Source of the DNA: Stegostoma tigrinum
Lineage: Eukaryota
Reading direction: 5' to 3'
Assembly (NCBI RefSeq): GCF_030684315.1
Contig: NC_081365.1
Span: 39,702,985 to 39,766,984, forward strand
DNA: 64,000 nt
Shown here: positions 1 to 64,000 of the stretch, one piece after another
Numbering within the stretch: the stretch's first letter is position 1
Layout: every line of letters begins with the position of its first letter
Made by a program: the position numbers and the translations under genes
The notes under the pieces: generated by a model
Told to the model about the DNA's origin: nothing
Databases searched by the model: none
The model's input: the letters and a program-made list of their open reading frames with translations, nothing else

Positions 1-9
1 AAACCACTG

Positions 10-680
10 AGGTGCAGAAAACCTATCTACACGATAGTCACAATTTCATCCAAAGACAGTAAAACTTGCGTGGACTCCCAACACAAGAAACTATACACCA
101 TCCAGGACAAAACAGCCTGCTTAACTGACACCATCTCCACAAGCATTCACTTCCACAACCATCAACATTCGCAATACATACTGATCTTACTATCTTCAGG
201 ATGCATTGCAGAAATTCACCTAAGATCCTTAGACAGCACCTTCCAAGCCCACATCCACTTCCATCTAGAAGAAGGGCACAGACACAAGGAAACACCATCA
301 TCTACCAATTCCCCTCCAAGCAGCTCGACACCATGAATTAGAAATACATTGCTATTCCTTCACTGTCCCCGGATTAAAATCCTGGATCCTCAAGGAGGAT
401 CGGGGTCAACTTATAGCACATGGTGAGCTGCTGCTTTGAAGCACTGCAATCCACCACCCTCAAGGGCTTGAGATCCAATTTGAACGAAAGATGAACGCCA
501 TTTAAATAATTTATTTTTATTCTTTTTGTAACTCAAAATGGCACCAAATTGTGGTTACAAAATTTTTTAATGCCGCATATTTAAGAAGATATAGGTGAAA
601 TCATTCATAACTACAGATGGACAATAAATGCTGTCTCAGCTAGCAATACCCATGTCCCATGAGTGAACGAATACAAAACA
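10..680 (+). mobile_element. 3' end of the same LINE family
   Basis: Homologous to 43100-43630 (caccatccaggacaaa..., gatggacaataaatgctg tail). Confidence 0.75.
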
Positions 681-736
681 CAATAAGTCAGCATCAAGAA
701 AATATTGTGTTTGATTTGAATTATTGTAGTCACATA

Positions 737-824
737 GGGAGGCAAAGGTCTAGTGGTATTTAATCGCTGAACTGTTAATCCAGACACCCAGATAGTATGC
801 TGGGGACCTGGGTTGAAATCCCAC
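737..824 (+). mobile_element. SINE family A head only
   Basis: A and B box region, ending at the PLE TSD. Confidence 0.7.
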
Positions 825-938
825 TATTGTGGAGGATCTGTGATAACGGGAACTACAGATGCTGGAGAATCCAAGGTAACAAAGTGTGGAGCTGGATGAA
901 CACAGCAGGCCAAGCAGCATCTCAGGAGCACAACAGCT

Positions 939-966
939 GACGTTTCGGGCCGAGACCCTTCATCAG
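939..966 (-). ncRNA. Minimal type-I hammerhead ribozyme motif (PLE terminus)
   Basis: CUGAUGA-A-GGG-UCUCGG-CCC-GAAA-CGUC; core intact, palindromic ACGU in place of stem III. Confidence 0.75.
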
Positions 967-2385
967 AGAGGGGGATGGGGAGGGGGAACTGGAATAAATA
1001 GGGAGAGGGGGAGGCGGACTGAAGATGGAGAGAAAACAAGATAGGTAGAGAGGAGAGTATAGGTGGGGAGGTAGGGAGGGGATAGGTCAGTCCAGGGAAG
1101 ATGGACAGGTCAAGGAGGTGGAATGATGTGGTAGGTACTAAATGGAGATGCGGCTTGAGGTGGGAGGAAGGGATGGGTGAGAAGAAGAACAGGTTAGGGA
1201 AGCAGAGACAGGCTGGGCTGGCTTTGGGATGCAGTGGGGGGGAGGGAACGAGCTGGGCTGGTTTTGTGATGCAGTAGGGGAAGGGGAAATTTTGAAGCTT
1301 GTGAAGTCCACATTGATACCATTTGGCTGCAGGGTTCCCAAGCGGAATATGAGTTGCTGTTCCTGCAACCTTTGGGTGGCATCACTGTGGCACTGCAGGA
1401 GGCCCATGATGGACATGTCGTCTGAGGAATGGGAGGGGGGAGTTGAAATGGTTTGCGACTGGGAGGTGTAGTTGTTTGTTGCGAACTGAGCGGAGGTGTT
1501 CTGCAAAGCAGTCCCCAAGCCTCCGCTTGGTTTCCCCAATGTAGAGGTAGCCACACCGGGTGCAATGGATACAATATACCACATTGGCAGATGTGCAGGT
1601 GAACATCTGCTTGATATGGAAGGTCATCTTGGGGCCTGGGACGGGGGTGAGGGAGGAAGTGTGGGGGCAAGTGTAGCACCTCCTGCGGTTGCAGGGGAAG
1701 GTGCTGGTGTGGTGGGGTTGGAGGGGAGTGTGGAGCGGACAAGGGAGTTGCGGAGAGAGTGGTCTCTCTGGAAGGCAGACAAGGGTGGGGATGGAAAAAT
1801 GGCTTGGGTGGTGGGGTCGGATTGTAGATGGCGGAAGTGTCGGAGGATGATACGTTATATCCAGGAGGTTGGTGGAGTGGTATGAGAGAATGAGGGGGCC
1901 GGGGTGTGAGGGATGTGTTGCAGGAAATGCGGGAGACGCGATCAAAGGCGTTCTCGACCATTGCGGGGAGAAATTTGCGGTCCTGGAAGAACGTGGAAAT
2001 CTGGGATGTGTGGGAGTGGAATGCCTCATCCTGGGAGCAGATGCAGCAGAGGCGGAGGAATTGGGAATAGGGGATGGAATGTTTGCAGGAGGGTGGGTGG
2101 GAGGTGGTGTATTCTGGGTAGCTGTGGGAGTCAGTGGGCTTGAAATGGACATCAGTTTCTAGCTGGTTACCCGAGATGGAGACAGAGGTCCAGGAAGGTG
2201 AGGGATGTGTCCTACCTACCACCTCATCCCGCCTCCTTGACCTGTCCATCTTCCCTGGACTGACCTATCCCCTCCCTACCTCCCCACCTATACTGTCCTC
2301 TCTACCTATCTTCTTTTCTCTCCATCTTTGGTCCGCCTCCCCCTCTCTCCCTAGTTATTCCAGTTCCCTCTCCCCATCCCCGTCT

Positions 2386-2413
2386 CTGAAGAAGGGTCTA
2401 GGCCCGAAACGTC
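2386..2413 (+). ncRNA. Minimal type-I hammerhead ribozyme motif
   Basis: CUGAAGA-A-GGG-UCUAGG-CCC-GAAA-CGUC. Confidence 0.75.
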
Positions 2414-2943
2414 AGCTTTTGTGCTCCTGAGATGCTACTTGGCCTGCTGTGTTCATCTAGCTCCACACTTTGTTATATTGTGAAGGATCCTCCTGTTTCA
2501 GCTTCTGCCTGTAAGCTCACACTTGCACGATAAATTCATAAATTTGGAGATGAAATGTTGCCTGGAGAGTAATCTGCTTGGAAGGATGATGGATCTGACA
2601 AATATGCAAACTGACTTACGTTAATCACCGCTTGAAAATCAAAGCGGAGGAAGAGAAAAAGAAAAATGAACCAACAACAAAAAAAAAGGCTTGTAACCTT
2701 GAACATTACCCAATTAATACTTAAAAAGGAAATGAGAAAAACAGTTATTCACTGCGAATACGGGGTCCGTGAAAACTTCACCACTGCTGCGGAGTGTAAG
2801 TCAACATTAAACAAAATGGGCTCAGGTTAAAAATCCAGCTTCTCAAACAAACATTCCACAAAAAAAAAGCCATTGCCTAAATTTGAGTGTTAGGAGACAA
2901 TAAAACCCCTCTTTCAAGAAAAGCTTGTAATTTGGCTCCATTT

Positions 2944-2993
2944 TAATCTAGCTAATTTAAATCTAACTAATCTAATTTAATCTAATCTAAATT
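2944..2993. repeat. Degenerate (atcta)n microsatellite
   Basis: aatctagctaatttaaatctaactaatctaatttaatctaatctaa. Confidence 0.7.
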
Positions 2994-4390
2994 AAAAAAC
3001 TGTAAGAAGGACCACCACATCTTATAAAAAGCATGTGCTGCAGCCAAAGAGATTGTTAAACAGGAAGCCAGTTCTACTTTCTGACCTGTTCCTATAGTCA
3101 CATATCGTCCTCGGACTAAACTATTATTAAGGTGCATTTACTGCTTGTGGTCAGCTACATTGAACATATGCCAGAGAGTGTAATGCTATTTTTTCAAAAA
3201 AACATTTTCTCCCAAACTGTCCTGTACTAAAGGCACCGATTCCTTGCTGACATGCAATTCTGTTGCCATAGGATGGCCTCCTTGAAAATATATTTTCCTG
3301 TTTTCTGAATGGGAATTGACAGTAGGCTGAACTACGTAAAGCCTAACAGCCAAGCCCAAGCATATAACTGATTCTGATCGGACTGGAAATTGAAGCTGAA
3401 ACTTGCAGACCATGATGCTTTATGTTTACAAACAGTTATTTATTGCATGTCAAGTCAAATGTTCTAAACACATTCTATTTAGTCCTGCATCAGAATAATT
3501 CTATTCCCTAAAATGGGTTGAGGTAAACACTCAGGTGAAGAATGAACAGTTATATTTAAATATCAGTTACAAATTATTTTGAGCTGTGGTAACCACACTT
3601 AATGACAGTTCTGTTGCAGCTCTAAATAAAGCAAAACCTGTTTTTTTTCTTGTGTTGGGAGGTGCAACTGATTAAAAACAGCATTCCCCTATCTTCTGTA
3701 TTAAATAATATGCCAACAAGAATTTCACTGGCAGAACATTCACCTATAAAAAGGTAAGCTGGGCAGCCAAACTGAAACTACACGCACTGATGCAGAGATT
3801 CTAAAAACAATATAGCATCTAAAGTATCAGTGTCGGGTATAATTACACTGCCACCTAATCAAAACCCAGAAACCTCAAATCACATGCAGTACTAATTACA
3901 GTTTCCTGTTATGTCAGGAACGTAAAGAGTTTCAAAAAACAAATCCAAACTAAAAGTTTGAACACAGCACACTTAATATGCTGATAGAACATGGACTGTA
4001 TTAGTCATTTACAGACTATTAGATATTGAGCACTCAAAAATAAAATTGATGCATGGTCAAAGACAAAGTACACTGTACTTTTAGCAAATCAACTATTCAC
4101 AAAAAGCAGCTATTTCATTCTAACCTCTAATCTCCTACACTGCCTTTTTAAACAAACCTTCAGCATTTTTAATAACAAGTTTTAGTCATAATGAAATTTC
4201 GTTACAGCTTTGGGTTAATTTATAACTCAACAAAAATACAAACTGTTGTCAAAGTTTCAGTGGTGTTAAATTTGGAAACAAAAACTCAAATCTGATGGAT
4301 CTTTAGTTTACACTATCGAATGCAGGCAAGGCAAAATCTAGTCTAGACTTATGAAAACATAGATGTAACAGTCATACTGTAAAGAGATTA

Positions 4391-4592
4391 CAGGCAGTCC
4401 CCGAGTTGTGAACAGGTCCCATGCTTGAGTTAATTCACAATTCAATTTGAAGACAAGTCAGAACACAATGCAGGATATATGGAAGGAGTTGCTTGTAAAG
4501 GACAGGAAATGTTTGTATGTCAGATCTTTAAAATTACACAGTATTAAGTAAAAACATTCATAAATGGACATTCACAAATTGGAGACTCCCTG
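4391..4592. mobile_element. pogo/Tigger-like MITE
   Basis: Imperfect ~23-bp terminal inverted repeats caggcagtccccgagttgtgaac and attcacaaattggagactccctg; TA on the left, CA on the right. Confidence 0.7.
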
Positions 4593-4752
4593 CATATGTT
4601 TCCCAGATTCAAAACATTCAAATCATCCTACATTAGAAAGGCAGCTATTTTGTTAGATAATCAGCAGTCTTCTATTAAATCACATTGAAAGGCACAACAA
4701 TTTGTTATCCGAGGATTGTCAATAGTTTGATAACATTAAATTGAGAACCTAC

Positions 4753-5166
4753 CTGCAGTTTTAAAGGCAACAGCAACAGTGTTGGATGAATTTGCAACTA
4801 TTTCAGACCACTGCCCATTTGTATCCAGAGCCCAAGCCTGTACAATACAGTAATATGATCCCTCATCAGAAAACTGAGTCCTGTACAGACGGAAACGGAA
4901 CTCATCATCACCAACTTTTTCCAGAACAACATCCTCCAATCGATCCTGGTCATCCCATCTCTCCAGTTTGACCACCGAGTCCCGAGTCAACGAAATAAGT
5001 TTTTTGCTGTATTGTGTGTCTGTAAGAGCTGGTTCATTCATTGCTATAGCCACAGAGTAATGGGGGACTTCAACATGCTCTGCAGAAACACTACAGATCA
5101 TCTCAAAAGTGTTTCCTCGTGTGGATACTGGTTTCTCCTCTATTGCTGTAATACTCAGGCTTGGAT
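4753..5166 (-). CDS. PTGFRN: PTGFRN exon 6, Ig domain 5
   Basis: GNTFEMIC..DSVVKLERW..VVLEKVGDDEFRFRLYRTQFSDEGSYYC resembles PTGFRN Ig5. Acceptor CTTCATAG, donor G|GTAGGT, 414 nt, phase 1/1. Confidence 0.95.
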
Positions 5167-5655
5167 CTATGAAGTGGAGGAAATACTATTAAATGCAATT
5201 AAAAGGATCGATTCTTTATAATTCTAAACCACCAGTTGTTACAATCTGAAGACAATATACTTGATGCGTGATACACACCAAACTTTGGTCATGAATTGTT
5301 CCACTATATTGTGCTGAACATTCTGCTCAAATCAAAGCTTTTTGACAATACCTGCCCACAGTAACCCACATTGCTTTTACTTATTTTGCATGATTGTGAG
5401 AGTGCAAAAGGAATTCTGTTGGTAGTGGTGGCATGGAAAAGAAGAAAGAATTTACACAACCCATCCCATGTTAACCATTTAAAAGCAACATCTAACAGTA
5501 TTATCTTGTCTGTGCTATTGCTTACAAGTGCTGATCAATAATTTTAAATTGTTCTCTATTTTCAAAGAAAAGCATTTTTAATATACACAGAAAAACTTTA
5601 GATTTTCCAAAAAGCGGAGGAGACCTTACAAAAAAAAACTGTTGAAATATTTTAC

Positions 5656-6078
5656 CTTCTGTTTTCCAGTCAATATCAATGGCAAGCGAGGAGACTTCTT
5701 GTTTTTTCAACCACATATTACCTCGTTGTTTAATCTGGGCAGTGACATTGCAAAAATACTTTCCTCTATCAGAAGCTACAGCCTGTTGCATCTGAAATTT
5801 GAAAGTGTATAGCTCAGGCTTCATAAAGATGATGTCTCCTTTTTCTGCACGCTCAATATATTCATCAAACAATTGTAGGGTCCAATCCTGATCCATGGCT
5901 GCTATAGGCAGAGTCACTTCTGGAGTTCCATTCAGCTGTTTTGGGATGACATACCAGGCTACAGTCAGCTTTGCATCATCTGCATTTTGTAAATCCAACA
6001 CCCGGCACTCAAACTCAGCTGATTCCCCTGTGGTACTAGGTACCTTGATGGAGCTTAGCTGGACAGTGTAGGTAGGAT
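5656..6078 (-). CDS. PTGFRN: PTGFRN exon 5, Ig domain 4
   Basis: DPTYTVQLSSIKVP..EFECRVLD..TVAWY..SDRGKYFCNVTA. Acceptor CCACAG, donor G|GTAAAA, 423 nt, phase 1/1. Confidence 0.95.
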
Positions 6079-6229
6079 CTGTGGATGCAATCAGAATGAA
6101 GCTTATTTATAATAATAAACCACAAAAAAAGCTCAACTGATACAGTTCGTGACATGGTGATCGGATAGGTAACTATTTAAAGAAGGTCAACAACAAAACA
6201 AAAGTAAATTGCAGTTGGATTTTTTTCTT

Positions 6230-6550
6230 AAATACGTTCATGGTGCATGGGCACTGCTTGGCCAGCATATATTGCCCATCCTGAATTGCCCAGAGGGCAG
6301 TTAAGAGTCACCCACATTACTGTGGCTCTGGAGTCACATGCATGCCAGACCTGGTAAGGATGGCAGTTTCCTTCCCTGAAGTGAACCAGGTAGGTTTTTC
6401 TGACAATCGACATTAGATTCATGGTCAGAGACTCATCTATCCATCCAGGCTTTTTCAACTGAATTCAGATTTCACCATCTACCGTGGCAGGATTTGAACC
6501 CAAGTCCTCAGAACATCATCTGGGTTGCTGGATTAATTTTCATCAATAAA
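6230..6550 (-). mobile_element. SINE family A
   Basis: Same body and tail. Confidence 0.8.
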
Positions 6551-6929
6551 CTGGTTAGCAACGTTAGAAGAACATTCCACTTAGAACAGCATTTATACAT
6601 CCAGGCCTGAATTTCCAGATTTGTTTGCAGGTTCAAATAATGATACAAGAAACTCAAGTACACCAGGATTTCAAAAACATTCCAATGAGGTCCAGGAACA
6701 AGTTGCCAGAAACAATTTCCTTCAGCTATTTCAAAACAACTGAGAAAAGAAAAAGGGACAGCATGGGCAATTAGACCCAATGAGCCACATCAACCCAAAA
6801 GTAAACAGCTCCACAGAAAAATGTTACCATACATTCACATTAAAGCTGCAGCTTCAAATTGTAAACGTAGTCTGAATTTGGGAATCCAATGCATGATCAG
6901 ACACTGGATCAGGCAAAGGAGTGTCAAAT

Positions 6930-8220
6930 TTGCACTACACCTTTAAAAGTAGGAAAAACGGAAAGAAAACTGGGAACCAAAGGCTAATTAGCCTCACAAA
7001 CTGTTGGGAACATACTGGAATCCCAGAAGATCTTAATAACGCACTCTGAAAAATGTCCGATCAGACTGTAGCTTTCGAAAAAGAAAATCATGTTTCAAAT
7101 TTATAATCATTTTTTCAAACTGTAACTAGCAAGATAACCGATACGAGGACAGTAGATGTAGTAAAACCTGGACTTCCAAAAGGCATTCAGTAACATGCCA
7201 CACAAAAGGTTAACAGACAAGGGAAGAGCTGAGAGCTCGGGTAACAAATTAGCTTGGATAGCAGATTGGTTAAATGGGCAAAGAGCAGGAATAAATGGAG
7301 AATCTTTCATTGGCAGATTGCGACTAGTGAAATGCCACAAGGATCAGTGCTGGGACTTCAAATATTTCTAATCTAGATATTATTTTCTCTCTGGTCTGCT
7401 AAGTTTGCTGACAACACAAAGCTAGATTGCAAGGAAGGGGAAAGAGAGAGGATGGAAGAGGATGAAGAGATATAACTAGATTAAATCAGTGGGCAACAAG
7501 TGTGGTCATTCCCTTTGATTGTAGGGATGGAAAAAAAAATCAATTGGGGAAAAAGCTTGCAAATGATATTCATGGGACTTGGGTGTATTTATGCAAAATC
7601 ACAAAAATGTTGGCAGATACAAACAATTAGAAAAAGCAAATAGCACACTGGTCTTTATTCGAAAGCACCAGTTGCCTTGTAACAATGAAGTCTTGCCTGT
7701 ACAATTGTATAGAATACTGCATGCTGTTTTGGTCTCCACATCCACAACAGATCTACACTGGAGCTAGCACAGCATATGTCCACTCTAATGACTCCTGGAA
7801 ATAACAAGGGTGTCCTATGATTAGGCTAAACTGGTGTTTTACCTTCTAGAGTTTAAGAACGAGTGTGATCTCGCTGAAACATTCGAGATGTTGAGGGGGA
7901 TAGATACAAAGGTCACTTCCCCAAGCTGGGGAATGTTGAACACTGGACCAGTGTCTCAAGATGGAGCAGAGCATCTGGGTTGGAGACGTGGGATGAATTG
8001 TTCGCTCAAAAGGGCTGTGAATCTTTGGAATTCTGTGCCTTAAGGATGTAAATGTTCCATCTTCGAATACATTTAGGATTGAGACAGACTGGTCTTTGAA
8101 CTCTCAGGGAATCAAGGGATCAGGAGCAGATATTACAGATGAAGCCAATAGTCAGCCATGATCATGTAAACTGTGAAATACGTTTGACAATGTAAAATCT
8201 GATCCTGCTCCTATTTACAG
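6930..8220 (+). mobile_element. Degraded CR1 LINE (RT to 3' end)
   Basis: Remnants ctggacttccaaaaggcattc (LDFQKAF), ccacaaggatcagtgctggga (PQGSVLG), aagtttgctgacaac, and RAVNLWNSVP. Confidence 0.8.
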
Positions 8221-8661
8221 GACCTACGAGTGAGGAACAGCCTGGAAGGGAAATCTTTAGTTTGAAGCTAGTTTAGTCAATTGCTGGCTTGAAGCGTGAA
8301 GCCTCAACTTGAAAGTGGATTGCATAGGTCATTCTAACTCATGGGAGTTATTTAAATATAAAGGGGACAAAATGCTTTACCTGAACACAGCATCAACACC
8401 ACCAGGCAGAAGCTGGACAAGTGCAGAAGTGGGTTCTTACTGGGATCTCTTCCAGCAAGCAGCTAAGTGGGCTCAGGGAATCAAGGGGGTTTGTGAATGG
8501 CTGAAGGCGGAAGTGGCAGAGGACAAAGAGGTTTAATCTAACATCACGCACAGGAGCGCAGGGCTGCTGGCTTCCTTGTAAAGACCCTGGAATAACATTC
8601 ATCTTCTTAATGGCCCACAAGTTAATCAGAGATTAAAACTAAAGCCATATACACCACAAAA

Positions 8662-9012
8662 GGGAGGTGATGGCCTAGTGGTATTATCACTGGGCTGTTA
8701 ATCCAGAGACCCAGATAACATTCTGGAGACCTGGGTTCAAATCCCACCACAGCAAATGGTGGAATTTAAACTTAATAAATATCTGGAATTATGAATCTAA
8801 TGACTACCATGAATCCATTGTCAATTGTTGGGAAAACCCATCTGGTTCACTAATGCCCTTCAGGGAAGGAAACTGCCATCCTTACCTGGTCTGGCCTACA
8901 TGTGACTCCAGACCTACAGCAATATGGTTGACTCAACTACCCCCTGGGTAATTAGGGATGGGCAATAAATGCTGCCTAGCCAGCAAAGCCTTCATCCCAT
9001 GAATGAATTAAA
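8662..9012 (+). mobile_element. tRNA-headed SINE (family A), full length
   Basis: A box TGGCCTAGTGG at 8671-8681, B box GGTTCAAATCC at 8734-8744, LINE-shared tail, A-rich end. Confidence 0.85.
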
Positions 9013-9984
9013 AGAAAAAAAAAAAGCAACTTTATGGATATGCTTCTCATGTTTCCAGAAAAATCGTTACCCTAAGCATCAAACCCAATTTCCAAAACAT
9101 TTAAATGTTGTCAGGATCTCAGGTGATGCAGTCAGAGCTCAATATTTTCCAATTCTGTTTGGCTCGCACCCATCCTCATGTTCTTAGCTTATAGGATATC
9201 AATTTTCAAAATGGTACACACTTCTGGAAACATCTTTTTACCCCAGATAGCAGTTTAAACCAACTTACAATGATCATTCGTCATAAAAATACACTGAATT
9301 TAAGTTAGTTGTACATAAAGCAGTGCATCGCTTGTTACTGCCCTGGGACAGCAAGTCAGTGCCACTAATGTCAATAGGCACGTGGAACTGGAGGTGGCAC
9401 CCACTCTGCCTGTTAGATGTTGACCACAATATGCAGAGTCAAGCACTCATCACCTTGGTCACCAAACCCCCGGGGCTACCCCACTGGCTGTCCCACTCCC
9501 AACTCCTGTCAACATGCTTGTCCACAGAGAATGGTAAGCAACAAGGGAGCAGGATAGCTGGCAACTTTGCAAGCAGGGTGGTGAAGTGTTGAGGGTTTGG
9601 CAAGCAAATTTTAATCCCAGAATTTGAATTGACACAAAACATTTGCAAAAGCTACTTTATATCGGGGCTGAGCTCATTAAACTCTTAACTTTGCTTAATG
9701 CCAGGTACGGACCTAGTCTTTGATGCAGGAAGGTGCCTATTGCAAAATTTGCAATGACATTACAGACAATAGCTGCATGGGTGGGGAGTGCATCGCCTGC
9801 GGTTGTAGCAAATGCAGCTTTGAATTAAAAGCTTAAATAGACAAAATTCCATTTTAATATTGGTGTCATGCAATAAATGTGCCAAGGCAAACAGATGAAA
9901 ATGGAATACAAGACATCCTAATTTCATGCATGTAGGCTTTAATTTATTACTTTAGCACTTCAATAATTGAAGTATTAAAATTAC

Positions 9985-10371
9985 CTAAAATGCCAACAAT
10001 GACACCAACCGGACTGGACGTTCCCTCTGCTGCCTTGTGCCAAATCTCACTGGTATACGGAACCCAGACCGAGGCTGCACAGTAGTAATATCCACTGTCT
10101 GTTTCGTCAATTTGTTGCACTCTCAGTCGGTACTCACTGCTACTAATCTTGCTCAATGTGACAAAATCAGTATCGCTCACCACTGCTGCCCGATTCAAGC
10201 TCACTACAGCCTTATCACTTGGAGGATGCTTTGCTGCAGATGTGCTGAAATACCAGGAAACTTCAACTGTCAGCGTGTCTACAACTCCTGTTACGTTGCA
10301 GATGAGGTCAATTTCATCACCTTTATTCAAAGTGAGCTTCTGACCGGGTGTAGAGACGTTCAATGTCTGGG
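9985..10371 (-). CDS. PTGFRN: PTGFRN exon 4, Ig domain 3
   Basis: LICNVT..VSWYF..DSGYYYCAASVW. Acceptor TTTATTACAG, donor G|GTAATT, 387 nt, phase 1/1. Confidence 0.95.
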
Positions 10372-10404
10372 CTGTAATAAACAAACAAATAGCATTTTAG
10401 TTTT

Positions 10405-10636
10405 TGTAGAATCAGATTCCCTACAGCACGGAATCAGGCCATTCAGTCCACACTGATCCTCTGAAGAGCATCCCACTGCAGCCCTATATTTCCTATGGCT
10501 AAGCCACCTAGCCTGTACATTCCTAGACACTATGGGCAATTTAGCACAGCCAATCCACATAACTGACATCTTTGGACCACGGGAGGAAACCCACACAGAC
10601 ATGGAGAACGCGCAGACTCCACACAGACAGTTGCCT
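10405..10636 (-). mobile_element. HE1-like V-SINE, interrupted by CR1 (head remnant ~11796-11825)
   Basis: ggaggaaacccacacagac...actccacacagacag V-domain-like core. Confidence 0.75.
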
Positions 10637-11795
10637 CATAGAACATTAGTGTAGTACAGGCCCGTCAGCCCTCGATGTTGCCCCCACCTATGAAACCAAT
10701 CTGAAGGCCATCTAACCTACAATCGTTCCATTATCATCCATATGTTTATCCAATGACTATTTAAATACCCTTAAAGCTGGTGAGTCTACTACTGTTGCAG
10801 GCAGGGCATTCCATGCCCTTAATACTCTGAGTAAAGAACCTACCTCTGACATCTGTCCTATATATATCACCCCTCAATTTAAAGCCATGTCCCCTCATGC
10901 TAGCCATCACCATCCGAGGAAAAAGGCTCTCACTGTCCACCCGATCTAATCCTCTGATCATCTTGTATTTCTGTATTAAGTCGCCTCTTAACCTTCTCTC
11001 TCTAACATAAACAGCCTCAAGTCCCTCAACCTTTCCTCATAAGCCCTTCCCTCCATACCAGGCAACATCCTGGTAAATCTCCTCTGCACCCTTTCCAATA
11101 CTTCCACATCCTTCCTATAATGCAGCGACCAGAACTGCATGCAATACTCCAAGTGTGGTCGCACCAGAGTTTTGTACAGCTGCAACATGACTTCATGGCT
11201 CCGAAACTCAATCCCTCTCCAATAAAACCTAACACCCCATACACCTTCTTAATAACCCTATCAACCTGGGTGGCATCTTTCAGGGTCTATGCACAAGGAC
11301 ACCCAGATCTCTCTGCTCATCCACACTATCAAAGAATCTTACCATTAGCCCAGTACTCGCTATTCCTGTTACTCCTTCCAAAGTGAATCTCCTCATTTTT
11401 CTGCATTAAACTCAATTTTCCACCCCTCAACCCAGCTCTGCAGCTTATGTACCTCTGTAACCTGCAACATCCTTCTGCAGCATCCACAACTCCACCGACT
11501 TTACTGTCATCCACAAATTTACTAACCTGTCCTTCTACACCCTTCATCCATGTCATTTATGAAAAATGACAAACAGCAGTGACCCCAAAACAGATCCTTG
11601 CAGTACACCACTAGTAACTGAACTCCAGGGTGAACATTTCCCATCATCCACCACCCTCTGTCTTCTTACAGCTAGCCAATTTCTGATCCAAACCGCTAAA
11701 TCACCCTCAATCCCATGCCTCTATTTTCTGCAATAGCCTACCGTGGGGAACCTTATCAAACGCTTTACTGAAATCCACATAGACCACATCAACCG
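10637..11795 (-). mobile_element. CR1 LINE fragment inserted in an HE1-like SINE
   Basis: ORF pieces KFVDD and LYKTLVRPHLEYCMQFW; SINE sequence on both sides. Confidence 0.9.
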
Positions 11796-12384
11796 ATCCC
11801 AGCTCCCTGGCACTACTGAGCCATTACACTATCTTTAGTAGGCTTTATTCCTAGGAGTATTCCAAACGTCTGCAGTTACCAGAACTTTGCCATCTGTCGA
11901 AAGATGGACCATTGAGCTGGGTGACCTAAGTTGTGTGGTTTAAGATGAATTTTTTAACCATCATCTTCACTTTAATTATCAACTCCAGTAGTGCTTTCTA
12001 CTATGTTAAAAACCCTCGAACTATTTCTGTTGCTCATCAACTTAATTCTTCTAATCTTGTTGCTTCAGATATGATGGACAGAACAGAAAGAAGCATGCCC
12101 TTTCCAATGCTTGCAAGTTATAAATAACAAATTTAAAACAGCTCTCAATTCAACTGAATAGCTCTCACATTCCTCCTGCATCGTATCTGGTAGTATCCCA
12201 TGCAAAACATTACCAGACCCTTTCTACCTCCTCAACATGCTTTTGCACAAAACTAACTGCTTTAAAATGTTTTATAACTGACACATTTCAAAACATCTTT
12301 TTACATAACCCTGTATTGTGCTAACTCTTTTTTGGCATAATTCATATTATTAAAAAAGTGAACCAAAAACATGACATGACATGA

Positions 12385-12705
12385 CATGAGGGTCTAGCTG
12401 GCTAGGTCATCATTTATTGCCCATCCCTAATTGTTCAGAAGGCAGTTAAGAATCAGCCACATTGCTGTTCATCTGGAGTCACACGGAAGCAAGGTCAGGC
12501 AAGGATGGGGGATTTTTTTCTCTGAAGAATAGTAAATCAGATGGATTTTAAAAAAAAATTTGACATTAGTTACATTGTAGCCACTTGTTACTCCACATCA
12601 TTTGAAATTTGAATTTCAGCAACCTAATTTGAATGTACACCTCCAGAACATTGGGCTAGTAATCCTGAATCCAGATCAGTTTACTGCAACATCACCGCCT
12701 CCCCC
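12385..12705 (-). mobile_element. SINE family A, degraded
   Basis: catttattgcccatccctaattg tail and body similarity. Confidence 0.7.
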
Positions 12706-13004
12706 AATAGAGATCAAGAATAGGAGTTTAAAACATGCCAACACGGAGAAGACCCCTTGGAGGTGAACACATCAACAGGTCACTTTTATGCTCAATGTAA
12801 AATTCAATCCTCATCTTCAGAGGTTTCAAAAGTCCACTTAAAAGGGCAATGTTTATGACAAATATTGAATTTGAAAACTAATGTGATATATACTAGCAAC
12901 TCCATCCAAACCACCCTTTATCCCAGGAAAAGTGGGATTGATCATTCAATAATTTTGCAAAAATAATCCATTCCAAAATTATAGGATGACTGAAAATAGC
13001 ATAC

Positions 13005-13427
13005 CCAGCTGCTGCACTTCGATCACTGCAACGTCTGTATTTTTTTCTTGAATCTGTTTCCATTTGGAGCCATCTTCTTTGACCCATTCTGCCGCTATGC
13101 AGGAGTAAACACCCCCATCCTCAGGTCGCAAACTGGTTATGATTAATTTGAAGGTATCATTTGTTTCTATTCCCATTCTAACATCACCACTCTGATACCT
13201 ATCCTTGTACAAGTCACCGGGTCGAATCCAACTGTCTTCAGTGAATGACAGAACATTTTGACTCTTGCTGCCATTCACTTTTAACTGCCATGTGACAGAG
13301 ACACGAGTAGAAACAGATGAAGTTGTCTTCGCAACACACTGAAGTTCCAGTGATTTCCCTTCCACATAACTTGCAGGCTTTGCACTTCGGGACCTTCTCG
13401 GTGATACAGTCAGTCCATCTGGGATCA
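13005..13427 (-). CDS. PTGFRN: PTGFRN exon 3, Ig domain 2
   Basis: VIPDGLTV..LELQC..VTW..DGGVYSCIAAEWV (EWI-family motif). Acceptor TTCTTCTTCAG, donor G|GTATGC, 423 nt, phase 1/1. Confidence 0.95.
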
Positions 13428-15241
13428 CTGAAGAAGAATGCATACGGGTTACTAACAAAATCAAACGAAAAGATGCTTGACAGGAGTAGTTATCAAACTA
13501 GAACCAAGAGCTTTACCTGATCGCTTACAATAACAATGCCTTATTTCAATACGAGTTTCAGTTCTAATTTTATCTCCTTGTCAGGAGTATATCTGTCACC
13601 AACAACCCCACCCCCCAACGTAATTTGGCAAAATTTATTGGGTGAGCTCAATACAAATGTTGAAGTAAAAGAACAACAGAATTGTTTTACCATTTGATAA
13701 TTTGAACTTTAAATGTATGTGATAGATAGAGCAGACATTGTTGCTTCAAAGTGCACATTCTCTGCAACAATTCAATATGACGGCCTTCATTTAGTTTATG
13801 GCCAACCATTCCAGGTTTATTAACTTGAGAAGTCTTTAAGAGTTTGTTTTTTGACAGTGATCTTTAAACTCACCCCTTCTCAAAACCAACTGAATGGCAG
13901 TAGAGGCTTCTTTTTTCTGATTTCTCTCATTACCCATTTCCCACTTCTAATTTCTACATGCTACGATGCTGTCGTCATCCTAGTCAATCTCCCTGTATCT
14001 CCTCTGGCCGGTTCTTTCCTGAAGTAAGGCACCCAAACAGGCCAGAATTGTTAACTTGTATGAATCAATGGCAAGGCTTCAGGTTGAACACTATCTCTAT
14101 TTTTGTACTTTATACACTGTAGCCTGGAATGTAGAGTGTGGAACAAAGATTCTATAAACACTTTTCAAATTTCATTGATTTTATGTTTCTGAACTCACTT
14201 AAAAGAACCATTCTACACAGCTAAACCGATTATGGGAACTGGCAGCTTCCCAACACCTTTGCAAGGATATCAGATGGATTGTTTAGCATTCCCAAACCGA
14301 CAAGTAACAACAAAGCCTACTGTCAATAATTGTGAAACAACATTACAGGACAAAAATACTTAACGATTCATCTAGTTATTAACATGAACCCTCTGAATAC
14401 TCCCTGAAGCAGGGTCTCTTCTACCACTCTAAGGGGGTAGACAACATAAAAACAGAAGTTATTAGACCCTCATCAAGTCTCCCCTGTCCAGACTACATAC
14501 TATTGAAAAGCAACAGTTAATTTCCCTGGACAATGTTGGTCATGTCTCTATCACTACTCAATCATAAAATCTGCCATTGAACTATGGCATTGATTTTTTG
14601 CAACTTCCATTAATTACTATTTCAATTAAAATGACAGCACTAACGCTTTCTCACTTGAAATCTTACGACATATTTGTTATTCTACAATTGAATAAACATA
14701 GGCCAGTGTGCCAAGGCAATCCATATTTGGGACAGGGTGTAGAGGCAAAAAATGTAAATTGTAATATTTACAAATACTTTCAAGAGGGTGTCAAATTAAG
14801 TACAACGGTTAGCAATGGAACCCCTTTTCTTGAGGGGAGGGGAGGGAGGTGGACAGGGAAGAATAAAGGCCCAGTTTTCCTTTTCTTCTGCTCAGTAGCC
14901 AGGAACAGCTATCAGAAAAGCTGCATGCATTTGCACATTTACAAGAAAAGGCAAAAAGCTATGAATAAGCTGGAATAATTACAATAAAAAAAATTTCCAC
15001 AGCTGAACAACCTACTCTTGCTTCTGGTCACGAGTTGGTACTTGACTGAAATAGCAGTTAGCTGCTAGAATCATAACCAGCAACAGGCAGAAAATTTAGG
15101 GGAAAAAGGAAGGAAAAAAGTAGAAAAATTAATATGTTGCTTCAAGTTAGGAAGTAATGTAAATACAAATGCAATCAATTTGTAAAACTTGTATCCACTG
15201 AAAATTAAAATAGCAGTTAACACAGCCTTTACAAAACCTAC

Positions 15242-15607
15242 CCTGCAAAAATACACTGTCATCATAATTTCCAGAACTATTTTCGTCTGTGCTAGGGGTC
15301 TGGCATTGATACCTCCCATCATCCTCAAACTGGACACTCTTGAAGTGCAGCTCAACAGAGTTGTCACTAAGTCTCTTCACCCAAATATCCTTCTTCTGGA
15401 TTTTCTCTTTGTATTCAGCATCCGAAAATTCAGGTTCCAGCGTGCTGACAATCCTGAAGTGTTTGTTTACGCGGTTCACAGACCAATCAAAGTTCTGTTC
15501 AGCTGGTCCTTGATAATCACTGACGTTACAGGGAATGCTGACTGGAGTTCCAACAACACGGTACAGGCGGCCCGATGGGACTTTGACAACACGTCCCAAA
15601 ATCAGTC
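15242..15607 (-). CDS. PTGFRN: PTGFRN exon 2, Ig domain 1
   Basis: RVVKVPSGRLYRVVGTPVSIPCNVSDYQGPAEQNFDWS...YQCQTPSTD..GNYDDSV closely resembles the mammalian PTGFRN N-terminus as I recall it (RVVRVP..VIPCNVSDYDGPSEQNFDWS). Acceptor TTCTTGCAG, donor G|GTAGGT, 366 nt. Confidence 0.95.
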
Positions 15608-16747
15608 CTGCAAGAATAAAGGAAAATAACCAAACGTGAATGCCTCTCAATCCAGACAGAGAACAAAAAAAAGTCAAACAATGGGAGAAATCCCCACATC
15701 GTTAGAAACTTAAAAGTACACTTGCTGGTTCTACTGATTGCATTAAAATGTGACACGTGATTTCATCAAGTAGCATTTTCCACTGTGGGCAATGTTTTAA
15801 ATTTTGAGCCATCTGTTTCTCCATGCAAACTTCAAAACATAAATGAATGCATAAAACCACTGACCAATCTATCAGCTATTAAACGTAGTTATTTGGGAAT
15901 CCAGACATGAGCAATTGTATTATGGGCTAATAAGTGAGAAAGGGACACCTGCACTGTATTTGGCCTCAATATTCATTTACTTGACATACACATATACATC
16001 AAGACTTCTAACGTGAATAATGGCACTACAGAATGACACTAAAGCAAACATACAGAGCCATAATTTGACAGTGCATTTAAATGTCTGCTGTTAGCCCATC
16101 TTTCCTTCTTAACTGCCACAATCTTTTGTGGAAGTTGATTAAAAACACAAGTTCAATGTTACATCAAGGGAGATTGGGGTCAGTGTTTATTTGGTACTCC
16201 TGAAATCAGACTGAACAATTGTGAAATTAACCGCACAAAAAAAAAACAAAGGAAAATAGATTGGGTGAATTCAAAGTCAAATAAACCCCACAGATGGGGA
16301 AAGAAACATGGTTTATTTTATTTTCTCAATCCAAAAGGATAAAATAAGAAAAGGACATAAAATGGGATCATTTAAAATAAAAGTTCAACAAATAAAGCTT
16401 AAAGGAATGAGACTTCCAATTAGTTCATTTCTGCACCAAAGCTGACTGGCAGCATTTAAGGCTCATACATCTTTTAAAGGAATATTTTCAGCCTGCAAGA
16501 CTTAACCTTCGCCAGTGAATTCAGTGCATATCCAACACTAATGAAGCAACAAGCTATTCAATATATTTGAATTGCGAACCAGAGGGCAAAATAAAACTGA
16601 TCGTAGACACAAACATTTTGGACATGTTTTGAATTTCCACATTTCTCTGCTCATTCTCTTTGCCTGAAGTTGCGTGTTATTTTCATGTGAATAGTGAACT
16701 GTTGGCATCCATTGTCACAATAATTTGCTCAGAATCGGTGAATTTTT

Positions 16748-17095
16748 TTAAATTCATTCATTAATGGGATGAGGGTGTTGCTGCCTAGGCAGCATTTATT
16801 GCCCATCCCCAATTACCCAGAAGGCAATTTGGAGTCAAACACTTTGCTGTGGGCCTGGAACCACAAGTAGGCCAGACCCCATAAGAATGGCAGTTTCCTA
16901 CCAGGAAAAAGGACATCACTGAACCAGATGGGGTGTTCTGGAAATCAACAATAGATTCATGGCCATCATTAGACCTAGTTCCAAATATTTTATTGAATTC
17001 AAATCCCACCATTCACCATCTACTGAATCCCCGCATCATTATCTGGCTCTCTGGATTAACAGTCCAGCAATACGGCCACAATGCCATCACTTCCC
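16748..17095 (-). mobile_element. SINE family A
   Basis: Same head, body and tail. Confidence 0.8.
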
Positions 17096-17099
17096 CTTT

Positions 17100-17885
17100 A
17101 ATCAGAGCCACAGAACTGTTACTGTGCAGAAGGCAGCTATTCGCCCTGTTGTGTCTGCATCAGCTCTTTCGAGCATTTTGACTTGGCACCAAATTGTCAG
17201 TTTTTCTCCATTACTCTGCACTTTTATGTAATTTAGGAAAGACAGTGCCCTTTTTAATGCCGCAGTTGAGCTCACCACCAATCATTTCCAAGCAGAGCAT
17301 TCTAAGCACCGATCACTTACTGTGGGCAGGTTAATTCTTATTTTGCATTTGCTTCTTCAGCAAAACATTTTAAATCTGTCTAATTCTTGATCCTTTTACA
17401 AGCAGGAACAGTTTCTCCACATCCACTTTTCCCAAATCACACTCAATTTTGCAAATGTCAGCTAAATCTCCCCTTAGCCTTCTCCATTAAATAGGAAATT
17501 ACATCTTGACTTCTTCGTAACTGAGGATCCTTATCCTTGGAACCATTCTCACCCCAAAGCATTCCTGCCCTTGCTCTGCAGCACCCAGAACTCCAGAGGT
17601 CAAACCAGGGTCTTAAATTCAGCATAACTTTGCTGCTTTTATACTTTATGCCGCTATTAATGAGGTCTAAAATATTGCATACTTAAACATCACTCTCTAC
17701 ATGTATCACCTATAACGACTTATTTAAATGTTCACTCGGGTCTCTGTATCCCGGCACATCATTAAGAATATTAAATCAAGCTTTAGGCTAGATAATCTGT
17801 GTTCTTTGTGCCAAAATATATCCACGTTAAACTTCATCTGCCACATAACAATCATATTGGTAAAGTGACAAGCATTGCACTGTCC
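17100..17885 (-). mobile_element. Highly degraded CR1-type 3' fragment
   Basis: Patchy similarity to the other CR1 3' ends. Confidence 0.45.
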
Positions 17886-18014
17886 TCACAGTTTAGATCT
17901 TAAGTAACTTCCTTAGGGATTAAGCTTTCCTAGACTCAAAATAGGAATTTGTCGTCAGTCCCAACAGCACATCAGAAACATTTTAGGATGTGCCTCCAGC
18001 AGGGTGTCTTTATC

Positions 18015-18153
18015 AAATAAAAGCTGAAAGAGCTGCAGATGCTGTAAATCAGGAACAAAAACAAAAAAGTTACCAGAAAAGCTCAGCAGGTCTGGCAGCA
18101 TCTGTGAAGGAAAAAACAGTTAACATTTCGGGTCCAGTGACCATGCCTCAGAA
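18015..18153 (-). mobile_element. PLE terminus fragment (family 2) with decayed hammerhead
   Basis: Homologous to the left part of the 19261-19552 element; core mutated (CUGAGGC...CCCGAAAUGUU). Confidence 0.7.
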
Positions 18154-19260
18154 TAAGGTATCTTTAACTGCTGTCCAAATGCTTAAGGTAACAGAAAAGA
18201 ACTAGGACCTCTGTAGAAAGATCAAAAAGATCCAACTGATGTTTACTGAACTCACCTGATATAAACAAATATTACATGCACAAACACCTCCATGTCTGGG
18301 CTCAAATTAAGCTATTTGGTTACAAGTAGCAGTATTGCTTACCAGATGTTAAAGCGTACGATCAAAATGATGCAAATTGAAATGTGTTCCTCCCTAAAGT
18401 ATACACAGAATGATAGAGAGACCAGGTTTATGAACTAAACATTAACAGTGTGGATATCCATCAACTATTCTACATAAAGCACTGTACTGAAGTTAGCCTG
18501 CAGACAGATATCAAAGAAAAAGGGTCAGTTCCACCTTCCTCCTCCTTGGTTTCAGGAACCTGAATTCCAGAGTCAAAAAACTTGCAGAATCCAAATGTTA
18601 TTTCAAACCACCAAAGGAACTCATTTATAAAAGCAAATTTCTCAAGATTGTTGAAGTTATATTAGACTAGCCCTTAAGACACAGAGAAAACTACTTGAAA
18701 AGAACGTTATATTAAAAAAAAACAAAATGGGAACAAAAGGAGAAAAATTGGATTAAAAATTGAATTAAATTGGTCCTTTTTAGACAAATGCAGTAGGATG
18801 AATACCTATTTCTGTGCAGTGAATTCAGCAATTCTACAGCTCTGCACAAGATACAACTGGGAATATACACATTAATTTATTAATAAATCCACAAGGTTGG
18901 ATTTAAGTGAAGAAAGAAACATTCGACACAATTGACTGCATCATTCTAGATACCAATTCTTCTACCAAATATCCTGCCATACAATAACCCTGATGTAGTA
19001 GGAATGCTCTGCTGTCTGTCTGAAATTAGTCAGTATTCTTTAGAAAGCACAGCTATTTTCTGAAGCTGGCAACCATGATGCTACACCATCCAGTAATGGC
19101 CAAGCCACTTTTCCAGAATTATTTATCCATACAAACTATAGAGAAACTGGCAGACTGCAAGATCTTATTTTGAATAACAGAAGACAGACAGGACCAATTC
19201 AGAGTTAAAATACTGCTTTCTGAAAGCTGTTAATGTTGGTAAATAACAGCTTATCTTAAT

Positions 19261-19552
19261 AAAAACCTAAAGAAAGGCAGATGCTGTAATTCAGGAACAA
19301 AAACACAGTTGCTGGAAAAGCTTAGCAGGTCTGGCAGCATCTGTGAAGGGGAAAAACAGAGTTAACATTTCGGGACCGGTGACCCTTCCTCAGAACCCAG
19401 ACCCGAAACATTGAAGGGGAAAAACAGAGTTAATGTTTCGGGTCTGGGTTCTGAGGAAGGGTCACCGGTCCCGAAATGTTAACTCTGTTTTTCCCCTTCA
19501 CAGATGCTGCCAGACCTGCTAAGCTTTTCCAGCAACTTTGTTTTTGTTCCTG
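19261..19552. mobile_element. ORF-less palindromic PLE derivative (family 2) with two hammerhead motifs
   Basis: 123-bp arms 19290-19412 and 19432-19554, nearly perfect. CUGAGGA-A-GGG..CCC-GAAAUGUU on both strands. TSD aacagcttat(c/t)ttaat at 19245-19260 and 19553-19568. Confidence 0.85.
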
Positions 19553-19765
19553 AACAGCTTATTTTAATCCAGTTACGTTATCTTAGCTTTCTTAGTGGCC
19601 AGGGCAGGTTTTCATAATAAAAGTCATATTTTTATTACAATCAAACCTTCTGTAAAAAGGTAAATGTTAAGCAATTCCTTGTGAATTGGATAAGCAAACA
19701 AAACAAAAATAGTAGCCCTTGCACCTCTTGTAAGCAAAGTAGCAATAGTGCACAGATATTGGCTT

Positions 19766-20395
19766 TAGAACATAGAACATAGAACATAGAACAATACAGC
19801 ACAGAACAGGCCCTTCGGCCCTCGATGTTGCGCCGACCTGAGAACTAATCTAAGCCCCTCCCACTACACTATCCCATCATCATCCATATGCTTATCCAAG
19901 GACTGTTTAAATGCCCCTAATGTGGCTGAGTTAACTACATAGGCAGGCAGGGCATTCCATGCCCTTACCACTCTCTGAGTAAAGAACCTGCCTCTGACAT
20001 CTGTCTTAAATCTATCACCCCTCAATTTGCAGCTATGCTCCCTTGTACAAGCTGAAGTCCTCATCCTTGGAAAAAGACTCTCACTGTCCACCCTGTCTAA
20101 TCCTCTGATCATCTTGTATGTCTCTATTAAATTCCCTCTTAGCCTGCTTCTCTCCAATGAGAACAGACCCAAATCCCTCAGCCTTTCTTCATAGGGCCTG
20201 TGCTCCAGACCAGGCAACATCCTGGTAAATCTCCTCTGCACCTTTTCCAATGTTTCCACATCCTTCCTGCAATGGGGCGACCAGAACTGCACGCAATATT
20301 CCAAATGAGGCCACACTAGCGTTTTGTACAGTTGAAGCATGACATCACGGCTCTGGAACTCAATCCCTCTACCAATAAAACCTAAGACACTGTAC
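19766..20395 (-). mobile_element. CR1 LINE 3' end
   Basis: 177-aa ORF (PHLEYCVQFWSP..RFFTQRVVRAWNALP) and (catagaa)n tail. Confidence 0.92.
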
Positions 20396-21280
20396 AAAGT
20401 ATTTGTTTAGTATCTTCCCCCAGCTCCACACATAGGCAGCCTTGTTCATCTTTAAAGGGGCCGTATTGTCTCCCTAATTATTCTTCTGTCCTTAGCGTAC
20501 TTGGAGCATCCCTTTATTTCTCCCTAACCCGATTTGTCAAAGCTATTTCATGTTCCCTTATTCTTAGGTATCGAAGATCTCCCTACATATTTGCTTCTCA
20601 ATTTCCCCACTGGCTACTGAGGGGGTCTATAATACAATCCCAGTTAGGTGACCAAGCTTTTTTTATTTCTCAGTTCCACCCAAATAACTTCACTGGACAT
20701 CCTCCCAGAAATATCCTCCTTAAGTACAGCTGTAATGTTATCCTTAACAAAAAAAACACCACTCCCCACCGCCTCCTTTTCTGTTTACCATCTCCTCCAC
20801 TCCCTATAGTATCTATACCCTGGAACATTAAGCTGCCAGTCCTGTCCCTCCCTGAGCCATGTTTCTACAAAAACAATGATATCCCAGTCCCAACCTGAGG
20901 GTGCTGATACATTGCTCATTTGCATCCTGGGAGTGGGCTTCACAGTCAGCACAGGCATGAAGGGTATCATAGAAAAACGTGGTGTTAAGGAATGGGTCAG
21001 CCCAAACATTACATTACTGTAACCATAATAAAGAAAAGAGAGGAGACAGAACATTGTGAAAGGAAGGTCGACAGCCAGTGCAAGCCTAAACAACTTCCAG
21101 AAACTTTACAGTTGATATTATAATTGTAAATTACAAAGGAATAAAGGCTTGGCAGGAGAGCTCCAAATTGTAGTCTGTTCCTCTTGCTTGATGTGGGAAG
21201 CCAGGCATTTCCAGTGCCCATGAGCTGCATGCGTATACTGTGTCCAGCTGCAGCTCTTGGAAGCCCGAGTTTCTTAGTGC
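20396..21280. mobile_element. Older CR1 pieces: APE endonuclease (-, ~20400-20895) and 5'/ORF1 fragment (+, ~20915-21280)
   Basis: WDIIVFVETWLREGQDWQLNVPGY on minus; SCLMWE..CVQLQLLEARV on plus. Confidence 0.6.
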
Positions 21281-21419
21281 AATTTCCCCGAATGGCCTTT
21301 ATACTTAAAACAAAAACAGCTAGAATGAACATTATAGATACATATCATTACAGCAGATAGTTCAGCCTACAAAAAATTTTTTAAGAACGAATGACACCAA
21401 CGCCAGTGATGTCCTTTTT

Positions 21420-21772
21420 TCTTTATTCATTCGCGGGATGAAGGTGCCACCAGCTAGGCAGCATCTATTGTCCATCCCTAATTGCCCAGATGGTAGCTAA
21501 GAGTCAAACACATTGCTGTGGGTCTGGAATCACATGTAGGCCAGGCCAGATAAGGATGGCAGTTTCCTTCTTTAAGGGGGATGAGCGAACCAGATGGGTT
21601 TTTCCTGACAATCGACATGAGATTCACTGTCATTAGATTGTTAATTCCAGAGATTTATTGAATTCAAATTCCACCATCTGCCCTGGTGGGATTTGAACCT
21701 GGGTCCCCAGAACATTATCTGGGTGTCTGGATTAACAGTCCAGCAATAATACCACTAGGCCATCACTTCCCT
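21420..21772 (-). mobile_element. SINE family A, full length
   Basis: Reverse complement of the 8662-9012 type. Confidence 0.85.
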
Positions 21773-23783
21773 TATGGAGACAAGGGATGTAAAAATAAAT
21801 GATGAGGTTATCTGGGAAAAAAAAAGGAACAGTAGCCTCATGTCCCATTGCTGATATCAACTAGTCCACCAGCGTTTGGTTTCATGAAAACAAAGCAAAG
21901 CAGTCAGGTAGTGACTTGACAAAGATGCAATGCTGTACATGAGAAACCTCTACAATTGTAATTTTTGGACTGAGCAAGCTGGAGCCCTGCACTCAGGAGT
22001 CCAGCATAAAAAGGTGCTATTCTGCCTGAAGAGGATCCTGTTGTCAAGGTCCTTATATTTGACCCCAGGTGGAAAACTGCTTTTCCTCACTTCAAAATAC
22101 CAGCCTAAGCCATCTGGGCTGTGACACACTTTTGATGACCCAAACGGAATCACAAATGACAGATGTGACCAAAATAAGGAATTCCTAAAAAACGACAACG
22201 ATAAATGCATTCTAAAAAGATGACCGAGTTGGTGGTTTGCTATTACTTTGGCTATGTCAATTGACAAAGTTTTAGCCACACCATAAAAACGGAACTGGCA
22301 GCATTTATTCTAATGTAAAGCCAGACTGAGCCTGGCAACTGAGTCAATGAACCAAACAGCCACATGAATCAATTATTCCACTTTTTCATACCACCGCATT
22401 GGGGATCATTGTAATATGGAACAGGGAGTGGCAAACTACAAAGATATTTCCAGTCATGACAATCCTGGAGTATCAGAGTTCATCTGGATCTTAAATGGAA
22501 AACTTTGGTCCAACGTAATCACTTTCTTCTGCCTTCACATCAACCACAGAATTGGTTCTGCTTATGACAAAAACTATGACTGGTTTGCCTTCAAGCTCAA
22601 GTAACATAAAAGATAATCAGAGTCCTATTAGGTTTTCTGTAGACAGGTAGTTCAATTGCCTGCAAACTCCTACAGGTTAATACTGAATCAGAGTCCGAGT
22701 GTACTCTATCGATTGTAAAGCTATTCTGTTTAATATTCAGGGTCAAAATTCGACCCGTGGTCCTTTATCAAGAACAATTTTTTTCGTCACTTATATGAAA
22801 CAGAATTCTACCATAAGACCACAAAAACATCTGGTACAAATATGGACTGGTAGAATACTTTAAACTAATTTAATATGGACTTGAGTCACATTATGACTAC
22901 CATCACATACATAATTTCCCCATTATGCCCCATAACTCCCAAATGTTCCAGTCAGAGTCCCATATTGAAAATAGTGGTTACCCAAAAGTGTACACTGGTG
23001 ACTACAGTGAGAGGGGGGAAAAAAAATGGTGACATTAGATGAGAGGTCAACAATTAAAATAGTATGCTTGCATTGCTCCTTCCGTGCCTTCGTGTTTGTA
23101 TTTAAAAAGTCTACACACCGTAAGCAAAAGAACAAGTGTAAATTGAGAGCAAAAAATTCACAAACATTGCTGGCAGATCATTTGTACAATATGTAACTGT
23201 TAGTGAGTCACAATGGCATTTTAACTAATTATAAAACTCATTGTTAGCAGAAAGAAAGAAAAAAAAATCAGGCATATTTAGTCATTAAATGGCAATGAGA
23301 CTAATGGTCTGAAACTGAAAACATACATAAAAGGGAATGTCTTTTATTTGAGAAAGAGAGTCATACTTGTATCAAGTGCCAATTTTGCCACATTAAAATG
23401 ATGCAACAAATTCAAAGAAACCAACATATGCATCAACAGTACAGGACATTTAAAATAACCTCCAGCAACTGAAACATTAATTCTCTCCATACTGAATCTA
23501 GTGATGTCATAAACTGAAAGTAAGTGTGTTGTGGTATCCATCTATTGCATAGGCCAGACTACATCTCACACGTTTACTTGTCATGACATTAAAACAGAAA
23601 GCTTCAAAATCTGCCCTAATAGGTAAAAGCTATTAATCATATCTTCATTTAAATTTCCTGAATAGTGTAATTTTGTACCAGAGAGCAGCTGGAATAGAAA
23701 ATCGCAAACAATTGATGCACTGAATTATCCAGATAGAGGATACGATCACATCCTGCTTTCTAAAATGATGCATTTGTGTACTG

Positions 23784-23989
23784 AGATAATGGATTCTCCA
23801 GGATCTGCAGTTCCCAAGATAACAAAGTGTGAAGCTGGATGAACACAGCAGGCCATGCAGCATCTCAGGAGCACAAAAGCTGACGTTTCGGGCCTAGACC
23901 CTTCATCAGAGCTCTTTTGCGTCAGCTTTTGTGCTCCTGAGATGCTGCTTGGCCTGCTGTGTTCATCCAGCTTCACACTGTTATCTTGG
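23784..23989. mobile_element. ORF-less palindromic PLE derivative (family 1)
   Basis: Arms ~23815-23885 and ~23920-23989. TSD atttgtgtac at 23772-23781 and 23990-23999. Confidence 0.85.
23882..23909 (-). ncRNA. Hammerhead ribozyme motif, intact core with extended stem I
   Basis: AAGAGCU-CUGAUGA-AGGGUCUAGGCCC-GAAACGUC-AGCUUUU on the PTGFRN sense strand. Confidence 0.75.
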
Positions 23990-24133
23990 ATTTGTGTACA
24001 GGTGCTTTTATTAATCCAAGAACTTTACGGTTCCTAAACATGTCCACAACTATACTTCGTGTAGTCATGAGAATCTTTTCTTGTCCATTGAAGTGGTTTT
24101 CTTTGACATATCTAGATGTTGAAGTAACTCTTG

Positions 24134-24156
24134 CCCCCCCCCCCCCCCCCCCCCCC
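24134..24156. repeat. C23 homopolymer
   Basis: Direct count. Confidence 0.9.
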
Positions 24157-24479
24157 ACCCTGCAAAATGCCTGACTGCCGAGTCCATTACACAACATTAG
24201 GATTTTACCCAAGGTAAGGATGAGATGACTACCTTCACAGTATGCACCTACATGCAGGGTGCACATGACTACAGCAGACTAGGACCAACACATGTAACGT
24301 TTGTACTTCAATCCAAACATGGTGCTCTTGATATAAAGAACAATTGCACGCATGTACATTTTTAGTAGCTCCACAGTTACGCTGTTCGTAGGCATTAGCA
24401 GGTCATGACATTTTTTCTGTGCATGAACTGCACAGGGTTTTTAAATTGTACTAGTTCTTGTTTGCACGTTCTTGTTGGT

Positions 24480-26640
24480 TGTTCATCTGGATGATGTTAT
24501 TTTGCCAGATTGTAACATTCCTGTCATTTGTTAGTGTTGTGGTATCCATTGTTGCTTCCCCATGAGACTCTGGATCCAATTGTCAATGAATGGTATTCCG
24601 TGTCAGTGGTGCATTAACATCTTGTTGATCTACCCCCTGCAGTTGGGCAGATATACTTGTAGTCACAATGGCACAGTTGATCATTCACATCTACTTTGTA
24701 TGTTTGGGATGACAACTGCTCCATGCAGATCCCAAGTTGGGCTCGCTTTTGCTGACAGCATTGAATGTTTGCATACTGACTGGCTTGCCAATACTTGGTT
24801 CAAACCTAAGTTGAAACAGCCTTGGCAAAATGAAATTTTGCTATTTTCTCACAATCACCCGTTACTATCTCTGGTTTCAGTAGCTTTTTTGCTATTAAAA
24901 AGATAGAGTAGAGTGATGTGCGCAGTGACTCCGTTTTTGTCCTGTCCTACTTTCCATGCCTTCAGGTGCTGCATTTCTCCAGCTGGGTACTGCCTTACAT
25001 CTTTGTGGGATTGATTCACCCTCAACTTTTCCATTTGATGGGGGAAACAGTGTGGAAGTGATGTACAGAGTTGAATTTCCCACTCATGAACACAGAGCCT
25101 TTGGTCACTCGTAACAATGTCAGGAAAGCCATAATGACTGACATGCACTTGGAGGCATTCAACAACCTCAGCAGCAGCTACTGAAGTAATCTGGTCTGCC
25201 TCCCAGCAATCATAGCAGAATCCGCTAATGACAAGACAAATCAGTTTCTTGGTGTGTAAAGAAATTTATACCCAGCTTCTTCCATGTCTGTGATGTCACA
25301 TATCATCAGCAGCTCACCAGCTTGCTCAATTTGGTATTTATGGTACGCTATACTGGCTGATGTGGCCCTCAATTTCATTGTTCATTTTTGGCCAGTAAAA
25401 AGGATCTCTCTTACCTTCCTCAGACTTCACTTATGTTCACTGGTGACTTGTATGGATGGGCTTTAGAACATAGAACAGTAGAGCATAGTACAGGCTCTAA
25501 GATCAGGCTACCTGTATCCCGTAGATTTTACTATCACCCATGTGCCTATCCTAGAGTCACTTAAATGTCCCTCATGTACCTGACAAGTACCATCTCTCCT
25601 TACAATTCCTTCAGAATAAATGGCTATTTTCTTTGTACAATATGCCATCTTCAGCTGTCAATTCATCTCAAAATGTACCTGTTGCTACATCAGGTACATG
25701 CTTAATGCTTCATGCCATCCCTTTATCATAGCTTCTTGCCACAGGTAGGATGAGAGATTTGCATCTTGTTAGATAGCTTGTTTGATTGGACTAAGGCTCC
25801 CACTTCTTATAACGAGTGTCTTGGTACGTCAACGATTGCTGATTGGTGTTGAATCTGGAAGATTTCATCTGTTGTAGCACCCTGCACGTGCTCTCGCCAA
25901 CACATCGACAATACGCAGTTTTCCTTACTTGTGTGCAACATTCAGATGGTAGCTCTGACGTTCTCTGCAGGTAGTTTGGAGCCGACAGCAGCAGCTAAGG
26001 AAAACACTTTGAAGTGACTCGTGGTCAGAGTCAAATGTCACTGACTCATCCAAATGTGAATTGTTGAAAATATTCAGAAGCCAAAGACAATGACTGAGCA
26101 TATCATTTGTTTATGGATGCAAATGCACCTAGTTGACCTTGCTGCATTCGGGCTGTTCCACGCCCTGTCTCCGTCACAACAGATCATGATATTTCAGCAC
26201 TGGTATTGCCATCACTAGGTTGCTTGATTTTAGTGAGAACTAATCCTTGTTCTGCACCCCAGTACAACCACATAGCCTTGGATGAGGTAGCATTATCGTT
26301 CACATCACGACGAAAAATAAAGAAAATCAAACAAATAATTTGCGAAAAAGTTGACAAATCCAACAAGTCATTAGCATGCTTTCACATCTATTGGTTGCTG
26401 CATAGTTGTGACAGCTCTCACCTTAAGACTTGGGCAAAGGTGAGGCATGCACACAAAGGTCTACGTAGTCGACTTCCAGCATCAATAGTGATCTTCCCTT
26501 CAACTTTCATGTTCACTTGGTGAGCTATCAGTCACACTAGGTTTTGATCGAGACCAATGACGGCTATTTCCATTGCCCTGCCGCATCCACAAAGTGAACT
26601 AGCGACTCCAGGTCGATCACAAACTCACGTTATCTGTGTT
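24480..26640 (-). mobile_element. Decayed Ty3/Gypsy pol (RNase H - integrase)
   Basis: SDHESLQSVF...YHLNVAHK*GKLRIVDVLARA (RNase H end), YGFPDIVTSD and TSTLFPPSNGKVE (integrase core). A short CR1 3' piece is nested at ~25463-25590. Confidence 0.75.
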
Positions 26641-26956
26641 TATATTTTTTGAGCACTAAGTGCCTAACATACACAACCACCTATATCACTTCAAGAGCAT
26701 CAGAACGTAGTTTTTAAAAAACCCTCTAACTTCACATGCCAGCAACCATCCTTGGCATGGCAAATCCAGAACCAGAATTAGGAGAAGCAAGTGATTGACG
26801 TAGCTGTAAAAAATGAAACTAGATATATTTACGTCTCCAAAGAATACTGGAGAGAGATGCTGTCAGTATTAGGTAGAAAATTTACTCAAGAGAGGAAATG
26901 TTCAACTGAGAGTAAAAATTCCACCCACAGCCCGAAGTTCAGGCTTGACATTCAAT

Positions 26957-27072
26957 GATAACAAAAGTGTGGGGCTGGATGAACACAGCAGGCCAAGCAG
27001 CATCTTAGGAGCACAAAAGCTGATGTTTCTTTCTGAGTGTTACTTTAGGATGAAGTGTCTAGGCCCAAACGT
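26957..27072. mobile_element. Degraded PLE terminus fragment
   Basis: gataacaaaagtgtggggctggatgaacacagcaggcc... followed by a decayed core gatgaagtgtctaggcccaaacgtt. Confidence 0.65.
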
Positions 27073-27208
27073 TGTTAATGAGAAATTTGTTTTAAAAACC
27101 ATATAGATTCCTCTGGCAGTAACAGTCATGGATGCTTGAGTTATCATTATACTTAAAAAAAAGTATGCAATCTAATCTGTTACATTTTAGGTGCTGATGT
27201 TACTTCAG

Positions 27209-27403
27209 ATAACAAGGTTTAGAGCTGGATGAACGCAGCAGGCAAGCTGACAGTTCGTGTCTGGACCCTTCTTCAGAATTCAGAAGGGTCCAGACCCGAA
27301 ACGTCAGCTTTCCTGCTCCTCTGATGCTGCTTGGCCTGCTGGGTTCATCCAGCTCTACACCTTGTCATCTCAGATTCTCCAACATTGGCAGTTCCTACCA
27401 TCT
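27209..27403. mobile_element. ORF-less palindromic PLE derivative
   Basis: Fold-back centre cccttcttcagaattc-agaaggg; both cores damaged. TSD ctgatgttacttcag (27194-27208) and ctgacattgcttcag (27404-27418). Confidence 0.8.
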
Positions 27404-27959
27404 CTGACATTGCTTCAGTCAGGCGTTCTGAAAATTGTATTAAATTATAAATTGTTACACGTTGTTGTGAAGGTTGTCCTTTATTCGTTTTTAAGAAAGC
27501 GGAATGAAATGAAAACTGTTTTCAAAAGGAGGGTTGAAAAGTTTGACCCAGTTTTGGAAGTAAATAATCTAACACCCATTGCAGGTAATTTTAACAACTG
27601 CTAGAACCAGCAGTAATTGAAGTTCAGATTCCTAAATGTGTGGAGGTGAGGGTACCTACTGATTCTGTTGGTTGCAGTTGCCAATGATTGGTCTCTTGCT
27701 TGCCAGCAACTGAGATTGGATCAAGGGTGGGTGAGCAACTTGGAGCTGGAAACAAGTTACAAAGAGCTACCATTCAGCAAAAAGTACAACTGACCAGTGA
27801 GAGACCCCAAACTGAGAGTCTCCTCCCAGCCCAGAAGCTACCTGTTCTCTGCAGACAAAAAAAAATTCATTTTAAACACTGAAAAACACTTACTTTTCCT
27901 ACAGCAGTTGCTGTGACTTTTAAATTGATAAATCAAGAGACATTTTCCAAATTATTTAT

Positions 27960-28325
27960 TTTTTAAAAAAATTGACAGACGTGGGATTGCTGGCTGGCCG
28001 GCATTTATTGCTTATACCTCGTTGCTCTTGAAGGTTGATCCAAAATGCCCATAGGGAAGAAATTGCAAGATTTGACCCAGCAACATTGAAGGAATGGTGA
28101 TACAATTCCAAGTCAGGATAGTGAGTACTTGGAGGAAAACTTGCAGGTAGTGATGCTCCCATGTATCTGCTTCTCTGTCCTTCTGGATTATAGCAGTCAG
28201 ACATTTGGAAGCTGCTTAAGTGATCTGTGAATTTCTGCAGTGTATCTCGACGATGATACATACTGCTACAAAGTGTTGATGGAGGAGGGAGTGGATGCTT
28301 GTGGGTGTGGCACCTATTAAGTGAG
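27960..28325 (-). mobile_element. 3' end of the same LINE family
   Basis: gcatttattgc tail; reverse complement of the 43300-43630 type sequence. Confidence 0.7.
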
Positions 28326-31300
28326 CTGAATTAGTTACTCTTTCTTGCAATCAAGTAGATGCACCCAGAGAAAAAGACAAAAGGTAACAGAACAACAAAA
28401 AAAAAATGCAGGCCTGGACAACTGAAGAATCATCAACATTGGAACCGGCAAGCAACAACCATGGCACCAGGATCCAATAGTCATGTAAATTGGGATAGTA
28501 TTCACACTATTTTAAAAAAAAACCTTAAATATTTAGTACAACTCCAGGAACAACAGGGCTTGATTTACAGTATGATACCCCCCATTGTTTAAAATGGACA
28601 GTGGCATGTTGCAATATCGGAACATTATTATATTTCTGTCCCTGCTGCCAAGGTGTAATTGAAGTTAGCTTGACGGTTACAGCTGAACATGTGTTAGTCT
28701 TATTTGGGGAAACAATAAATCACTCAGATTTCCCCAATGATCCCCTCACATTCTGACAACTCTCATAAGCAGTTATTTACTATAACTGAATAAGCATTCC
28801 GTCGAAGCCATTACCAGATTTATCTGAAATTCTGCGGCTTTAAATGTATAACACGAATCTTTGCAGATAAATTTATTAAAATTTATACAGAAGTGGAGGC
28901 ATGTCATATTAGGAAACTTGGCAATATACTTGGATTGGCAGCTACACAAATAACTCAGGTAGAAATACGCCCTACTCCATCAATGTTAACTGCTTACTAG
29001 CTTGCTGCTGCAAAGATAGGGCCCACGTTTACTCCTGAGAATTCTGTTGTGTTGAATTAATCCTTACTGTCAAGTTGCAGTTGTCTATTGGCACCCTACC
29101 TGAATACCCCACCCTGCCACAATACCAGCACAACACTGAAGGAAAACCTTCAACACCAAGGGGAAAGGAGCCCCATTAGCAATAATACACAAGATGGAAG
29201 CACCACATACAGCATATAATTGGTGGGTTCACATTTACTGAATTCAGGGATGTATAGCTGTCAATCGCTTCCAAATCATCAGGCACACAAAATTTATAAC
29301 TCCTGATTTTAAACGGCAGGCTGTGTTATTAAGAATTTAACTATACAACGTGGCGAGAGAGAACCACGCTCTCCTATTCATTAAGGTGCCAGTGTCAAAA
29401 GGAACAACAACAACACAAACGATGCTCTACCTCGGGCATTGCAAGAGGTAGCTACATTAATGAAATAGTCAGCAACTTTCTACAATCCTGGTTTTGCTTC
29501 CCCAGACTAGAACTGAAATAGTTGATCCAGAGAGGGAAAACAAGCAAACTGACTCTTTAAAAGCAATGTTTATATCAATATTGAAATTGCATATGGTAAG
29601 GAAAACAACAAAACACAGGCAAAATAATTGACAGATTCAGGAGCTGAGTCTATTATTAAAAGAGCAAAGATCTCAAGGTTTATAAACAAAATGTTGCAGT
29701 TTATATTTTCCAATTGGACATCAAATCTCTGCCTGAATAAGATGTTGGATCCTGAAAGCTTAAAGTTCTAAAATGGATGGATGGTCTGGAGCAAAGCACA
29801 CTTCAAATCATTTGAGAACATCATTCTAGAGTATGAAGTCTTCCTTGTCCCTAATATAATGCTTGTTGTTTATTGTTATTGTACAGTCAGCCTCATGAGC
29901 AACCCCACTGTAGCACTTCTCATACAATGTGTCAAAATGTTAAAACGTCCCATACAAGCTGAAAAGTCCCTAGAATCTGAACGATTTCAGAATTCCCCAG
30001 TGAACACTGCTTCATATGGGAGATGAGTAACCAATTTTATATTCCGATCAAGCAAAAAAAAACTCAACCAAAAACAAAATACTCTCGAATACATAACAAT
30101 CTGATCAAAATCAATGGAAAGAACATGATAAAACTAGCACCTCAGACATAAAATGAAGTGTCACTTGGAGAATTACCTAGTGTATTTCTCTAACAAACCA
30201 GAAATGCAGTGAGGATTGACCAACATGTTTTGTTTCAATCTCTACCACTGAAGATTTTTTTTAAAGTTAGCCACACTCAATCACACCCCAGTACAACAAT
30301 AATAAAAAACACTGGAAATGGAAATAAGCTCACTGGGAGGTGCATTCAGTTTTGTACCCATTCCTTTCAATGTCAGCACTTGGTGCTCTAAACCCTGGAC
30401 ACATCCTTAATCTTAGGGCTGAGACTGGAGGCAGATTTGATGAGGATCTTAACGGGGACTGCAGTTCTTTCAAATTCCCTCCAGCTAAATTCTGGCATCA
30501 CAGCAGAGTCTTGAAAAGCCCGATTGTGAGACTATATTGTGATTGTACTGTGCATTTCCTTAAGAACATTCTGGGCAAAACAAAATTAAAGATAAAGGGA
30601 GGAAAAGTTAAAAAAAAGTTTGAAAATCCATAAGTATCAAATACAACAATATCCTACAAACAGCAACAACAACGACCAGGACAAGGTTTGTAAAGAGTAA
30701 CTATTAACTATGACACTAAGCACTCCCATGCTTCAACATAAAGTCATCCACAGGATGTACACATAGCTGGCAAGGCCAGCAGTTACTGCCCATCATTCTT
30801 TCCACAATGCCAGGGGATCTTTAATGCCCACTTGCAGGGGCATTTGGGACCTCAGTTTACTATCTCAACTGAAAGACCAACTCCTCCTTCAGTACATGTA
30901 TTCAGGATTCAGTTCATTAAGGTCACTGGTTCTGATGGAATTGTGCACAAAGGAAGTGGCTTTTTTTTTTCATTAAATCCACAAAGTATATCATCTTATT
31001 GAGCCAGAACCTTCTCACTTCCTCACAAACAAAATCAACCCCACACACATTCAATACTAACTGAAAAACCCATATTCAGGTCGAAATCATTTACGTTGCA
31101 CCTCACTTCCCACTCCATAATGAAACATTCAACCCAACTACTACCCATCTTCCATCTTGATGCACTAAATGGTCAAGCCTTCCAGAGATGAGCTCCCAGT
31201 GGGCATCCTTTGGATCAGAGAATAGGAAAGATGGGGAGTCACGGCTGAACGACAGGCTTTCAATTATCATGTTGAGGTCCCTGCTAAACAGGTTAAGGAT

Positions 31301-32249
31301 TGCCAGGCCATTGCTCAGACAACCTCCGCCACTGGAGCCCCAGCACAAACTTGAACTTGTGGAGATACATAAGCAACACTACACATTACAGGCAATGTCC
31401 CCCTCAATAGACTAAATCCACACCCTTATGCACATAGGACAATTTATTATACACTGTTCTGATAAAGGTTTTTGAAATGTAAAGCAAACAGCCACGTGAT
31501 GCTTGTGACAGTAGTCAGAGAAGTAGATCTCCAGATCTTTGCACTTGTTAGTTCAATTCTGGCTTCAGTCCACAAGCCAACATGGGCTCATGTTACTGTG
31601 TGGAAAGAACTTGCCATCATTTAGATTTTACTGTAGCTCATTTCACCAGCACTTACAATTGAGTCAAGTAATGAGCAAGGGTGGCCAAGCAGTTACTGGG
31701 ATTCAGTATTTCCAATTAACTACACAATTAAGCACTTACATTAGGAGTGTGGTTCCCATTTCAAATAAGGGTATGTAGACACCACATCGATTTTAAACAA
31801 GTTTAGCATAATTAAAGTTGTATTCTTGATCAAAATGTTATCTGACTAACAAGAAATAGACAATAAAAACAAACCCAATATATTCGCAATGACACTGTTT
31901 CCAGCAAGTTTAGACTGTTTTGTTTTATAAGAAAAACAATTTAAACTGACAATTATAGATGGGTATAAATAGAATTCATTTCAATCTTGGGAGGCGGCCA
32001 ACTGGCCAGCTCTTCATCCCAGTTCCATTTCCCTGTCCTTTGTCTGTGAGTTACTACATTCAGCCTTTTCAAATATTTTCCAATTCCACTTTAAAGTGTC
32101 ATTGAGGCAAGGATCATAATGTCAACTTCTAGTAAAGCATTCCAGTTTTGAATAACCTTTACTTCCCCCAACTTTCCTTATCTACCCTCTGGTCAGAACC
32201 TTGAGCATATGCCTCTTGTAAGTAGTCAATCCACTGGAAGAAACTTCTT

Positions 32250-33075
32250 CAGAGTCATAGATTCATACAGCATGGATGCAAAGATCTTTCGGTCCAACCA
32301 GTCCACACTGACCACGTTCCCAAACTAACCTAGTCCCACTGGCTTGTGTTTGGCCTATATCCCTCCAAATCTTTCCCATTCATGTAATTATCAGAAATTT
32401 GTTTAAAACACTAACTGTACATCCATACATCACTTCCTCTGGCAGATCATTCCACACAAACCGCTCTGAAAAAGGTCCCTCATGTCCTCTTTCTCCTGTC
32501 GCCTGAAAAATATGCCCACCCCAGTTTTGAACTCCCCACTAAGGGAAAAGACACTGACCTTATCTATGCCCTGCATGTTTTTAATAAACCTTAAGATCGA
32601 TCCTCAACCTCTTCTTACACTGCAGTGAAAGTACCAGTCTATTTTTAGATCTTAAGCCCTCCATTCCTGGCAACGTCCTGGCAAATATTTTCCAACCCTT
32701 CTGCAGTTTGATAGCAACCTTCCCATTACTAGGCGGCCAGAATTAAACACGGTATTCCAGAAGAGGCTTCACCTAGGTCCTGCACAACATCAACATAACA
32801 TTCCAACTCCTATACTCAACTATCTGAGCAATAAAAGCAAGCATGCTAAATGCCTGAACTACCCTGTCTAGCAATGACTCAAATTTCAAAAGAGTTACGT
32901 ACCCGATCCTTAAGTCTTGTTATTCTACAACACCATTCAGAGCCCTACCATTAATTGTATGAGTACTGTCCTCGTTTGTATTACCAAAATGCAATACTGC
33001 ACATTTAACAAAATTAAACTCCACCTACCACTCCTCAGTCCATTAGTACAACTGATCAAGATCTCTAATCTTATT
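32250..33075 (-). mobile_element. Degraded CR1 LINE 3' part
   Basis: Similar to the 19766-20395 element; agtcatag-type tail. Confidence 0.7.
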
Positions 33076-34029
33076 TCATATTTACTCCCCCAAAATCTAT
33101 CATAATTCAAAAACAAAAGCAGTGCTATTGGATCCATTCAAATCCTTTGTTCCTGCAGTTAAGAAAAGGTCAATATTCATGCCTCAACAATAACCACCTA
33201 TAATTTCAAAGGAATCTGAATGGCTTTGTACTTCAAATCATTCCAAAATCCTCCTGATAATAGGGGTCCCCAGAACTGTGCATAATACTGCACAAATTTT
33301 ATAATATTTGTTGCATACAAATACAAAATAAGTGCCTTTCATACATTTAATGTTTCCAGAGTTGAAACAAAATACCCCTGGCTTTTCATGGCCTATTCTT
33401 TGAGTAAAAATGCAAAGGTCTATATATTTAGCCATGTTGATGCATCAGATTGGACCATTTAAGATACAAATCTTTTCATGGGTCTTACAGTCAATATGGC
33501 ATTCATTCCACAAAAGAAGTTGCATCTTCCAACCATGGCACAGCAATCAGGCTTTACATATAATCTAATCTGATCCTGTGTCTAAGAACCTTGTACAACA
33601 TAAATAGGTATGGCATGATCAGTCAATGGAAGTGTGCCAACACATACTAAACTGGGTGCAAACACTTGTTAATGGTAGAGAAACCGCACTCTCAAGAGGA
33701 AGGTTACACCACTCTAAAGTCAACCAAATACTTCACAAAATTTCGGGGTGGGGGGGCAAGAGATGGGGGATGATCCTAGGTCATAGATTGTGGTCTATCA
33801 CCCACATCCTTGGAAACAAATTAGCATGGGGAGAATGGGTGGGTGCGGGCAGAAAAGGGAATCATTTTTAGCAATGACATGTTAGCGATAATGATAATGA
33901 TCGCATTATCAATTTCTGAGGAGCTACTGATTAACTCTATTTTAGTGACTTAAAAACAGGACAACAAATAAGTTAAACAGACATTGCAGCAAGCCAACTG
34001 ATTGGCTTTGTCCTGTTAGATGCAAAAAA

Positions 34030-35505
34030 CTGTCGGCTGGACTCACTGTGGTTTTTGGCAGTGATGAGCTGCCTTCTTGAATGACTGAAATCCATGTGCT
34101 GGTGGACCTGCAATGCTTACAGGGTGGGGAGTTCCAGAATTCTGATCCTGTTACAGTGAAGGAATGGCAATACATTTCAAAGTCAGGATAGTGAGTGGCT
34201 TGAAGGGGTGCTTGAGGCAAGTGATGGCGTTCCCACATATCTTTAAATGTCATTAGTTCTGGGTTTGAAATGTGCTGTCTTTGGATCTCTGGTGAATTCC
34301 TACAGTGCACTTTGCAGCCGAGTGAACTTTTCTGATGCCAAACAGGCAGGCTGTTTTGACCCGGATGATGTCAAGTTTTGATTGTTGCTGGAGCTGCTTT
34401 TATCGAGGTAATGGAACACCTCTCCTGTCCAAACTGTGCCTTGATGATGGACAGGTTTTGGGGAGCCAGGAGGAGAGTCGCTCACTGCAGGATTCCTATA
34501 CCTTCTGACTTACACTTGAGTGCATAGTATTTATAAGGCAAGTCCAGTTCAGTTTCTGGTAACCTCTCAGTGTTACTTGTGGGGGAAATCTAGTGATGGT
34601 AATATCATCGAATGTCAAGAGGTGGAGGTTAATTTCTCTCCTGTTGACAAATAGTCATTGCCTGGCTTGTGGCACAAGTGGTACATGCTACTTCTCAGTC
34701 CAAACCTGAACACTGTGCAGCCTTTTTGCATTGGGACTCAGAACATTTCTGTATTTGAGGAGTCACAAATGGCATTGAATATCATGCAATCCTCAGCAAC
34801 CATTTCTACTTTTGACGTTACGTTGGAGGGAAGGGCATGGATGAAGCAGCTGAAGATGGTTGTATTTAGAGTATTATACTGACAACTATGGGGCTCTTGG
34901 GGTGCAGAAATAGCATCTCTACCTTTGAATCTGGAGACCCAATTTCAAGAGTCACCTGTTCCAAAGTTGTATAACAACAACTCAAGAGGCTGATTAGAAA
35001 ATACCTGTAACCGAGAAACTCCTGTAAGGATATCCTGGAACTGAAATGACAGGCCTCTCTTACTTTGCCAGGTGCCATTTCACCAGTGGAAAGCTTTGTC
35101 CAATTCCCATTGACTTCAGTTCTAATCAAACTCCTATCGGCAAAGGCAGCTGCTCTGATCACACTTCTGCCTCTGTTCAAACTAAGCTTGACACCATCCA
35201 GGCTAGAACAACCTGCTGTAACGAGGAGCCCAGTAGCCCTGGTACTAGAGCCCAAAATGAGCAGTGAACAGGTTATTTCTAAGCAAGTGCTGCCTGATAG
35301 GACTGATGATCCCTTTTACCACTTCATTGCTGAGTAGATAGATGGTCCAGCAATGTGTGTCAAATTTATCCTTTTTGTGTAGAGGATATACCTGGACAAA
35401 TTTACCACATTCTGAGATAGATGCCAGCATTGTGGCTGCACTAGGACAACTTGTCTAGGGACACAGCAAGTTCTGCAGCATGAGCCCTCAGTACAATTGG
35501 TAGAA
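34030..35505 (-). mobile_element. Degraded copy of the same LINE family
   Basis: Reverse-complement similarity to the RT and 3' region of 41500-43550 (HKKDK.., IISPIRQHLLRNNLFTAHFG). Confidence 0.65.
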
Positions 35506-36094
35506 CACGTTAGGTTTATATCCTTGGTTTTAGATAACCCACTTTTTCCTCTTCAAAATAAAAAAGTATATGCTTAGCTTTTACTCGAACTGTTTAAGCT
35601 TGATGGACCTCACCAGGACAACAGTTCCCATTCCTGTTCACATGGGAATCTTAACAGTTTAATGCTCAATTGTTCATCATGAATTGATGAATTCCCTGCA
35701 CTGCTCTAGTTAAATGTCGTAAAACATAAGTTACGAAGCAGTCAAATCATGTAAATTATCTGATCGCTGTAACTGCAGCTTGTAGCAAAAGCAGACCAAC
35801 AGCCAGGCAGAGTCACATCAATATATGGAGCCCTTAGGAGGTGAATCCTCTTAAAAGGAAAGCTTCACAGAGGTTTCCCTTGTGTGAATCCAATTAAGGT
35901 GTTAGTGGTAAAGGACATAGAAGGTAAAGAAGAATAATTTCTCACACAGAGTTTTAAATGGTGAGAAGATAGATTAGCAAATATGCTGGCAATAATGACA
36001 GTGAAAAAGATACTTTATAACAATACAGACTGGGAAAAAACATTGCTAAGAGTAGGCTTGAAAAAAAATGATGTCCACTGAACCTAATCAGTCA

Positions 36095-36310
36095 AAATGA
36101 TTCCAATTCACTAAGGGAGGTAGCAAGTTTGGATCTGGCCTTGTGAAATAAAGTAAGGCAAGTGGGGGATGTTTAATTAGGAGAACATCCAGCTAATAGT
36201 GATCACAGTGCAATTCAGTTTAAAGTAATCAGGGAGACAGACCAGGACATATCACTGGTAAATGTGGTCAAATGGAACAAGCTCATTTCAGTGGTTTAAG
36301 GTGGTACATA
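36095..36310 (+). mobile_element. CR1 endonuclease remnant
   Basis: LDL....GQV....GEH..NSDH-like trace (gctaatagtgatcac). Confidence 0.5.
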
Positions 36311-36443
36311 ATTTAGAAAAGAATTGCAAGATAAAGCACTGACGAAGTAACGGAGGGTAAACATGAAAGGCATCTTTCCAGTATAAGCTAAGTGTATTCC
36401 TTAAAAAGGTAGATTAGATCATCTAAAAACGTAGGTAATATTT

Positions 36444-36565
36444 TGGGTCGTGACGCCGAAACACTAACTGTTTTTCCCTTCACAGATGCTGTCAGACCTG
36501 CTGAGCTTTTCCAGCAACTTTGCTTTTGTTCCTGATTTACAGCATCCAATGTTCTTTTGGTTTTT
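36444..36565 (+). mobile_element. PLE terminus fragment (family 2)
   Basis: Matches the right arm of the 19261-19552 element plus the tail. Confidence 0.7.
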
Positions 36566-39082
36566 AAAAACCTGGGTGGCTGGGAACGAAAGTAACTATT
36601 GAAATAAGACAAAATTTCATTTTGGACAATTGTCAACTATTTTTGTTTTTTTTTTCCCCCCAGTCTTCCGTAAAGTTTAGAAAAGCATTTCACAGAAGCA
36701 TTACAAAGTTAAATTAGGCACCGAAGAAAGGACTTGGGTACATAACTTGATTGACAAGGTTGGCTTTAACAAAGAAGACAGGCAGAGATTTAGGGATGAG
36801 GCTTCCTAATTGAAAGGCAGGATAGGTCTGAAAACCTGAGTGGTCAGCTGCTACATTGCTATTACCCCAAATCGCTTTCAAGCCAAGAAAATTTGAGGGT
36901 TAAAAATCTACAAATAATTAACAACTGAAGGGCTGTGAAGAATGAATGGAAACAAAATTTCAGAACTCCAGCTTGGTCTTTAAATCTTACAAAGTGGATA
37001 CAATCTTTGGGCCGAAGCGATGGAATAATTTTGCCAGTATGACAGTGTTCATTTGGAATAGAAGAATCAGCACAACACGTGCAGGAGAAGGCAGATCAAT
37101 GTCAAAAACAAAGCAGGAACAGTACAGTTGGAGGCAGCAAGAAAGCTCCTATCAGATAGTGGGAGAAACTTAGGACAATCCTTTTTAAAGCAGCTTCTGA
37201 ACTCCACAGTGGACCAGTGGGAAATAGCCAAACTGAAAAACACCTCATCGACTATCAAGTGCCAGATTGTATAGGTTCTCTATCTTGGCAAAGTGCAATG
37301 GAAGATAACTATTCAATTTAAAACAAATGAGTCTTGAAAAACACTGGGGCTGGGAAGGGGGTTTAAACCCATCCACAAGGGGCCTGCAGCTGATGAGAAC
37401 CTAGTTGGGTAGGTCTGCTTGACGCAGAGCTTGCTTCCTGTCAGGAGAGAGCAACTGCCAGGCACCTAACACAATTCTTCTTCTCTCTCCACCACCACCC
37501 CACCCCCCCAACCCGCTTCCCTGCTGAAACCTGGAGGAGAAAATCCAAATTAGTCTCCTTTAATTGCTTTGTGGCCCTTAATAAGCCATTCCATGACAAG
37601 GGCTGTATGGAGGCAGGGAAATGTTACACCAGGCAAGCTATTTTTGACTCCCATTGTTAGTAGACTATAGCGTAGGAAGGGGAAGGGATTAGGTGGCTTC
37701 AAAATCAAGCCCTTAGTTTTTCCACGTAGGAGGGGGCACAAATAATTATAAAAAGAGCGAAGGCCAACTGTTATGCCAGATTTTATTTCATTTCAGCATT
37801 AAATGCATAATGCTATTTGACGTGAGATAACAATGTTGTTACAAGATCATTACTGAAATTTTCCTCTGTGTCATCAGGACTACCATTTGAGTAGTCAAAA
37901 AAATAAAGTTATGAAAAGATGGACTGGAATATTTTAGGTCGTGACTTAGGCCAATGCTGGTATAATATATTTTACAAGTCTAGTAATAAAATGTTTTTTC
38001 TAAAAACCTAACCTCAGGATCAAGGTATCAGAAAGCATTTCATATCCAATTAAGCCTAAGGCATAATCATGGTTTTGTACACAATCAATGTTCCCAAAAC
38101 AGAATATGGGACAAACAACAACTTAATCTGTTTTTTCAAAGGTGTTTGTTAGGGGAAAAAACACAAGTAAAGACACTGAAAGAACTATCAACACTTTAGA
38201 TACCATCATTGAATATTTCACATTCACACAAGACAGTAACTCAATTTAACATCTCAAACATCTATAAAATTCAAAGAATAGCACCTAAGTGTCAACAGCT
38301 GACATGCTTAATTCCTGGAACAGAGTTTGGAATTACAATCTCTTGACGCAGACAAAAATGATACTAAACAACTAGAAAAGAAAGATAGTATTGTGTCCCT
38401 TTACAATCCATTCTTTGTATGCTGTAAGTAAGATCAAAGTTTCAAATACTAGTAATGATTATGCCTATATCAGGCATCAAAATGTTTATCCTGAAACTGC
38501 ACACAGTTTGACAGTGCAGAGTTGATTTTACTTACCCAATGTATATTTCACCAGATTCAGAAATCAGGCATTTTGCACTTCAACTGTTAATCATTATGCA
38601 GAATCCACATGCATTTTACGATTTGCAATTCTCACGAAGGATCAAGGATAGTCAGGGTACTAAAACCAACAGTGCTCAGTGGGAAAGGAAAACTAACTTG
38701 GAACTGTCTTGCATGTTATAGGATTCTTAGCAGTATCGCAATTCAACCCTAAGGCCAGTTATGTACTTTCATAAATCGTACAGAACCTTGATTAGGCACT
38801 ATGTCAACAGGTTTGCACTTTGCCAGGATTGCATGCACATACCTCAAAAAAAAGTTCTAACCAATTATAGTTTAATGCAAATTAGAATTGCCAAGTTCAG
38901 AAAAGCAGCAGCTCCTCTTGATCGTTATTCTTCAAACTTAGAAGATTTTCAACCCTGTTAGTTATTTTGAAAAATCTGGAATTAAACAAAACAGATAGCA
39001 ACAGATCTCATTCCTTGATTGGTAGCATTTTTGTTTTCAATCACAGTGGGTCAGGTTGCATCCATGGAAAGAAAGCAAGCAG

Positions 39083-39205
39083 AGCTCTGAAGAAGTCAGA
39101 CTCGAAACATTAGCTTGGTTTCTCTCCACTAGTGCTGCCTGACTTGCTGCAATTGCCAGCATTTTGTTTCAGTTCAGATTTCAGAACCTGCAGTAATTTG
39201 TTTCT
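39083..39205 (+). mobile_element. PLE terminus fragment (third family) with hammerhead-like core at 39087-39111
   Basis: AGCU-CUGAAGA-AGUCAGACUC-GAAACAUU-AGCU, followed by sequence resembling the family 2 terminus. Confidence 0.6.
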
Positions 39206-39934
39206 AGATCTTACTCCATTGCTGTCTTTAACTTAGTTACACAAATTGTAGTGAAACTCTCAGAAAACAACTATTTCCTAACACAATAGAAAAGATAAAG
39301 ATAAAACCTCAAAACACATATCAGCAACTGCCTCAAGAACTGCAGGGGTATATTGTTGGGAAAAGCAGAACAGGTCTCTTATAATTACTGAGTTATTCTA
39401 ATTTTTGTTCTGGTGTTTAACACAAACTTTTGGAGAAGTTGCTTTGAACTGTTATTTTCTCAAGCATTTACTCTGCATCAACATTTGAAAAAAAAACCAA
39501 GCTGAAACTCTTGCAGGCCACTAACAACTGATTTTAAAAAAAACTTTTCTTCCTTGCACTTGAAAATTATTTGCCACTGACAGGGCAAGCTCCACTCTCA
39601 GTGGAACTGAAACTGAAACAGAAATAGCATGGCAGTAAATCTACTGCAGAAAGCAAAACCCTCTAAAAGTAAATCCATGAGGGGATAGTAGCTGCTCAGA
39701 ACAAAAAAAAAATTAATTGGAACAAATACTTTTGCAACATAGTTAGACTAGGAGACTCTCAACTCTTCACATTCCTCACACTAAGTATCTGTTGCCAAAC
39801 TAATTATACTGTTAACATTGTAAAAACTTCAACTACAAGCTCACTGCTGGTACAGTTGCGATAATATCTTCCAATACCAAATCACCTTGGAGTGTCATGC
39901 AAGCCTTAATTTTATTTTGGTTAGAACATGGTTT

Positions 39935-42900
39935 GGTGATGTTGGTGTAGTTGAAAGGCTTAGGACTGGGGACTCTGGGTTCAAATCCCACCATGGCAGA
40001 TGATGGAATTTTAAATTAAATTAATACTGAAAGAAAGTTAGTTTACTCACTGCTCATTTCTGCAAAGAAATGAAAACTTCTGGTTCACCAATGTCCTCGT
40101 GGAATGAAAATCTGTTGTCCTTATCTGGTCTGGCCTACACATAATTGCAGACTCACAGTAATGTGATTGACTTTCAACTGCCTACTGAAAATGACCTGGC
40201 AAGCAATTCAGTTGTATCAAACCACGAAGAGCAAATAAAGGAATGAAACCAAGAAGATAACCCAGTAATGACAAAGTCCTCTTACCAAGATCTGGGGGCT
40301 TGTGCCAGAATTGGGAGAGCTGTCCCACAGACTAAACAAGCAACAGCCTGAGGTTGTTTGTGAAGTATGATTCTAAAAAAATTATGTGCTGGAAACTACT
40401 AAAATCATCCAAGTGTTTTTGTGCCCCACTAGCAGGGCAGGCCCACAGGAGGTGGCAGCACAGCAGTACACAATCTGTGAGCCTTAACCTGTACTCCAGA
40501 AACCATTGCGTCAGGTCAAATATGGGCAAAGAAACCTCCAGCTAACAAATCAGTACTCCTCCATATTGAACACAATCCGGAAGCATCCGAGTTAATGGTA
40601 ATGGCACAGCATGTACTTTGGATGGGGAATTTCAATGTCCATCACCAAGACTGGCTCACTAGCAACAGTGAGTTTGCAGAGCTGTAAAGAGTACAGCAGG
40701 TCTGTGACATGTGCTGAAGGGACCAAGGGGGGAGAAGTTCTTTTTGACCTCATCCTCACCAATCTATTCGTAGCAGATGCTTCAGCCATGATAATGTTGG
40801 TAGGAATGGCCAGTGCTCAGTTCGTGGAGACGGGAGTTGCATCTTAACATTGAGGACATTGTCCATCGTGGTGTGTCAACAAACAGCATGCCAAATAAGA
40901 AACTTCGAACAGATCTGGCAATTCAAATCTGGGCACCAAAAAGGCACAGTAGATTATCAGCAGATGGTATTCAACCACATCTGCAACCTTATGGTCTAAC
41001 ACATGTCCAGCTCTCTCACTAACTAAGATTGACTGCTCAGTTTGATGGTCGAGAAATACTGCAGGAAGGAAAGCAGAAAGTAGCACCAGGAATACTTAAA
41101 AGTGCGATGTCAAACAGGCAAGGCGCGTCAAACAGCAGAAGCATGTGCAATAGACAAGGTTATATGATTCCACAACCAATGGATCAGACCTAAGCTCTGC
41201 AGTCTTGCCATATCCAGACGTAAATGGTGGGGGACAGCTAACACGAGTTGGAAGCACAAGGATTCTCATCCTTAAAAGATGGGGGTGCCCATCATATTAG
41301 TACAAAAGTCAAGGGTGAAATATTTGCATCTCAGCCAGAAGTTCTGAGCAGATGATCCATCATTTTCTCCTCCTGCAGTCCCTAACACAGATTATATCAT
41401 TCATTCTGATATAATTCATTCTACATGATATCAGGAAACAGCCGAGACAATGGATAATGCAAAGACTGACAAAATCATGATAACAACACCAAAGAATCTT
41501 TTCTCCAGAGCAAGCCACACCATTAGCCGAGCTATTCCAGCAAAGCTGCAATACTAACCCCTACTCTGTTTTCTCTGACCTTTGCCTCAGAAGGTTTGCG
41601 GACACCAATTGGACTGCAGAAGCGTAGAAGCAATGACACATAGTACTGGAAGCTTCTCCTGTGTATAGAATTCAGAAGATAATGTGAAGTCAGGAATGCT
41701 CAGAGGAAAAGCAGCCACTATCCAACAATTCCACTCTCAATCATCAGCAAAATGATGGAATGGTTCATAGATATGGACATAAAGTTACACTTGTGAAGTA
41801 ATGGTCTGGTCATTGGATTCTGCTAGGGCCACTGAGCATCTGATCTCATCAGAACCTTGATCCATACATGGACATAAAACAAGGGAGCTGAATTCCAGAC
41901 AGAAGTCAAGACTGACTGCTTTTGGCATCAACTGAATTTGAGACACAGAGACTGAACAAAACTGGAGTCAATGAGAATAGAGGGGAAAATACTTATGACT
42001 CATAACTGGAAGTAAGACAAACAGACAGTTGCAGATAACAAGGTGTGAAGCTGGATGAACACAGCAGGCCTGGCAGCAGACAAACAGGAACGCTGACGTT
42101 TCGGGTCTGGACCCTTCTGCAGAACTGGGAGAGGGGAAGGGGGTTCTGAAATAAATAGAGAAGGAGGGGCGGTGATAGCAGGTGGATAGTACAGCAGATA
42201 GGGGAGAGAGAAGACGGACAGCTCACGGAGGCAGGGGTGAAGCTAGTAAAGGTGAGTGTAATAAGGAATTTGGGATGGGGGGTTGGTCAGTGAGGTGGGA
42301 GGAGCACCTATCCACCCTTCTCACCTCACTGACCAAGCCCCACCTCCACTTCCTACCTACACTCATCTTTACCAGCTCCATCTCTGCCTCCTGGAGCTGA
42401 ACATCTTCTCTCCTACCTATCTGCTCTACTATCCACCTGCTATCACCGCCCCTCCTTCTCTATTTATTTCAGAGCCCCCTTCCCCTCTCCCAGTTCTGCA
42501 GAAGGGTCCTGGCCTGAAATGTCAGCTTTTCTGTTCCTCTGATGCTGCTTCGCCAGCTCCACACCTTGTCATCTCAGACCCCAGGATCAGCAGTTCCTAC
42601 TATCTGAGACAGTTTGCAGTTGTTGGAGATCAATCTCCTCACCCCCAGGACATCACTGTAAGCAGTGCCTCTCAAGGTCGTGAGTTAGTCCCAGCCATGC
42701 TTAGTTGCTTCATCAATTACCCTCCCCTCATTATATGGTCTCAAGTAGGGATGCTCTTTGATGAATACACAACATTCGGAATGAGTCAAGACTCTCCAAA
42801 TCCTGAAATAGTGCACGTTGAAATGCAGCAATATCTGTACAACACCCAGACTTGGACTCATAAGTGCCAAGAAACAATTGCGCCAGACACACCAGGCAAT

Positions 42901-43630
42901 GACCGCCTCAGAGAACCTAAACGCTGATCCTTGACGTTCAATGGTACTGAAGTTGACGAATCTCCTATCAACATTCCGAGAGTTACCACTGACCAGAAAC
43001 TGACCTGAATGAGCTATAGAAATACAGCGACTGCAAGACAGGTCAGCAGCTCAGAGTAGTGCGGTGAGTAACTCATCTCTTGTCTCTCCAAAACCTGTCC
43101 ACTATTTACATGACAAGTCAAGAGAAGATGGAGTACTCTATTTGTCTGGATGGGACCTTCTCCAAGAACATTCAAAAAGCTGGACACCATCCAAGACAAA
43201 GCAGCTCTATTAATTGGCATCAATCCACCATCTTCAGCATTAAGTTTCTTTCTGAATTGACATGGTGGGGACAGTGACACCAGTCCAGGCTACCAGATGG
43301 CACTGTGTGCCATCTACAAAATGCACTTCAGTAACTCAACAAGGTTCTTCTGGCAAGATCTTCTAAACCTGCAACTACTACCAACTGGAAGGACAGGAGC
43401 AGCAGATGCACAGGAACACCAGCATCTGGAAGTTCCCCTCCAAACTATTCACTATCTTGACCTGGGTTAAAATCCTGGAATTCCCTTCCTAATGATACTT
43501 GGACATTTCTATACCCCAAGAACTGAGAGCTTAAAACAGCAACTCACCACCACCTTCTCTAGAGTATTTAGGGATGGGCAATAAATGCTGGCTGAGTCAA
43601 CAATATCCATCTCCCACATATGAATAAAAA
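39935..43630 (+). mobile_element. Decayed near-full-length LINE (CR1/Zenon-like) with tRNA-like 5' head
   Basis: B box GGTTCAAATCC at 39978-39988. APE start (IWGLVPELGELSHRLNKQQP) at ~40290. RT remnants (SIISKMME; SQGRELVPAMLSCFIN; MLFDE). 3' tail gggatgggcaataaatgc...atgaataaaaa at ~43570-43630. Clade assignment is an inference. Confidence 0.75.
42035..42606. mobile_element. Palindromic PLE derivative nested in the LINE RT region
   Basis: Two inverted 3' termini, both cores reading CUGCAGA. TSD agacagtt(t)gcag at 42023-42034 and 42607-42619; the LINE RT continues on both sides. Confidence 0.8.
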
Positions 43631-43644
43631 CGAATGATGTCCAT

Positions 43645-43727
43645 TTCCGAAGGAGGGTCTGGGCCTGAAACATCAGCCTTCCTGCTCCTCTGATGCTGCT
43701 TCGCCCAGCTGTACATTGGTTATCACT
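43645..43727 (+). mobile_element. Degraded PLE terminus
   Basis: ccgaaggagggtctgggcctgaaacatcagccttcctgctcctctgatgctgc is a decayed core plus terminus. Confidence 0.6.
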
Positions 43728-43989
43728 GAAGACCTTATTATCGCTTTCATGTTGCTATTGCTATCCACAATCATCATAAAACTCTGGTTCACAAATATTC
43801 TTTGAGTGGAAATCTGTTGCCATTATCTGCTCCGGCTTATAAGTGATTCCAGACCCACAGCAAGGGCCTTCTAAAATGGTTTACGACTCTGCTCATGAGC
43901 AGTTAGCAATGGGCAATAAATGACTCCCATATTCTATGAAAGAATAAAATTGAAGCAAGCTTTGAACTATTCCCACAAATCCTTCACTG

Positions 43990-44780
43990 CTTTGTTATTA
44001 TCAGACTGCTTGTCCATCATCCAGGCTTGGGCAAGTTGCAATGTACTCAATTTAAATAATGGGGTAGATAAGGTTGTTAGCTTTGATTCCTAGTCACAAA
44101 CATTCAACTGTTACCAACAATTCCACGCCTTATCTAAACAGGCTGTACCAGATTGCAGTGAACTTTACCAGAGATCGGGGCTTCTGAACTTATCTCCAAC
44201 ACGCACTGCCCACTTCCATCATGAGTCAGCCGTCATCTCCACCATCACTTCAATATACTTGCTGCCAAAACTCTTCTCCAAGCGTTTTGTCAATCCCAGA
44301 GTGCAGTGCAGTGCACTATTCCAATATTCTCCGGGCCAACCACCCATCTTCCATCATTCAGAAGCTGCAGAGTTACTAAACCTCTGCTGTCTACATATAC
44401 AACACCCCCGCACACAATAACCTACTACTCTGGGAGTACTGCAAACCAACAGTATGAATGTACAATTTTCATCTATGTTCAAATCCCTCAGCTATCTTGC
44501 CTATCCTCATGTGTCACTCCATTCAATACTATAACCATCTGAGGACACTACATTCCACCAACTGTGGACTCTTCTGCACCTCCTGTCCGCTGTACCCCAG
44601 CACTGACAGCTGTGCCTTCAATCCTGTGGACTCAAGCTCTCCTCATTCTCCTCCTTCAAGACTCTCCTTAAAAACTTACCTGTTTAGTCACTTGCTATGG
44701 CAGCATCAATCTTTGTATGGTTATTTATTTTCCCTCAACGCATTTCACTAAGTTAAAGGCACTGTAAAAATGCAGCTGTA
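43990..44780 (+). mobile_element. L2-type LINE 3' remnant
   Basis: ccttcaagactctccttaaaacttacctgttt and gttaaaggcactgtaaaaatgcag 3' signature. Confidence 0.5.
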
Positions 44781-45479
44781 TTTTGAACTGTTGTATACAG
44801 TTACAAGTTAACAATGACTGCAAGGACAAAGTAATGGGGTGTGACTGGCAGAAGTGAAATTATACTTCAATTAAAAAGAGAGAGAAAAACCAGCAAAACA
44901 AAAATCTGAACTACACTTGGTAACTCAATACCGTGATCCCATACAAATTACTTGCAATAAGGTGTGGCTGCAAACTTCTTTTTTGGAGAAATGTTTTTAG
45001 GGCATCACTATGGCAGTAACGTGGCCAGAAATAAACAGGTACAAACATCAAAATGGAAGAAAATTTTTTAGAAACTACCAGCCCAAATATTACGCTAAGT
45101 GAGCAGATTGCACGATTATTAGGGAGTCAGTGTGACTAACTCCAGAATGAAACAGAATGATCTCAGAGTCTGGAAAGATTAATCACCGAGACTGCATTCA
45201 GCTTCTTTCTAAATAAAGGGCTCAAAGTCCAAACATTACCCTCTAAAAGGAATTTAATAAAAACTGACACTTAAATAGAAACAGGTCTATAATTGCTAGT
45301 GAGAGTTTAAAAGAAGTGACAATTCAGATTTTCCTTTCAGGAACATGGATTATTACATTCAGATGTGTGGTAGACCCAGGTGGTGTTAGGCTGCTGAGAT
45401 GTGTCAAACATTATTGAACATTACCTTTATAAATAATGCATTTTCTGAAATACAACTTAGGGCCCCATTCGTAACCACC

Positions 45480-46760
45480 CTAGATAAAATAACATTTCCG
45501 GCCGGTCAGGAGAGCAAACAGAGATTCAAAAGTTCAAGTCATATTTGGAGGTGAAGGCGAAGAGGAGACGATTGTATGCTGGGTCGCATGCTACCTTTTC
45601 CTTTTTCCTGAGGTGCAGAAATAAATACGTTTTAGCACTGTCCACACGAGTAAGTGAACACAGGCAGCGAATCTGCACAGTCATTAATCAGGAATCGCTG
45701 CCCGGGCTCGTCTCGGTTGAAAAAAAACTCAAAAATTTAAACTGGGAACACAGAGGACAGAAAAGGGCGACTAACACCATGCGCCGAGTTTAAATTAATT
45801 TCGCAATCACACTTCCCAGAAAACATTCAAAAAAACCTTCAAAGCAAATAAGAAACCACACAAAAAAAATGAAGAAAAGATTATTGGGAGAGTCGAACCA
45901 TAGGAACAGCTCTAATAAATGAAGCCAGGGTCTGGGGAGAAATAAAAAAATCACTAGAGAATAATTTCCCGAGATCAGCAGCTTCAAGGGTGAGGCAGAT
46001 TGTGAATTAACAGGGAAACAAAGTCCGATGTTAACAGAAGCCGAATGTGCTGAGAGTAGTTATAAAACCAGGGCAAACGGCTTGGGAGTGTTTCAATGGA
46101 TCGTGTGTATCTCGTGAAACGCTTTCACACTGTCCTCACTCGGCACTTTCCCCGGGGATCACAGCGCTCTTATCCCACGTCCCCCTCTCACAGCCCTCGG
46201 CTCGGCGTTCACTCCCCGTCCCTCAGCATCGCAACCTCCGGGACTACTCTCAGGAGAGATGTGAGAACACAGGGTTAGTGTTAGGGGAATAGGAAATTCA
46301 GAGGTTTTTTCACCGCAGCCAGCGCCCTCACACTTACCCCAACTAACCACCAGAAGCAGCAGCAGCAGCAACAAACGCTCCATCCTCTCCCAGGATCTGC
46401 CTTTCTGGCAAACACTCCCCAAACTCCCCGAAGAGAGGATAAAAAAAATCCCTCCCCCTCTCAACTGGAGCCTTTCCAGCAGCTCACTCTGTCTCCAGGT
46501 GGCACTTCTTGCAAAATGAGCCAATTCCAAACAGAAACTCCAAACTTCTTTTTTTTAAAACTTGAACTTTATCTATTGCCAAAAAGTTTATTTTATCCTT
46601 GAGAACGTAGAAAGCCCAAAGCGAACTTTAACAGTCAAACACTCGGAAAGTTTTTGATCTTTCACTACAAGAGTCCAGACGGAAACACCCAGGAACTTCC
46701 CCTTCTTTCAGGTAATTGGCTCCGTTAAAATGGGAGGGCAGGGACGTCAGGCGACACTCA
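45480..46760 (-). promoter_or_regulatory. CpG-enriched promoter/first-exon region of PTGFRN
   Basis: Local excess of CpG without a recognisable repeat around exon 1. CRE-like TGACGTC at ~46743-46749 and NF-kB-like GGGGAAGTTCC at ~46692-46702 (minus strand); motif function is not shown. Confidence 0.55.
46338..46383 (-). CDS. PTGFRN: PTGFRN coding exon 1 (signal peptide MERLLLLLLLLVVSW-G)
   Basis: ATG in good Kozak context (AGGATGG), poly-Leu hydrophobic core, donor G|GTAAGTG at 46337. The 46 nt end in phase 1 and join exon 2 in frame (G+GA=Gly, then LILG-RVVKVP). Lies in the most CpG-enriched non-repeat region. Confidence 0.85.
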
Positions 46761-47099
46761 AAAAAAATCAAATGATTACAATCCTGCCTCATGGGAACTT
46801 TTATTTTCTGCAGTTGGAAGCTAGGTTATTTGTTCATGTTCATCGATATTCCGTCGTTGGAAAGCATTGGGATCAATGCACATTATGATTTGGCGTTGGC
46901 ATTCGGTTGCTGAGAGTTATTATCACTTCCTCTGCGAACATTCGGCTCAAACTGCAAATAAGTGTTAAAGACACATCCTAATTCAAATTGGATAACTAGC
47001 ATGGTTTTGCCAACGATGGATGTTGTGCAACATAAAATCAATTCACACAAGAAAAAAGAGCAATCGATCTATTTTCCTGCAATCACAATCGATTCACAC

Positions 47100-47380
47100 T
47101 CCTAGGGTTGAAGGTTCAAACTTCACGTCTCAGACTTGAACCCAATAGTTAAGCACTGAAGAAGTGCTAAACTGAGAGAGGCGTAACATCTCAGATGAAG
47201 GTAAAAGGAAAATAGACACTTTGGCATTATTGGGAGAAGAGCAATGGAGCTTTCCCATTGTCCTGGATAAAATGTGTCCCACCACCAACACCAAAGTTGG
47301 TAATCTGATCCTTTGTTTCGTTGCTCTATGCAATATGATTGCTGCGTTGCCTCCAATTCAACAGTGACTAAATTTCAATT
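47100..47380 (+). mobile_element. Degraded Deu-type SINE upstream of the PTGFRN promoter
   Basis: gaagagcaatggagctttccc..tgtcctgg..caacagtgact pattern. Confidence 0.5.
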
Positions 47381-50043
47381 CCATCTGTGGATGATTACTG
47401 AAATTTAGTTGAACTGCTTGCTGACACCATAACACATGGCATAGACTTTTTGAGTACCATGGTTAATTCCATCTGAGCTCAACCAGATAAATTAGTACAG
47501 CATCAGTTCCCAAATTAATTGCACATTTTTTGCTTTCACTTCTCTACCTAGCAGAATTTGACTTTTACTTATATGGACATGATTCTTTCTATGTAACAAT
47601 TTAGGTTTTTTTCCAAAAAGGAAGTTATCCTTTTAACGCCCTTCACTAATTTATAAGTTATCAAAAGATCATTTTGTAGCCACCTTTAAAAGGTGAAAAA
47701 TACAAGTTGGTACAGCCTTTTCTTTTGCTTCAAACCTCTAACAGTAGGGGTTCAACTTTAACTTGCCCAGTAAGAAAGAACCACCACTTTTACATCATTG
47801 ACATTATTGGCATGTAAAAACACATACTGAGTAAAATAGTTTTGTTGATCCAATCCCATCAGTTTTCTGCTGGGTGGATTACCTTTTAATTAGCCGTAAA
47901 GAACCATTTTTGTATCTTCTCTCTGGATTCTTACCAATGTTATATGTGCTCTTGATGATTTAATGTTTAAGTTTGGGCACATTTTGCAAAGTGTGGTCAA
48001 GCCAGAACACTATTCCTGCCATCTCTTCACAGGATGTGGCAACATTGGCTAGACCAGTATTTATAGCCCATCCCTTTATTGCCCTTAAAAAAGTTGCCTT
48101 TTTGAAATACTGCTGTCCCATTGGTGTAGCAGCACCCACTGTGCTGTCAGGAAAGGGCTATAGGATTTTAATCCAGTGACAGTGATGTATGGCTTGGAGG
48201 TGAATTTGCAGGTGGAGGTGGTGCCCATTGCAATTATTCATGCCCCCTCCAAATTTATATTCTAATGTTTTATCTGTACAAAGCAGCATTCTGTTTGATT
48301 TGTTGATTGCTATCACGTAGGGATTGAACATGAGCTACAAATTTACTAAAATGAATAGGTCTTTTACATTTCTCTGAGAGATTTCACAAATTCCACGGGG
48401 TACATATATTTTTCATTTTTTGTTTCTGTAGACAGTGCTTTATATTTACCATATGAATCTTTACCTTCTGTTGTTACATTTATTTACATAGCTTGCCAAA
48501 TGATTTTACAGGTCCAGAGCAAGTTCCTTCTTGTGATAGGTTTGTGTGACTGATCCATATTACTAATCCTACTATGAGACAGTATGGATCTGCAGAATAA
48601 TTCCTTAGACTCATCGCCCAGCATTTCTTACACCAGCATCTTTCACACCTAACTGCCTGTTTAAAAAAATTTTCATGGTTTTTGTCTATTTCAAAATGTC
48701 TCTGAAGTTTCTCGAGCTCCTATTGTCTGTAACTCATCTTCCATGTACAACTTGGTTAAGTTATTTCAAGTTGGAGGGTTTCCACAGCTACCACTTCCTC
48801 AAGTTGCACCTAGATGCTAAAAGTAATGAGACCTATAACAAGTTCACAGCTTGTAAAAGAAGCTAAAAGCAGGACTGTCTCTGGCTTAATGTGGAGTAGA
48901 AGTTATACATGGGTGATCGAAGGTCATCAAGGAACTAAAAATTGTTAAAGATAGCTATTAAATGAAGACAATTATGGGCTTTCATTTTAATTCAACTCAA
49001 TTCCAATTTATTGTCCATATGGAAATTCATTTTGGCCTCATTTTGTTACATATAGCTGTATAATGACAGTTAAAAAAAGAGAATTATTCAAAGAGATTTA
49101 ACTTTAATTTACAACTATTTCAATGCATTAGAATAATTTGTCAGTAATTCCCACAGTTGATACTTATCCTCAAACGTACAAAAGTGCTGCTAAAGATGCT
49201 TATAAAGAAGGGCCCATAAAATTTGTAAAACCAATCTGTCCTGCATCTGAAGAGTTGTTGCCTTCTCTTTCACAATGAGATAAGGATCATTATTCCTGAC
49301 AGTCTTTCATCAAATTTCTTCAACACTAGATTTCATCAAGAAATATTTACTCAACAAATGCCCTGTCTGATTCAATACTTTAGTTTATTCATTCATGAGA
49401 TGTAAACCAGACCAGCATTTATTGCCCGCCACTAATTGCCCCTGAGAAGGACATGATAAGCTGCCTCTTTGAACCTGCCAAAGTCTTCTGGTTTACCCCC
49501 TGTGTTGCTTTTGAGGGATTTCCAGGATTTTGATCTAGAAACAATGGAAGAGTAACAATATTGTCCCAAATTATGATGATATATGGCTCAGAAGGGAACT
49601 CGCAAGTGATGGTATTTCTATACATTTACAGATTCTCGAACATTGTTGAAGCTTTATCCGTTCAGGCACGTGGAGAGTATTTCATTATGCTGTTTGTCGA
49701 TGGTGGACAACTGCACCAGGCAAGATATCCAAAAAGAATAATGCTCTCAGCTGCTGCTGTAGAGAAAGGCTTCAAGTTTAGAGGATTTGCTCAAAAGGAC
49801 TTTAATATTCTGAGGTGACATAATTGTTTGTTCCTTTGCCACTGCATCTGAATATTGTTCCATCCTGTCATAAAACATTTTAATAAAAGCCCCTTTACTA
49901 GTCACGAGATAACATTTGCAGAACTGTAGTCAAGCAGGCTGGACAAAAGGAGGAAAAATGAGAGGAGAGAAGAATAAATAAAGATATGAGATACATTAAG
50001 GAAGAAGGACGCACAAGAAGATAAATCACTAACATTATCACTT

Positions 50044-50255
50044 AGAATAGGAATTGCAGATGCTGGAGAATCTGAGATAACAAGGTGTAGAGCTGGATGA
50101 ACACAGCAGGCCAAGCAGCATCAGAGGAGCAGGAAGGCTGACATTTCGGGCCTAGACCCTTCTTCAGAAATTCTGAAGAAGGGTCTAGGCTGGAAACGTC
50201 AGCCTTCCTGCTCCTCTGATGCTGCTTGGCCTGCTGTGTTCATCCAGCTGTACAC
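50044..50255. mobile_element. ORF-less palindromic PLE derivative with two hammerhead motifs
   Basis: Centre cttcttcag-aaatt-ctgaagaag; cores at 50140-50167 (-) and 50173-50200 (+). TSD aa(c/t)attatcactt at 50031-50043 and 50256-50268. Confidence 0.85.
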
Positions 50256-52854
50256 AATATTATCACTTTTTGTTTTCCTGATCAACCTGTTCATAGATGT
50301 TATTACTCACTTCTTGAGAAGGTGGGACTTGGACCCAGATCTCCCAGTCCAGAAGTGAGGACCTGTCCATTGCACCCCAAGCCCTCAACGTTAATATTAA
50401 TTGGCTAGCTCTGCAGCATGTTATCTATAGTTTGTCATTTATACTTGTTATTTTGTACAAATCAAGGCCTGAAATTCTTATGCCAACATATTTGAACATT
50501 GAAACTACAGGAAAATTGTACAGTAAATGATAAATGGGACCTTCAGTGCCCAAAGGTGTGTAGCTTTAAAAGAAATTGCTTCATTCAGTTTTACAATGTG
50601 ATAAAAACTGATTTATTTAATAATTTTCAACTGCAATCATAATATAACATTCAAGTCTATAACAGGATTAAAAAAGAAAAAAAAATGCATTTCAACGTAC
50701 ACAGTTTCAGTTCATGGACCTTCTGATTTATTATTTCAGGTCCTTATCATACCACCTTATTTCTTGCAGAATAAATTTCAACCAGTTCTCAGCTTCTTGT
50801 ATGAAATGATTGTAGAAAATTTCAAAATTTAATTCTCAAGCACAATTACTTGTCACACGTCAATACAGTTATCAATGGAGATACCACTCAAACCATGTAA
50901 AAATACTGGACTGGTATAAATAAACTTTTATCACTGGGCTAATTCCAGTCAATATCCTTGATGTCATAAAGCACTTTCATATGCAGAGTTATGTTCTGGT
51001 CCATTCAATTTCCAAAGGACTGATGAAAGTGAATAGAACAACTGATTCCCACATTATATATTATGGATGACTGGAGATGACAGTTGAATCCATTTACTAT
51101 GCCTTTGTCTGACGTTTCTCTGAACTCAAACAACAACAGACGTAGACAGAATCATTCTGTCTTTTTTTTTGTTCATTTCCATCAATAGAGCCTTGTTTTT
51201 AGTATAAACAGTGATATCAACGTCGTCATATTCCTGTCATCTTCCAGCCAGTGAAGTCATTGGAAAAATGAAGAAAGACTTTATGTAGGTTTAGTAAACA
51301 AAGGACAGCAATATAATAACATGTCACAAGGTGCCTTAATATGACTGAAAACACAGGGGAAACTGGAAGTGGGCTAATAGATATTATGGATGGGTGATGG
51401 TGAGTTTTGTGTTGAGGACTGCTGACTGTATTTTTGAGGGTGCAAGACTTGTGCTGGAGAAGGGGCAACTGTTAAAGGAAAGTATCAATGTCAAGCACCA
51501 TGAGGACTAGGAAGAGCAGTTCAATGCCAAAAAATGAATAGGGAAAGGATATCACAGGAGCAGAGTTTGGAAAGGTTTAAAAACTCCATTACCGGTGAGA
51601 GTTCAGAATTGTTTGTTAGAAAACTGAGGGGAGATGGGCACCAATGAGGAAGAAGGAAGGAAGGAAATAACAGATACAGAGGTAGAGTTGCTGAAAATAA
51701 GGCAGTCAAAGGTAAAGATGCAACAGTGGTTCAATACATTATTGTAGCAGAAATGCAAGGATGTTGAAAAACTAAGGAAGAAAAGGCAAAATAAAGTCTT
51801 GTGAATTAGAGATCGAATTCATGGAAGGAGTAGAATTATTATGTTATGTCAAGATAAGTGGCAGTGTGGATGGTAATAAAAAGATCAGACTAGGAATCAT
51901 TCTTGCTGAACAAATTATCTCATTTGCGTGTTGACAAATCTATTGCCTGTGGACAAAATAGTTTAATTGCAGGCTGTACTTAAATATAAAAAAAAATGCA
52001 TTTTATGCACCAGTGCATAACAGTTTGTTTGTGAGCCCTGAGTTGACAACAGGGAAATCAGAAGTTTAAAACAAAACTAAAATGCTGGAAATGCTGGAAT
52101 TCTGGCATGAAGGTAGAAACTGTATCCAAAACACCCCCAATTCAGATCTCCTGCATCATCCTCACCTCCCAGCCCAGTCAATACCTGACATGCTGCCTCA
52201 TCTTCCTGTGGCTGACTCAGGCCTGCTAAACTGTCATTCACGGGACCCTTACAGTTTCCAAAACCTAGTGAACAATGGCCAGAATGCATCCCAGCAGTCA
52301 GTGAAGGGATCTGAACCAACAGTCTCAGCCTCTGCCGAAGCACCGTAGAGGAACATCAGCTTTGAAATTGTAATTCACCAAGAATTTGTCTGTGGGCATT
52401 TTTCATAATGTTATGTTATTAAGCTTTTTTTTATAACACCAGATTAAAGTTATTGAAAAGCCCCACTTTCACATCTTTCCCATTATTAAATACGAAGTAC
52501 CAATTCACTCTGAAACTTGCTTCATGATGAATGTCCAGATGTTATGGAACTCAGTGAGCTGATGTACAATGGATGTATGAGTGGTTGAACAGCTGCCCAA
52601 GGAGGGGCTGAGGGGACGATTGGTCCTGTTGATGGGAGTGATTCATTTCTTATGTTTTACAGTAGGTGCATCTTTGCAATATTAGCACACTCTAGGCCCA
52701 GTATAATCAGTAGATCTCGTGAAAGGTGTCCCATTTTCAGCCCCTTAGTCTGACCTTCTCTAAGTTCCCTTCATCTGAAGAAAAGAGAAGAGTCCCTTTA
52801 TTCTCTTCCACCTGTATTCTTGTCTGGTGTCAATGTTGTGCAGGATGCGAATAC

Positions 52855-54955
52855 ATAATAGACAGTAGACAGTAGGTACTGGAGTAGGCCATTCGGCCCT
52901 TGAGCCAGCACCACCATTCATTATGATCATGGCTGATCATCCACAATCAGTATCCTGTTCCTGCCTTATCCCCATAACCCTTGATTCCACTATCTTTAAG
53001 AGCTCTATCCATCTCTTTCTTGAAAATATCCAGAGAGTTGGCCTCCACTGCCTTCTGGGGCAGAGCATTCCATATATCCACCACTCTCTGGGTGAAGAAG
53101 TTTTCCCAACTCTGTTCTAAATGGCCTACCCCTTATTTTTAAACTGTGTCCTCTGGTTCTGGACTCACCCATCAGCGGAAACATGCTTCCTGCCTCCAGA
53201 GTGTCCAATCCCTTAATAATCTTATACGTCTCAATCAGATCCCCTCTCATCCTTCTAAACTCAAGTGTATACAAGCCCAGTCGCTCCAATCTTTCAACAT
53301 ATGATGGTCCCGCCATTCATGGAATTGACCTCGTGAACCTACGCTGCACTCCCTCAATAGCAAGAATGTCCTTCCTCAAATTTGGAGACCAAAACTGGAC
53401 ACAATACTCCAGGTGTGGTCTCACCAGGGCCCTGTACAGCTGCAGAAGGACTTCTTTGCTCCTGTACTCAATTTCTCTTGTTATGAAGGCCAGCATGCTG
53501 TTAGCTTTCTTCACTGCCTGCTGTACGTGCTTGCTTTCATTGACTGATGTACAAGAACACCTAGATCTCGTTGTACTTCCCCTTTACCTAACTTGACTCC
53601 ATTGAGATAGTAATCTGCCTTCCTGTTCTTGCCACCAAAGTGTATAACCACACATTTATCCACATTAAACTGCATCTGCCATGCATCCGTCCACTCACCT
53701 CGCCCATCTAAGTCACCCTGTATTCTCATAACATCCTCCTCACATTTCACACTGCCACCCAGCTTTGTGTCATCAGCAAATTTGCTAATATTACTTCTAA
53801 CGCCTTTGTCTATATCATTAATGTATATTGTAAACTGCTGCGGTCCCAGCACCGAACCTTGTGGTACCCCACTGGTCACCGCCTGCCATTCCGAAAGGGA
53901 CCCGTTTATCACTCCTCTTTGCTTCCTGTCAGCCAGCCAATTTTCAATCCAAGTCGGTATTTTGCCCCCAATACCATTTGCCCTAATTTTGCTGACCAAT
54001 CTCCTATGCGGGACTTTATCAAAGGCTTTCTGAAAGTCCAGGTACACTACATCCACGGGTTCTTCCTTGTCCATTTTCATTGATACATCCTCAAAAAATT
54101 CCAGAAGATTAGTCAAGCACGATTTCCCCTTCGTAAATCCATGCTGACTCTGACCTATTCTGTTACTGCTATCCAAATGAGTCGTAATTTCATCTTTTAT
54201 AATTGACTCCAGCATCTTTCCCACCACTGATGTCAGGCTAACTGGTCTATAATTTCCTGTTTTTTCTCTCCCTCCTTTCTTGAAAAGTTGGACAACATTA
54301 GCCACCCTCCAGTTCGCAGTAACTGATCCTGAATCTATAGAACATTGGAAAATGATTACCAGTGCATCCATGATTTCTAGAGCCACCTCCTTAAGTACCC
54401 TGGGATGCAGACCATCAGGTCCAGGGGACTTATAAGCCTTCAGACCTAACAGTCTATCCAACACCATTTCCTGCCTAATATAAATACCCTTCAGTTCATC
54501 CATTACCCTTGGTCCTTCAGCCACTACTGCACGTGGGAGATTGCATGTGTCATCCCTAATAAAGACAGATCCAAAGTACCTATTCAACTCTTCTGTCATT
54601 TCCTTGTTCCCCATAATAAATTCACCCGTTTCTGACTTCAAGGGCCCAATTTTAGTCTTAACCATTTTTTTTCTTTTCACATACCTAAAAAAGCTTTCAC
54701 TATCCTCCTTTATATTTTTGGCCAGTTTTCCTTCGTACCTCATTTTTTTCCCTCTGTATTGCCTTTTTAGTTATCCGCTGTTGCTCTTTAAAAGCTTCCC
54801 ACTCATCTTTGCTATATTATACTTCTCTTTTATTTTTATATAGTCCTTAACTTCCCTTGTCAGCCACGGCCGCCCCTGCCTCCCCTTAAGATCTTTCTTC
54901 CTGTTTGGAATGATCTGATCCTGCACCTTCTGCATTATATCCAGAAATACCTGCA
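52855..54955 (-). mobile_element. CR1 LINE, 5'-truncated, RT region largely open
   Basis: 410-aa ORF with NYRPVSLTS, YLDFQKAFDKV, SGVPQGSVLGP and KFADD; C-terminal RPHLEYCVQFW in a shifted frame; short-repeat 3' end (gacagta)2. Confidence 0.95.
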
Positions 54956-56337
54956 CTCACTGGAGAGTCATGAAAGGCACCTCTAGCAATGTTTGAGAAT
55001 TCATGGCTTTTAGCAACTATCTCCTAGGTGGCTGTGTTGGTGTGGTCTGCCCTCTCCATATTTGGGTTAGTGATGTCCTTGTAGCAGAAATATGGATCTC
55101 CACATGTTCAAAGCCCAGTAGTTAGCTCACCGTGCAGAGGGTTTTTGAGTAAACAGCTATCATCCATCTAATTAATGTAATCAAGCTGTCAGATATCATT
55201 GACTTAATAATGAATGTTTGTGGATAGAATTAGCTGCTCCCAAGAGATCAAAGTTGTATCCACATAAGAACCTTGTAAAGTATTTGTCATTAGGAAACAG
55301 CAGCTGGAAGTGTGAGAGTTTATTCAAATGGAACAACTTCATTGGTCAGTTTCCTTGACTCTGAGGAACTGCAAGTTTTATATTTATAGACGAATAAGGT
55401 GTTTTTACAGACATCCAAGAACTCCTGAGGATGTCTATTGAATGAACAACTGCAATAATTGAATTCCTGACTGCAGTCCCATGATTTCTCACTGGATTCA
55501 AAAAAATCCTCCATTAATCTTGGGAGTGGGCATGTTGTAACTAAATGTCAATGGTTTTAACTGCCACCTGCCACCAACTTACCCACTCTAGAGGTTAAAA
55601 TTCCACCCACTGAGGTTATGAAATTGAATGGTTCAGCAGGCTCGCAGGTGGAATTAGGTGATGCTTCAGAAGTGAAATTAGCTTTTGTATTAATGAATTC
55701 ATTGTGAAGTTTAAATTTCACTTTGTGGTGAAGCAGAACATCATATCGGAAAAATGCTGAGAAAATTAGTGACTTGCCCATACAAGGAACAGAAAACACT
55801 ATCCTGCTAAAGATGTTCTATAAGAAACAATAAATATTGTACTGTAAAAGTAGTGACAAACTCATACCTCTGTGAATTTTAGGTTAGTCGATTTTGTTGT
55901 TGAGTTTGACCGTGTTAGAAATTTCATGATGATATTGTCTCCCTGACAGTACTTGCCTGATTCCACTGATTAATCACGTCTCGATGTCATTGTCAGAATC
56001 AGATTAGCAGAATCAGAATCTGTGTTAACAGCAGCCATTGTCCAGAACAATAGATGCAGATATGGTGCCTACAATCCACATCCAGTACACATAGCAGGTA
56101 TTGGCTGGAAGAATGGAACAAAACAAACTTAACTGTTTGAGAACATCAAGATCATCCTTTTCCTTTAGTAATATTCACTACTTAACATATATCATCAAGT
56201 ATCTATTACTTCATGTCTAGAAGTTGTACGAGAATGAATTTGGTTCAATGTATAACTTGCCCATCATTGATATGATGCAGAAAAATGTCAAAGAACAGAG
56301 TCTCTTAATGCAGAACTACAACAATATCTCTCAAAAA

Positions 56338-57933
56338 CAAGATAATAAAATGTGAGGCTGGATGAACACAGCAGGCCCAGCAGCATCTCAGGAGCACAAA
56401 AGCTGACGTTTCGGGCCTAGACCCTTCATCAGAGAGGGGGATGGGGAGAGGGTTCTGGAATAAATAGGGAGACAGGGGGAGGCAGACCGAAGATGGAGAG
56501 AAAAGAAGATAGGTGGAGAAGAGAGTATACGTGGGGAGGTAGGGAGGGGATAGGTCAGTCCAGGGAAGACGGACAGGTCAAGGAGGTGGGATGAGGTTAG
56601 TAGGTAGGAGATGGAGGTGCGGCTTGGGGTGGGAGGAAGGGATGGGTGAGAGGAAGACCAGGTTAGGGAGGCAGAGACAGGTTGGACTGGTTTTGGGATG
56701 CAGTGGGTGGAGGGGAAGAGCTGGGCTGGTTGTGTGGTACAGTGGCGGGAGGGGACGAACTGGGCTGGTTTTGGGATGCGGTGGGGGAAGGGGAGATTTT
56801 GAAGCTGGTGAAGTCCACATTGATACCATTGGGCTGCAGGGTTCCCAAGCGGAATATGAGTTGCTGTTCCTACAACCTTCGGGTGGCATCATTGTGGCAC
56901 TGCAGGAGGCCCATGATGGACATGTCATCTAATGAATGGGAGGGGGAGTGGAAATGGTTTGCGACTGGGAGGTGCAGTTGTTTATTGCGAACCGAGCGGA
57001 GGTGTTCTGCAAAGCGGTCCCCAAGCCTCCACTTGGTTTCCCAATGTAGAGGAAGCCACACCGGGTACAGTGGATGCAGTATACCACATTGGCAGATGTG
57101 CAGGTGAACCTCTGCTTAATGTGGAATGTCATCTTGGGGCCTGGGATAGGGGTGAGGGAGGAGGTGTGGGAGCAAGTGTAGCATTTCCTGCGGTTGCAGG
57201 GGAAGGTGCCGGGTGTGGTGGGGTTGGAGGGCAGGTGGAGCGAACAAGGGAGTCACGGAGAGAGTGGTCTCTCCGGAAAGCAGACAGGGGTGAGGATGGA
57301 AAAATGTCTTGGGTGGTGGGGTCGGATTGTAGATGGCGGAAGTGTCGGAGGATGATTTGTTGTATCCGGAGGTTGGTGGGGTGGTGTGTGAGAACGAGGG
57401 GGATCCTCTTTTGGCGGTTGTGGCGGGGGCGGGGTGTGAGGGATGTGTTGCGGGAAATGCGGGAGACGCGGTCAAGGGCATTTTCGACCACTGTGGGGGG
57501 AAAGTTGCGGTCCTTGAAGAACTTGGACATCTGGGATGTGCGGGAGTGGAATGCCTCATTGTGGGAGCAGCTGCAGCGGAGGCAGAGGAATTAGGAATAG
57601 GGGATGGAATTTTTGCAGGAGGGTGGGTGGGAGGAGGTGTATTCTAGGTAGCTGTCGGAGTCCGTGGGCTTGAAATGGACATCAGTTACAAGCTGGTTGC
57701 CTGAGATGGAGACTGAGAGATCCAGGAATGTGAGGGATGTGCTGGAGATGGCCCAGGTGAACTGAAGGTTGGGGTGTAAGGTGTTGGTGAAGTGGATGGA
57801 CTGTTCGAGCTCCTCTGGGGAGCAAGAGGCTGCGCCGATACAGTCATCAATGTAACGGAGGAAGAGGTGGGGTTTGGGGCCTGTGTAGGTGCGGAAGAGG
57901 GACTGTTCCACATAACCTACAAAGAGGCAGGCA
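56338..57933 (-). mobile_element. Penelope-like element, 5'-truncated (RT from YIDD motif, GIY-YIG endonuclease, 3' terminus)
   Basis: FLRYIDDCIG..LTFLDLSV..HFKPTD..SIPYS, then the GIY-YIG region, with stops and frameshifts. Intact hammerhead at 56405-56432. Confidence 0.92.
56405..56432 (-). ncRNA. Minimal type-I hammerhead ribozyme motif
   Basis: CUGAUGA-A-GGGUCUAGGCCC-GAAA-CGUC. Confidence 0.75.
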
Positions 57934-58782
57934 TCTTGGGTTTACATGAAAGCAGGTTGCATGAATCATTTGTATCGCTGTAAAAATAATTATAAAATCG
58001 ATGGCTGAGCAATTGGAAACATGCTTGAATCAGGATCTTAAGGGATCATTTAACTGTGTTTAAAACATTTTCTAACACTCCCTAAGCTTTTGACTGAATG
58101 CCACATTGCATTACACATGCAGGACTACGCAGGAAAAGGTTACTGTGCTACCTGTAAAGGAGCTCAGTTCTGAAACTTAATCATATAACATCTAAACAAT
58201 TTTCTAAAACTGGGAGGGTGAGTAACCAAGGTGCTTCTAAAATAACAGTGTCTTTATTTTTTTAAGGATTGCACAATGGTGAGATCTGTCTGTTACTCAT
58301 ACAGTTGACAACAAGTAAACCAGAGAGAACAAAATCAAGCATCGAAACAACCATCTCTTTTAAAAGGCAGCCTTAGGGAGAGCACTCTTGCTTTGACTGC
58401 TGCACAGAAACATGTTAGTCCTACGAGAAGGAATTTTTTTCACACACAGCTGCCAACTTCCCAGCAATACATTTGGGGACTGCTTTCCTAAAAGTTATTT
58501 AGAGATACAGGTACAGTTACAACATTTAAAAGACACTTGCATAAGTTCATGAATAGGAAAGGTTTAGAGGTACATGGGCAGGATTAGTTTAGTTTTGCAT
58601 TGTGTTGTGCATAGACTAGTTGGAGCAGTGTCTGATTCCACGATGTTTGACTCTTTTACTGTACAGCTGTTTGTTGGAAAGATGATTTAACCCACTGATG
58701 TCATTCGAAAACTGGACTCAATCACTGGACTGGCAAATATTTCACCTCTGTGTTGCCTAGAACATTTGTGGAATAGCAGTAT

Positions 58783-59079
58783 AGAATCTCTGCAGTGTGG
58801 AAACATTCCCTTTGGCCCAAAAGGCCCACACTGATCCTCAGAGCACACTACCCAGACCCATTACCCTTGCGCTGTAACCCATCTATACATTCCTGAGCAC
58901 TATGGGCAATTTAGCATGGCCAATTCACCTATCTTGCATATCTTTGGACTGTGGGAGGAAACCCACACAGACGGGAGAATGTCCAAACTCCACACAGACA
59001 GGCACCCGAGGGCGGAAATGAACCCTAGTTGCTCGTGCTGTGAGGCAGTAGTGTTAACCACTGAGCCACCATGACACCC
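58783..59079 (-). mobile_element. HE1-like V-SINE, full length
   Basis: tRNA-like head GGTGGCTCAGTGGTTAACACTACTGCCTCACAGC, V-domain-like core, CR1-like tail. Confidence 0.85.
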
Positions 59080-59285
59080 AGACATATTACAGCTTGCAAG
59101 TCAAAAGAGTGGAGCAATACATTGTTGTTATAAATGTTTGTGGAAGAATAACAATTGTATTTGTAGATGAGAATTAAAAGATTTCATAAAGGACAAGAAC
59201 AGATTAATCTGTCAATACGAAAACCAAAGGTCTCTTGAAAATATTTACACAAATGAGTTCAAAGCTGTGTACCTTCTACTACAGT

Positions 59286-60268
59286 TAATAGGATATGCAG
59301 ATGCTGGAGAATCCGAGATAACAAGGTGTAGAGCTGGATGAACACAGCAGGCCAAGCAGCATCTTAGGAGCAGGAAAGCTGATGTTTTGGGCCTAGACCT
59401 TTCATCAGAAATGGGGGAGGGGAAGGGGGCTCTGAAATAAATAGGGAGAGAGGGGGAGGCTGATCGAAGATGGATAGAGGAGAAAATAGGTGGAGAGGAG
59501 ACAGACAAGTTAAAGAGGTGAGGATGGAACCACTAAAGGTGAGTGTAGCTGGGGAGGTAGGGAGGAGATAGGTCAGTCCAGGGAGGACGGACAGGTCAAG
59601 GGGGCAGGATGAGGTTAGTAGGTAGGAAATGGGGGTGTGGCTTGAAGTGGGGGAAAGGAATAGGTGAGAGGAAGAACAGGAGGGACCACTCTCTCCGTGA
59701 CTCCCTTGTCTGCTTCACACTCCCCTCCAGCTCCACCAAACCCAGCACTTTTCCCTGCAACTGCAGGAAGTGCTGCACCTGCCCCCACACCTCCTCCCTC
59801 ACCCCCATCCCAGGCCCCAAGATGACCTTCAACATCAAACAGAGGTTCACCTGCACATCTGCTAATGTGGTATACAGCATCCGCTGTACCCGGTGTGGCC
59901 TCCTATACATCAGGGAAACCAAGCAGAGGCTTGGGGACCGCTTTGCAGAACACCTCTGCTCGGTTCGCAATAAATGACAGCACCTCCCAGTCGCAAACCA
60001 TTTCAACTCCCCCTCCCATTCTTTAGATGACATGTCCATCATGGGCCTCCTGCAGTGCCACAATGACGCCACCCAAAGGTTGCAGGAACAGCAACTCATA
60101 TTCCGCTTGGGAACCCTGCAGCCCAATGGTATCAATGTGGACTTCACAAGCTTCAAAATCTCCCCTCCCCCCACTGCATCCCAAAACCAGCCCAGCTGGT
60201 CCCCGCCTCCCTAACCTGTTCTTCCTCTCACCTATCCCGTCCTCCCACCTCAAGCCGCACCCCATTTT
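59286..60268. mobile_element. Rearranged PLE: inverted 3' terminus (59286-59678, -) joined to a GIY-YIG segment (59679-60268, +)
   Basis: ORF 59609-59977 contains CNCRKCCTC..NVVYSIRCTRCGLLYI.ETK. 59625-59678 is the reverse complement of ~60215-60268. Hammerhead decayed. Confidence 0.85.
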
Positions 60269-60849
60269 GATGGTCACAGGGAAAATAAGATATCACACTG
60301 ACTACCAAGTGAATCTCACCAAAGCCAGTTCAAAAACTTGTCATTAGAGCCAGCAATCCATAAGAGGAATGATATGGCATTGTATGATAAAAAGAGGATA
60401 ACTAATTAAATCAGAGAAGAGAAAAATCTCGTGACCATTTTCTCGGAAAATTAAAACGTTATACAATTCATTTCCTTGCATTTTTTTGCTGGAATAACTA
60501 AATCACGCAGTTTGATTAAATCTAGCTCCCTACCCTGCCCTGATGCCTTCATGCCTTTCTGTGGCTCAAGTTTGCAAAGGCAGTCTCGATTGTATCAGTT
60601 TCCTGTGAATGTAATTTGGAATATTGGGACCTTCACTCTTTATTATATTCCTGTTGGACGATGTGGAACAAAAAAAAATCAAAAGGAAACATGCTGGAGC
60701 AAACAGCATAAATAGTACTGAAAATAGTTTCCATCGACTGAAAAAGCATGGTTATCTGTTCATCTTGTCACAATCCCATGCAGGAAGCCATCGTACAAAG
60801 GTGCATGCTGTACTGCATAGCACTGCACTAGGCCAATGCAAAGAGTCAA

Positions 60850-61285
60850 AATAAAAGGGGTTTCAGTTCTACTGTAGCTTTCACAGCCTCAAGACCTTAC
60901 ACTTAACAAGATATTTCTAAAGTGTGGTTACTGTCATAAGACAGAAAACACAGCAGCCAATTTGCACATTGTAAGCCCCACAAACAGTATTAAGGTAACC
61001 AGATAATTTGTTTCTTGCAATGTTAGTTGAAGACTAACTATTGGTTTGGAAACTGCAAGGAATTTCCTGCTGCTCTTAGATCCAGAACCATGTAATGTCT
61101 TACATCTGCCTGAGATAGCAGGCAAGCCCTCAATTTAACACCATGTCTTTAAAGTAGTGCTTCAACAGTGCAGCACTCCTCAATCCGAACTGGACAGTCA
61201 GGCGAAATTTTGAACTCAAGTGTCTGGCGTGGAACTTGAAACCCATAAACTCTGAATCAGAATGGTATCACTGAACCACAGCAGG
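60850..61285 (-). mobile_element. Deu-domain-type SINE (SacSINE1-like)
   Basis: ctgtttgtggggcttacaatgtgcaaattggctgctg core and tRNA-like head on minus; family call from memory. Confidence 0.6.
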
Positions 61286-63122
61286 CATCAGAAACATACT
61301 GACTGATAGTAATTTAAGAATGCTACTCTTGCTAAATTGTGTTGCACATGAACATCATCTGAATCTTGATCTGAAACACGCTCCAATCTGTATTTGACAT
61401 AGACAGTGTATTAATTGAATAGTGAAAATGTGTTTTGCTAAAAATAATTTACAAGTATTTCACTCAACCAAACACTTGCCTGAACAGGAATATGGCAGTA
61501 AAGGAGAAAATTCACTTGAGCTTGTTTTATCATCCATCAGAATCTGGCCAATTGGTACCTCAAATGAATGTATCTGTCTTTGCTCTATATCCTTTGATGC
61601 ACTAACAAAATAAGTATCTGCTGATCTCAGTGAACATGTCAATTAATCCAGCATTTTGGAGAACAATTTCCAGATTTTCATGAACATTTCTGAGAAAAAT
61701 TACATCCTGATTTCCTTCATAACATGGTTCTAATTTAAAGATTACGCTCCGTTATTCTGCATTTCTCCACCAGACCAATTATTCCTCAGTTTACTCTATC
61801 AATTCTGTAATCATTTAAAATATTTCAAATAGACCATCTTCAATCTTTTAAGTTCAAGGAAGTATGTGTAGTCCGTCCACAATATTTGATCCTTTGAATC
61901 TCGGGAAAAAGTTGTACTGGTCCCATTAGAGACCAAATAGAGGGAAGACTAAAATAGTTGGCCAGTGAGGAGGGCACCCAGATATTCTGCCTTTGTTCCC
62001 AACCACAGTCATTTTCATAAGGGCAGAAGAGCAGATTCCAGAATCTACAACGGACCCGGGTCTATGAAGGAAACAGTGACAACATGACAGTCAATCGAGA
62101 TAAGTTTTTAATTTATTTTAAAGGAAGAGCTGAACTTTAGAAGCTGTTCATTTTTGAACCATGGATTGGAGGTGGCAAGAGTTTAACAGAGAAGTAAAAT
62201 GGTTTTACCTTCTTCATAGTTCATCAGAGTATGTTGTAGCCTGCGTTATATCAGTGTTCGGTAAGCTGAATTATGACAGTGCTGTGATGGAAGATATAAT
62301 TAGCCATTACCAGATTGCTACTTCTGCCAACTGGCGAGCCGTCAAGTAAAAGGTCAACATTGTTAATGTGGAAAAATCTTTAGATGAGTTAAGAATGTGA
62401 GTCTGATGGATTAAGTAGTGGAGTCAGTTTCTTGAGAGGGTGGTTAAGTATGATAACCTAGTATGAATGTTCCATGTTTTCCTCGTACCCTTATGTATCT
62501 ATTCAGACAGTGGTTCTGAAGCCTGTTTGTTTACTTGAGTGGGGTGGGGCTGTGTGCTCTTGCCTGCAGTCTAACTCCATACTCACCTCTCAAGTGACTG
62601 ACATTGTTTACCCAATTGGTTTGAAAAGTCTGTTTGGGAACTTGAATTTATTTTCATGTTATTGAATGGCTTCCTATTTTTGTAACAGAGCTTGTGTGAG
62701 TTCTGATCATAAAGTGGGTAATGGGTAAAGGGTGAAAACATTGAGGGGGGGATGTTAAGATGACAGGTGTGAAGGGACAAGATTAAGGAGGATTACAGGG
62801 GTTAGAACATTCAACTGTATACAGCTGAGCTGCTGATTGCTAAAGAGGCACAGAGCCAAGGCTGTTTAGGAACGGATGAAGGCCTTTTAATCTGCCCATT
62901 TTAGATTTACCCACAGCAGGACTGCATCTAGGCCTTTCAGGGCATGCGCTCCCAGGTGCCTGCAGTCTCAAGATGGAGGCAAGAGTGTGATGACGGGATT
63001 CATCACACCTCCTGATTCTTGCCATTAAAATTATAGCACTTGGTGTTAAAATTCCAGTGAGCATGTGCACGGGGCCTTTAAAGAAGAATCAAGTCTATGA
63101 AAATAGAATGAGATTAAGGCAG

Positions 63123-63503
63123 TCCAACCTGTCTCTGCCTCCCTAACCTGTTCTTCCTCTCACCCATCCCTTCCTCCCACCCCAAGCCGCACCTCCATCT
63201 CCTACCTACTAACCTCATCCCACCTCCTTGACCTGTCCGTCTTCCCTGGACTGACCTATCCCCTCCCTACCTCCTCACCTATACTCTCCTCTCCACCTAT
63301 CTTCTTTTCTTTCCATCTTTGGTCCGCCTCCCCCTCTCTCCCTATTTATTCCAGAACCCTCACCCCATCCCCCTCTCTGATGAAGGGTCTAGGCCCGAAA
63401 CGTCAGCTTTTGTGCTCCTGAGATGCTGCTTGGCCTTCTGTGTTCATCCAGCCTCACAATTCATTATCTTGAATTCTCCAGCATCTGCAGTTCCCATTAT
63501 CAC
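63123..63503 (+). mobile_element. Solo PLE 3' terminus with tail
   Basis: Perfect 14-bp TSD tgagattaaggcag at 63109-63122 and 63504-63517. Confidence 0.9.
63377..63404 (+). ncRNA. Minimal type-I hammerhead ribozyme motif
   Basis: CUGAUGA-A-GGGUCUAGGCCC-GAAA-CGUC. Confidence 0.75.
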
Positions 63504-63816
63504 TGAGATTAAGGCAGGACTGGATTGATTGCACTTTCAGAGTATTCATTTATCAGCTTGACATGTGTCTTTGATTTGATTCAATTCCATTCTAAAGTCT
63601 TCTTTTTAAAAAATCAAAATTTAAACATAAATTTATTTTATGAGATTATTTTGCTAACAAAATGTAAAAAAATAACTTAATCAGCAAATACAAAATTAAG
63701 TGTTTGAAATGTTCACAATTCCATGCTGGAATTGCTCCAACAATTTAGCATTGCATTTATAATTCTGGTTTTTGTCCCACCTTCACCTTTTTCAAAACAA
63801 TACTGTTATACACAAA

Positions 63817-64000
63817 GATAGTAGGAACTGCAGATGCTGGAGAATCTGAGATAACAAGGTGTAGAGCTGGATGAACACAGCAGGCCAAGCAGCATCAGAG
63901 GAGCAGGAAAGCTGATGTTTCGGGTCTAGATTCTTGTTTAGAAATGCAAGAGGGGAAGGGTATTCTGAAATAAATAGGGAGAGAGGGGGAGGCAGATAGA
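63817..64000 (-). mobile_element. PLE 3' terminus running off the window
   Basis: Tail plus terminus sequence; core decayed. Confidence 0.8.

What the first reader, a model, noticed from the sequence alone, without database searches (positions are those of the whole stretch)
939..63404. Window is peppered with minimal hammerhead ribozymes carried by Penelope-like termini
Seen: five cores with full consensus (939-966 -, 2386-2413 +, 23882-23909 -, 56405-56432 -, 63377-63404 +), near-intact ones at ~19363-19393 -, 19451-19480 +, 50140-50167 -, 50173-50200 + and 39087-39111 +, and several decayed ones. All share CUGANGA-A-stem II-GAAA and an ACGU palindrome (or its CpG-decay product) instead of a stem III. 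Three sequence families differ in stem II and cleavage triplet (GUC vs GUU) while keeping the core, and stem I co-varies (CU/AG, GUU/AAC, AGCU/AGCU). Established: PLEs encode minimal type-I hammerheads thought to act as dimers. Inference: this genome holds a very large ribozyme load that ORF-based annotation misses.
Basis: partly seen in the sequence, partly recalled or inferred. Interest (0 to 1): 0.72.

Follow-up and report, generated by a model that had tools for sequence, protein, structure and literature searches.

The report
Shark Penelope-element stubs with minimal hammerheads
This shark DNA is littered with short, mostly decayed end-pieces of Penelope-like jumping genes that carry an already known, tiny self-cutting RNA motif; most short pieces start at the motif's first letters and not at its predicted cut site, so they were likely copied from uncut RNA and are unlikely to be a working ribozyme load.

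Summary
The five full cores lie at the stated coordinates (5 matches, 0 in 100 shuffles). They belong to 21 end arms of Penelope-like elements (RT, zinc-finger linker, GIY-YIG) in a carpet-shark-like genome. This is the minimal hammerhead of Cervera and De la Pena 2014, a known class. The scan has noted it before (284 notes, at least 27 genomes). Corrections: only 5 of 21 arms are intact; native helix I is 2 bp, and the longer 'covarying' helices are inversion junctions; close pairs are head-to-head, never tandem; copies decay as fast in the core as beside it (13/148 vs 116/1229); the predicted fold masks the core. Reads suggest about 100,000 copies of the main family, assuming a 3-5 Gb genome. 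The fresher point: 9 of 13 short arms, and the top 5' boundary in two species' contigs, start at the edge of helix I; 0 of 13 start at the cut site. Likely these are cDNA copies of the front end of uncut element RNA. Two contig joints at the cut site hint at occasional cleavage. No cleavage was shown.

The parts
939..966 (-). Intact minimal hammerhead core, subfamily A; predicted cut after 939
2386..2413 (+). Intact core, subfamily A, on the inverted arm of the same insertion; predicted cut after 2413
837..2480 (.). Insertion E1: 5'-truncated PLE (837-2209, minus: RT thumb, linker 1667-1693, endonuclease from 1582, 3' UTR, core, long 3' end) joined head-to-head to an inverted arm (2210-2480, plus, short 3' end); 14-bp target-site duplication with one mismatch
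18019..18153 (-). Subfamily B short arm, decayed core (A9 changed), starts at helix I edge, long 3' end
19262..19554 (.). Subfamily B head-to-head pair (cores 19364-19393 minus, 19451-19480 plus), 99% complementary arms, 57-nt centre made of element pieces; 16-bp target-site duplication with one mismatch
23781..23992 (.). Subfamily A head-to-head pair: intact core 23882-23909 (minus, arm starts at -2), second arm from 23920 lacking the core, inverted tail at 23786-23817
26950..27072 (.). Subfamily A arm starting inside the core (26950-27029, minus) and a 24-nt core fragment (27049-27072, plus) that stops one base before the predicted cut site
27207..27405 (.). Subfamily D head-to-head pair, both cores decayed
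36446..36564 (+). Subfamily B short arm lacking the 5' half of the core
39039..39199 (.). Subfamily C arm (decayed core 39087-39111, plus) with a decayed inverted fragment directly in front (39039-39074, E 0.43)
42033..42606 (.). Subfamily D head-to-head pair with 3' UTR, cores at 42122 (minus) and 42496 (plus), both with A6 changed to C
43641..43730 (+). Subfamily D short arm, decayed
50047..50264 (.). Subfamily D head-to-head pair, cores 50140-50167 (minus, CpG decay only) and 50173-50200 (plus, helix II broken); both arms start at -2/-3
56338..57940 (-). Longest PLE fragment: RT motif YIDD 57843-57854, linker 57172-57198, endonuclease from 57087, frameshifted; intact core 56405-56432; short 3' end
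59286..60267 (.). Subfamily D arm (59286-59685, minus, decayed core at 59408) joined head-to-head to a PLE coding fragment (59680-60267, plus) that breaks off before its core
63118..63506 (+). Subfamily A single arm with 3' UTR, intact core 63377-63404, long 3' end; used for read mapping
63817..64000 (-). Subfamily D arm, heavily decayed core at 63941, runs off the window

Best explanation
These are 21 end arms of endonuclease-bearing Penelope-like retrotransposons, five of which still spell a complete minimal hammerhead; the motif likely cuts only rarely and likely needs the element's own protein, and the genomic copies were likely reverse-transcribed from uncut RNA and are now decaying relics. 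Shown: the motif, its place after the endonuclease and a C-rich 3' UTR, two fixed 3' ends (about +65 and +100 from the cut site), head-to-head pairs, target-site duplications, a fixed 5' start at the edge of helix I, and equal decay of core and flank. Inferred, by analogy with the Anolis element: the element's protein nicks both strands of an AT-rich target and starts reverse transcription inside the RNA at either of the two 3' sites; two cDNAs joined at their far ends give the head-to-head pairs with one long and one short end. Inferred here: the element's RNA begins at the edge of helix I, so priming at the sites nearest the RNA's front makes 95-130-nt stubs that hold the whole uncut motif. 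In free RNA the main family is predicted to fold with the core strand paired over the cut site, so cleavage would need protein to refold it. Selection keeps the motif only in the few active master elements.
For: PLE protein fragments run into the arms: RT fragment 96% identical to a zebra shark protein and 87% to a whale shark one, with homologues carrying RVT_1 and GIY-YIG; linker CX4CX2C and endonuclease motifs. Min-HHR traits of PMC4209133 are met: extra base after A9 in 17 of 17 arms, G10.1-C11.1 in 13 of 19, ACGU palindrome. 3' ends: of 19 arms aligned, 9 end at +64 to +74, 8 at +87 or beyond, 2 elsewhere; contigs peak at +101/+102 and near +66. 5 of 6 pairs with two long-enough arms have one long and one short end, as described in PMC8557442 and PMC3846280. 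5' ends: 9 of 13 short arms (7 insertions) start 0-6 bases before C3, 4 start inside the core, 0 at the cut site. Contig ends with unrelated AT-rich flanks peak one base before C3 in organism A (823 contigs in X1, 21 in X5) and organism B (255 in X8); the cut site is not among the six rows shown per run (lowest X1 row 270). Decay: non-CpG changes 13/148 in the core, 116/1229 downstream. Folding: active dimer -5.5 kcal/mol against -22.8 for two masked monomers and -38.0 for the best dimer. PMC11167929: the Anolis motif cut only with protein, was not needed for insertion in vitro, and no RNA-seq reads ended at its site.
Against: No cleavage, RNA end or promoter was measured. Two of the ten X1 joints listed in table 5c link the tail end to exactly the first base after the cut site (depth 125 and 61, single copy about 18), two window fragments stop at or one base before the cut site (27049-27072; 19400-19412), and the decayed inverted fragment before 39087 may begin there, so some copies may come from cut RNA. 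One search showed 24 of 1633 loose-end rows and undercounted X1. In Drosophila virilis Penelope the start site lies about 120 nt upstream and an intron ends at helix I (PMC2377424, PMC4209133), so a start at helix I is not the known layout. An extra G before the start (a cap signature) is seen in only 3 of 7 window insertions. ViennaRNA ignores the tertiary core and so undervalues the active form. Neptune versus Nematis was not resolved by a tree.
Confidence: 0.7

Rival explanations
1. One reading: the dispersed copies are a large load of working ribozymes that cut host or element transcripts as dimers.
For: About 0.8-1.3 x 10^5 copies of the main family's 3' UTR and at least 0.4-0.7 x 10^5 reaching the core, assuming 3-5 Gb; 5 of the 5 subfamily A arms that cover C3 are intact; the ACGU palindrome and near-palindromic helix II can pair between molecules.
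Against: No tandem same-strand pair in the window; head-to-head pairs fold into long hairpins that bury the core (-39.7 to -48.4 kcal/mol); 2-bp helix I; equal decay of core and flank; published monomers inactive and dimers weak (PMC4209133); 8 of 9 Xenopus dimer elements did not cleave (bioRxiv 2026.07.22.740005).
Confidence: 0.08
2. The motif cuts the element's precursor RNA in vivo as a regular step (release, circularisation or template jumps at the cut end), and a real minority of genomic copies record this.
For: Two tail-to-cut-site joints in X1 contigs (table 5c); fragments ending at the cut site; between-family conservation follows the catalytic pattern, with N7 and N17 free. Unchecked scan notes report a few percent of copies starting there.
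Against: 0 of 13 short arms start at the cut site; the top contig boundary is 29 bases upstream; the direction of the two joints is not given; short matches could place joints there; no reads ended at the site in Anolis (PMC11167929). This rival can be true beside the best explanation for a minority of copies.
Confidence: 0.3
3. The motif is kept mainly as a protein-binding, promoter or splice-border element at the front of the RNA, and its chemistry no longer matters.
For: The 5' boundary sits at the motif's edge; 2-bp helix I and a masking fold; downstream blocks are also shared between families; hammerhead mutants did not change insertion in vitro (PMC11167929); Naiad elements spread without the motif (PMC8557442).
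Against: All 13 core positions are kept between families once CpG decay is allowed for, while N7 and N17 vary, which is what catalysis demands; the Anolis motif cuts with protein and shows the C3/G8 rescue (PMC11167929).
Confidence: 0.12
4. Chance matches or an assembly artefact.
For: Rfam's hammerhead models give no hit up to E 10; a generic descriptor matches shuffles 6 times on average.
Against: 5 vs 0 and 10 vs at most 1 in 100 shuffles; the same sequence lies in contigs and raw reads of four runs and two organisms.
Confidence: 0.01

Closest known systems
Minimal hammerheads (min-HHR) in pseudo-LTRs of metazoan PLEs, Cervera and De la Pena 2014 (PMC4209133; parts 1-2 of 4 read, figures and supplements not seen)
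   Same: Type I core without helix III loop, palindromic 15.2-16.2, extra base after A9, G10.1-C11.1, several families per genome, mostly single dispersed motifs, some close pairs on opposite strands; reported for fish Xena, Poseidon and Neptune elements.
   Different: Helix II 4-5 bp and native helix I 2 bp here (7-8 and 4-5 bp in Schistosoma; 2 bp in D. virilis). Sharks are not named in the text read. Estimated copy number is about ten times or more the 4,000 and 9,000 given for coelacanth and Xenopus, though that compares a read estimate of family copies with descriptor counts.
Poseidon element of Anolis carolinensis (Frangieh et al. 2024, PMC11167929; parts 1-2 of 4 read; supplement text search empty, figures not seen)
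   Same: Hammerhead in the pseudo-LTR, two internal 3' ends 30-40 nt apart, AT-rich targets, copies that include the uncut motif.
   Different: The shark element has the CX4CX2C linker that Penelope/Poseidon lack. A fixed 5' start at helix I is not mentioned in the parts read.
Neptune/Nematis EN+ PLEs (Craig et al. 2021, PMC8557442; passages)
   Same: RT, then zinc-finger-like linker, then GIY-YIG with CCHH; inverted 5'-truncated copy; tail often at one end only.
   Different: All copies here are truncated; no tandem pseudo-LTR structure or intact ORF in the window; clade not fixed by a tree.
Non-LTR retrozymes of animals (PMC7229834, passages and section 15; bioRxiv 10.64898/2026.07.22.740005, parts 1 and 3 of 5 and passages)
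   Same: Type I hammerheads in PLE-related repeats at up to 126,247 motifs in axolotl; one chondrichthyan was sampled in the preprint.
   Different: Retrozymes are tandem arrays, in axolotl with canonical motifs, and yield circular RNA; the copies here are dispersed singles or head-to-head pairs with minimal motifs.

Membership tests
min-HHR of metazoan PLEs | Catalytic boxes CUGANGA and GAAA with NUH triplet | tested here: met
   5 complete cores; family consensus 13/13 for A and D, 12/13 for B and C with one CpG change each
min-HHR of metazoan PLEs | No helix III loop; palindromic positions 15.1-16.1 | tested here: met
   ACGU in the five intact cores; C15.2 in 15 and G16.2 in 15 of 21 alignment rows, the rest T and A
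min-HHR of metazoan PLEs | One unpaired base between A9 and G10.1; G10.1-C11.1 pair | tested here: met
   A in 17 of 17 arms; G-C in 13 of 19, G-U in 2
min-HHR of metazoan PLEs | Short helix I (4-5 bp in the main descriptor families, 2 bp in D. virilis) | tested here: inconclusive
   2 bp shared by 18 of 18 arms; native length 2 in A, 2-4 in D; native upstream of B and C is not in the window; the descriptor's lower limit is in a figure not seen
min-HHR of metazoan PLEs | Located in the pseudo-LTR of a PLE | tested here: met
   Cores at 966 and 56432 are continuous with RT/EN fragments through the 3' UTR
min-HHR of metazoan PLEs | Self-cleavage at N17, weak, as dimer or with protein | not testable with these tools
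   Only folding energies
EN+ Penelope-like elements | RT followed by C-terminal GIY-YIG endonuclease with CCHH | tested here: met
   YIDD, VVYCIHCTRC, YIG, ANHF in order; homologues with PF00078, PF26215, PF01541
EN+ Penelope-like elements | 5' truncation, inverted head-to-head copy, optional 30-40 nt tail at one end | tested here: met
   5 of 6 complete pairs have one long and one short end
EN+ Penelope-like elements | Full ORF between direct pseudo-LTRs (active form) | not tested
   No such copy in the window; no whole genome held
Neptune clade | CX2-5CxxC linker between RT and EN (shared with Nematis) | tested here: met
   CX4CX2C at 1667-1693, 57172-57198, 59756-59782
Neptune clade | Placement in an RT tree with labelled references | not tested
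   No labelled references in hand; Neptune is inferred from the linker and from the preprint finding only Neptune and Poseidon in vertebrates
Non-LTR retrozymes | Tandem repeats each with a type I hammerhead | tested here: not met
   No tandem units among the arms; nearest intact same-strand cores 22.9 kb apart
Rfam hammerhead families | Match to the covariance models | tested here: not met
   No hammerhead family among 27 matches up to E 10

The most novel reading that the evidence does not exclude
The roughly 100,000 stubs are a fossil record of the PLE replication cycle: most are cDNA copies of the capped front end of an RNA that starts exactly at helix I, so that the front hammerhead is born switched off, and a minority start at the cut site and record in vivo self-cleavage. 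A single shark assembly would then answer whether and when PLE hammerheads cut in living cells.
Probability: 0.35. Interest if true: 0.6.

Novelty: new member of a known kind. Interest (0 to 1): 0.3.

Why it matters
The motif class is published, so the catch itself is ordinary. What could matter is scale and geometry. Whether PLE hammerheads cut in vivo is open (PMC4209133, PMC8557442, PMC11167929). A genome with about 100,000 copies of one family, each freezing the 5' and 3' ends of a cDNA, lets that question be asked by counting ends, and the fixed start at helix I gives a concrete, testable site for the RNA's beginning. For annotators: these stubs lie in introns of host genes and are read through in predicted shark proteins, and Rfam misses them.

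Tried and rejected
Rfam scan: no hammerhead hit; the microRNA-like hits are the head-to-head pairs. Whole genome: none held, so no genome-wide descriptor count. Pfam on six PLE fragments: no hits; the homologue searches did identify them. Metagenome scan with one exact pattern: 0 matches. Expression: no RNA holder listed; run X5 is of unrecorded kind and was used only as a further contig set, not as evidence of expression. Summed contig depth was not used as copy number, as the tool warns. Helix I covariation beyond 2 bp: rejected as junction-derived. Helix II and whole-structure covariation: weak (one pair with a two-sided change; 186 of 500 shuffles reach it; score 13 of 500). The ATG about 20 nt after the cut site as ORF start: the reading frames of subfamilies A and B do not agree and none of the 70 proteins tested carried that peptide, so not adopted. 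Cap-derived G: 3 of 7 insertions, not significant. Microhomology alone as the cause of the 5' boundary: the more AT-rich patch about 30 nt upstream is not among the top rows, so not favoured, not excluded. Gene name by structure search: only generic Ig hits. Lunse et al. (RNA Biol 14:1499) and Arkhipova et al. 2017 were not held; only the title of the first was seen; either may already describe shark motifs or the 5' boundary.
Full report
Observation. A profile built from my alignment finds 21 arms at E below 1e-15, 4 small fragments beside them and 11 weak hits that I dropped. The arms fall in 15 insertions covering about 11% of the window. Rfam gives no hammerhead hit.

Host and carrier. The DNA is vertebrate-like (CpG o/e 0.27) with a multi-Ig gene on the minus strand. 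Three insertions carry coding fragments: RT motif YIDD, a CX4CX2C linker, and a GIY-YIG endonuclease with CCHH, all frameshifted. The RT fragment is 96% identical to a zebra shark protein and the endonuclease 92% to a whale shark protein; longer homologues carry RVT_1 and GIY-YIG. So the host is a carpet-shark-like fish and the carrier an EN+ Penelope-like element. The linker points to Neptune or Nematis (PMC8557442, passages); Neptune is inferred, no tree was made.

The motif. It has the published min-HHR traits (PMC4209133, parts 1-2 of 4): an extra base after A9 (17 of 17 arms), G10.1-C11.1 (13 of 19), ACGU in place of helix III. I see four subfamilies (A 7 arms, D 9, B 4, C 1), homologous along the whole 3' end. 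Between families the 13 core positions are kept better than the downstream sequence (A-B 12/13 vs 53/80, p 0.05; A-C 12/13 vs 43/76, p 0.012; A-D not distinguishable, p 0.25; comparisons are not independent), and N7 and N17 vary, as catalysis allows. Within subfamilies A and D the copies show no such protection: non-CpG changes 13/148 in the core, 116/1229 downstream, CpG positions 9/48 (a few flank columns are included). Only 5 of 21 arms keep core and helix II.

The helix I shared by all arms is 2 bp (18 of 18 paired). The 5-7 bp helices at 23909, 19393/19451 and 39087 use letters from inversion junctions, not native upstream sequence. Close pairs are head-to-head on opposite strands; the nearest intact same-strand cores are 22.9 kb apart. 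A transcript through such a pair is predicted to fold as a long hairpin. For subfamily A the core strand pairs over the cut site; the active dimer scores -5.5 kcal/mol against -22.8 for two such monomers and -38.0 for the best dimer; for a B copy -9.6 against -16.8. These energies omit tertiary contacts.

Ends. Of 19 arms aligned to three reference arms, 9 end at +64 to +74 from the cut site, 8 at +87 or beyond, 2 elsewhere; 5 of 6 pairs with two long-enough arms have one end of each kind, the sixth has an inverted tail. This is the known optional tail (PMC8557442, PMC3846280 passages), which in the Anolis element marks two internal start sites of reverse transcription (PMC11167929, parts 1-2 of 4). 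Repeats of 10-16 bp with one mismatch flank 6 of 13 insertions tested, two of them partly overlapping the element's end. At the 5' side, 8 arms have the native upstream; of the 13 short arms, 9 (7 insertions) start 0-6 bases before C3, 4 inside the core, none at the cut site. Public contigs agree: ends with unrelated AT-rich flanks peak at 63376, one base before C3, in 823 contigs of X1 and 21 of X5 (organism A) and 255 of X8 (organism B); the cut site is not among the six rows shown per run (24 of 1633 rows shown, X1 undercounted, and X1 may be the window's own source). Against this: two of ten X1 joints in table 5c link the tail to exactly 63405, the first base after the cut (depth 125 and 61; single copy about 18; direction not given), and two window fragments stop at or next to the cut site. 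A base-by-base count around the cut site remains open.

Copy number. Raw bisulfite reads (X21, 1938 Mb read) give a depth of about 25,800 on one strand over the 3' UTR and at least 12,700 reads reaching the core. Assuming a 3-5 Gb genome (my assumption; X1 contigs total 2.95 Gb) and half the reads per strand, that is 0.8-1.3 x 10^5 and at least 0.4-0.7 x 10^5 copies, intact or not. Published counts: about 4,000 in coelacanth and 9,000 in Xenopus; 126,247 canonical motifs in axolotl (PMC7229834 section 15). The load is large but has precedent in absolute number.

How it likely works. Shown: anatomy, ends, decay. Inferred from the Anolis work: the protein nicks both target strands and primes internally at either 3' site; two cDNAs joined head-to-head give the inverted pairs; the motif cuts only with protein and is not needed for insertion in vitro. 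Inferred here: the RNA begins at the helix I edge, so priming near its front yields 95-130-nt stubs with an uncut motif. I had the boundary before looking at scan notes; the idea that the front is capped came from note e1-8159453, and my check is inconclusive (G before the start in 3 of 7 insertions; 4 of 10 joint rows). A splice border, as in D. virilis, or a protein-set stop are alternatives.

Novelty. The class is published for fishes, coelacanth, amphibians and reptiles; a 2026 preprint sampled one chondrichthyan for tandem retrozymes (parts 1 and 3 of 5 and passages; supplements not seen). Six searches listed no paper devoted to shark PLE hammerheads or to a fixed start at helix I, but Lunse et al. 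and Arkhipova et al. 2017 were not held and figures and supplements of the others were not seen. Reviews were seen as passages. The scan has noted the same thing often: 284 notes in at least 27 genomes hold the search words and 261 in this genome fit a related look-up; these are unchecked and one reports many starts at the cut site, which my window does not show. Verdict: new member of a known kind, interest 0.3; most novel reading (a fossil record of RNA start and occasional in vivo cleavage) probability 0.35, interest 0.6.

Noticed in passing
window 4736-15701 (-) and probably 46159-46554 (-): Host gene with at least five single-exon Ig domains and a likely leader exon 30 kb upstream; Atlas hits include Ig_IgSF3 clusters, so likely an EWI-family gene (PTGFRN/IGSF3-like; the name is recalled, not shown). 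Ten of the hammerhead-bearing insertions would lie in or just beyond it.
   Followed up: partly
window 53005-54770 (-), 19864-20406 (-), 10911-11227: LINE fragments with a Pfam RVT_1 hit (53511-54770), CR1-like by recall; three related copies.
   Followed up: no
window 23786-23817: The optional tail is attached in inverted orientation at the end of a short arm.
   Followed up: no
window 19394-19450: 57-nt centre of the B pair built from element pieces; one piece stops exactly at the predicted cut site.
   Followed up: partly
window 27049-27072 (+): 24-nt core fragment whose 3' end lies one base before the predicted cut site.
   Followed up: partly
table 5c: 4 of 10 X1 rows show a single extra G in front of positions 63373-63379, as a reverse-transcribed cap would leave; direction of these joints is not given.
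   Followed up: partly
window 19478-19505 (+) and 42484-42495 (+): In subfamily B a pyrimidine run and CAG then ATG follow the cut site, which overlaps a branch-point-like TTAAC; in the 42 kb pair a pyrimidine run and CAG end exactly at the helix I edge. Either could be a splice acceptor, as in D. virilis Penelope; not conserved in all subfamilies.
   Followed up: partly
window 63384-63396 and other subfamily A/D cores: Helix II is itself a near-palindrome and is predicted to form a 12-bp duplex between two molecules; the core strand can pair over the cut site, masking it.
   Followed up: partly
protein P0002: A predicted zebra shark protein ends by reading through the 3' UTR and the hammerhead, showing that gene models absorb these stubs.
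   Followed up: no
window 6219-6372, 12401-12508, 16746-16899, 21415-21568; 8870-8933, 40109-40172, 43811-43874: Two further dispersed short repeat families without the hammerhead (D9/D11 and D19).
   Followed up: no

What the first reader, a model, noticed from the sequence alone, without database searches (positions are those of the whole stretch)
19261..50255. Recurrent ORF-less 200-570 bp palindromic elements made of two back-to-back ribozyme termini, with long TSDs
Seen: five insertions (19261-19552, 23784-23989, 27209-27403, 42035-42606, 50044-50255) consist only of two inverted PLE 3' termini, each with a 10-16 bp TSD. In three the fold-back point falls within a few nt 5' of the CUGANGA core (centres cag-agct-ct, cag-aatt-c, cag-aaatt-ctg). 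In every case only one arm carries the ~30-40 nt distal tail. Inference: either a MITE-like non-autonomous class with a hammerhead on each strand, mobilised by the PLE RT/GIY-YIG protein, or a stereotyped snap-back of cDNA at the ribozyme during integration. The same geometry in two sequence families suggests a mechanism rather than chance.
Basis: partly seen in the sequence, partly recalled or inferred. Interest (0 to 1): 0.75.

Follow-up and report, generated by a model that had tools for sequence, protein, structure and literature searches.

The report
Penelope stubs primed from both ends
These five short mirror-image insertions are real stubs of a common jumping gene in a layout already described, likely made anew each time when both cut ends of the target DNA copy the front of the element's RNA, and their ends likely mark where that RNA starts.

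Summary
All five palindromes are real, with 12-16 bp TSDs and a one-sided 29-34 nt tail. They are the shortest form of the published endonuclease-bearing Penelope-like (PLE) layout; the linked ORF has a Neptune/Nematis-type linker. They are not one MITE family: centres and subfamilies differ, and one-armed copies start at the same place. That place, 2-4 nt 5' of CUGANGA, is a genome-wide hot spot. A conserved TATTTAT box about 31 nt upstream suggests it is the transcription start, so the RT likely runs off the RNA there rather than being turned by the ribozyme. Best model (0.6): both target strands prime cDNA at the two known internal RT starts, and the two cDNAs are joined head to head. Snap-back is the rival (0.22). 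Only 4 of 10 arms keep a complete hammerhead core with the first helix II pair intact. Arms were homogenised after insertion: element 1 is shared with a relative 7.7% diverged, yet its arms match 122 of 123. This scan reported the same stubs at least eight times elsewhere in this genome, and arm homogenisation once in another genome.

The parts
19245..19260 (+). E1 left TSD (16 bp; right copy 19553-19568, one mismatch)
19261..19289 (-). E1 tail (29 nt), family B
19290..19396 (-). E1 tail-bearing arm, starts -3/-4 of CUGAGGA; minimal hammerhead core 19364-19393
19397..19447 (.). E1 51-nt central insert: 36-nt local copy of the arm (19412-19447, 4 differences from the arm) plus its exact 16-nt mirror ending at the predicted cleavage site; typical genome-wide copies skip it
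19448..19552 (+). E1 tail-less arm; hammerhead core 19451-19480; arms plus mirror identical at 122 of 123
19553..19568 (+). E1 right TSD
23772..23783 (+). E2 left TSD (right copy 23990-24001, 11 of 12)
23784..23911 (-). E2 tail-bearing arm, subfamily A1, starts at -2; intact core 23882-23909; tail 23784-23813 with a 27-nt microinversion (23790-23816) also covered by a contig of a second sample
23912..23989 (+). E2 tail-less arm, starts at -2; hammerhead core replaced by 4 nt
27194..27208 (+). E3 left TSD (right copy 27404-27418, 12 of 15)
27209..27278 (-). E3 tail-less arm, subfamily A2, starts at -2; 23-nt internal deletion; GAAA>GAAC
27279..27403 (+). E3 tail-bearing arm, starts at -2; TGA lost from the core; tail 27371-27403
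42023..42034 (+). E4 left TSD (right copy 42607-42619, one indel)
42035..42297 (-). E4 tail-less arm, reaching about -185; core reads CUGCAGA; homogenised patch 42109-42190
42322..42606 (+). E4 tail-bearing arm; TATTTAT at 42461-42467 (-35); homogenised patch 42428-42509; tail 42573-42606
50031..50043 (+). E5 left TSD (right copy 50256-50268, 12 of 13)
50044..50170 (-). E5 tail-bearing arm, subfamily A2, starts at -3; core 50140-50167; tail 50044-50074
50171..50255 (+). E5 tail-less arm, starts at -2, ends about 10 nt short of the usual tail-less end; helix II damaged
839..2475 (.). Longer sister with the same layout: tail arm to about -1250 (RT thumb/linker/GIY-YIG remnant, CX4CxxC at about 1693), tail-less arm to -177, 14-bp TSD 825-838/2476-2489
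18019..18153 (-). One-armed family B copy with tail, starting at -2; 10-bp TSD candidate (9 of 10)
43641..43710 (+). One-armed subfamily A2 copy starting at -3 to -6; no clear TSD
56340..57935 (-). Long tail-less one-armed copy, RT-GIY-YIG remnant (92% to P0001 residues 10-241)
59283..60268 (.). Head-to-head locus: tail arm to about -270, other arm from -842 to -179 (right end lost, no TSD)
63124..63503 (+). One-armed A1 copy with tail and 14-bp TSD; TATTTAT at 63343-63349 (-34)

Best explanation
Each palindrome is a cut-short, head-to-head insertion of a Penelope-like retrotransposon end, likely made afresh by twin priming rather than copied as a unit. Inferred steps: (1) the GIY-YIG endonuclease makes a staggered cut, leaving two 3' overhangs of 12-16 nt (the TSD). 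(2) One overhang primes RT at the distal internal start (about +125, the tail end) and the other at the proximal start (about +90 to +97, the tail-less end). (3) When these starts are those of the 5'-most pLTR of the transcript, both cDNAs run off the RNA after about 95-130 nt, at 2-4 nt before CUGANGA, the predicted transcription start. (4) The two cDNA 3' ends are joined almost bluntly. (5) Later template switching or conversion between the arms rewrites parts of the mirror. Shown here: layout, TSDs, subfamily identity of arms, end hot spot, one-armed copies with the same start, TATTTAT spacing, patchy arm identity. Inferred: priming on both strands, the promoter, the joining step.
For: PLE link: the same terminus caps RT-GIY-YIG remnants at 839-2209, 56340-57935 and 59678-60268 (tblastn 77-92% on the best stretches against shark proteins P0001/P0002). 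Layout: published inverted-pLTR plus one-sided tail plus TSD. In vitro, the anole PLE protein cuts and extends both target strands, starts RT at two internal sites that delimit the tail, uses uncleaved RNA and is predicted to be a dimer (PMC11167929).

Hot spot: 6 of 14 PLE-end loci with a visible 5' end in the window start at -2 to -6, and 2 more are uncertain. P is about 7e-4 for a uniform 100-nt span, corrected for the number of windows. In contigs of public runs, loose ends joined to unrelated DNA pile up at -3 (539 contigs in X1, 132 in X7) and -1 (684 in X1) among the 6 rows shown per run. Family B head-to-head joints concentrate at -3/-3 (56/45/38/28 contigs in four runs), -3/-2, -2/-3, -4/-3 and -3/-4 (15 of 7634 joints shown).

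Tail-less end as an RT start: a tail-less one-armed copy (56340) and head-to-tail joints from +93 to -1 (36/32/27/6 contigs). At 59283 the tail-less arm reaches -842 and the tail arm only -270, and the two share two variants absent from three A1 copies. A mirror copy of either cDNA cannot give that. TATTTAT starts at -34/-35 in 7 of 8 long arms (the eighth has one change), which puts +1 at -3/-4 by the usual TATA spacing (recalled); subfamily A2 has CCATTTC, an initiator match (recalled consensus), with its A at -4.
Against: No RNA data: the transcription start is only predicted. The D. virilis Penelope promoter is internal and TATA-less, and its intron ends at the 5' side of hammerhead helix I (PMC2377424, PMC4209133). 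So a splice acceptor is a rival reading of the polypyrimidine stretch; E4 even has CCCAG|TT there. E4 is nearly symmetric at about -185, which independent truncation of two cDNAs does not predict. The copy at 36437-36564 has an 8-nt mirror extension of helix II that looks like true self-priming. The 59283 locus lacks its right end and TSD, so a single event is not proven. The contig joints are marked 'between: not known' and could hide spacers. Arm homogenisation can erase the original centre. The in vitro element is a Poseidon, whereas this one has a Neptune/Nematis-type linker. Family B is not linked to an ORF in this window.
Confidence: 0.6

Rival explanations
1. De novo snap-back: one cDNA from the tail start stops at the RNA 5' end or at a hammerhead helix, folds on itself, copies itself back to about +93 and is joined to the second target end.
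For: Symmetric arms in E2, E3, E5 and E4 (about -185 on both sides). Both arms always of one subfamily. The copy at 36437-36564 mirrors helix II by 8 nt. Some contig joints stop in loop II (19374->19448; 6/5/2/7 contigs). PMC3846280 proposed self-priming for junction palindromes, though on an antisense template.
Against: It does not explain why the second arm ends at the site that is an RT start in the anole PLE in vitro, nor tail-less one-armed copies and head-to-tail joints. Zero-spacer centres (E2, E3) leave no loop. At 59283 the tail-less arm appears longer. At 839-2475 the arms differ by 1.1 kb with no microhomology at the joint.
Confidence: 0.22
2. MITE-like non-autonomous family: a palindromic master is transcribed and retrotransposed, or otherwise moved, as one unit.
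For: Similar size and centre in E2, E3 and E5; very many sister joints in contigs.
Against: Five elements, five centres, and three sequence groups that match different long copies. A read-through RNA would be one long hairpin that buries both hammerheads. The exact tail-less boundary would have to be recreated at the RNA 5' end. One-armed copies share the start. The termini are asymmetric, unlike TIRs.
Confidence: 0.06
3. Twin priming is right, but the hot spot is not a transcription start. It is set by RNA processing (a 3' splice site at helix I) or by RT stalling at the folded, protein-bound hammerhead.
For: In D. virilis the intron ends at the 5' end of helix I. There is a polypyrimidine tract just upstream and CAG at -5 to -3 in E4. 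The hot spot coincides with the 5' strand of helix I.
Against: Most long copies lack AG there. Loose ends carry unrelated AT-rich DNA (agreement 0.36-0.45), not a shared upstream exon. A stalled RT would be expected to stop 3' of the structure, not after passing it (inference).
Confidence: 0.1
4. Assembly or polishing artefact.
For: E1 arms are almost identical, and no listed contig spans any element's centre.
Against: Diverged TSDs, arm-specific deletions, and junctions recovered in contigs of a second sample (E1 left, E2 left) and of a relative (both E1 ends).
Confidence: 0.02

Closest known systems
EN+ Penelope-like element insertions with inverted pLTR, optional 30-40 bp tail and TSD (Adineta vaga Penelope, PMC3846280; overview PMC8557442)
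   Same: Head-to-head inverted copy, shorter by the tail; tail on one end; TSD; palindromes at the inverted junction; heavy 5' truncation.
   Different: Here both arms are often cut to about 95-130 nt with no ORF, and the ends pile up within 3 nt at the hammerhead's 5' edge. TSDs are 12-16 bp versus 8-10 bp in the passages read.
Dual minimal hammerheads 100-700 bp apart on opposite strands (Schistosoma PLEs; PMC4209133)
   Same: Two min-HHRs on opposite strands in truncated PLEs; same core with palindromic ACGU at 15.1-16.1.
   Different: Mentioned there in one sentence, without ends, TSDs or mechanism. Here the cores are about 4-6 nt apart in the shortest cases.
PAc (Poseidon, Anolis) in vitro reaction (PMC11167929)
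   Same: Two internal RT starts delimiting a 30-40 nt tail; both target strands cut and extended; uncleaved RNA as template.
   Different: Different clade. The main text read (parts 1-2 of 4) does not derive inverted insertions from these results; its supplements were not seen.
L1 twin priming (Ostertag and Kazazian 2001; seen only as cited in PMC2246262)
   Same: Both sides of the break prime cDNA, giving an inverted segment between TSDs.
   Different: In L1 the two segments are neighbouring, non-overlapping parts (recalled). Here both primers start about 30 nt apart, so the segments overlap and form a mirror.
Non-LTR retrozymes (bioRxiv 10.64898/2026.07.22.740005)
   Same: Short, ORF-less, type I hammerhead-bearing derivatives of PLE pLTRs; head-to-tail joints of the -1 to +93 unit are seen.
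   Different: Retrozymes are direct tandem repeats. These are inverted pairs whose ribozymes lie on opposite strands.
Template-switch homogenisation of short inverted repeats (PMC8604942, abstract)
   Same: Arm homogenisation (E1, E4) and spacer inversion (E2 tail).
   Different: Shown there in yeast genes. Here it is inferred in retroelement stubs from one relative and patchy identity.

Membership tests
EN+ Penelope-like element | Single ORF with RT and C-terminal GIY-YIG endonuclease linked to the terminus | tested here: met
   Family A terminus is continuous with RT-GIY-YIG remnants; homologues P0001/P0002 hit GIY-YIG and RVT_1 weakly (one of three hits above its cut-off). The five stubs carry no ORF themselves.
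EN+ Penelope-like element | Same link for family B (E1) | tested here: inconclusive
   No long family B copy in the window; same hammerhead, arm length and tail layout only.
EN+ Penelope-like element | Minimal type I hammerhead in the pLTR (CUGANGA, extra nt after A9, G10.1-C11.1, GAAA, palindromic 15.2-16.2, UH) | tested here: met
   Met in intact copies by inspection against PMC4209133; complete in only 4 of 10 stub arms; not detected by Rfam.
EN+ Penelope-like element | Inverted 5'-truncated copy, one-sided 30-40 nt tail, TSD | tested here: met
   5 of 5 stubs and the copy at 839-2475.
Penelope/Poseidon clade | No CX2-5CxxC linker before GIY-YIG | tested here: not met
   CNRRRCYTC is present at about 1693; definition from PMC8557442.
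Neptune or Nematis clade | CX2-5CxxC linker between RT and C-terminal EN | tested here: met
Neptune or Nematis clade | Placement in an RT phylogeny | not tested
   No reference PLE RT set was fetched.
MITE / unit-propagated non-autonomous family | Copies share one internal structure and descend from a palindromic master | tested here: not met
   Different centres and subfamilies in 5 of 5; small sample, no whole genome.
MITE / unit-propagated non-autonomous family | Symmetric terminal inverted repeats at both ends | tested here: not met
   One end carries a 29-34 nt tail outside the mirror.
Non-LTR retrozyme | Two or more direct tandem units, each with a type I hammerhead | tested here: not met
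   The arms are inverted; one hammerhead per strand at most.
Active hammerhead ribozyme | Self-cleavage | not testable with these tools
   Minimal hammerheads need a second copy on the same RNA (PMC4209133); a read-through stub RNA is predicted to be a plain hairpin.

The most novel reading that the evidence does not exclude
The stubs are the genomic 'strong-stop' products of a PLE. A dimeric RT primes on both strands at its two internal starts and runs off a capped RNA that begins at the first base of hammerhead helix I, 31 nt after a TATA-like box. A minority copies RNA already cut by the ribozyme. The very numerous shark stubs would then map the promoter, both RT starts and in vivo cleavage at base resolution, and would explain the inverted pLTR plus tail of all EN+ PLEs.
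Probability: 0.35. Interest if true: 0.65.

Novelty: new member of a known kind. Interest (0 to 1): 0.4.

Why it matters
How PLEs make their inverted repeats and one-sided tail is stated as unresolved in PMC8557442. The 2024 in vitro work explains the tail but not the inversion. A genome full of minimal stubs with sharply defined ends makes this testable by counting: twin priming predicts loci with a longer tail-less arm or mixed-subfamily arms, and snap-back forbids them. In practice, these stubs should be annotated as PLE fragments, not MITEs or miRNA hairpins (Rfam gave sub-threshold miRNA hits). Arm identity should not be used to date them, because the arms are rewritten after insertion.

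Tried and rejected
Whole-genome census: no genome is held for this window, so the genome-wide evidence is only the truncated tables of two contig overlays. Those showed 15 of 2653 joints and 24 of 7476 loose-end rows, and 15 of 7634 joints and 24 of 11425 loose-end rows.

Empty sites: the stretch laid held E1-E3. For E2 and E3 the table was cut before the relative's contigs reached them, so there is no result. For E1 the relative is occupied, not empty. No RNA holder listed. A 25-nt terminus pattern found 0 matches in metagenome contigs. Rfam found no hammerhead. Pfam found no relevant family in the window's own broken PLE frames.

A two-copy cofold of the minimal hammerhead gave an extended duplex, not the ribozyme fold, so it is uninformative. 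The arm tree on about 92 nt has weak support and was used only for the A1 versus A2 split (0.96/0.89). The pile-up at 59315 is partly caused by a private variant in my reference at 59314, so tail-less ends are read as +91 to +97, not one base. Joints at 18116/18119->19448 are compatible with arms ending at the ribozyme cut (18121), but an indel in the reference prevents a firm reading. The symmetry of -3/-2 and -2/-3 counts is not evidence, because the E1 arms are interchangeable as references. My first label 'Poseidon' was dropped after the linker test.

Paper searches that showed no description of these shark stubs or of PLE twin priming: (open-licence library only; Repbase/Dfam entries and subscription papers not searchable; supplements not read).

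Full report
Observation. The five palindromes are at the stated coordinates. Each lies between 12-16 bp direct repeats: E1 15 of 16, E2 11 of 12, E3 12 of 15, E4 12/13 bp with one indel, E5 12 of 13. Such scores are reached by 0-1.5% of 600 random position pairs. Each element has a 29-34 nt tail outside the mirror on one side only. I number positions from the C of CUGANGA. E2 and E3 turn at -2/-2 with no spacer, and E5 at -3/-2. E1 has arms starting at -3/-4 with a 51-nt insert between them. E4 turns at about -185. The hammerheads are mostly broken: a complete core with the first helix II pair remains in 4 of 10 arms. Rfam does not detect them; they were read against the minimal hammerhead described in PMC4209133 (parts 1-2 of 4 read).

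What they belong to. The terminus of E2-E5 also caps longer copies at 839-2475, 56340-57935, 59283-60268, 63124-63503 and 63816 onward. Several of these carry RT-thumb/linker/GIY-YIG remnants matching shark proteins P0001 and P0002. The host is therefore probably a shark (inference from the homologues' names). The CX4CxxC linker fits Neptune/Nematis and excludes Penelope/Poseidon by the definition in PMC8557442 (passages); no RT tree was built. E1 belongs to a second family with the same layout and no ORF in the window. The layout itself is published: an inverted 5'-truncated copy shorter by the tail, a tail on one side, a TSD and palindromes at the junction (PMC3846280 passages; PMC8557442 passages). 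PMC4209133 mentions dual minimal hammerheads 100-700 bp apart on opposite strands.

Not a unit-propagated family. The five have five different centres. E2's arms group with the long A1 copies, while E3 and E5 carry A2 variants. The copy at 839-2475 has the same layout with arms of about 1380 and 270 nt, so the stubs are the short end of a series. A read-through RNA would be a single hairpin, and the two hammerheads lie on opposite strands, so they cannot form the same-RNA dimer that minimal hammerheads need.

The hot spot is real and does not depend on fold-back. Of 14 PLE-end loci with a visible 5' end, 6 start at -2 to -6 (E1, E2, E3, E5, 18019, 43645) and 2 more may (39087, 26957). In contigs of public runs laid on 59200-63560, loose ends joined to unrelated AT-rich DNA are among the top rows at -3 (539 contigs in X1, 132 in X7) and -1 (684 in X1; A2 copies clip there on an A1 reference). 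On 17700-27900, 5 of the 15 joints shown join E1's two arm starts at -2 to -4, led by -3/-3 with 56, 45, 38 and 28 contigs in four runs. Only the best-supported rows were shown, and the letters between are marked as not known. Upstream, TATTTAT begins at -34 (A1) or -35 (A2) in 7 of 8 long arms, with one variant in the eighth. By the usual TATA spacing (recalled) that puts +1 at -3/-4. Against this, the D. virilis promoter is internal and TATA-less (PMC2377424 passages) and its intron ends at helix I, so a splice-related end is a rival.

Mechanism. The anole PLE protein cuts and extends both target strands, starts at two internal RNA sites that delimit the tail, prefers uncleaved RNA and is predicted to be a dimer (PMC11167929, parts 1-2 of 4 read). 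If the two 3' overhangs of one staggered cut prime at these two starts, the product is exactly TSD, tail arm, tail-less mirror arm, TSD. This twin-priming reading was already stated in earlier notes of this scan. I had gone in favouring fold-back and changed my reading after testing it. For it: a tail-less one-armed copy (56340); head-to-tail joints from +93 to -1 (36, 32, 27 and 6 contigs); zero-spacer centres; no microhomology at the 839-2475 joint; and the 59283 locus, whose tail-less arm (-842) exceeds its tail arm (-270) while sharing two variants with it. That locus lacks its right end and TSD. Against it: E4 is symmetric far from the hot spot; the copy at 36437-36564 shows an 8-nt mirror of helix II; some joints stop in loop II. 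Snap-back therefore probably occurs in a minority, or later arm expansion mimics it.

Arms are rewritten after insertion. E1 is present in organism B. One contig runs 25 nt into its tail, and contigs of three runs start 14 nt inside its other end. B's flanks differ at 161 of 2104 positions (7.65%, seven contig pieces, gaps not counted), yet E1's mirror matches at 122 of 123 (P = 6e-4; 0.049 at half that divergence). Inside E1, a 36-nt duplicate differs from the arm at 4 sites but is identical to its own 16-nt mirror. In E4, 83 columns have 1 mismatch within 252 columns holding 36; 0 of 20000 shuffles gave so long a stretch, and the patch includes a core change found in no other window copy. 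E2's tail has a 27-nt inversion between short inverted ends, covered by a contig of a second sample. These match template-switch homogenisation and spacer inversion (PMC8604942, abstract only). Caveats: no listed contig spans a centre, lineage rates are unknown, and polishing could contribute in E1. The homogenisation weakens the use of arm identity or centres as birth records. I noted it; a similar case in another genome appeared.

Novelty. The structure is a known PLE insertion type, so these are new members. I did not find the end hot spot, its promoter-like spacing or PLE twin priming in the open-licence library. Other papers were seen only as search listings. bioRxiv 2026.07.22.740005 was read in part 1 of 5 plus passages, and PMC2246262 in two passages. 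No supplements were read; those of PMC11167929 and PMC4209133 may bear on ends and shark-like motifs, and Repbase/Dfam could not be checked. The scan has reported this at least eight times in this genome. Interest 0.4: ordinary in kind, but useful as a countable record of an unresolved mechanism.

Noticed in passing
window 36424-36577: One-armed family B copy with a 13-bp TSD candidate (11 of 13) whose 5' end is an 8-nt mirror extension of hammerhead helix II, ending at the predicted cleavage base; true snap-back or later arm expansion.
   Followed up: partly
window 26957-27073: Sixth, broken head-to-head locus: tail-less arm stopping at +20, then a sense piece from -3 with a 14-nt insert that ends at the predicted cleavage site; no TSD found.
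   Followed up: partly
window 39080-39215: Third terminus family, one-armed, with a 5-nt mirror (CAGAG|CTCTG) centred at -2 of CUGAAGA.
   Followed up: partly
window 23790-23816: 27-nt microinversion inside the E2 tail, covered by a contig of a second sample.
   Followed up: yes
contig joints 59315->63376 and 63501/63506->59315/59319: Head-to-tail joints of the -1 to +93 unit (retrozyme-like) and tail-to-tail joints (27-61 contigs in organism A runs), pointing to multi-unit insertions elsewhere in the genome.
   Followed up: partly
window 63120-63433: Subfamily A1 has about 10-20 times more summed contig depth in organism A than in B (a poor measure). B's contig leaves the window sequence at 63108, the start of the TSD, so this insertion is probably absent in B: a likely recent expansion.
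   Followed up: partly
window 60265: Organism B contigs carry up to 582 letters before 60265 that are unlike the stretch laid: probably a deletion here that removed the right end of the 59283 insertion.
   Followed up: no
window 19767-21281: One organism B contig joins 19766 to 21282; about 1.5 kb including a LINE fragment is absent in B.
   Followed up: no
window 5522-6106, 12979-13497, 15147-15701 (minus strand): Exons with Ig V-set domains, resembling the PTGFRN/IGSF3 family (name recalled, not tested); the stubs lie upstream of these exons, possibly in a long first intron.
   Followed up: partly
window 53096-54770: LINE reverse-transcriptase ORF remnant (RVT_1, E 3e-32), CR1-like by recalled sequence; related fragments near 10911 and 20062.
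   Followed up: no
window 43706 and 42559: Two separate copies have lost nearly the same 14-nt stretch downstream of the hammerhead.
   Followed up: no

What the first reader, a model, noticed from the sequence alone, without database searches (positions are those of the whole stretch)
39935..43630. LINE with a tRNA-derived Pol III head and no ORF1; the abundant SINE looks like its internal-deletion derivative
Seen: 39965-40190 aligns with the head and body of SINE family A (8662-9012): B box gggttcaaatcccacca, ctggttcac.aatg, cctta.ctggtctggcctaca, gttgact...aactgcc. Where the SINE switches to its tail (agggatgggcaataaatgc), this copy instead continues ~100 bp into an APE endonuclease start, then RT, and reaches the same tail 3.4 kb later (~43570). 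There is no room for an ORF1. Inference: an autonomous single-ORF LINE uses a tRNA-like internal promoter, and the SINE is its 5' UTR fused to its 3' tail. That differs from the usual model in which a SINE borrows only the LINE tail. I cannot tell whether repeat databases already record this.
Basis: partly seen in the sequence, partly recalled or inferred. Interest (0 to 1): 0.7.

Follow-up and report, generated by a model that had tools for sequence, protein, structure and literature searches.

The report
Shark LINE with tRNA-type promoter head
This is a dead copy of an abundant shark-and-ray jumping gene whose family begins with the tRNA-like promoter head normally seen on short non-coding repeats, so it is likely read by the polymerase that makes tRNAs, and the short repeats beside it, built only from its two ends, likely arose when it lost its middle.

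Summary
Confirmed and family-wide. 39935-43630 is a decayed, near full-length single-ORF LINE (head, ~100-nt linker, APE, RT, tail), split by a Penelope-like insertion. Its head matches SINE A (78%, score 174 vs at most 47 in shuffles) and so does its tail; the SINE has no private middle. All 7 elasmobranch Zenon consensus rows in the supplement of PMC13343379 start with this head and linker (6 with a readable B box), 0 of 3 hagfish/coelacanth rows do, and that paper's main text never uses 'tRNA' or 'promoter'. So this is no chance SINE insertion. Five of 6 SINE copies share one junction: one founding deletion, then spread. Not shown: Pol III transcription (T-runs in this decayed copy equal the shuffle mean, 6 vs 6.0), direction LINE-to-SINE, RT placement by tree. 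By eye, the APE frame lacks an in-frame AUG, hinting at unusual translation. This scan noted the same architecture before: 48 findings in at least 12 genomes, also in this genome. Verdict: new variant of a known kind (catalogued family, undescribed head).

The parts
39935..39997 (+). tRNA-like part of the head: A-box-like 11-mer at 39943, B box 39979-39987; about 28 nt deleted between the boxes
   Evidence: by-eye match to the first 90 nt of the Zenon rows; Rfam tRNA model weakly on the SINE A equivalent
39998..40187 (+). Body shared by the LINE 5' UTR and SINE family A, ending where the SINE jumps to the tail
   Evidence: body motifs occur only in the 7 elasmobranch Zenon rows of Table S2
40188..40283 (+). 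LINE-only linker (A-rich spacer, out-of-frame AUG at 40243; about 60 nt shorter than in the family)
   Evidence: by-eye match to rows; other copies cover it (summed depth 334-1114 vs 10-20 single-copy; records 6 and 14 run 40116-40228)
40284..40800 (+). APE endonuclease remnant (motif I at ~40284, NFNVHH at ~40615, DLILTN at ~40747), frameshifted; end approximate
   Evidence: (Exo_endo_phos_2 E 0.097)
41490..42034 (+). RT, first half, decayed
   Evidence: P0014 41493-41874, E 1e-8; P0013 41668-41994, E 2e-5
42035..42606 (.). Later insertion: inverted (palindromic) pair of a Penelope-like repeat, NSRE1-like, with a 12-13 nt target duplication (42023-42034 / 42607-42619); not part of the LINE
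   Evidence: primers of NSRE1 in PMC1513397 resemble it by eye; 'Penelope-like' from recall and note e1-9987643
42607..43400 (+). RT second half and C-terminal region, decayed
   Evidence: whale-shark relatives, up to E 4e-26
43545..43630 (+). 3' tail shared with SINE A from ~43564, ending in a short A-run
8662..9024 (+). SINE family A copy: intact A box (8671) and B box (8735), body, junction at ~8946, LINE tail, poly(A)
21415..21772 (-). SINE family A copy, same junction
16745..17095 (-). SINE family A copy, same junction
6220..6560 (-). SINE family A copy, same junction
12380..12680 (-). Older SINE family A copy, same junction
43770..43950 (+). Old, 5'-incomplete SINE copy just downstream of the LINE; may have a longer junction (inconclusive)

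Best explanation
[quoted passage not shown] Steps: (1) an ancestral elasmobranch Zenon took on a SINE-like head, probably by template switching during reverse transcription (inferred; hagfish and coelacanth Zenon rows lack it); (2) the head travels as part of every full-length copy (shown, ~0.95); (3) the A/B boxes drive transcription from the element's first base, the ORF gives an APE-RT protein, perhaps by non-standard initiation, and the protein binds the 3' tail for target-primed reverse transcription (tail recognition from established CR1-group knowledge; Pol III use inferred, ~0.55-0.6); (4) a deletion joining position ~290 to the last ~65 nt left promoter plus tail, a ready-made SINE that then spread as its own lineage (structure shown; direction inferred, ~0.75).
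For: 7 of 7 elasmobranch Zenon rows begin with head, body and linker; 0 of 3 other vertebrate Zenon rows do; two rows reach the APE start within 400 nt. Six B-box 11-mers hit only 3 rows and four body/tail motifs only these 7 rows among the visible first 400 letters of the table's CR1-group rows. The window copy is a real genomic instance of the same junction, so it is no consensus artefact. In four runs of two species, 154-179 contigs each continue upstream of 40290 with letters equal to the end of the HypSab row, and other copies run from the body into the linker. The SINE is fully covered by LINE head plus LINE tail; 5 of 6 window copies share one junction; both continuations after that point (tail, and linker-type) occur among contigs. 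By eye SINE A shares several head variants with the whale-shark LINE row rather than the dogfish rows, as expected if it split from a recent LINE subfamily. Precedent for deletion derivatives of Zenon: Persaeus (PMC6740152, abstract and passages). A and B boxes are kept in LINE consensus rows of five species.
Against: No transcription data. T4+ runs on the sense strand of this copy equal the dinucleotide-shuffle mean (6 vs 6.0, P 0.59); pooled Zenon pieces have 6 runs in 3996 nt vs 14 in 3771 nt of other LINE pieces (one-sided P 0.044, post hoc, confounded by age). A Pol III RNA is uncapped and would be poorly translated (established knowledge). The tRNA match is weak (15.1 bits), and the HypSab row has a damaged B box, by eye. 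Microhomology at the junction is one exact base, unlike the 5-bp repeats of Persaeus. No listed contig of another copy bridges B box to APE in one piece (32 of 28,175 pieces shown). The head must itself have come from a SINE-like RNA, so a SINE-first history fits the same anatomy.
Confidence: 0.55

Rival explanations
1. Same anatomy and same deletion origin of the SINE, but the full-length LINE is transcribed by Pol II (from a promoter in the body or from flanking DNA); the A/B boxes serve only as a TFIIIC-bound chromatin anchor or are a relic that became a working Pol III promoter only in the short derivative.
For: LINEs are as a rule Pol II units and bipartite LINEs are thought to be so (PMC5786205, passage); no T-run depletion in this copy; an AATAAA-like signal and A-tail end the element; translation of a 3-kb ORF favours a capped RNA.
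Against: The consensus rows start about 5-10 nt before the A box, where a Pol III start is expected, in all five species (by eye); boxes are conserved across sharks and a ray; two of the three T-runs inside the laid stretch look private to this copy (family contigs diverge at 40011 and restart at 40744).
Confidence: 0.25
2. SINE first: an old tRNA SINE took the Zenon tail in the classical way, and the LINE separately captured that SINE's head and body as a new 5' UTR. The present SINE is then the donor lineage, not a deletion product.
For: The head has the build of a SINE (tRNA part plus ~190-nt body); other Zenon lack it; Zenon is a common SINE partner in bivalves (PMC11481361, passages); one junction dominates (5 of 6 copies); the SINE has its own diagnostic one-base losses in body and tail.
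Against: No SINE-only sequence at the junction; SINE A's head follows the whale-shark LINE row by eye, which would need repeated recapture; a possible second, longer junction at 43770-43950 (inconclusive: 12 of 30 matches to this window's decayed linker).
Confidence: 0.17
3. Chance: a SINE inserted just upstream of a 5'-truncated LINE at this locus, or the published consensus merged two repeats.
For: Both repeats are very abundant (65,000-67,000 contigs laid on the SINE stretch); no target-site duplication was found.
Against: The head lacks the SINE tail and passes into the same linker as in 7 of 7 independent consensus rows; other copies cover the linker.
Confidence: 0.03

Closest known systems
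Elasmobranch Zenon LINEs (CarCar, HypSab, RhiTyp, ScyCan, SquAca _Zenon; Stuart et al. 2026, PMC13343379; read: text parts 1-2 of 8, passages, supplement rows cut at 400 letters)
   Same: Same first ~330 nt, same linker and APE start, ~3.2-3.3 kb, no ORF1, A-tail. This copy is a member by its 5' sequence.
   Different: The paper does not describe the head: 0 occurrences of 'tRNA' or 'promoter' in the main text. This copy is decayed, carries a later insertion, and by eye belongs to an older subfamily.
Persaeus SIDE / Zenon of Lepidoptera (Wang et al. 2019, PMC6740152; abstract and passages)
   Same: Short element made of the 5' and 3' ends of a Zenon LINE by internal deletion.
   Different: Persaeus has no tRNA homology and no Pol III promoter, and has 5-bp microhomologies; here the deletion product carries A and B boxes and so is a SINE by definition.
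Bipartite non-autonomous LINEs and SINEs built on them: Bov-A/Bov-tA, RTE- and Vingi-derived bodies (Kojima 2018, PMC5786205; passages, supplement searched for motifs)
   Same: LINE 5' and 3' parts make up a SINE.
   Different: There the tRNA head is added afterwards to the deleted LINE; only RTE and Vingi were found to contribute. Here the head already sits on the full-length coding element, in the CR1 group.
HE1 V-SINE / HER1 LINE of sharks and rays (Ogiwara 1999, 2002; not held; seen only as table rows and citations in PMC3747384 and PMC4824008)
   Same: tRNA-derived elasmobranch SINE sharing a tail with a CR1-group LINE.
   Different: Described as a tail-only partnership with a V-domain body. 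By my recall its body differs from this one; no call gave its sequence, so identity was not tested.

Membership tests
Zenon (CR1 group), elasmobranch | No ORF1 | tested here: met
   About 100 nt between shared body and APE motif I in this copy, about 150 nt in the rows; only a ~46-codon out-of-frame ORF is seen by eye
Zenon (CR1 group), elasmobranch | Single APE + RT ORF | tested here: met
   tblastn with intact relatives and whale-shark proteins places APE before RT; APE support is weak (E 0.003-0.1) because of decay
Zenon (CR1 group), elasmobranch | Poly(A) tail | tested here: met
   Short A-run at 43624-43630; contigs continue into A-runs behind the shared tail
Zenon (CR1 group), elasmobranch | Sequence match to published family consensus | tested here: met
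   First ~330 nt, linker and APE start match the 7 rows by eye and by motif search; the rest of the rows is cut
Zenon (CR1 group), elasmobranch | RT groups with Zenon in a phylogeny | not testable with these tools
   No named Zenon protein was returned
tRNA-derived SINE (SINE2), for family A | tRNA-related head with A and B boxes | tested here: met
   Both boxes in 2 of 5 SINE heads scanned, B only in 1; tRNA model full-length but weak, 15.1 bits, none in a second copy
tRNA-derived SINE (SINE2), for family A | Short, non-coding, LINE-derived tail, high copy number | tested here: met
   ~350 nt; tail 79-84% to the LINE in 3 of 4 copies aligned, 73% in one; tens of thousands of contigs
tRNA-derived SINE (SINE2), for family A | Transcribed by Pol III | not testable with these tools
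   No RNA data
SIDE / bipartite internal-deletion derivative | Made only of the LINE's 5' and 3' ends | tested here: met
   first 61 nt checked by eye
SIDE / bipartite internal-deletion derivative | Descends from the LINE (nested in its tree) | tested here: inconclusive
   By-eye sharing of head variants with the whale-shark row only; no tree could be built
SIDE / bipartite internal-deletion derivative | Lacks tRNA head and Pol III promoter (as defined for Persaeus) | tested here: not met
   A and B boxes present; so it works like a SIDE but is not filed as one
V-SINE / HE1 | 80-bp V domain in the body | not testable with these tools
   Source paper not held; motif searches in three supplements blank, one file unreadable

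The most novel reading that the evidence does not exclude
Elasmobranch Zenon is an autonomous protein-coding retrotransposon transcribed end to end by RNA polymerase III from a captured tRNA promoter, and translated without a cap and without an in-frame AUG; because promoter and tail are already on it, a single deletion makes a finished SINE, a one-step route to SINE birth that reverses the textbook order.
Probability: 0.35. Interest if true: 0.85.

Novelty: new variant of a known kind. Interest (0 to 1): 0.6.

Why it matters
The textbook divide is Pol II for coding LINEs and Pol III for non-coding SINEs that borrow only a tail. A LINE family with hundreds to thousands of long copies per genome (Table S3 of PMC13343379) that keeps A and B boxes at its 5' end across sharks and rays blurs that divide. 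It makes two open questions testable: where SINE bodies come from (Kojima 2018 calls widely conserved bodies of unknown origin), and whether Pol III can make a functional 3-kb mRNA. It also matters for annotation, since SINE and LINE heads will be confused in repeat libraries.

Tried and rejected
No genome was held, so the genome-wide count could not be run. Pattern scans found nothing in metagenome contigs, viral contigs (37, 38) or prokaryote genomes (40). Pfam on six raw frames: 0 hits. Word-index protein search with the decayed RT piece: 0 of 8 candidates passed. ARAGORN and Rfam at gathering score: nothing in the window. No RNA holder listed among sequencing runs. No convincing target-site duplication for the LINE or three SINE copies. 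Folding: SINE A head folds better than shuffles (z -3.6) but as long hairpins, not a cloverleaf; the other 4 of 5 stretches were not significant. T-run depletion claimed in earlier scan notes was not seen in this copy. My first guess, HE1/V-SINE with HER1, rested on recall and was dropped once the Zenon rows matched. A consensus-building artefact was rejected because the window is a real copy with the same junction. Literature: searches (listings and abstract starts only) showed no paper describing a tRNA-headed autonomous LINE; subscription papers, Repbase, Dfam and SINEBase entries were not searchable, so absence from print is not established. Supplements that may bear on this and were not seen: Table S2 of PMC13343379 beyond 400 letters per row, the bioRxiv version's files, file 1 of PMC4824008. 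Sequence look-up in earlier findings was blank, as was a word look-up on the start-codon question.

Full report
Observation. Its 5' part aligns with SINE A and three more SINE copies (blastn 71.5%, E 8e-20; local alignment 77.9% over 213 columns, score 174 against at most 47 in 300 shuffles). The B box lies at 39979; an A-box-like 11-mer lies 36 nt before it, where two SINE copies have 64 nt, so the head has lost about 28 nt. Similarity to the SINE ends at 40187. About 100 nt later comes APE motif I, TKIWGLVPELGEL, which resembles the same motif in the nearest intact relatives P0015 and P0056. RT follows, and the tail at 43564-43630 matches the SINE tail (80.9%). The copy is dead: none of six frames hit Pfam, and RT is split by a Penelope-like inverted insertion at 42035-42606 with a 12-13 nt target duplication. 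No target-site duplication was found for the LINE itself.

What it is. A search of 1.84 billion representatives with the RT piece gave 7 hits; the two single-stretch hits and four of their closest relatives are whale-shark gene models with RT profiles. tblastn with these and with full-length APE-RT proteins maps APE, then RT, on the element (RT to E 4e-26, APE only E 0.003). A literature search led to Stuart et al. 2026 (PMC13343379; I read parts 1-2 of 8, passages, and supplement rows cut at 400 letters). It reports Zenon LINEs in elasmobranchs, without ORF1 and with a poly(A) tail, and says they had not been submitted to a repeat repository. Its Table S2 shows 10 Zenon rows. All 7 elasmobranch rows (five species, including a ray) begin with the head, body and linker seen here; the 3 hagfish and coelacanth rows do not; two rows reach the APE start inside the visible 400 letters. 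As a control, four body/tail motifs hit only these 7 rows and six B-box 11-mers only 3 rows, all elasmobranch Zenon, in the visible part of the whole table (the paper counts 1,003 families). The main text has no 'tRNA' and no 'promoter'. These comparisons with the rows were made by eye and by motif search, not by alignment.

Independent genomic support. No genome was held. Contigs of four runs from two species were laid on 39800-41000. The linker bins carry summed depth 334-1114 against 10-20 for single-copy flank; a different copy (records 6 and 14) runs from the body 41 nt past the SINE breakpoint; 154, 162, 179 and 166 contigs continue upstream of 40290 with letters equal to the end of the HypSab row. 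No listed piece of another copy spans B box to APE, but only 32 of 28,175 pieces were shown and this copy is near the 80% limit. Organism B holds the same insertion (records 17 and 20 of X5; 12 differences in 203 nt, 53 in ~800 nt), so it predates their split. The chance-insertion reading is rejected.

The SINE. SINE A positions 62-285 align to the LINE head and 270-351 to the LINE tail, leaving no private middle; its first 61 nt match the published rows by eye. Five of 6 copies in the window share one junction, with one exact base of microhomology judged from two other tail fragments in the window. Four copies share a one-base loss in the body that none of the LINE rows has (vs 25), so the family spread from one founder. 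On the SINE stretch 67,421 and 65,016 contigs were laid; behind 8934 the majority continuation is the SINE junction in X1 (2,638 contigs, agreement 0.57) and the linker-type start in X5 (2,308, agreement 0.54), so both forms exist. The sixth copy (43770-43950) may reach about 30 nt further into the linker; against this window's decayed linker only 12 of 30 bases match, so this is inconclusive. The window's LINE copy is no closer to the SINEs (68-76%) than they are to each other (70-84%) and by eye resembles the dogfish rows, whereas SINE A shares several variants with the whale-shark row. That favours a deletion from a later LINE subfamily but is not a tree.

Mechanism. Shown: head on full-length copies, no ORF1, SINE equal to two LINE ends. 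Inferred: capture of the head by template switching, Pol III transcription, and LINE-to-SINE direction. For Pol III: boxes kept across five species and consensus starts just before the A box. Against: the tRNA model scores only 15.1 bits on SINE A and nothing on a second copy; T4+ runs in this copy equal the shuffle mean (6 vs 6.0). Pooled Zenon pieces have fewer runs than other LINE pieces (6 in 3,996 nt vs 14 in 3,771 nt, P 0.044, post hoc), and two of three runs inside the laid stretch look private to this copy. The earlier notes' claim of T-run loss is therefore neither confirmed nor refuted here.

A point not found in earlier notes (blank). In the HypSab row, the only one intact up to APE, the AUG shared by 6 of 7 rows lies out of frame with APE and would open an overlapping ORF of about 46 codons (completed with window letters); the APE frame has a basic N-terminal stretch like P0015 and P0056 but no AUG after the last stop. 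An AUG-codon-stop unit further upstream is in the APE frame in three rows and out of it in the others. This is a by-eye reading of consensus rows that may hold errors. If real, it means reinitiation, non-AUG start or frameshifting, which an uncapped RNA would need.

Relation to what is known. The LINE is a member of the catalogued elasmobranch Zenon family on four of five features; RT placement could not be tested. The SINE works like Persaeus, the deletion derivative of lepidopteran Zenon (PMC6740152, abstract and passages), which lacks a tRNA head. It differs from Bov-tA-type SINEs, where the head is added after the deletion (PMC5786205, passages). Zenon partners of bivalve SINEs share tails only (PMC11481361, passages). 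HE1/HER1 was seen only as table rows and citations and could not be compared. Eight literature searches (listings only) showed no description of a tRNA-headed autonomous LINE; repeat databases and subscription papers were out of reach. This scan noted the same architecture in 48 findings from at least 12 genomes and twice in this genome; these notes are not independent evidence and did not set the score.

Verdict. Real, family-wide and apparently unremarked in print; new variant of a known kind; interest 0.6, rising to about 0.85 if Pol III transcription of the full element is shown.

Noticed in passing
window 40191-40340 and supplement rows: The conserved AUG before APE is out of frame with APE in the one intact row and opens a ~46-codon overlapping ORF; the APE frame has no in-frame AUG in the visible part. 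Start of translation unexplained; by-eye reading.
   Followed up: partly
window 42035-42606, 43641-43710, and about ten more places (e.g. 874-1056, 2298-2476, 23817-23986, 27206-27409, 50048-50264, 56340-56524, 59282-59577, 63265-63988): Very abundant Penelope-like repeat, often as inverted pairs; resembles the NSRE1 primers of PMC1513397. One copy inserted into the LINE's RT, another 10 nt behind its tail.
   Followed up: partly
window 15147-15701, 12979-13497, 5522-6106 (- strand): Three long ORFs that look like Ig-domain exons of a PTGFRN/EWI-family gene (name from recall, not searched). The LINE lies upstream of them on the opposite strand, probably in a long intron or 5' of the gene.
   Followed up: no
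window 43770-43950: Old SINE copy directly downstream of the LINE, possibly with a longer 5' part before the tail (second breakpoint).
   Followed up: partly
window 1-470, 608-680, 736-830, 28108-28183 (-), 34415-34950 (-), 49413-49441 (-): Further Zenon fragments: 3' pieces, an isolated tail, and a head cut off by a Penelope-like insertion at ~830.
   Followed up: partly
window 53000-54950 (-), 11000-11820 (-), 19885-20883 (-): Other LINE RT remnants; the one at 53511-54770 keeps a 419-codon open frame and looks like a canonical CR1 (label from recall). Used only as T-run controls.
   Followed up: partly
window 41560-41650: About 80 nt in the LINE that do not fit the protein alignment; possibly another small insertion.
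   Followed up: no
run X5 records 17 and 20, run X8 record 28: The same insertion is present in a second species at about 6-7% divergence.
   Followed up: partly
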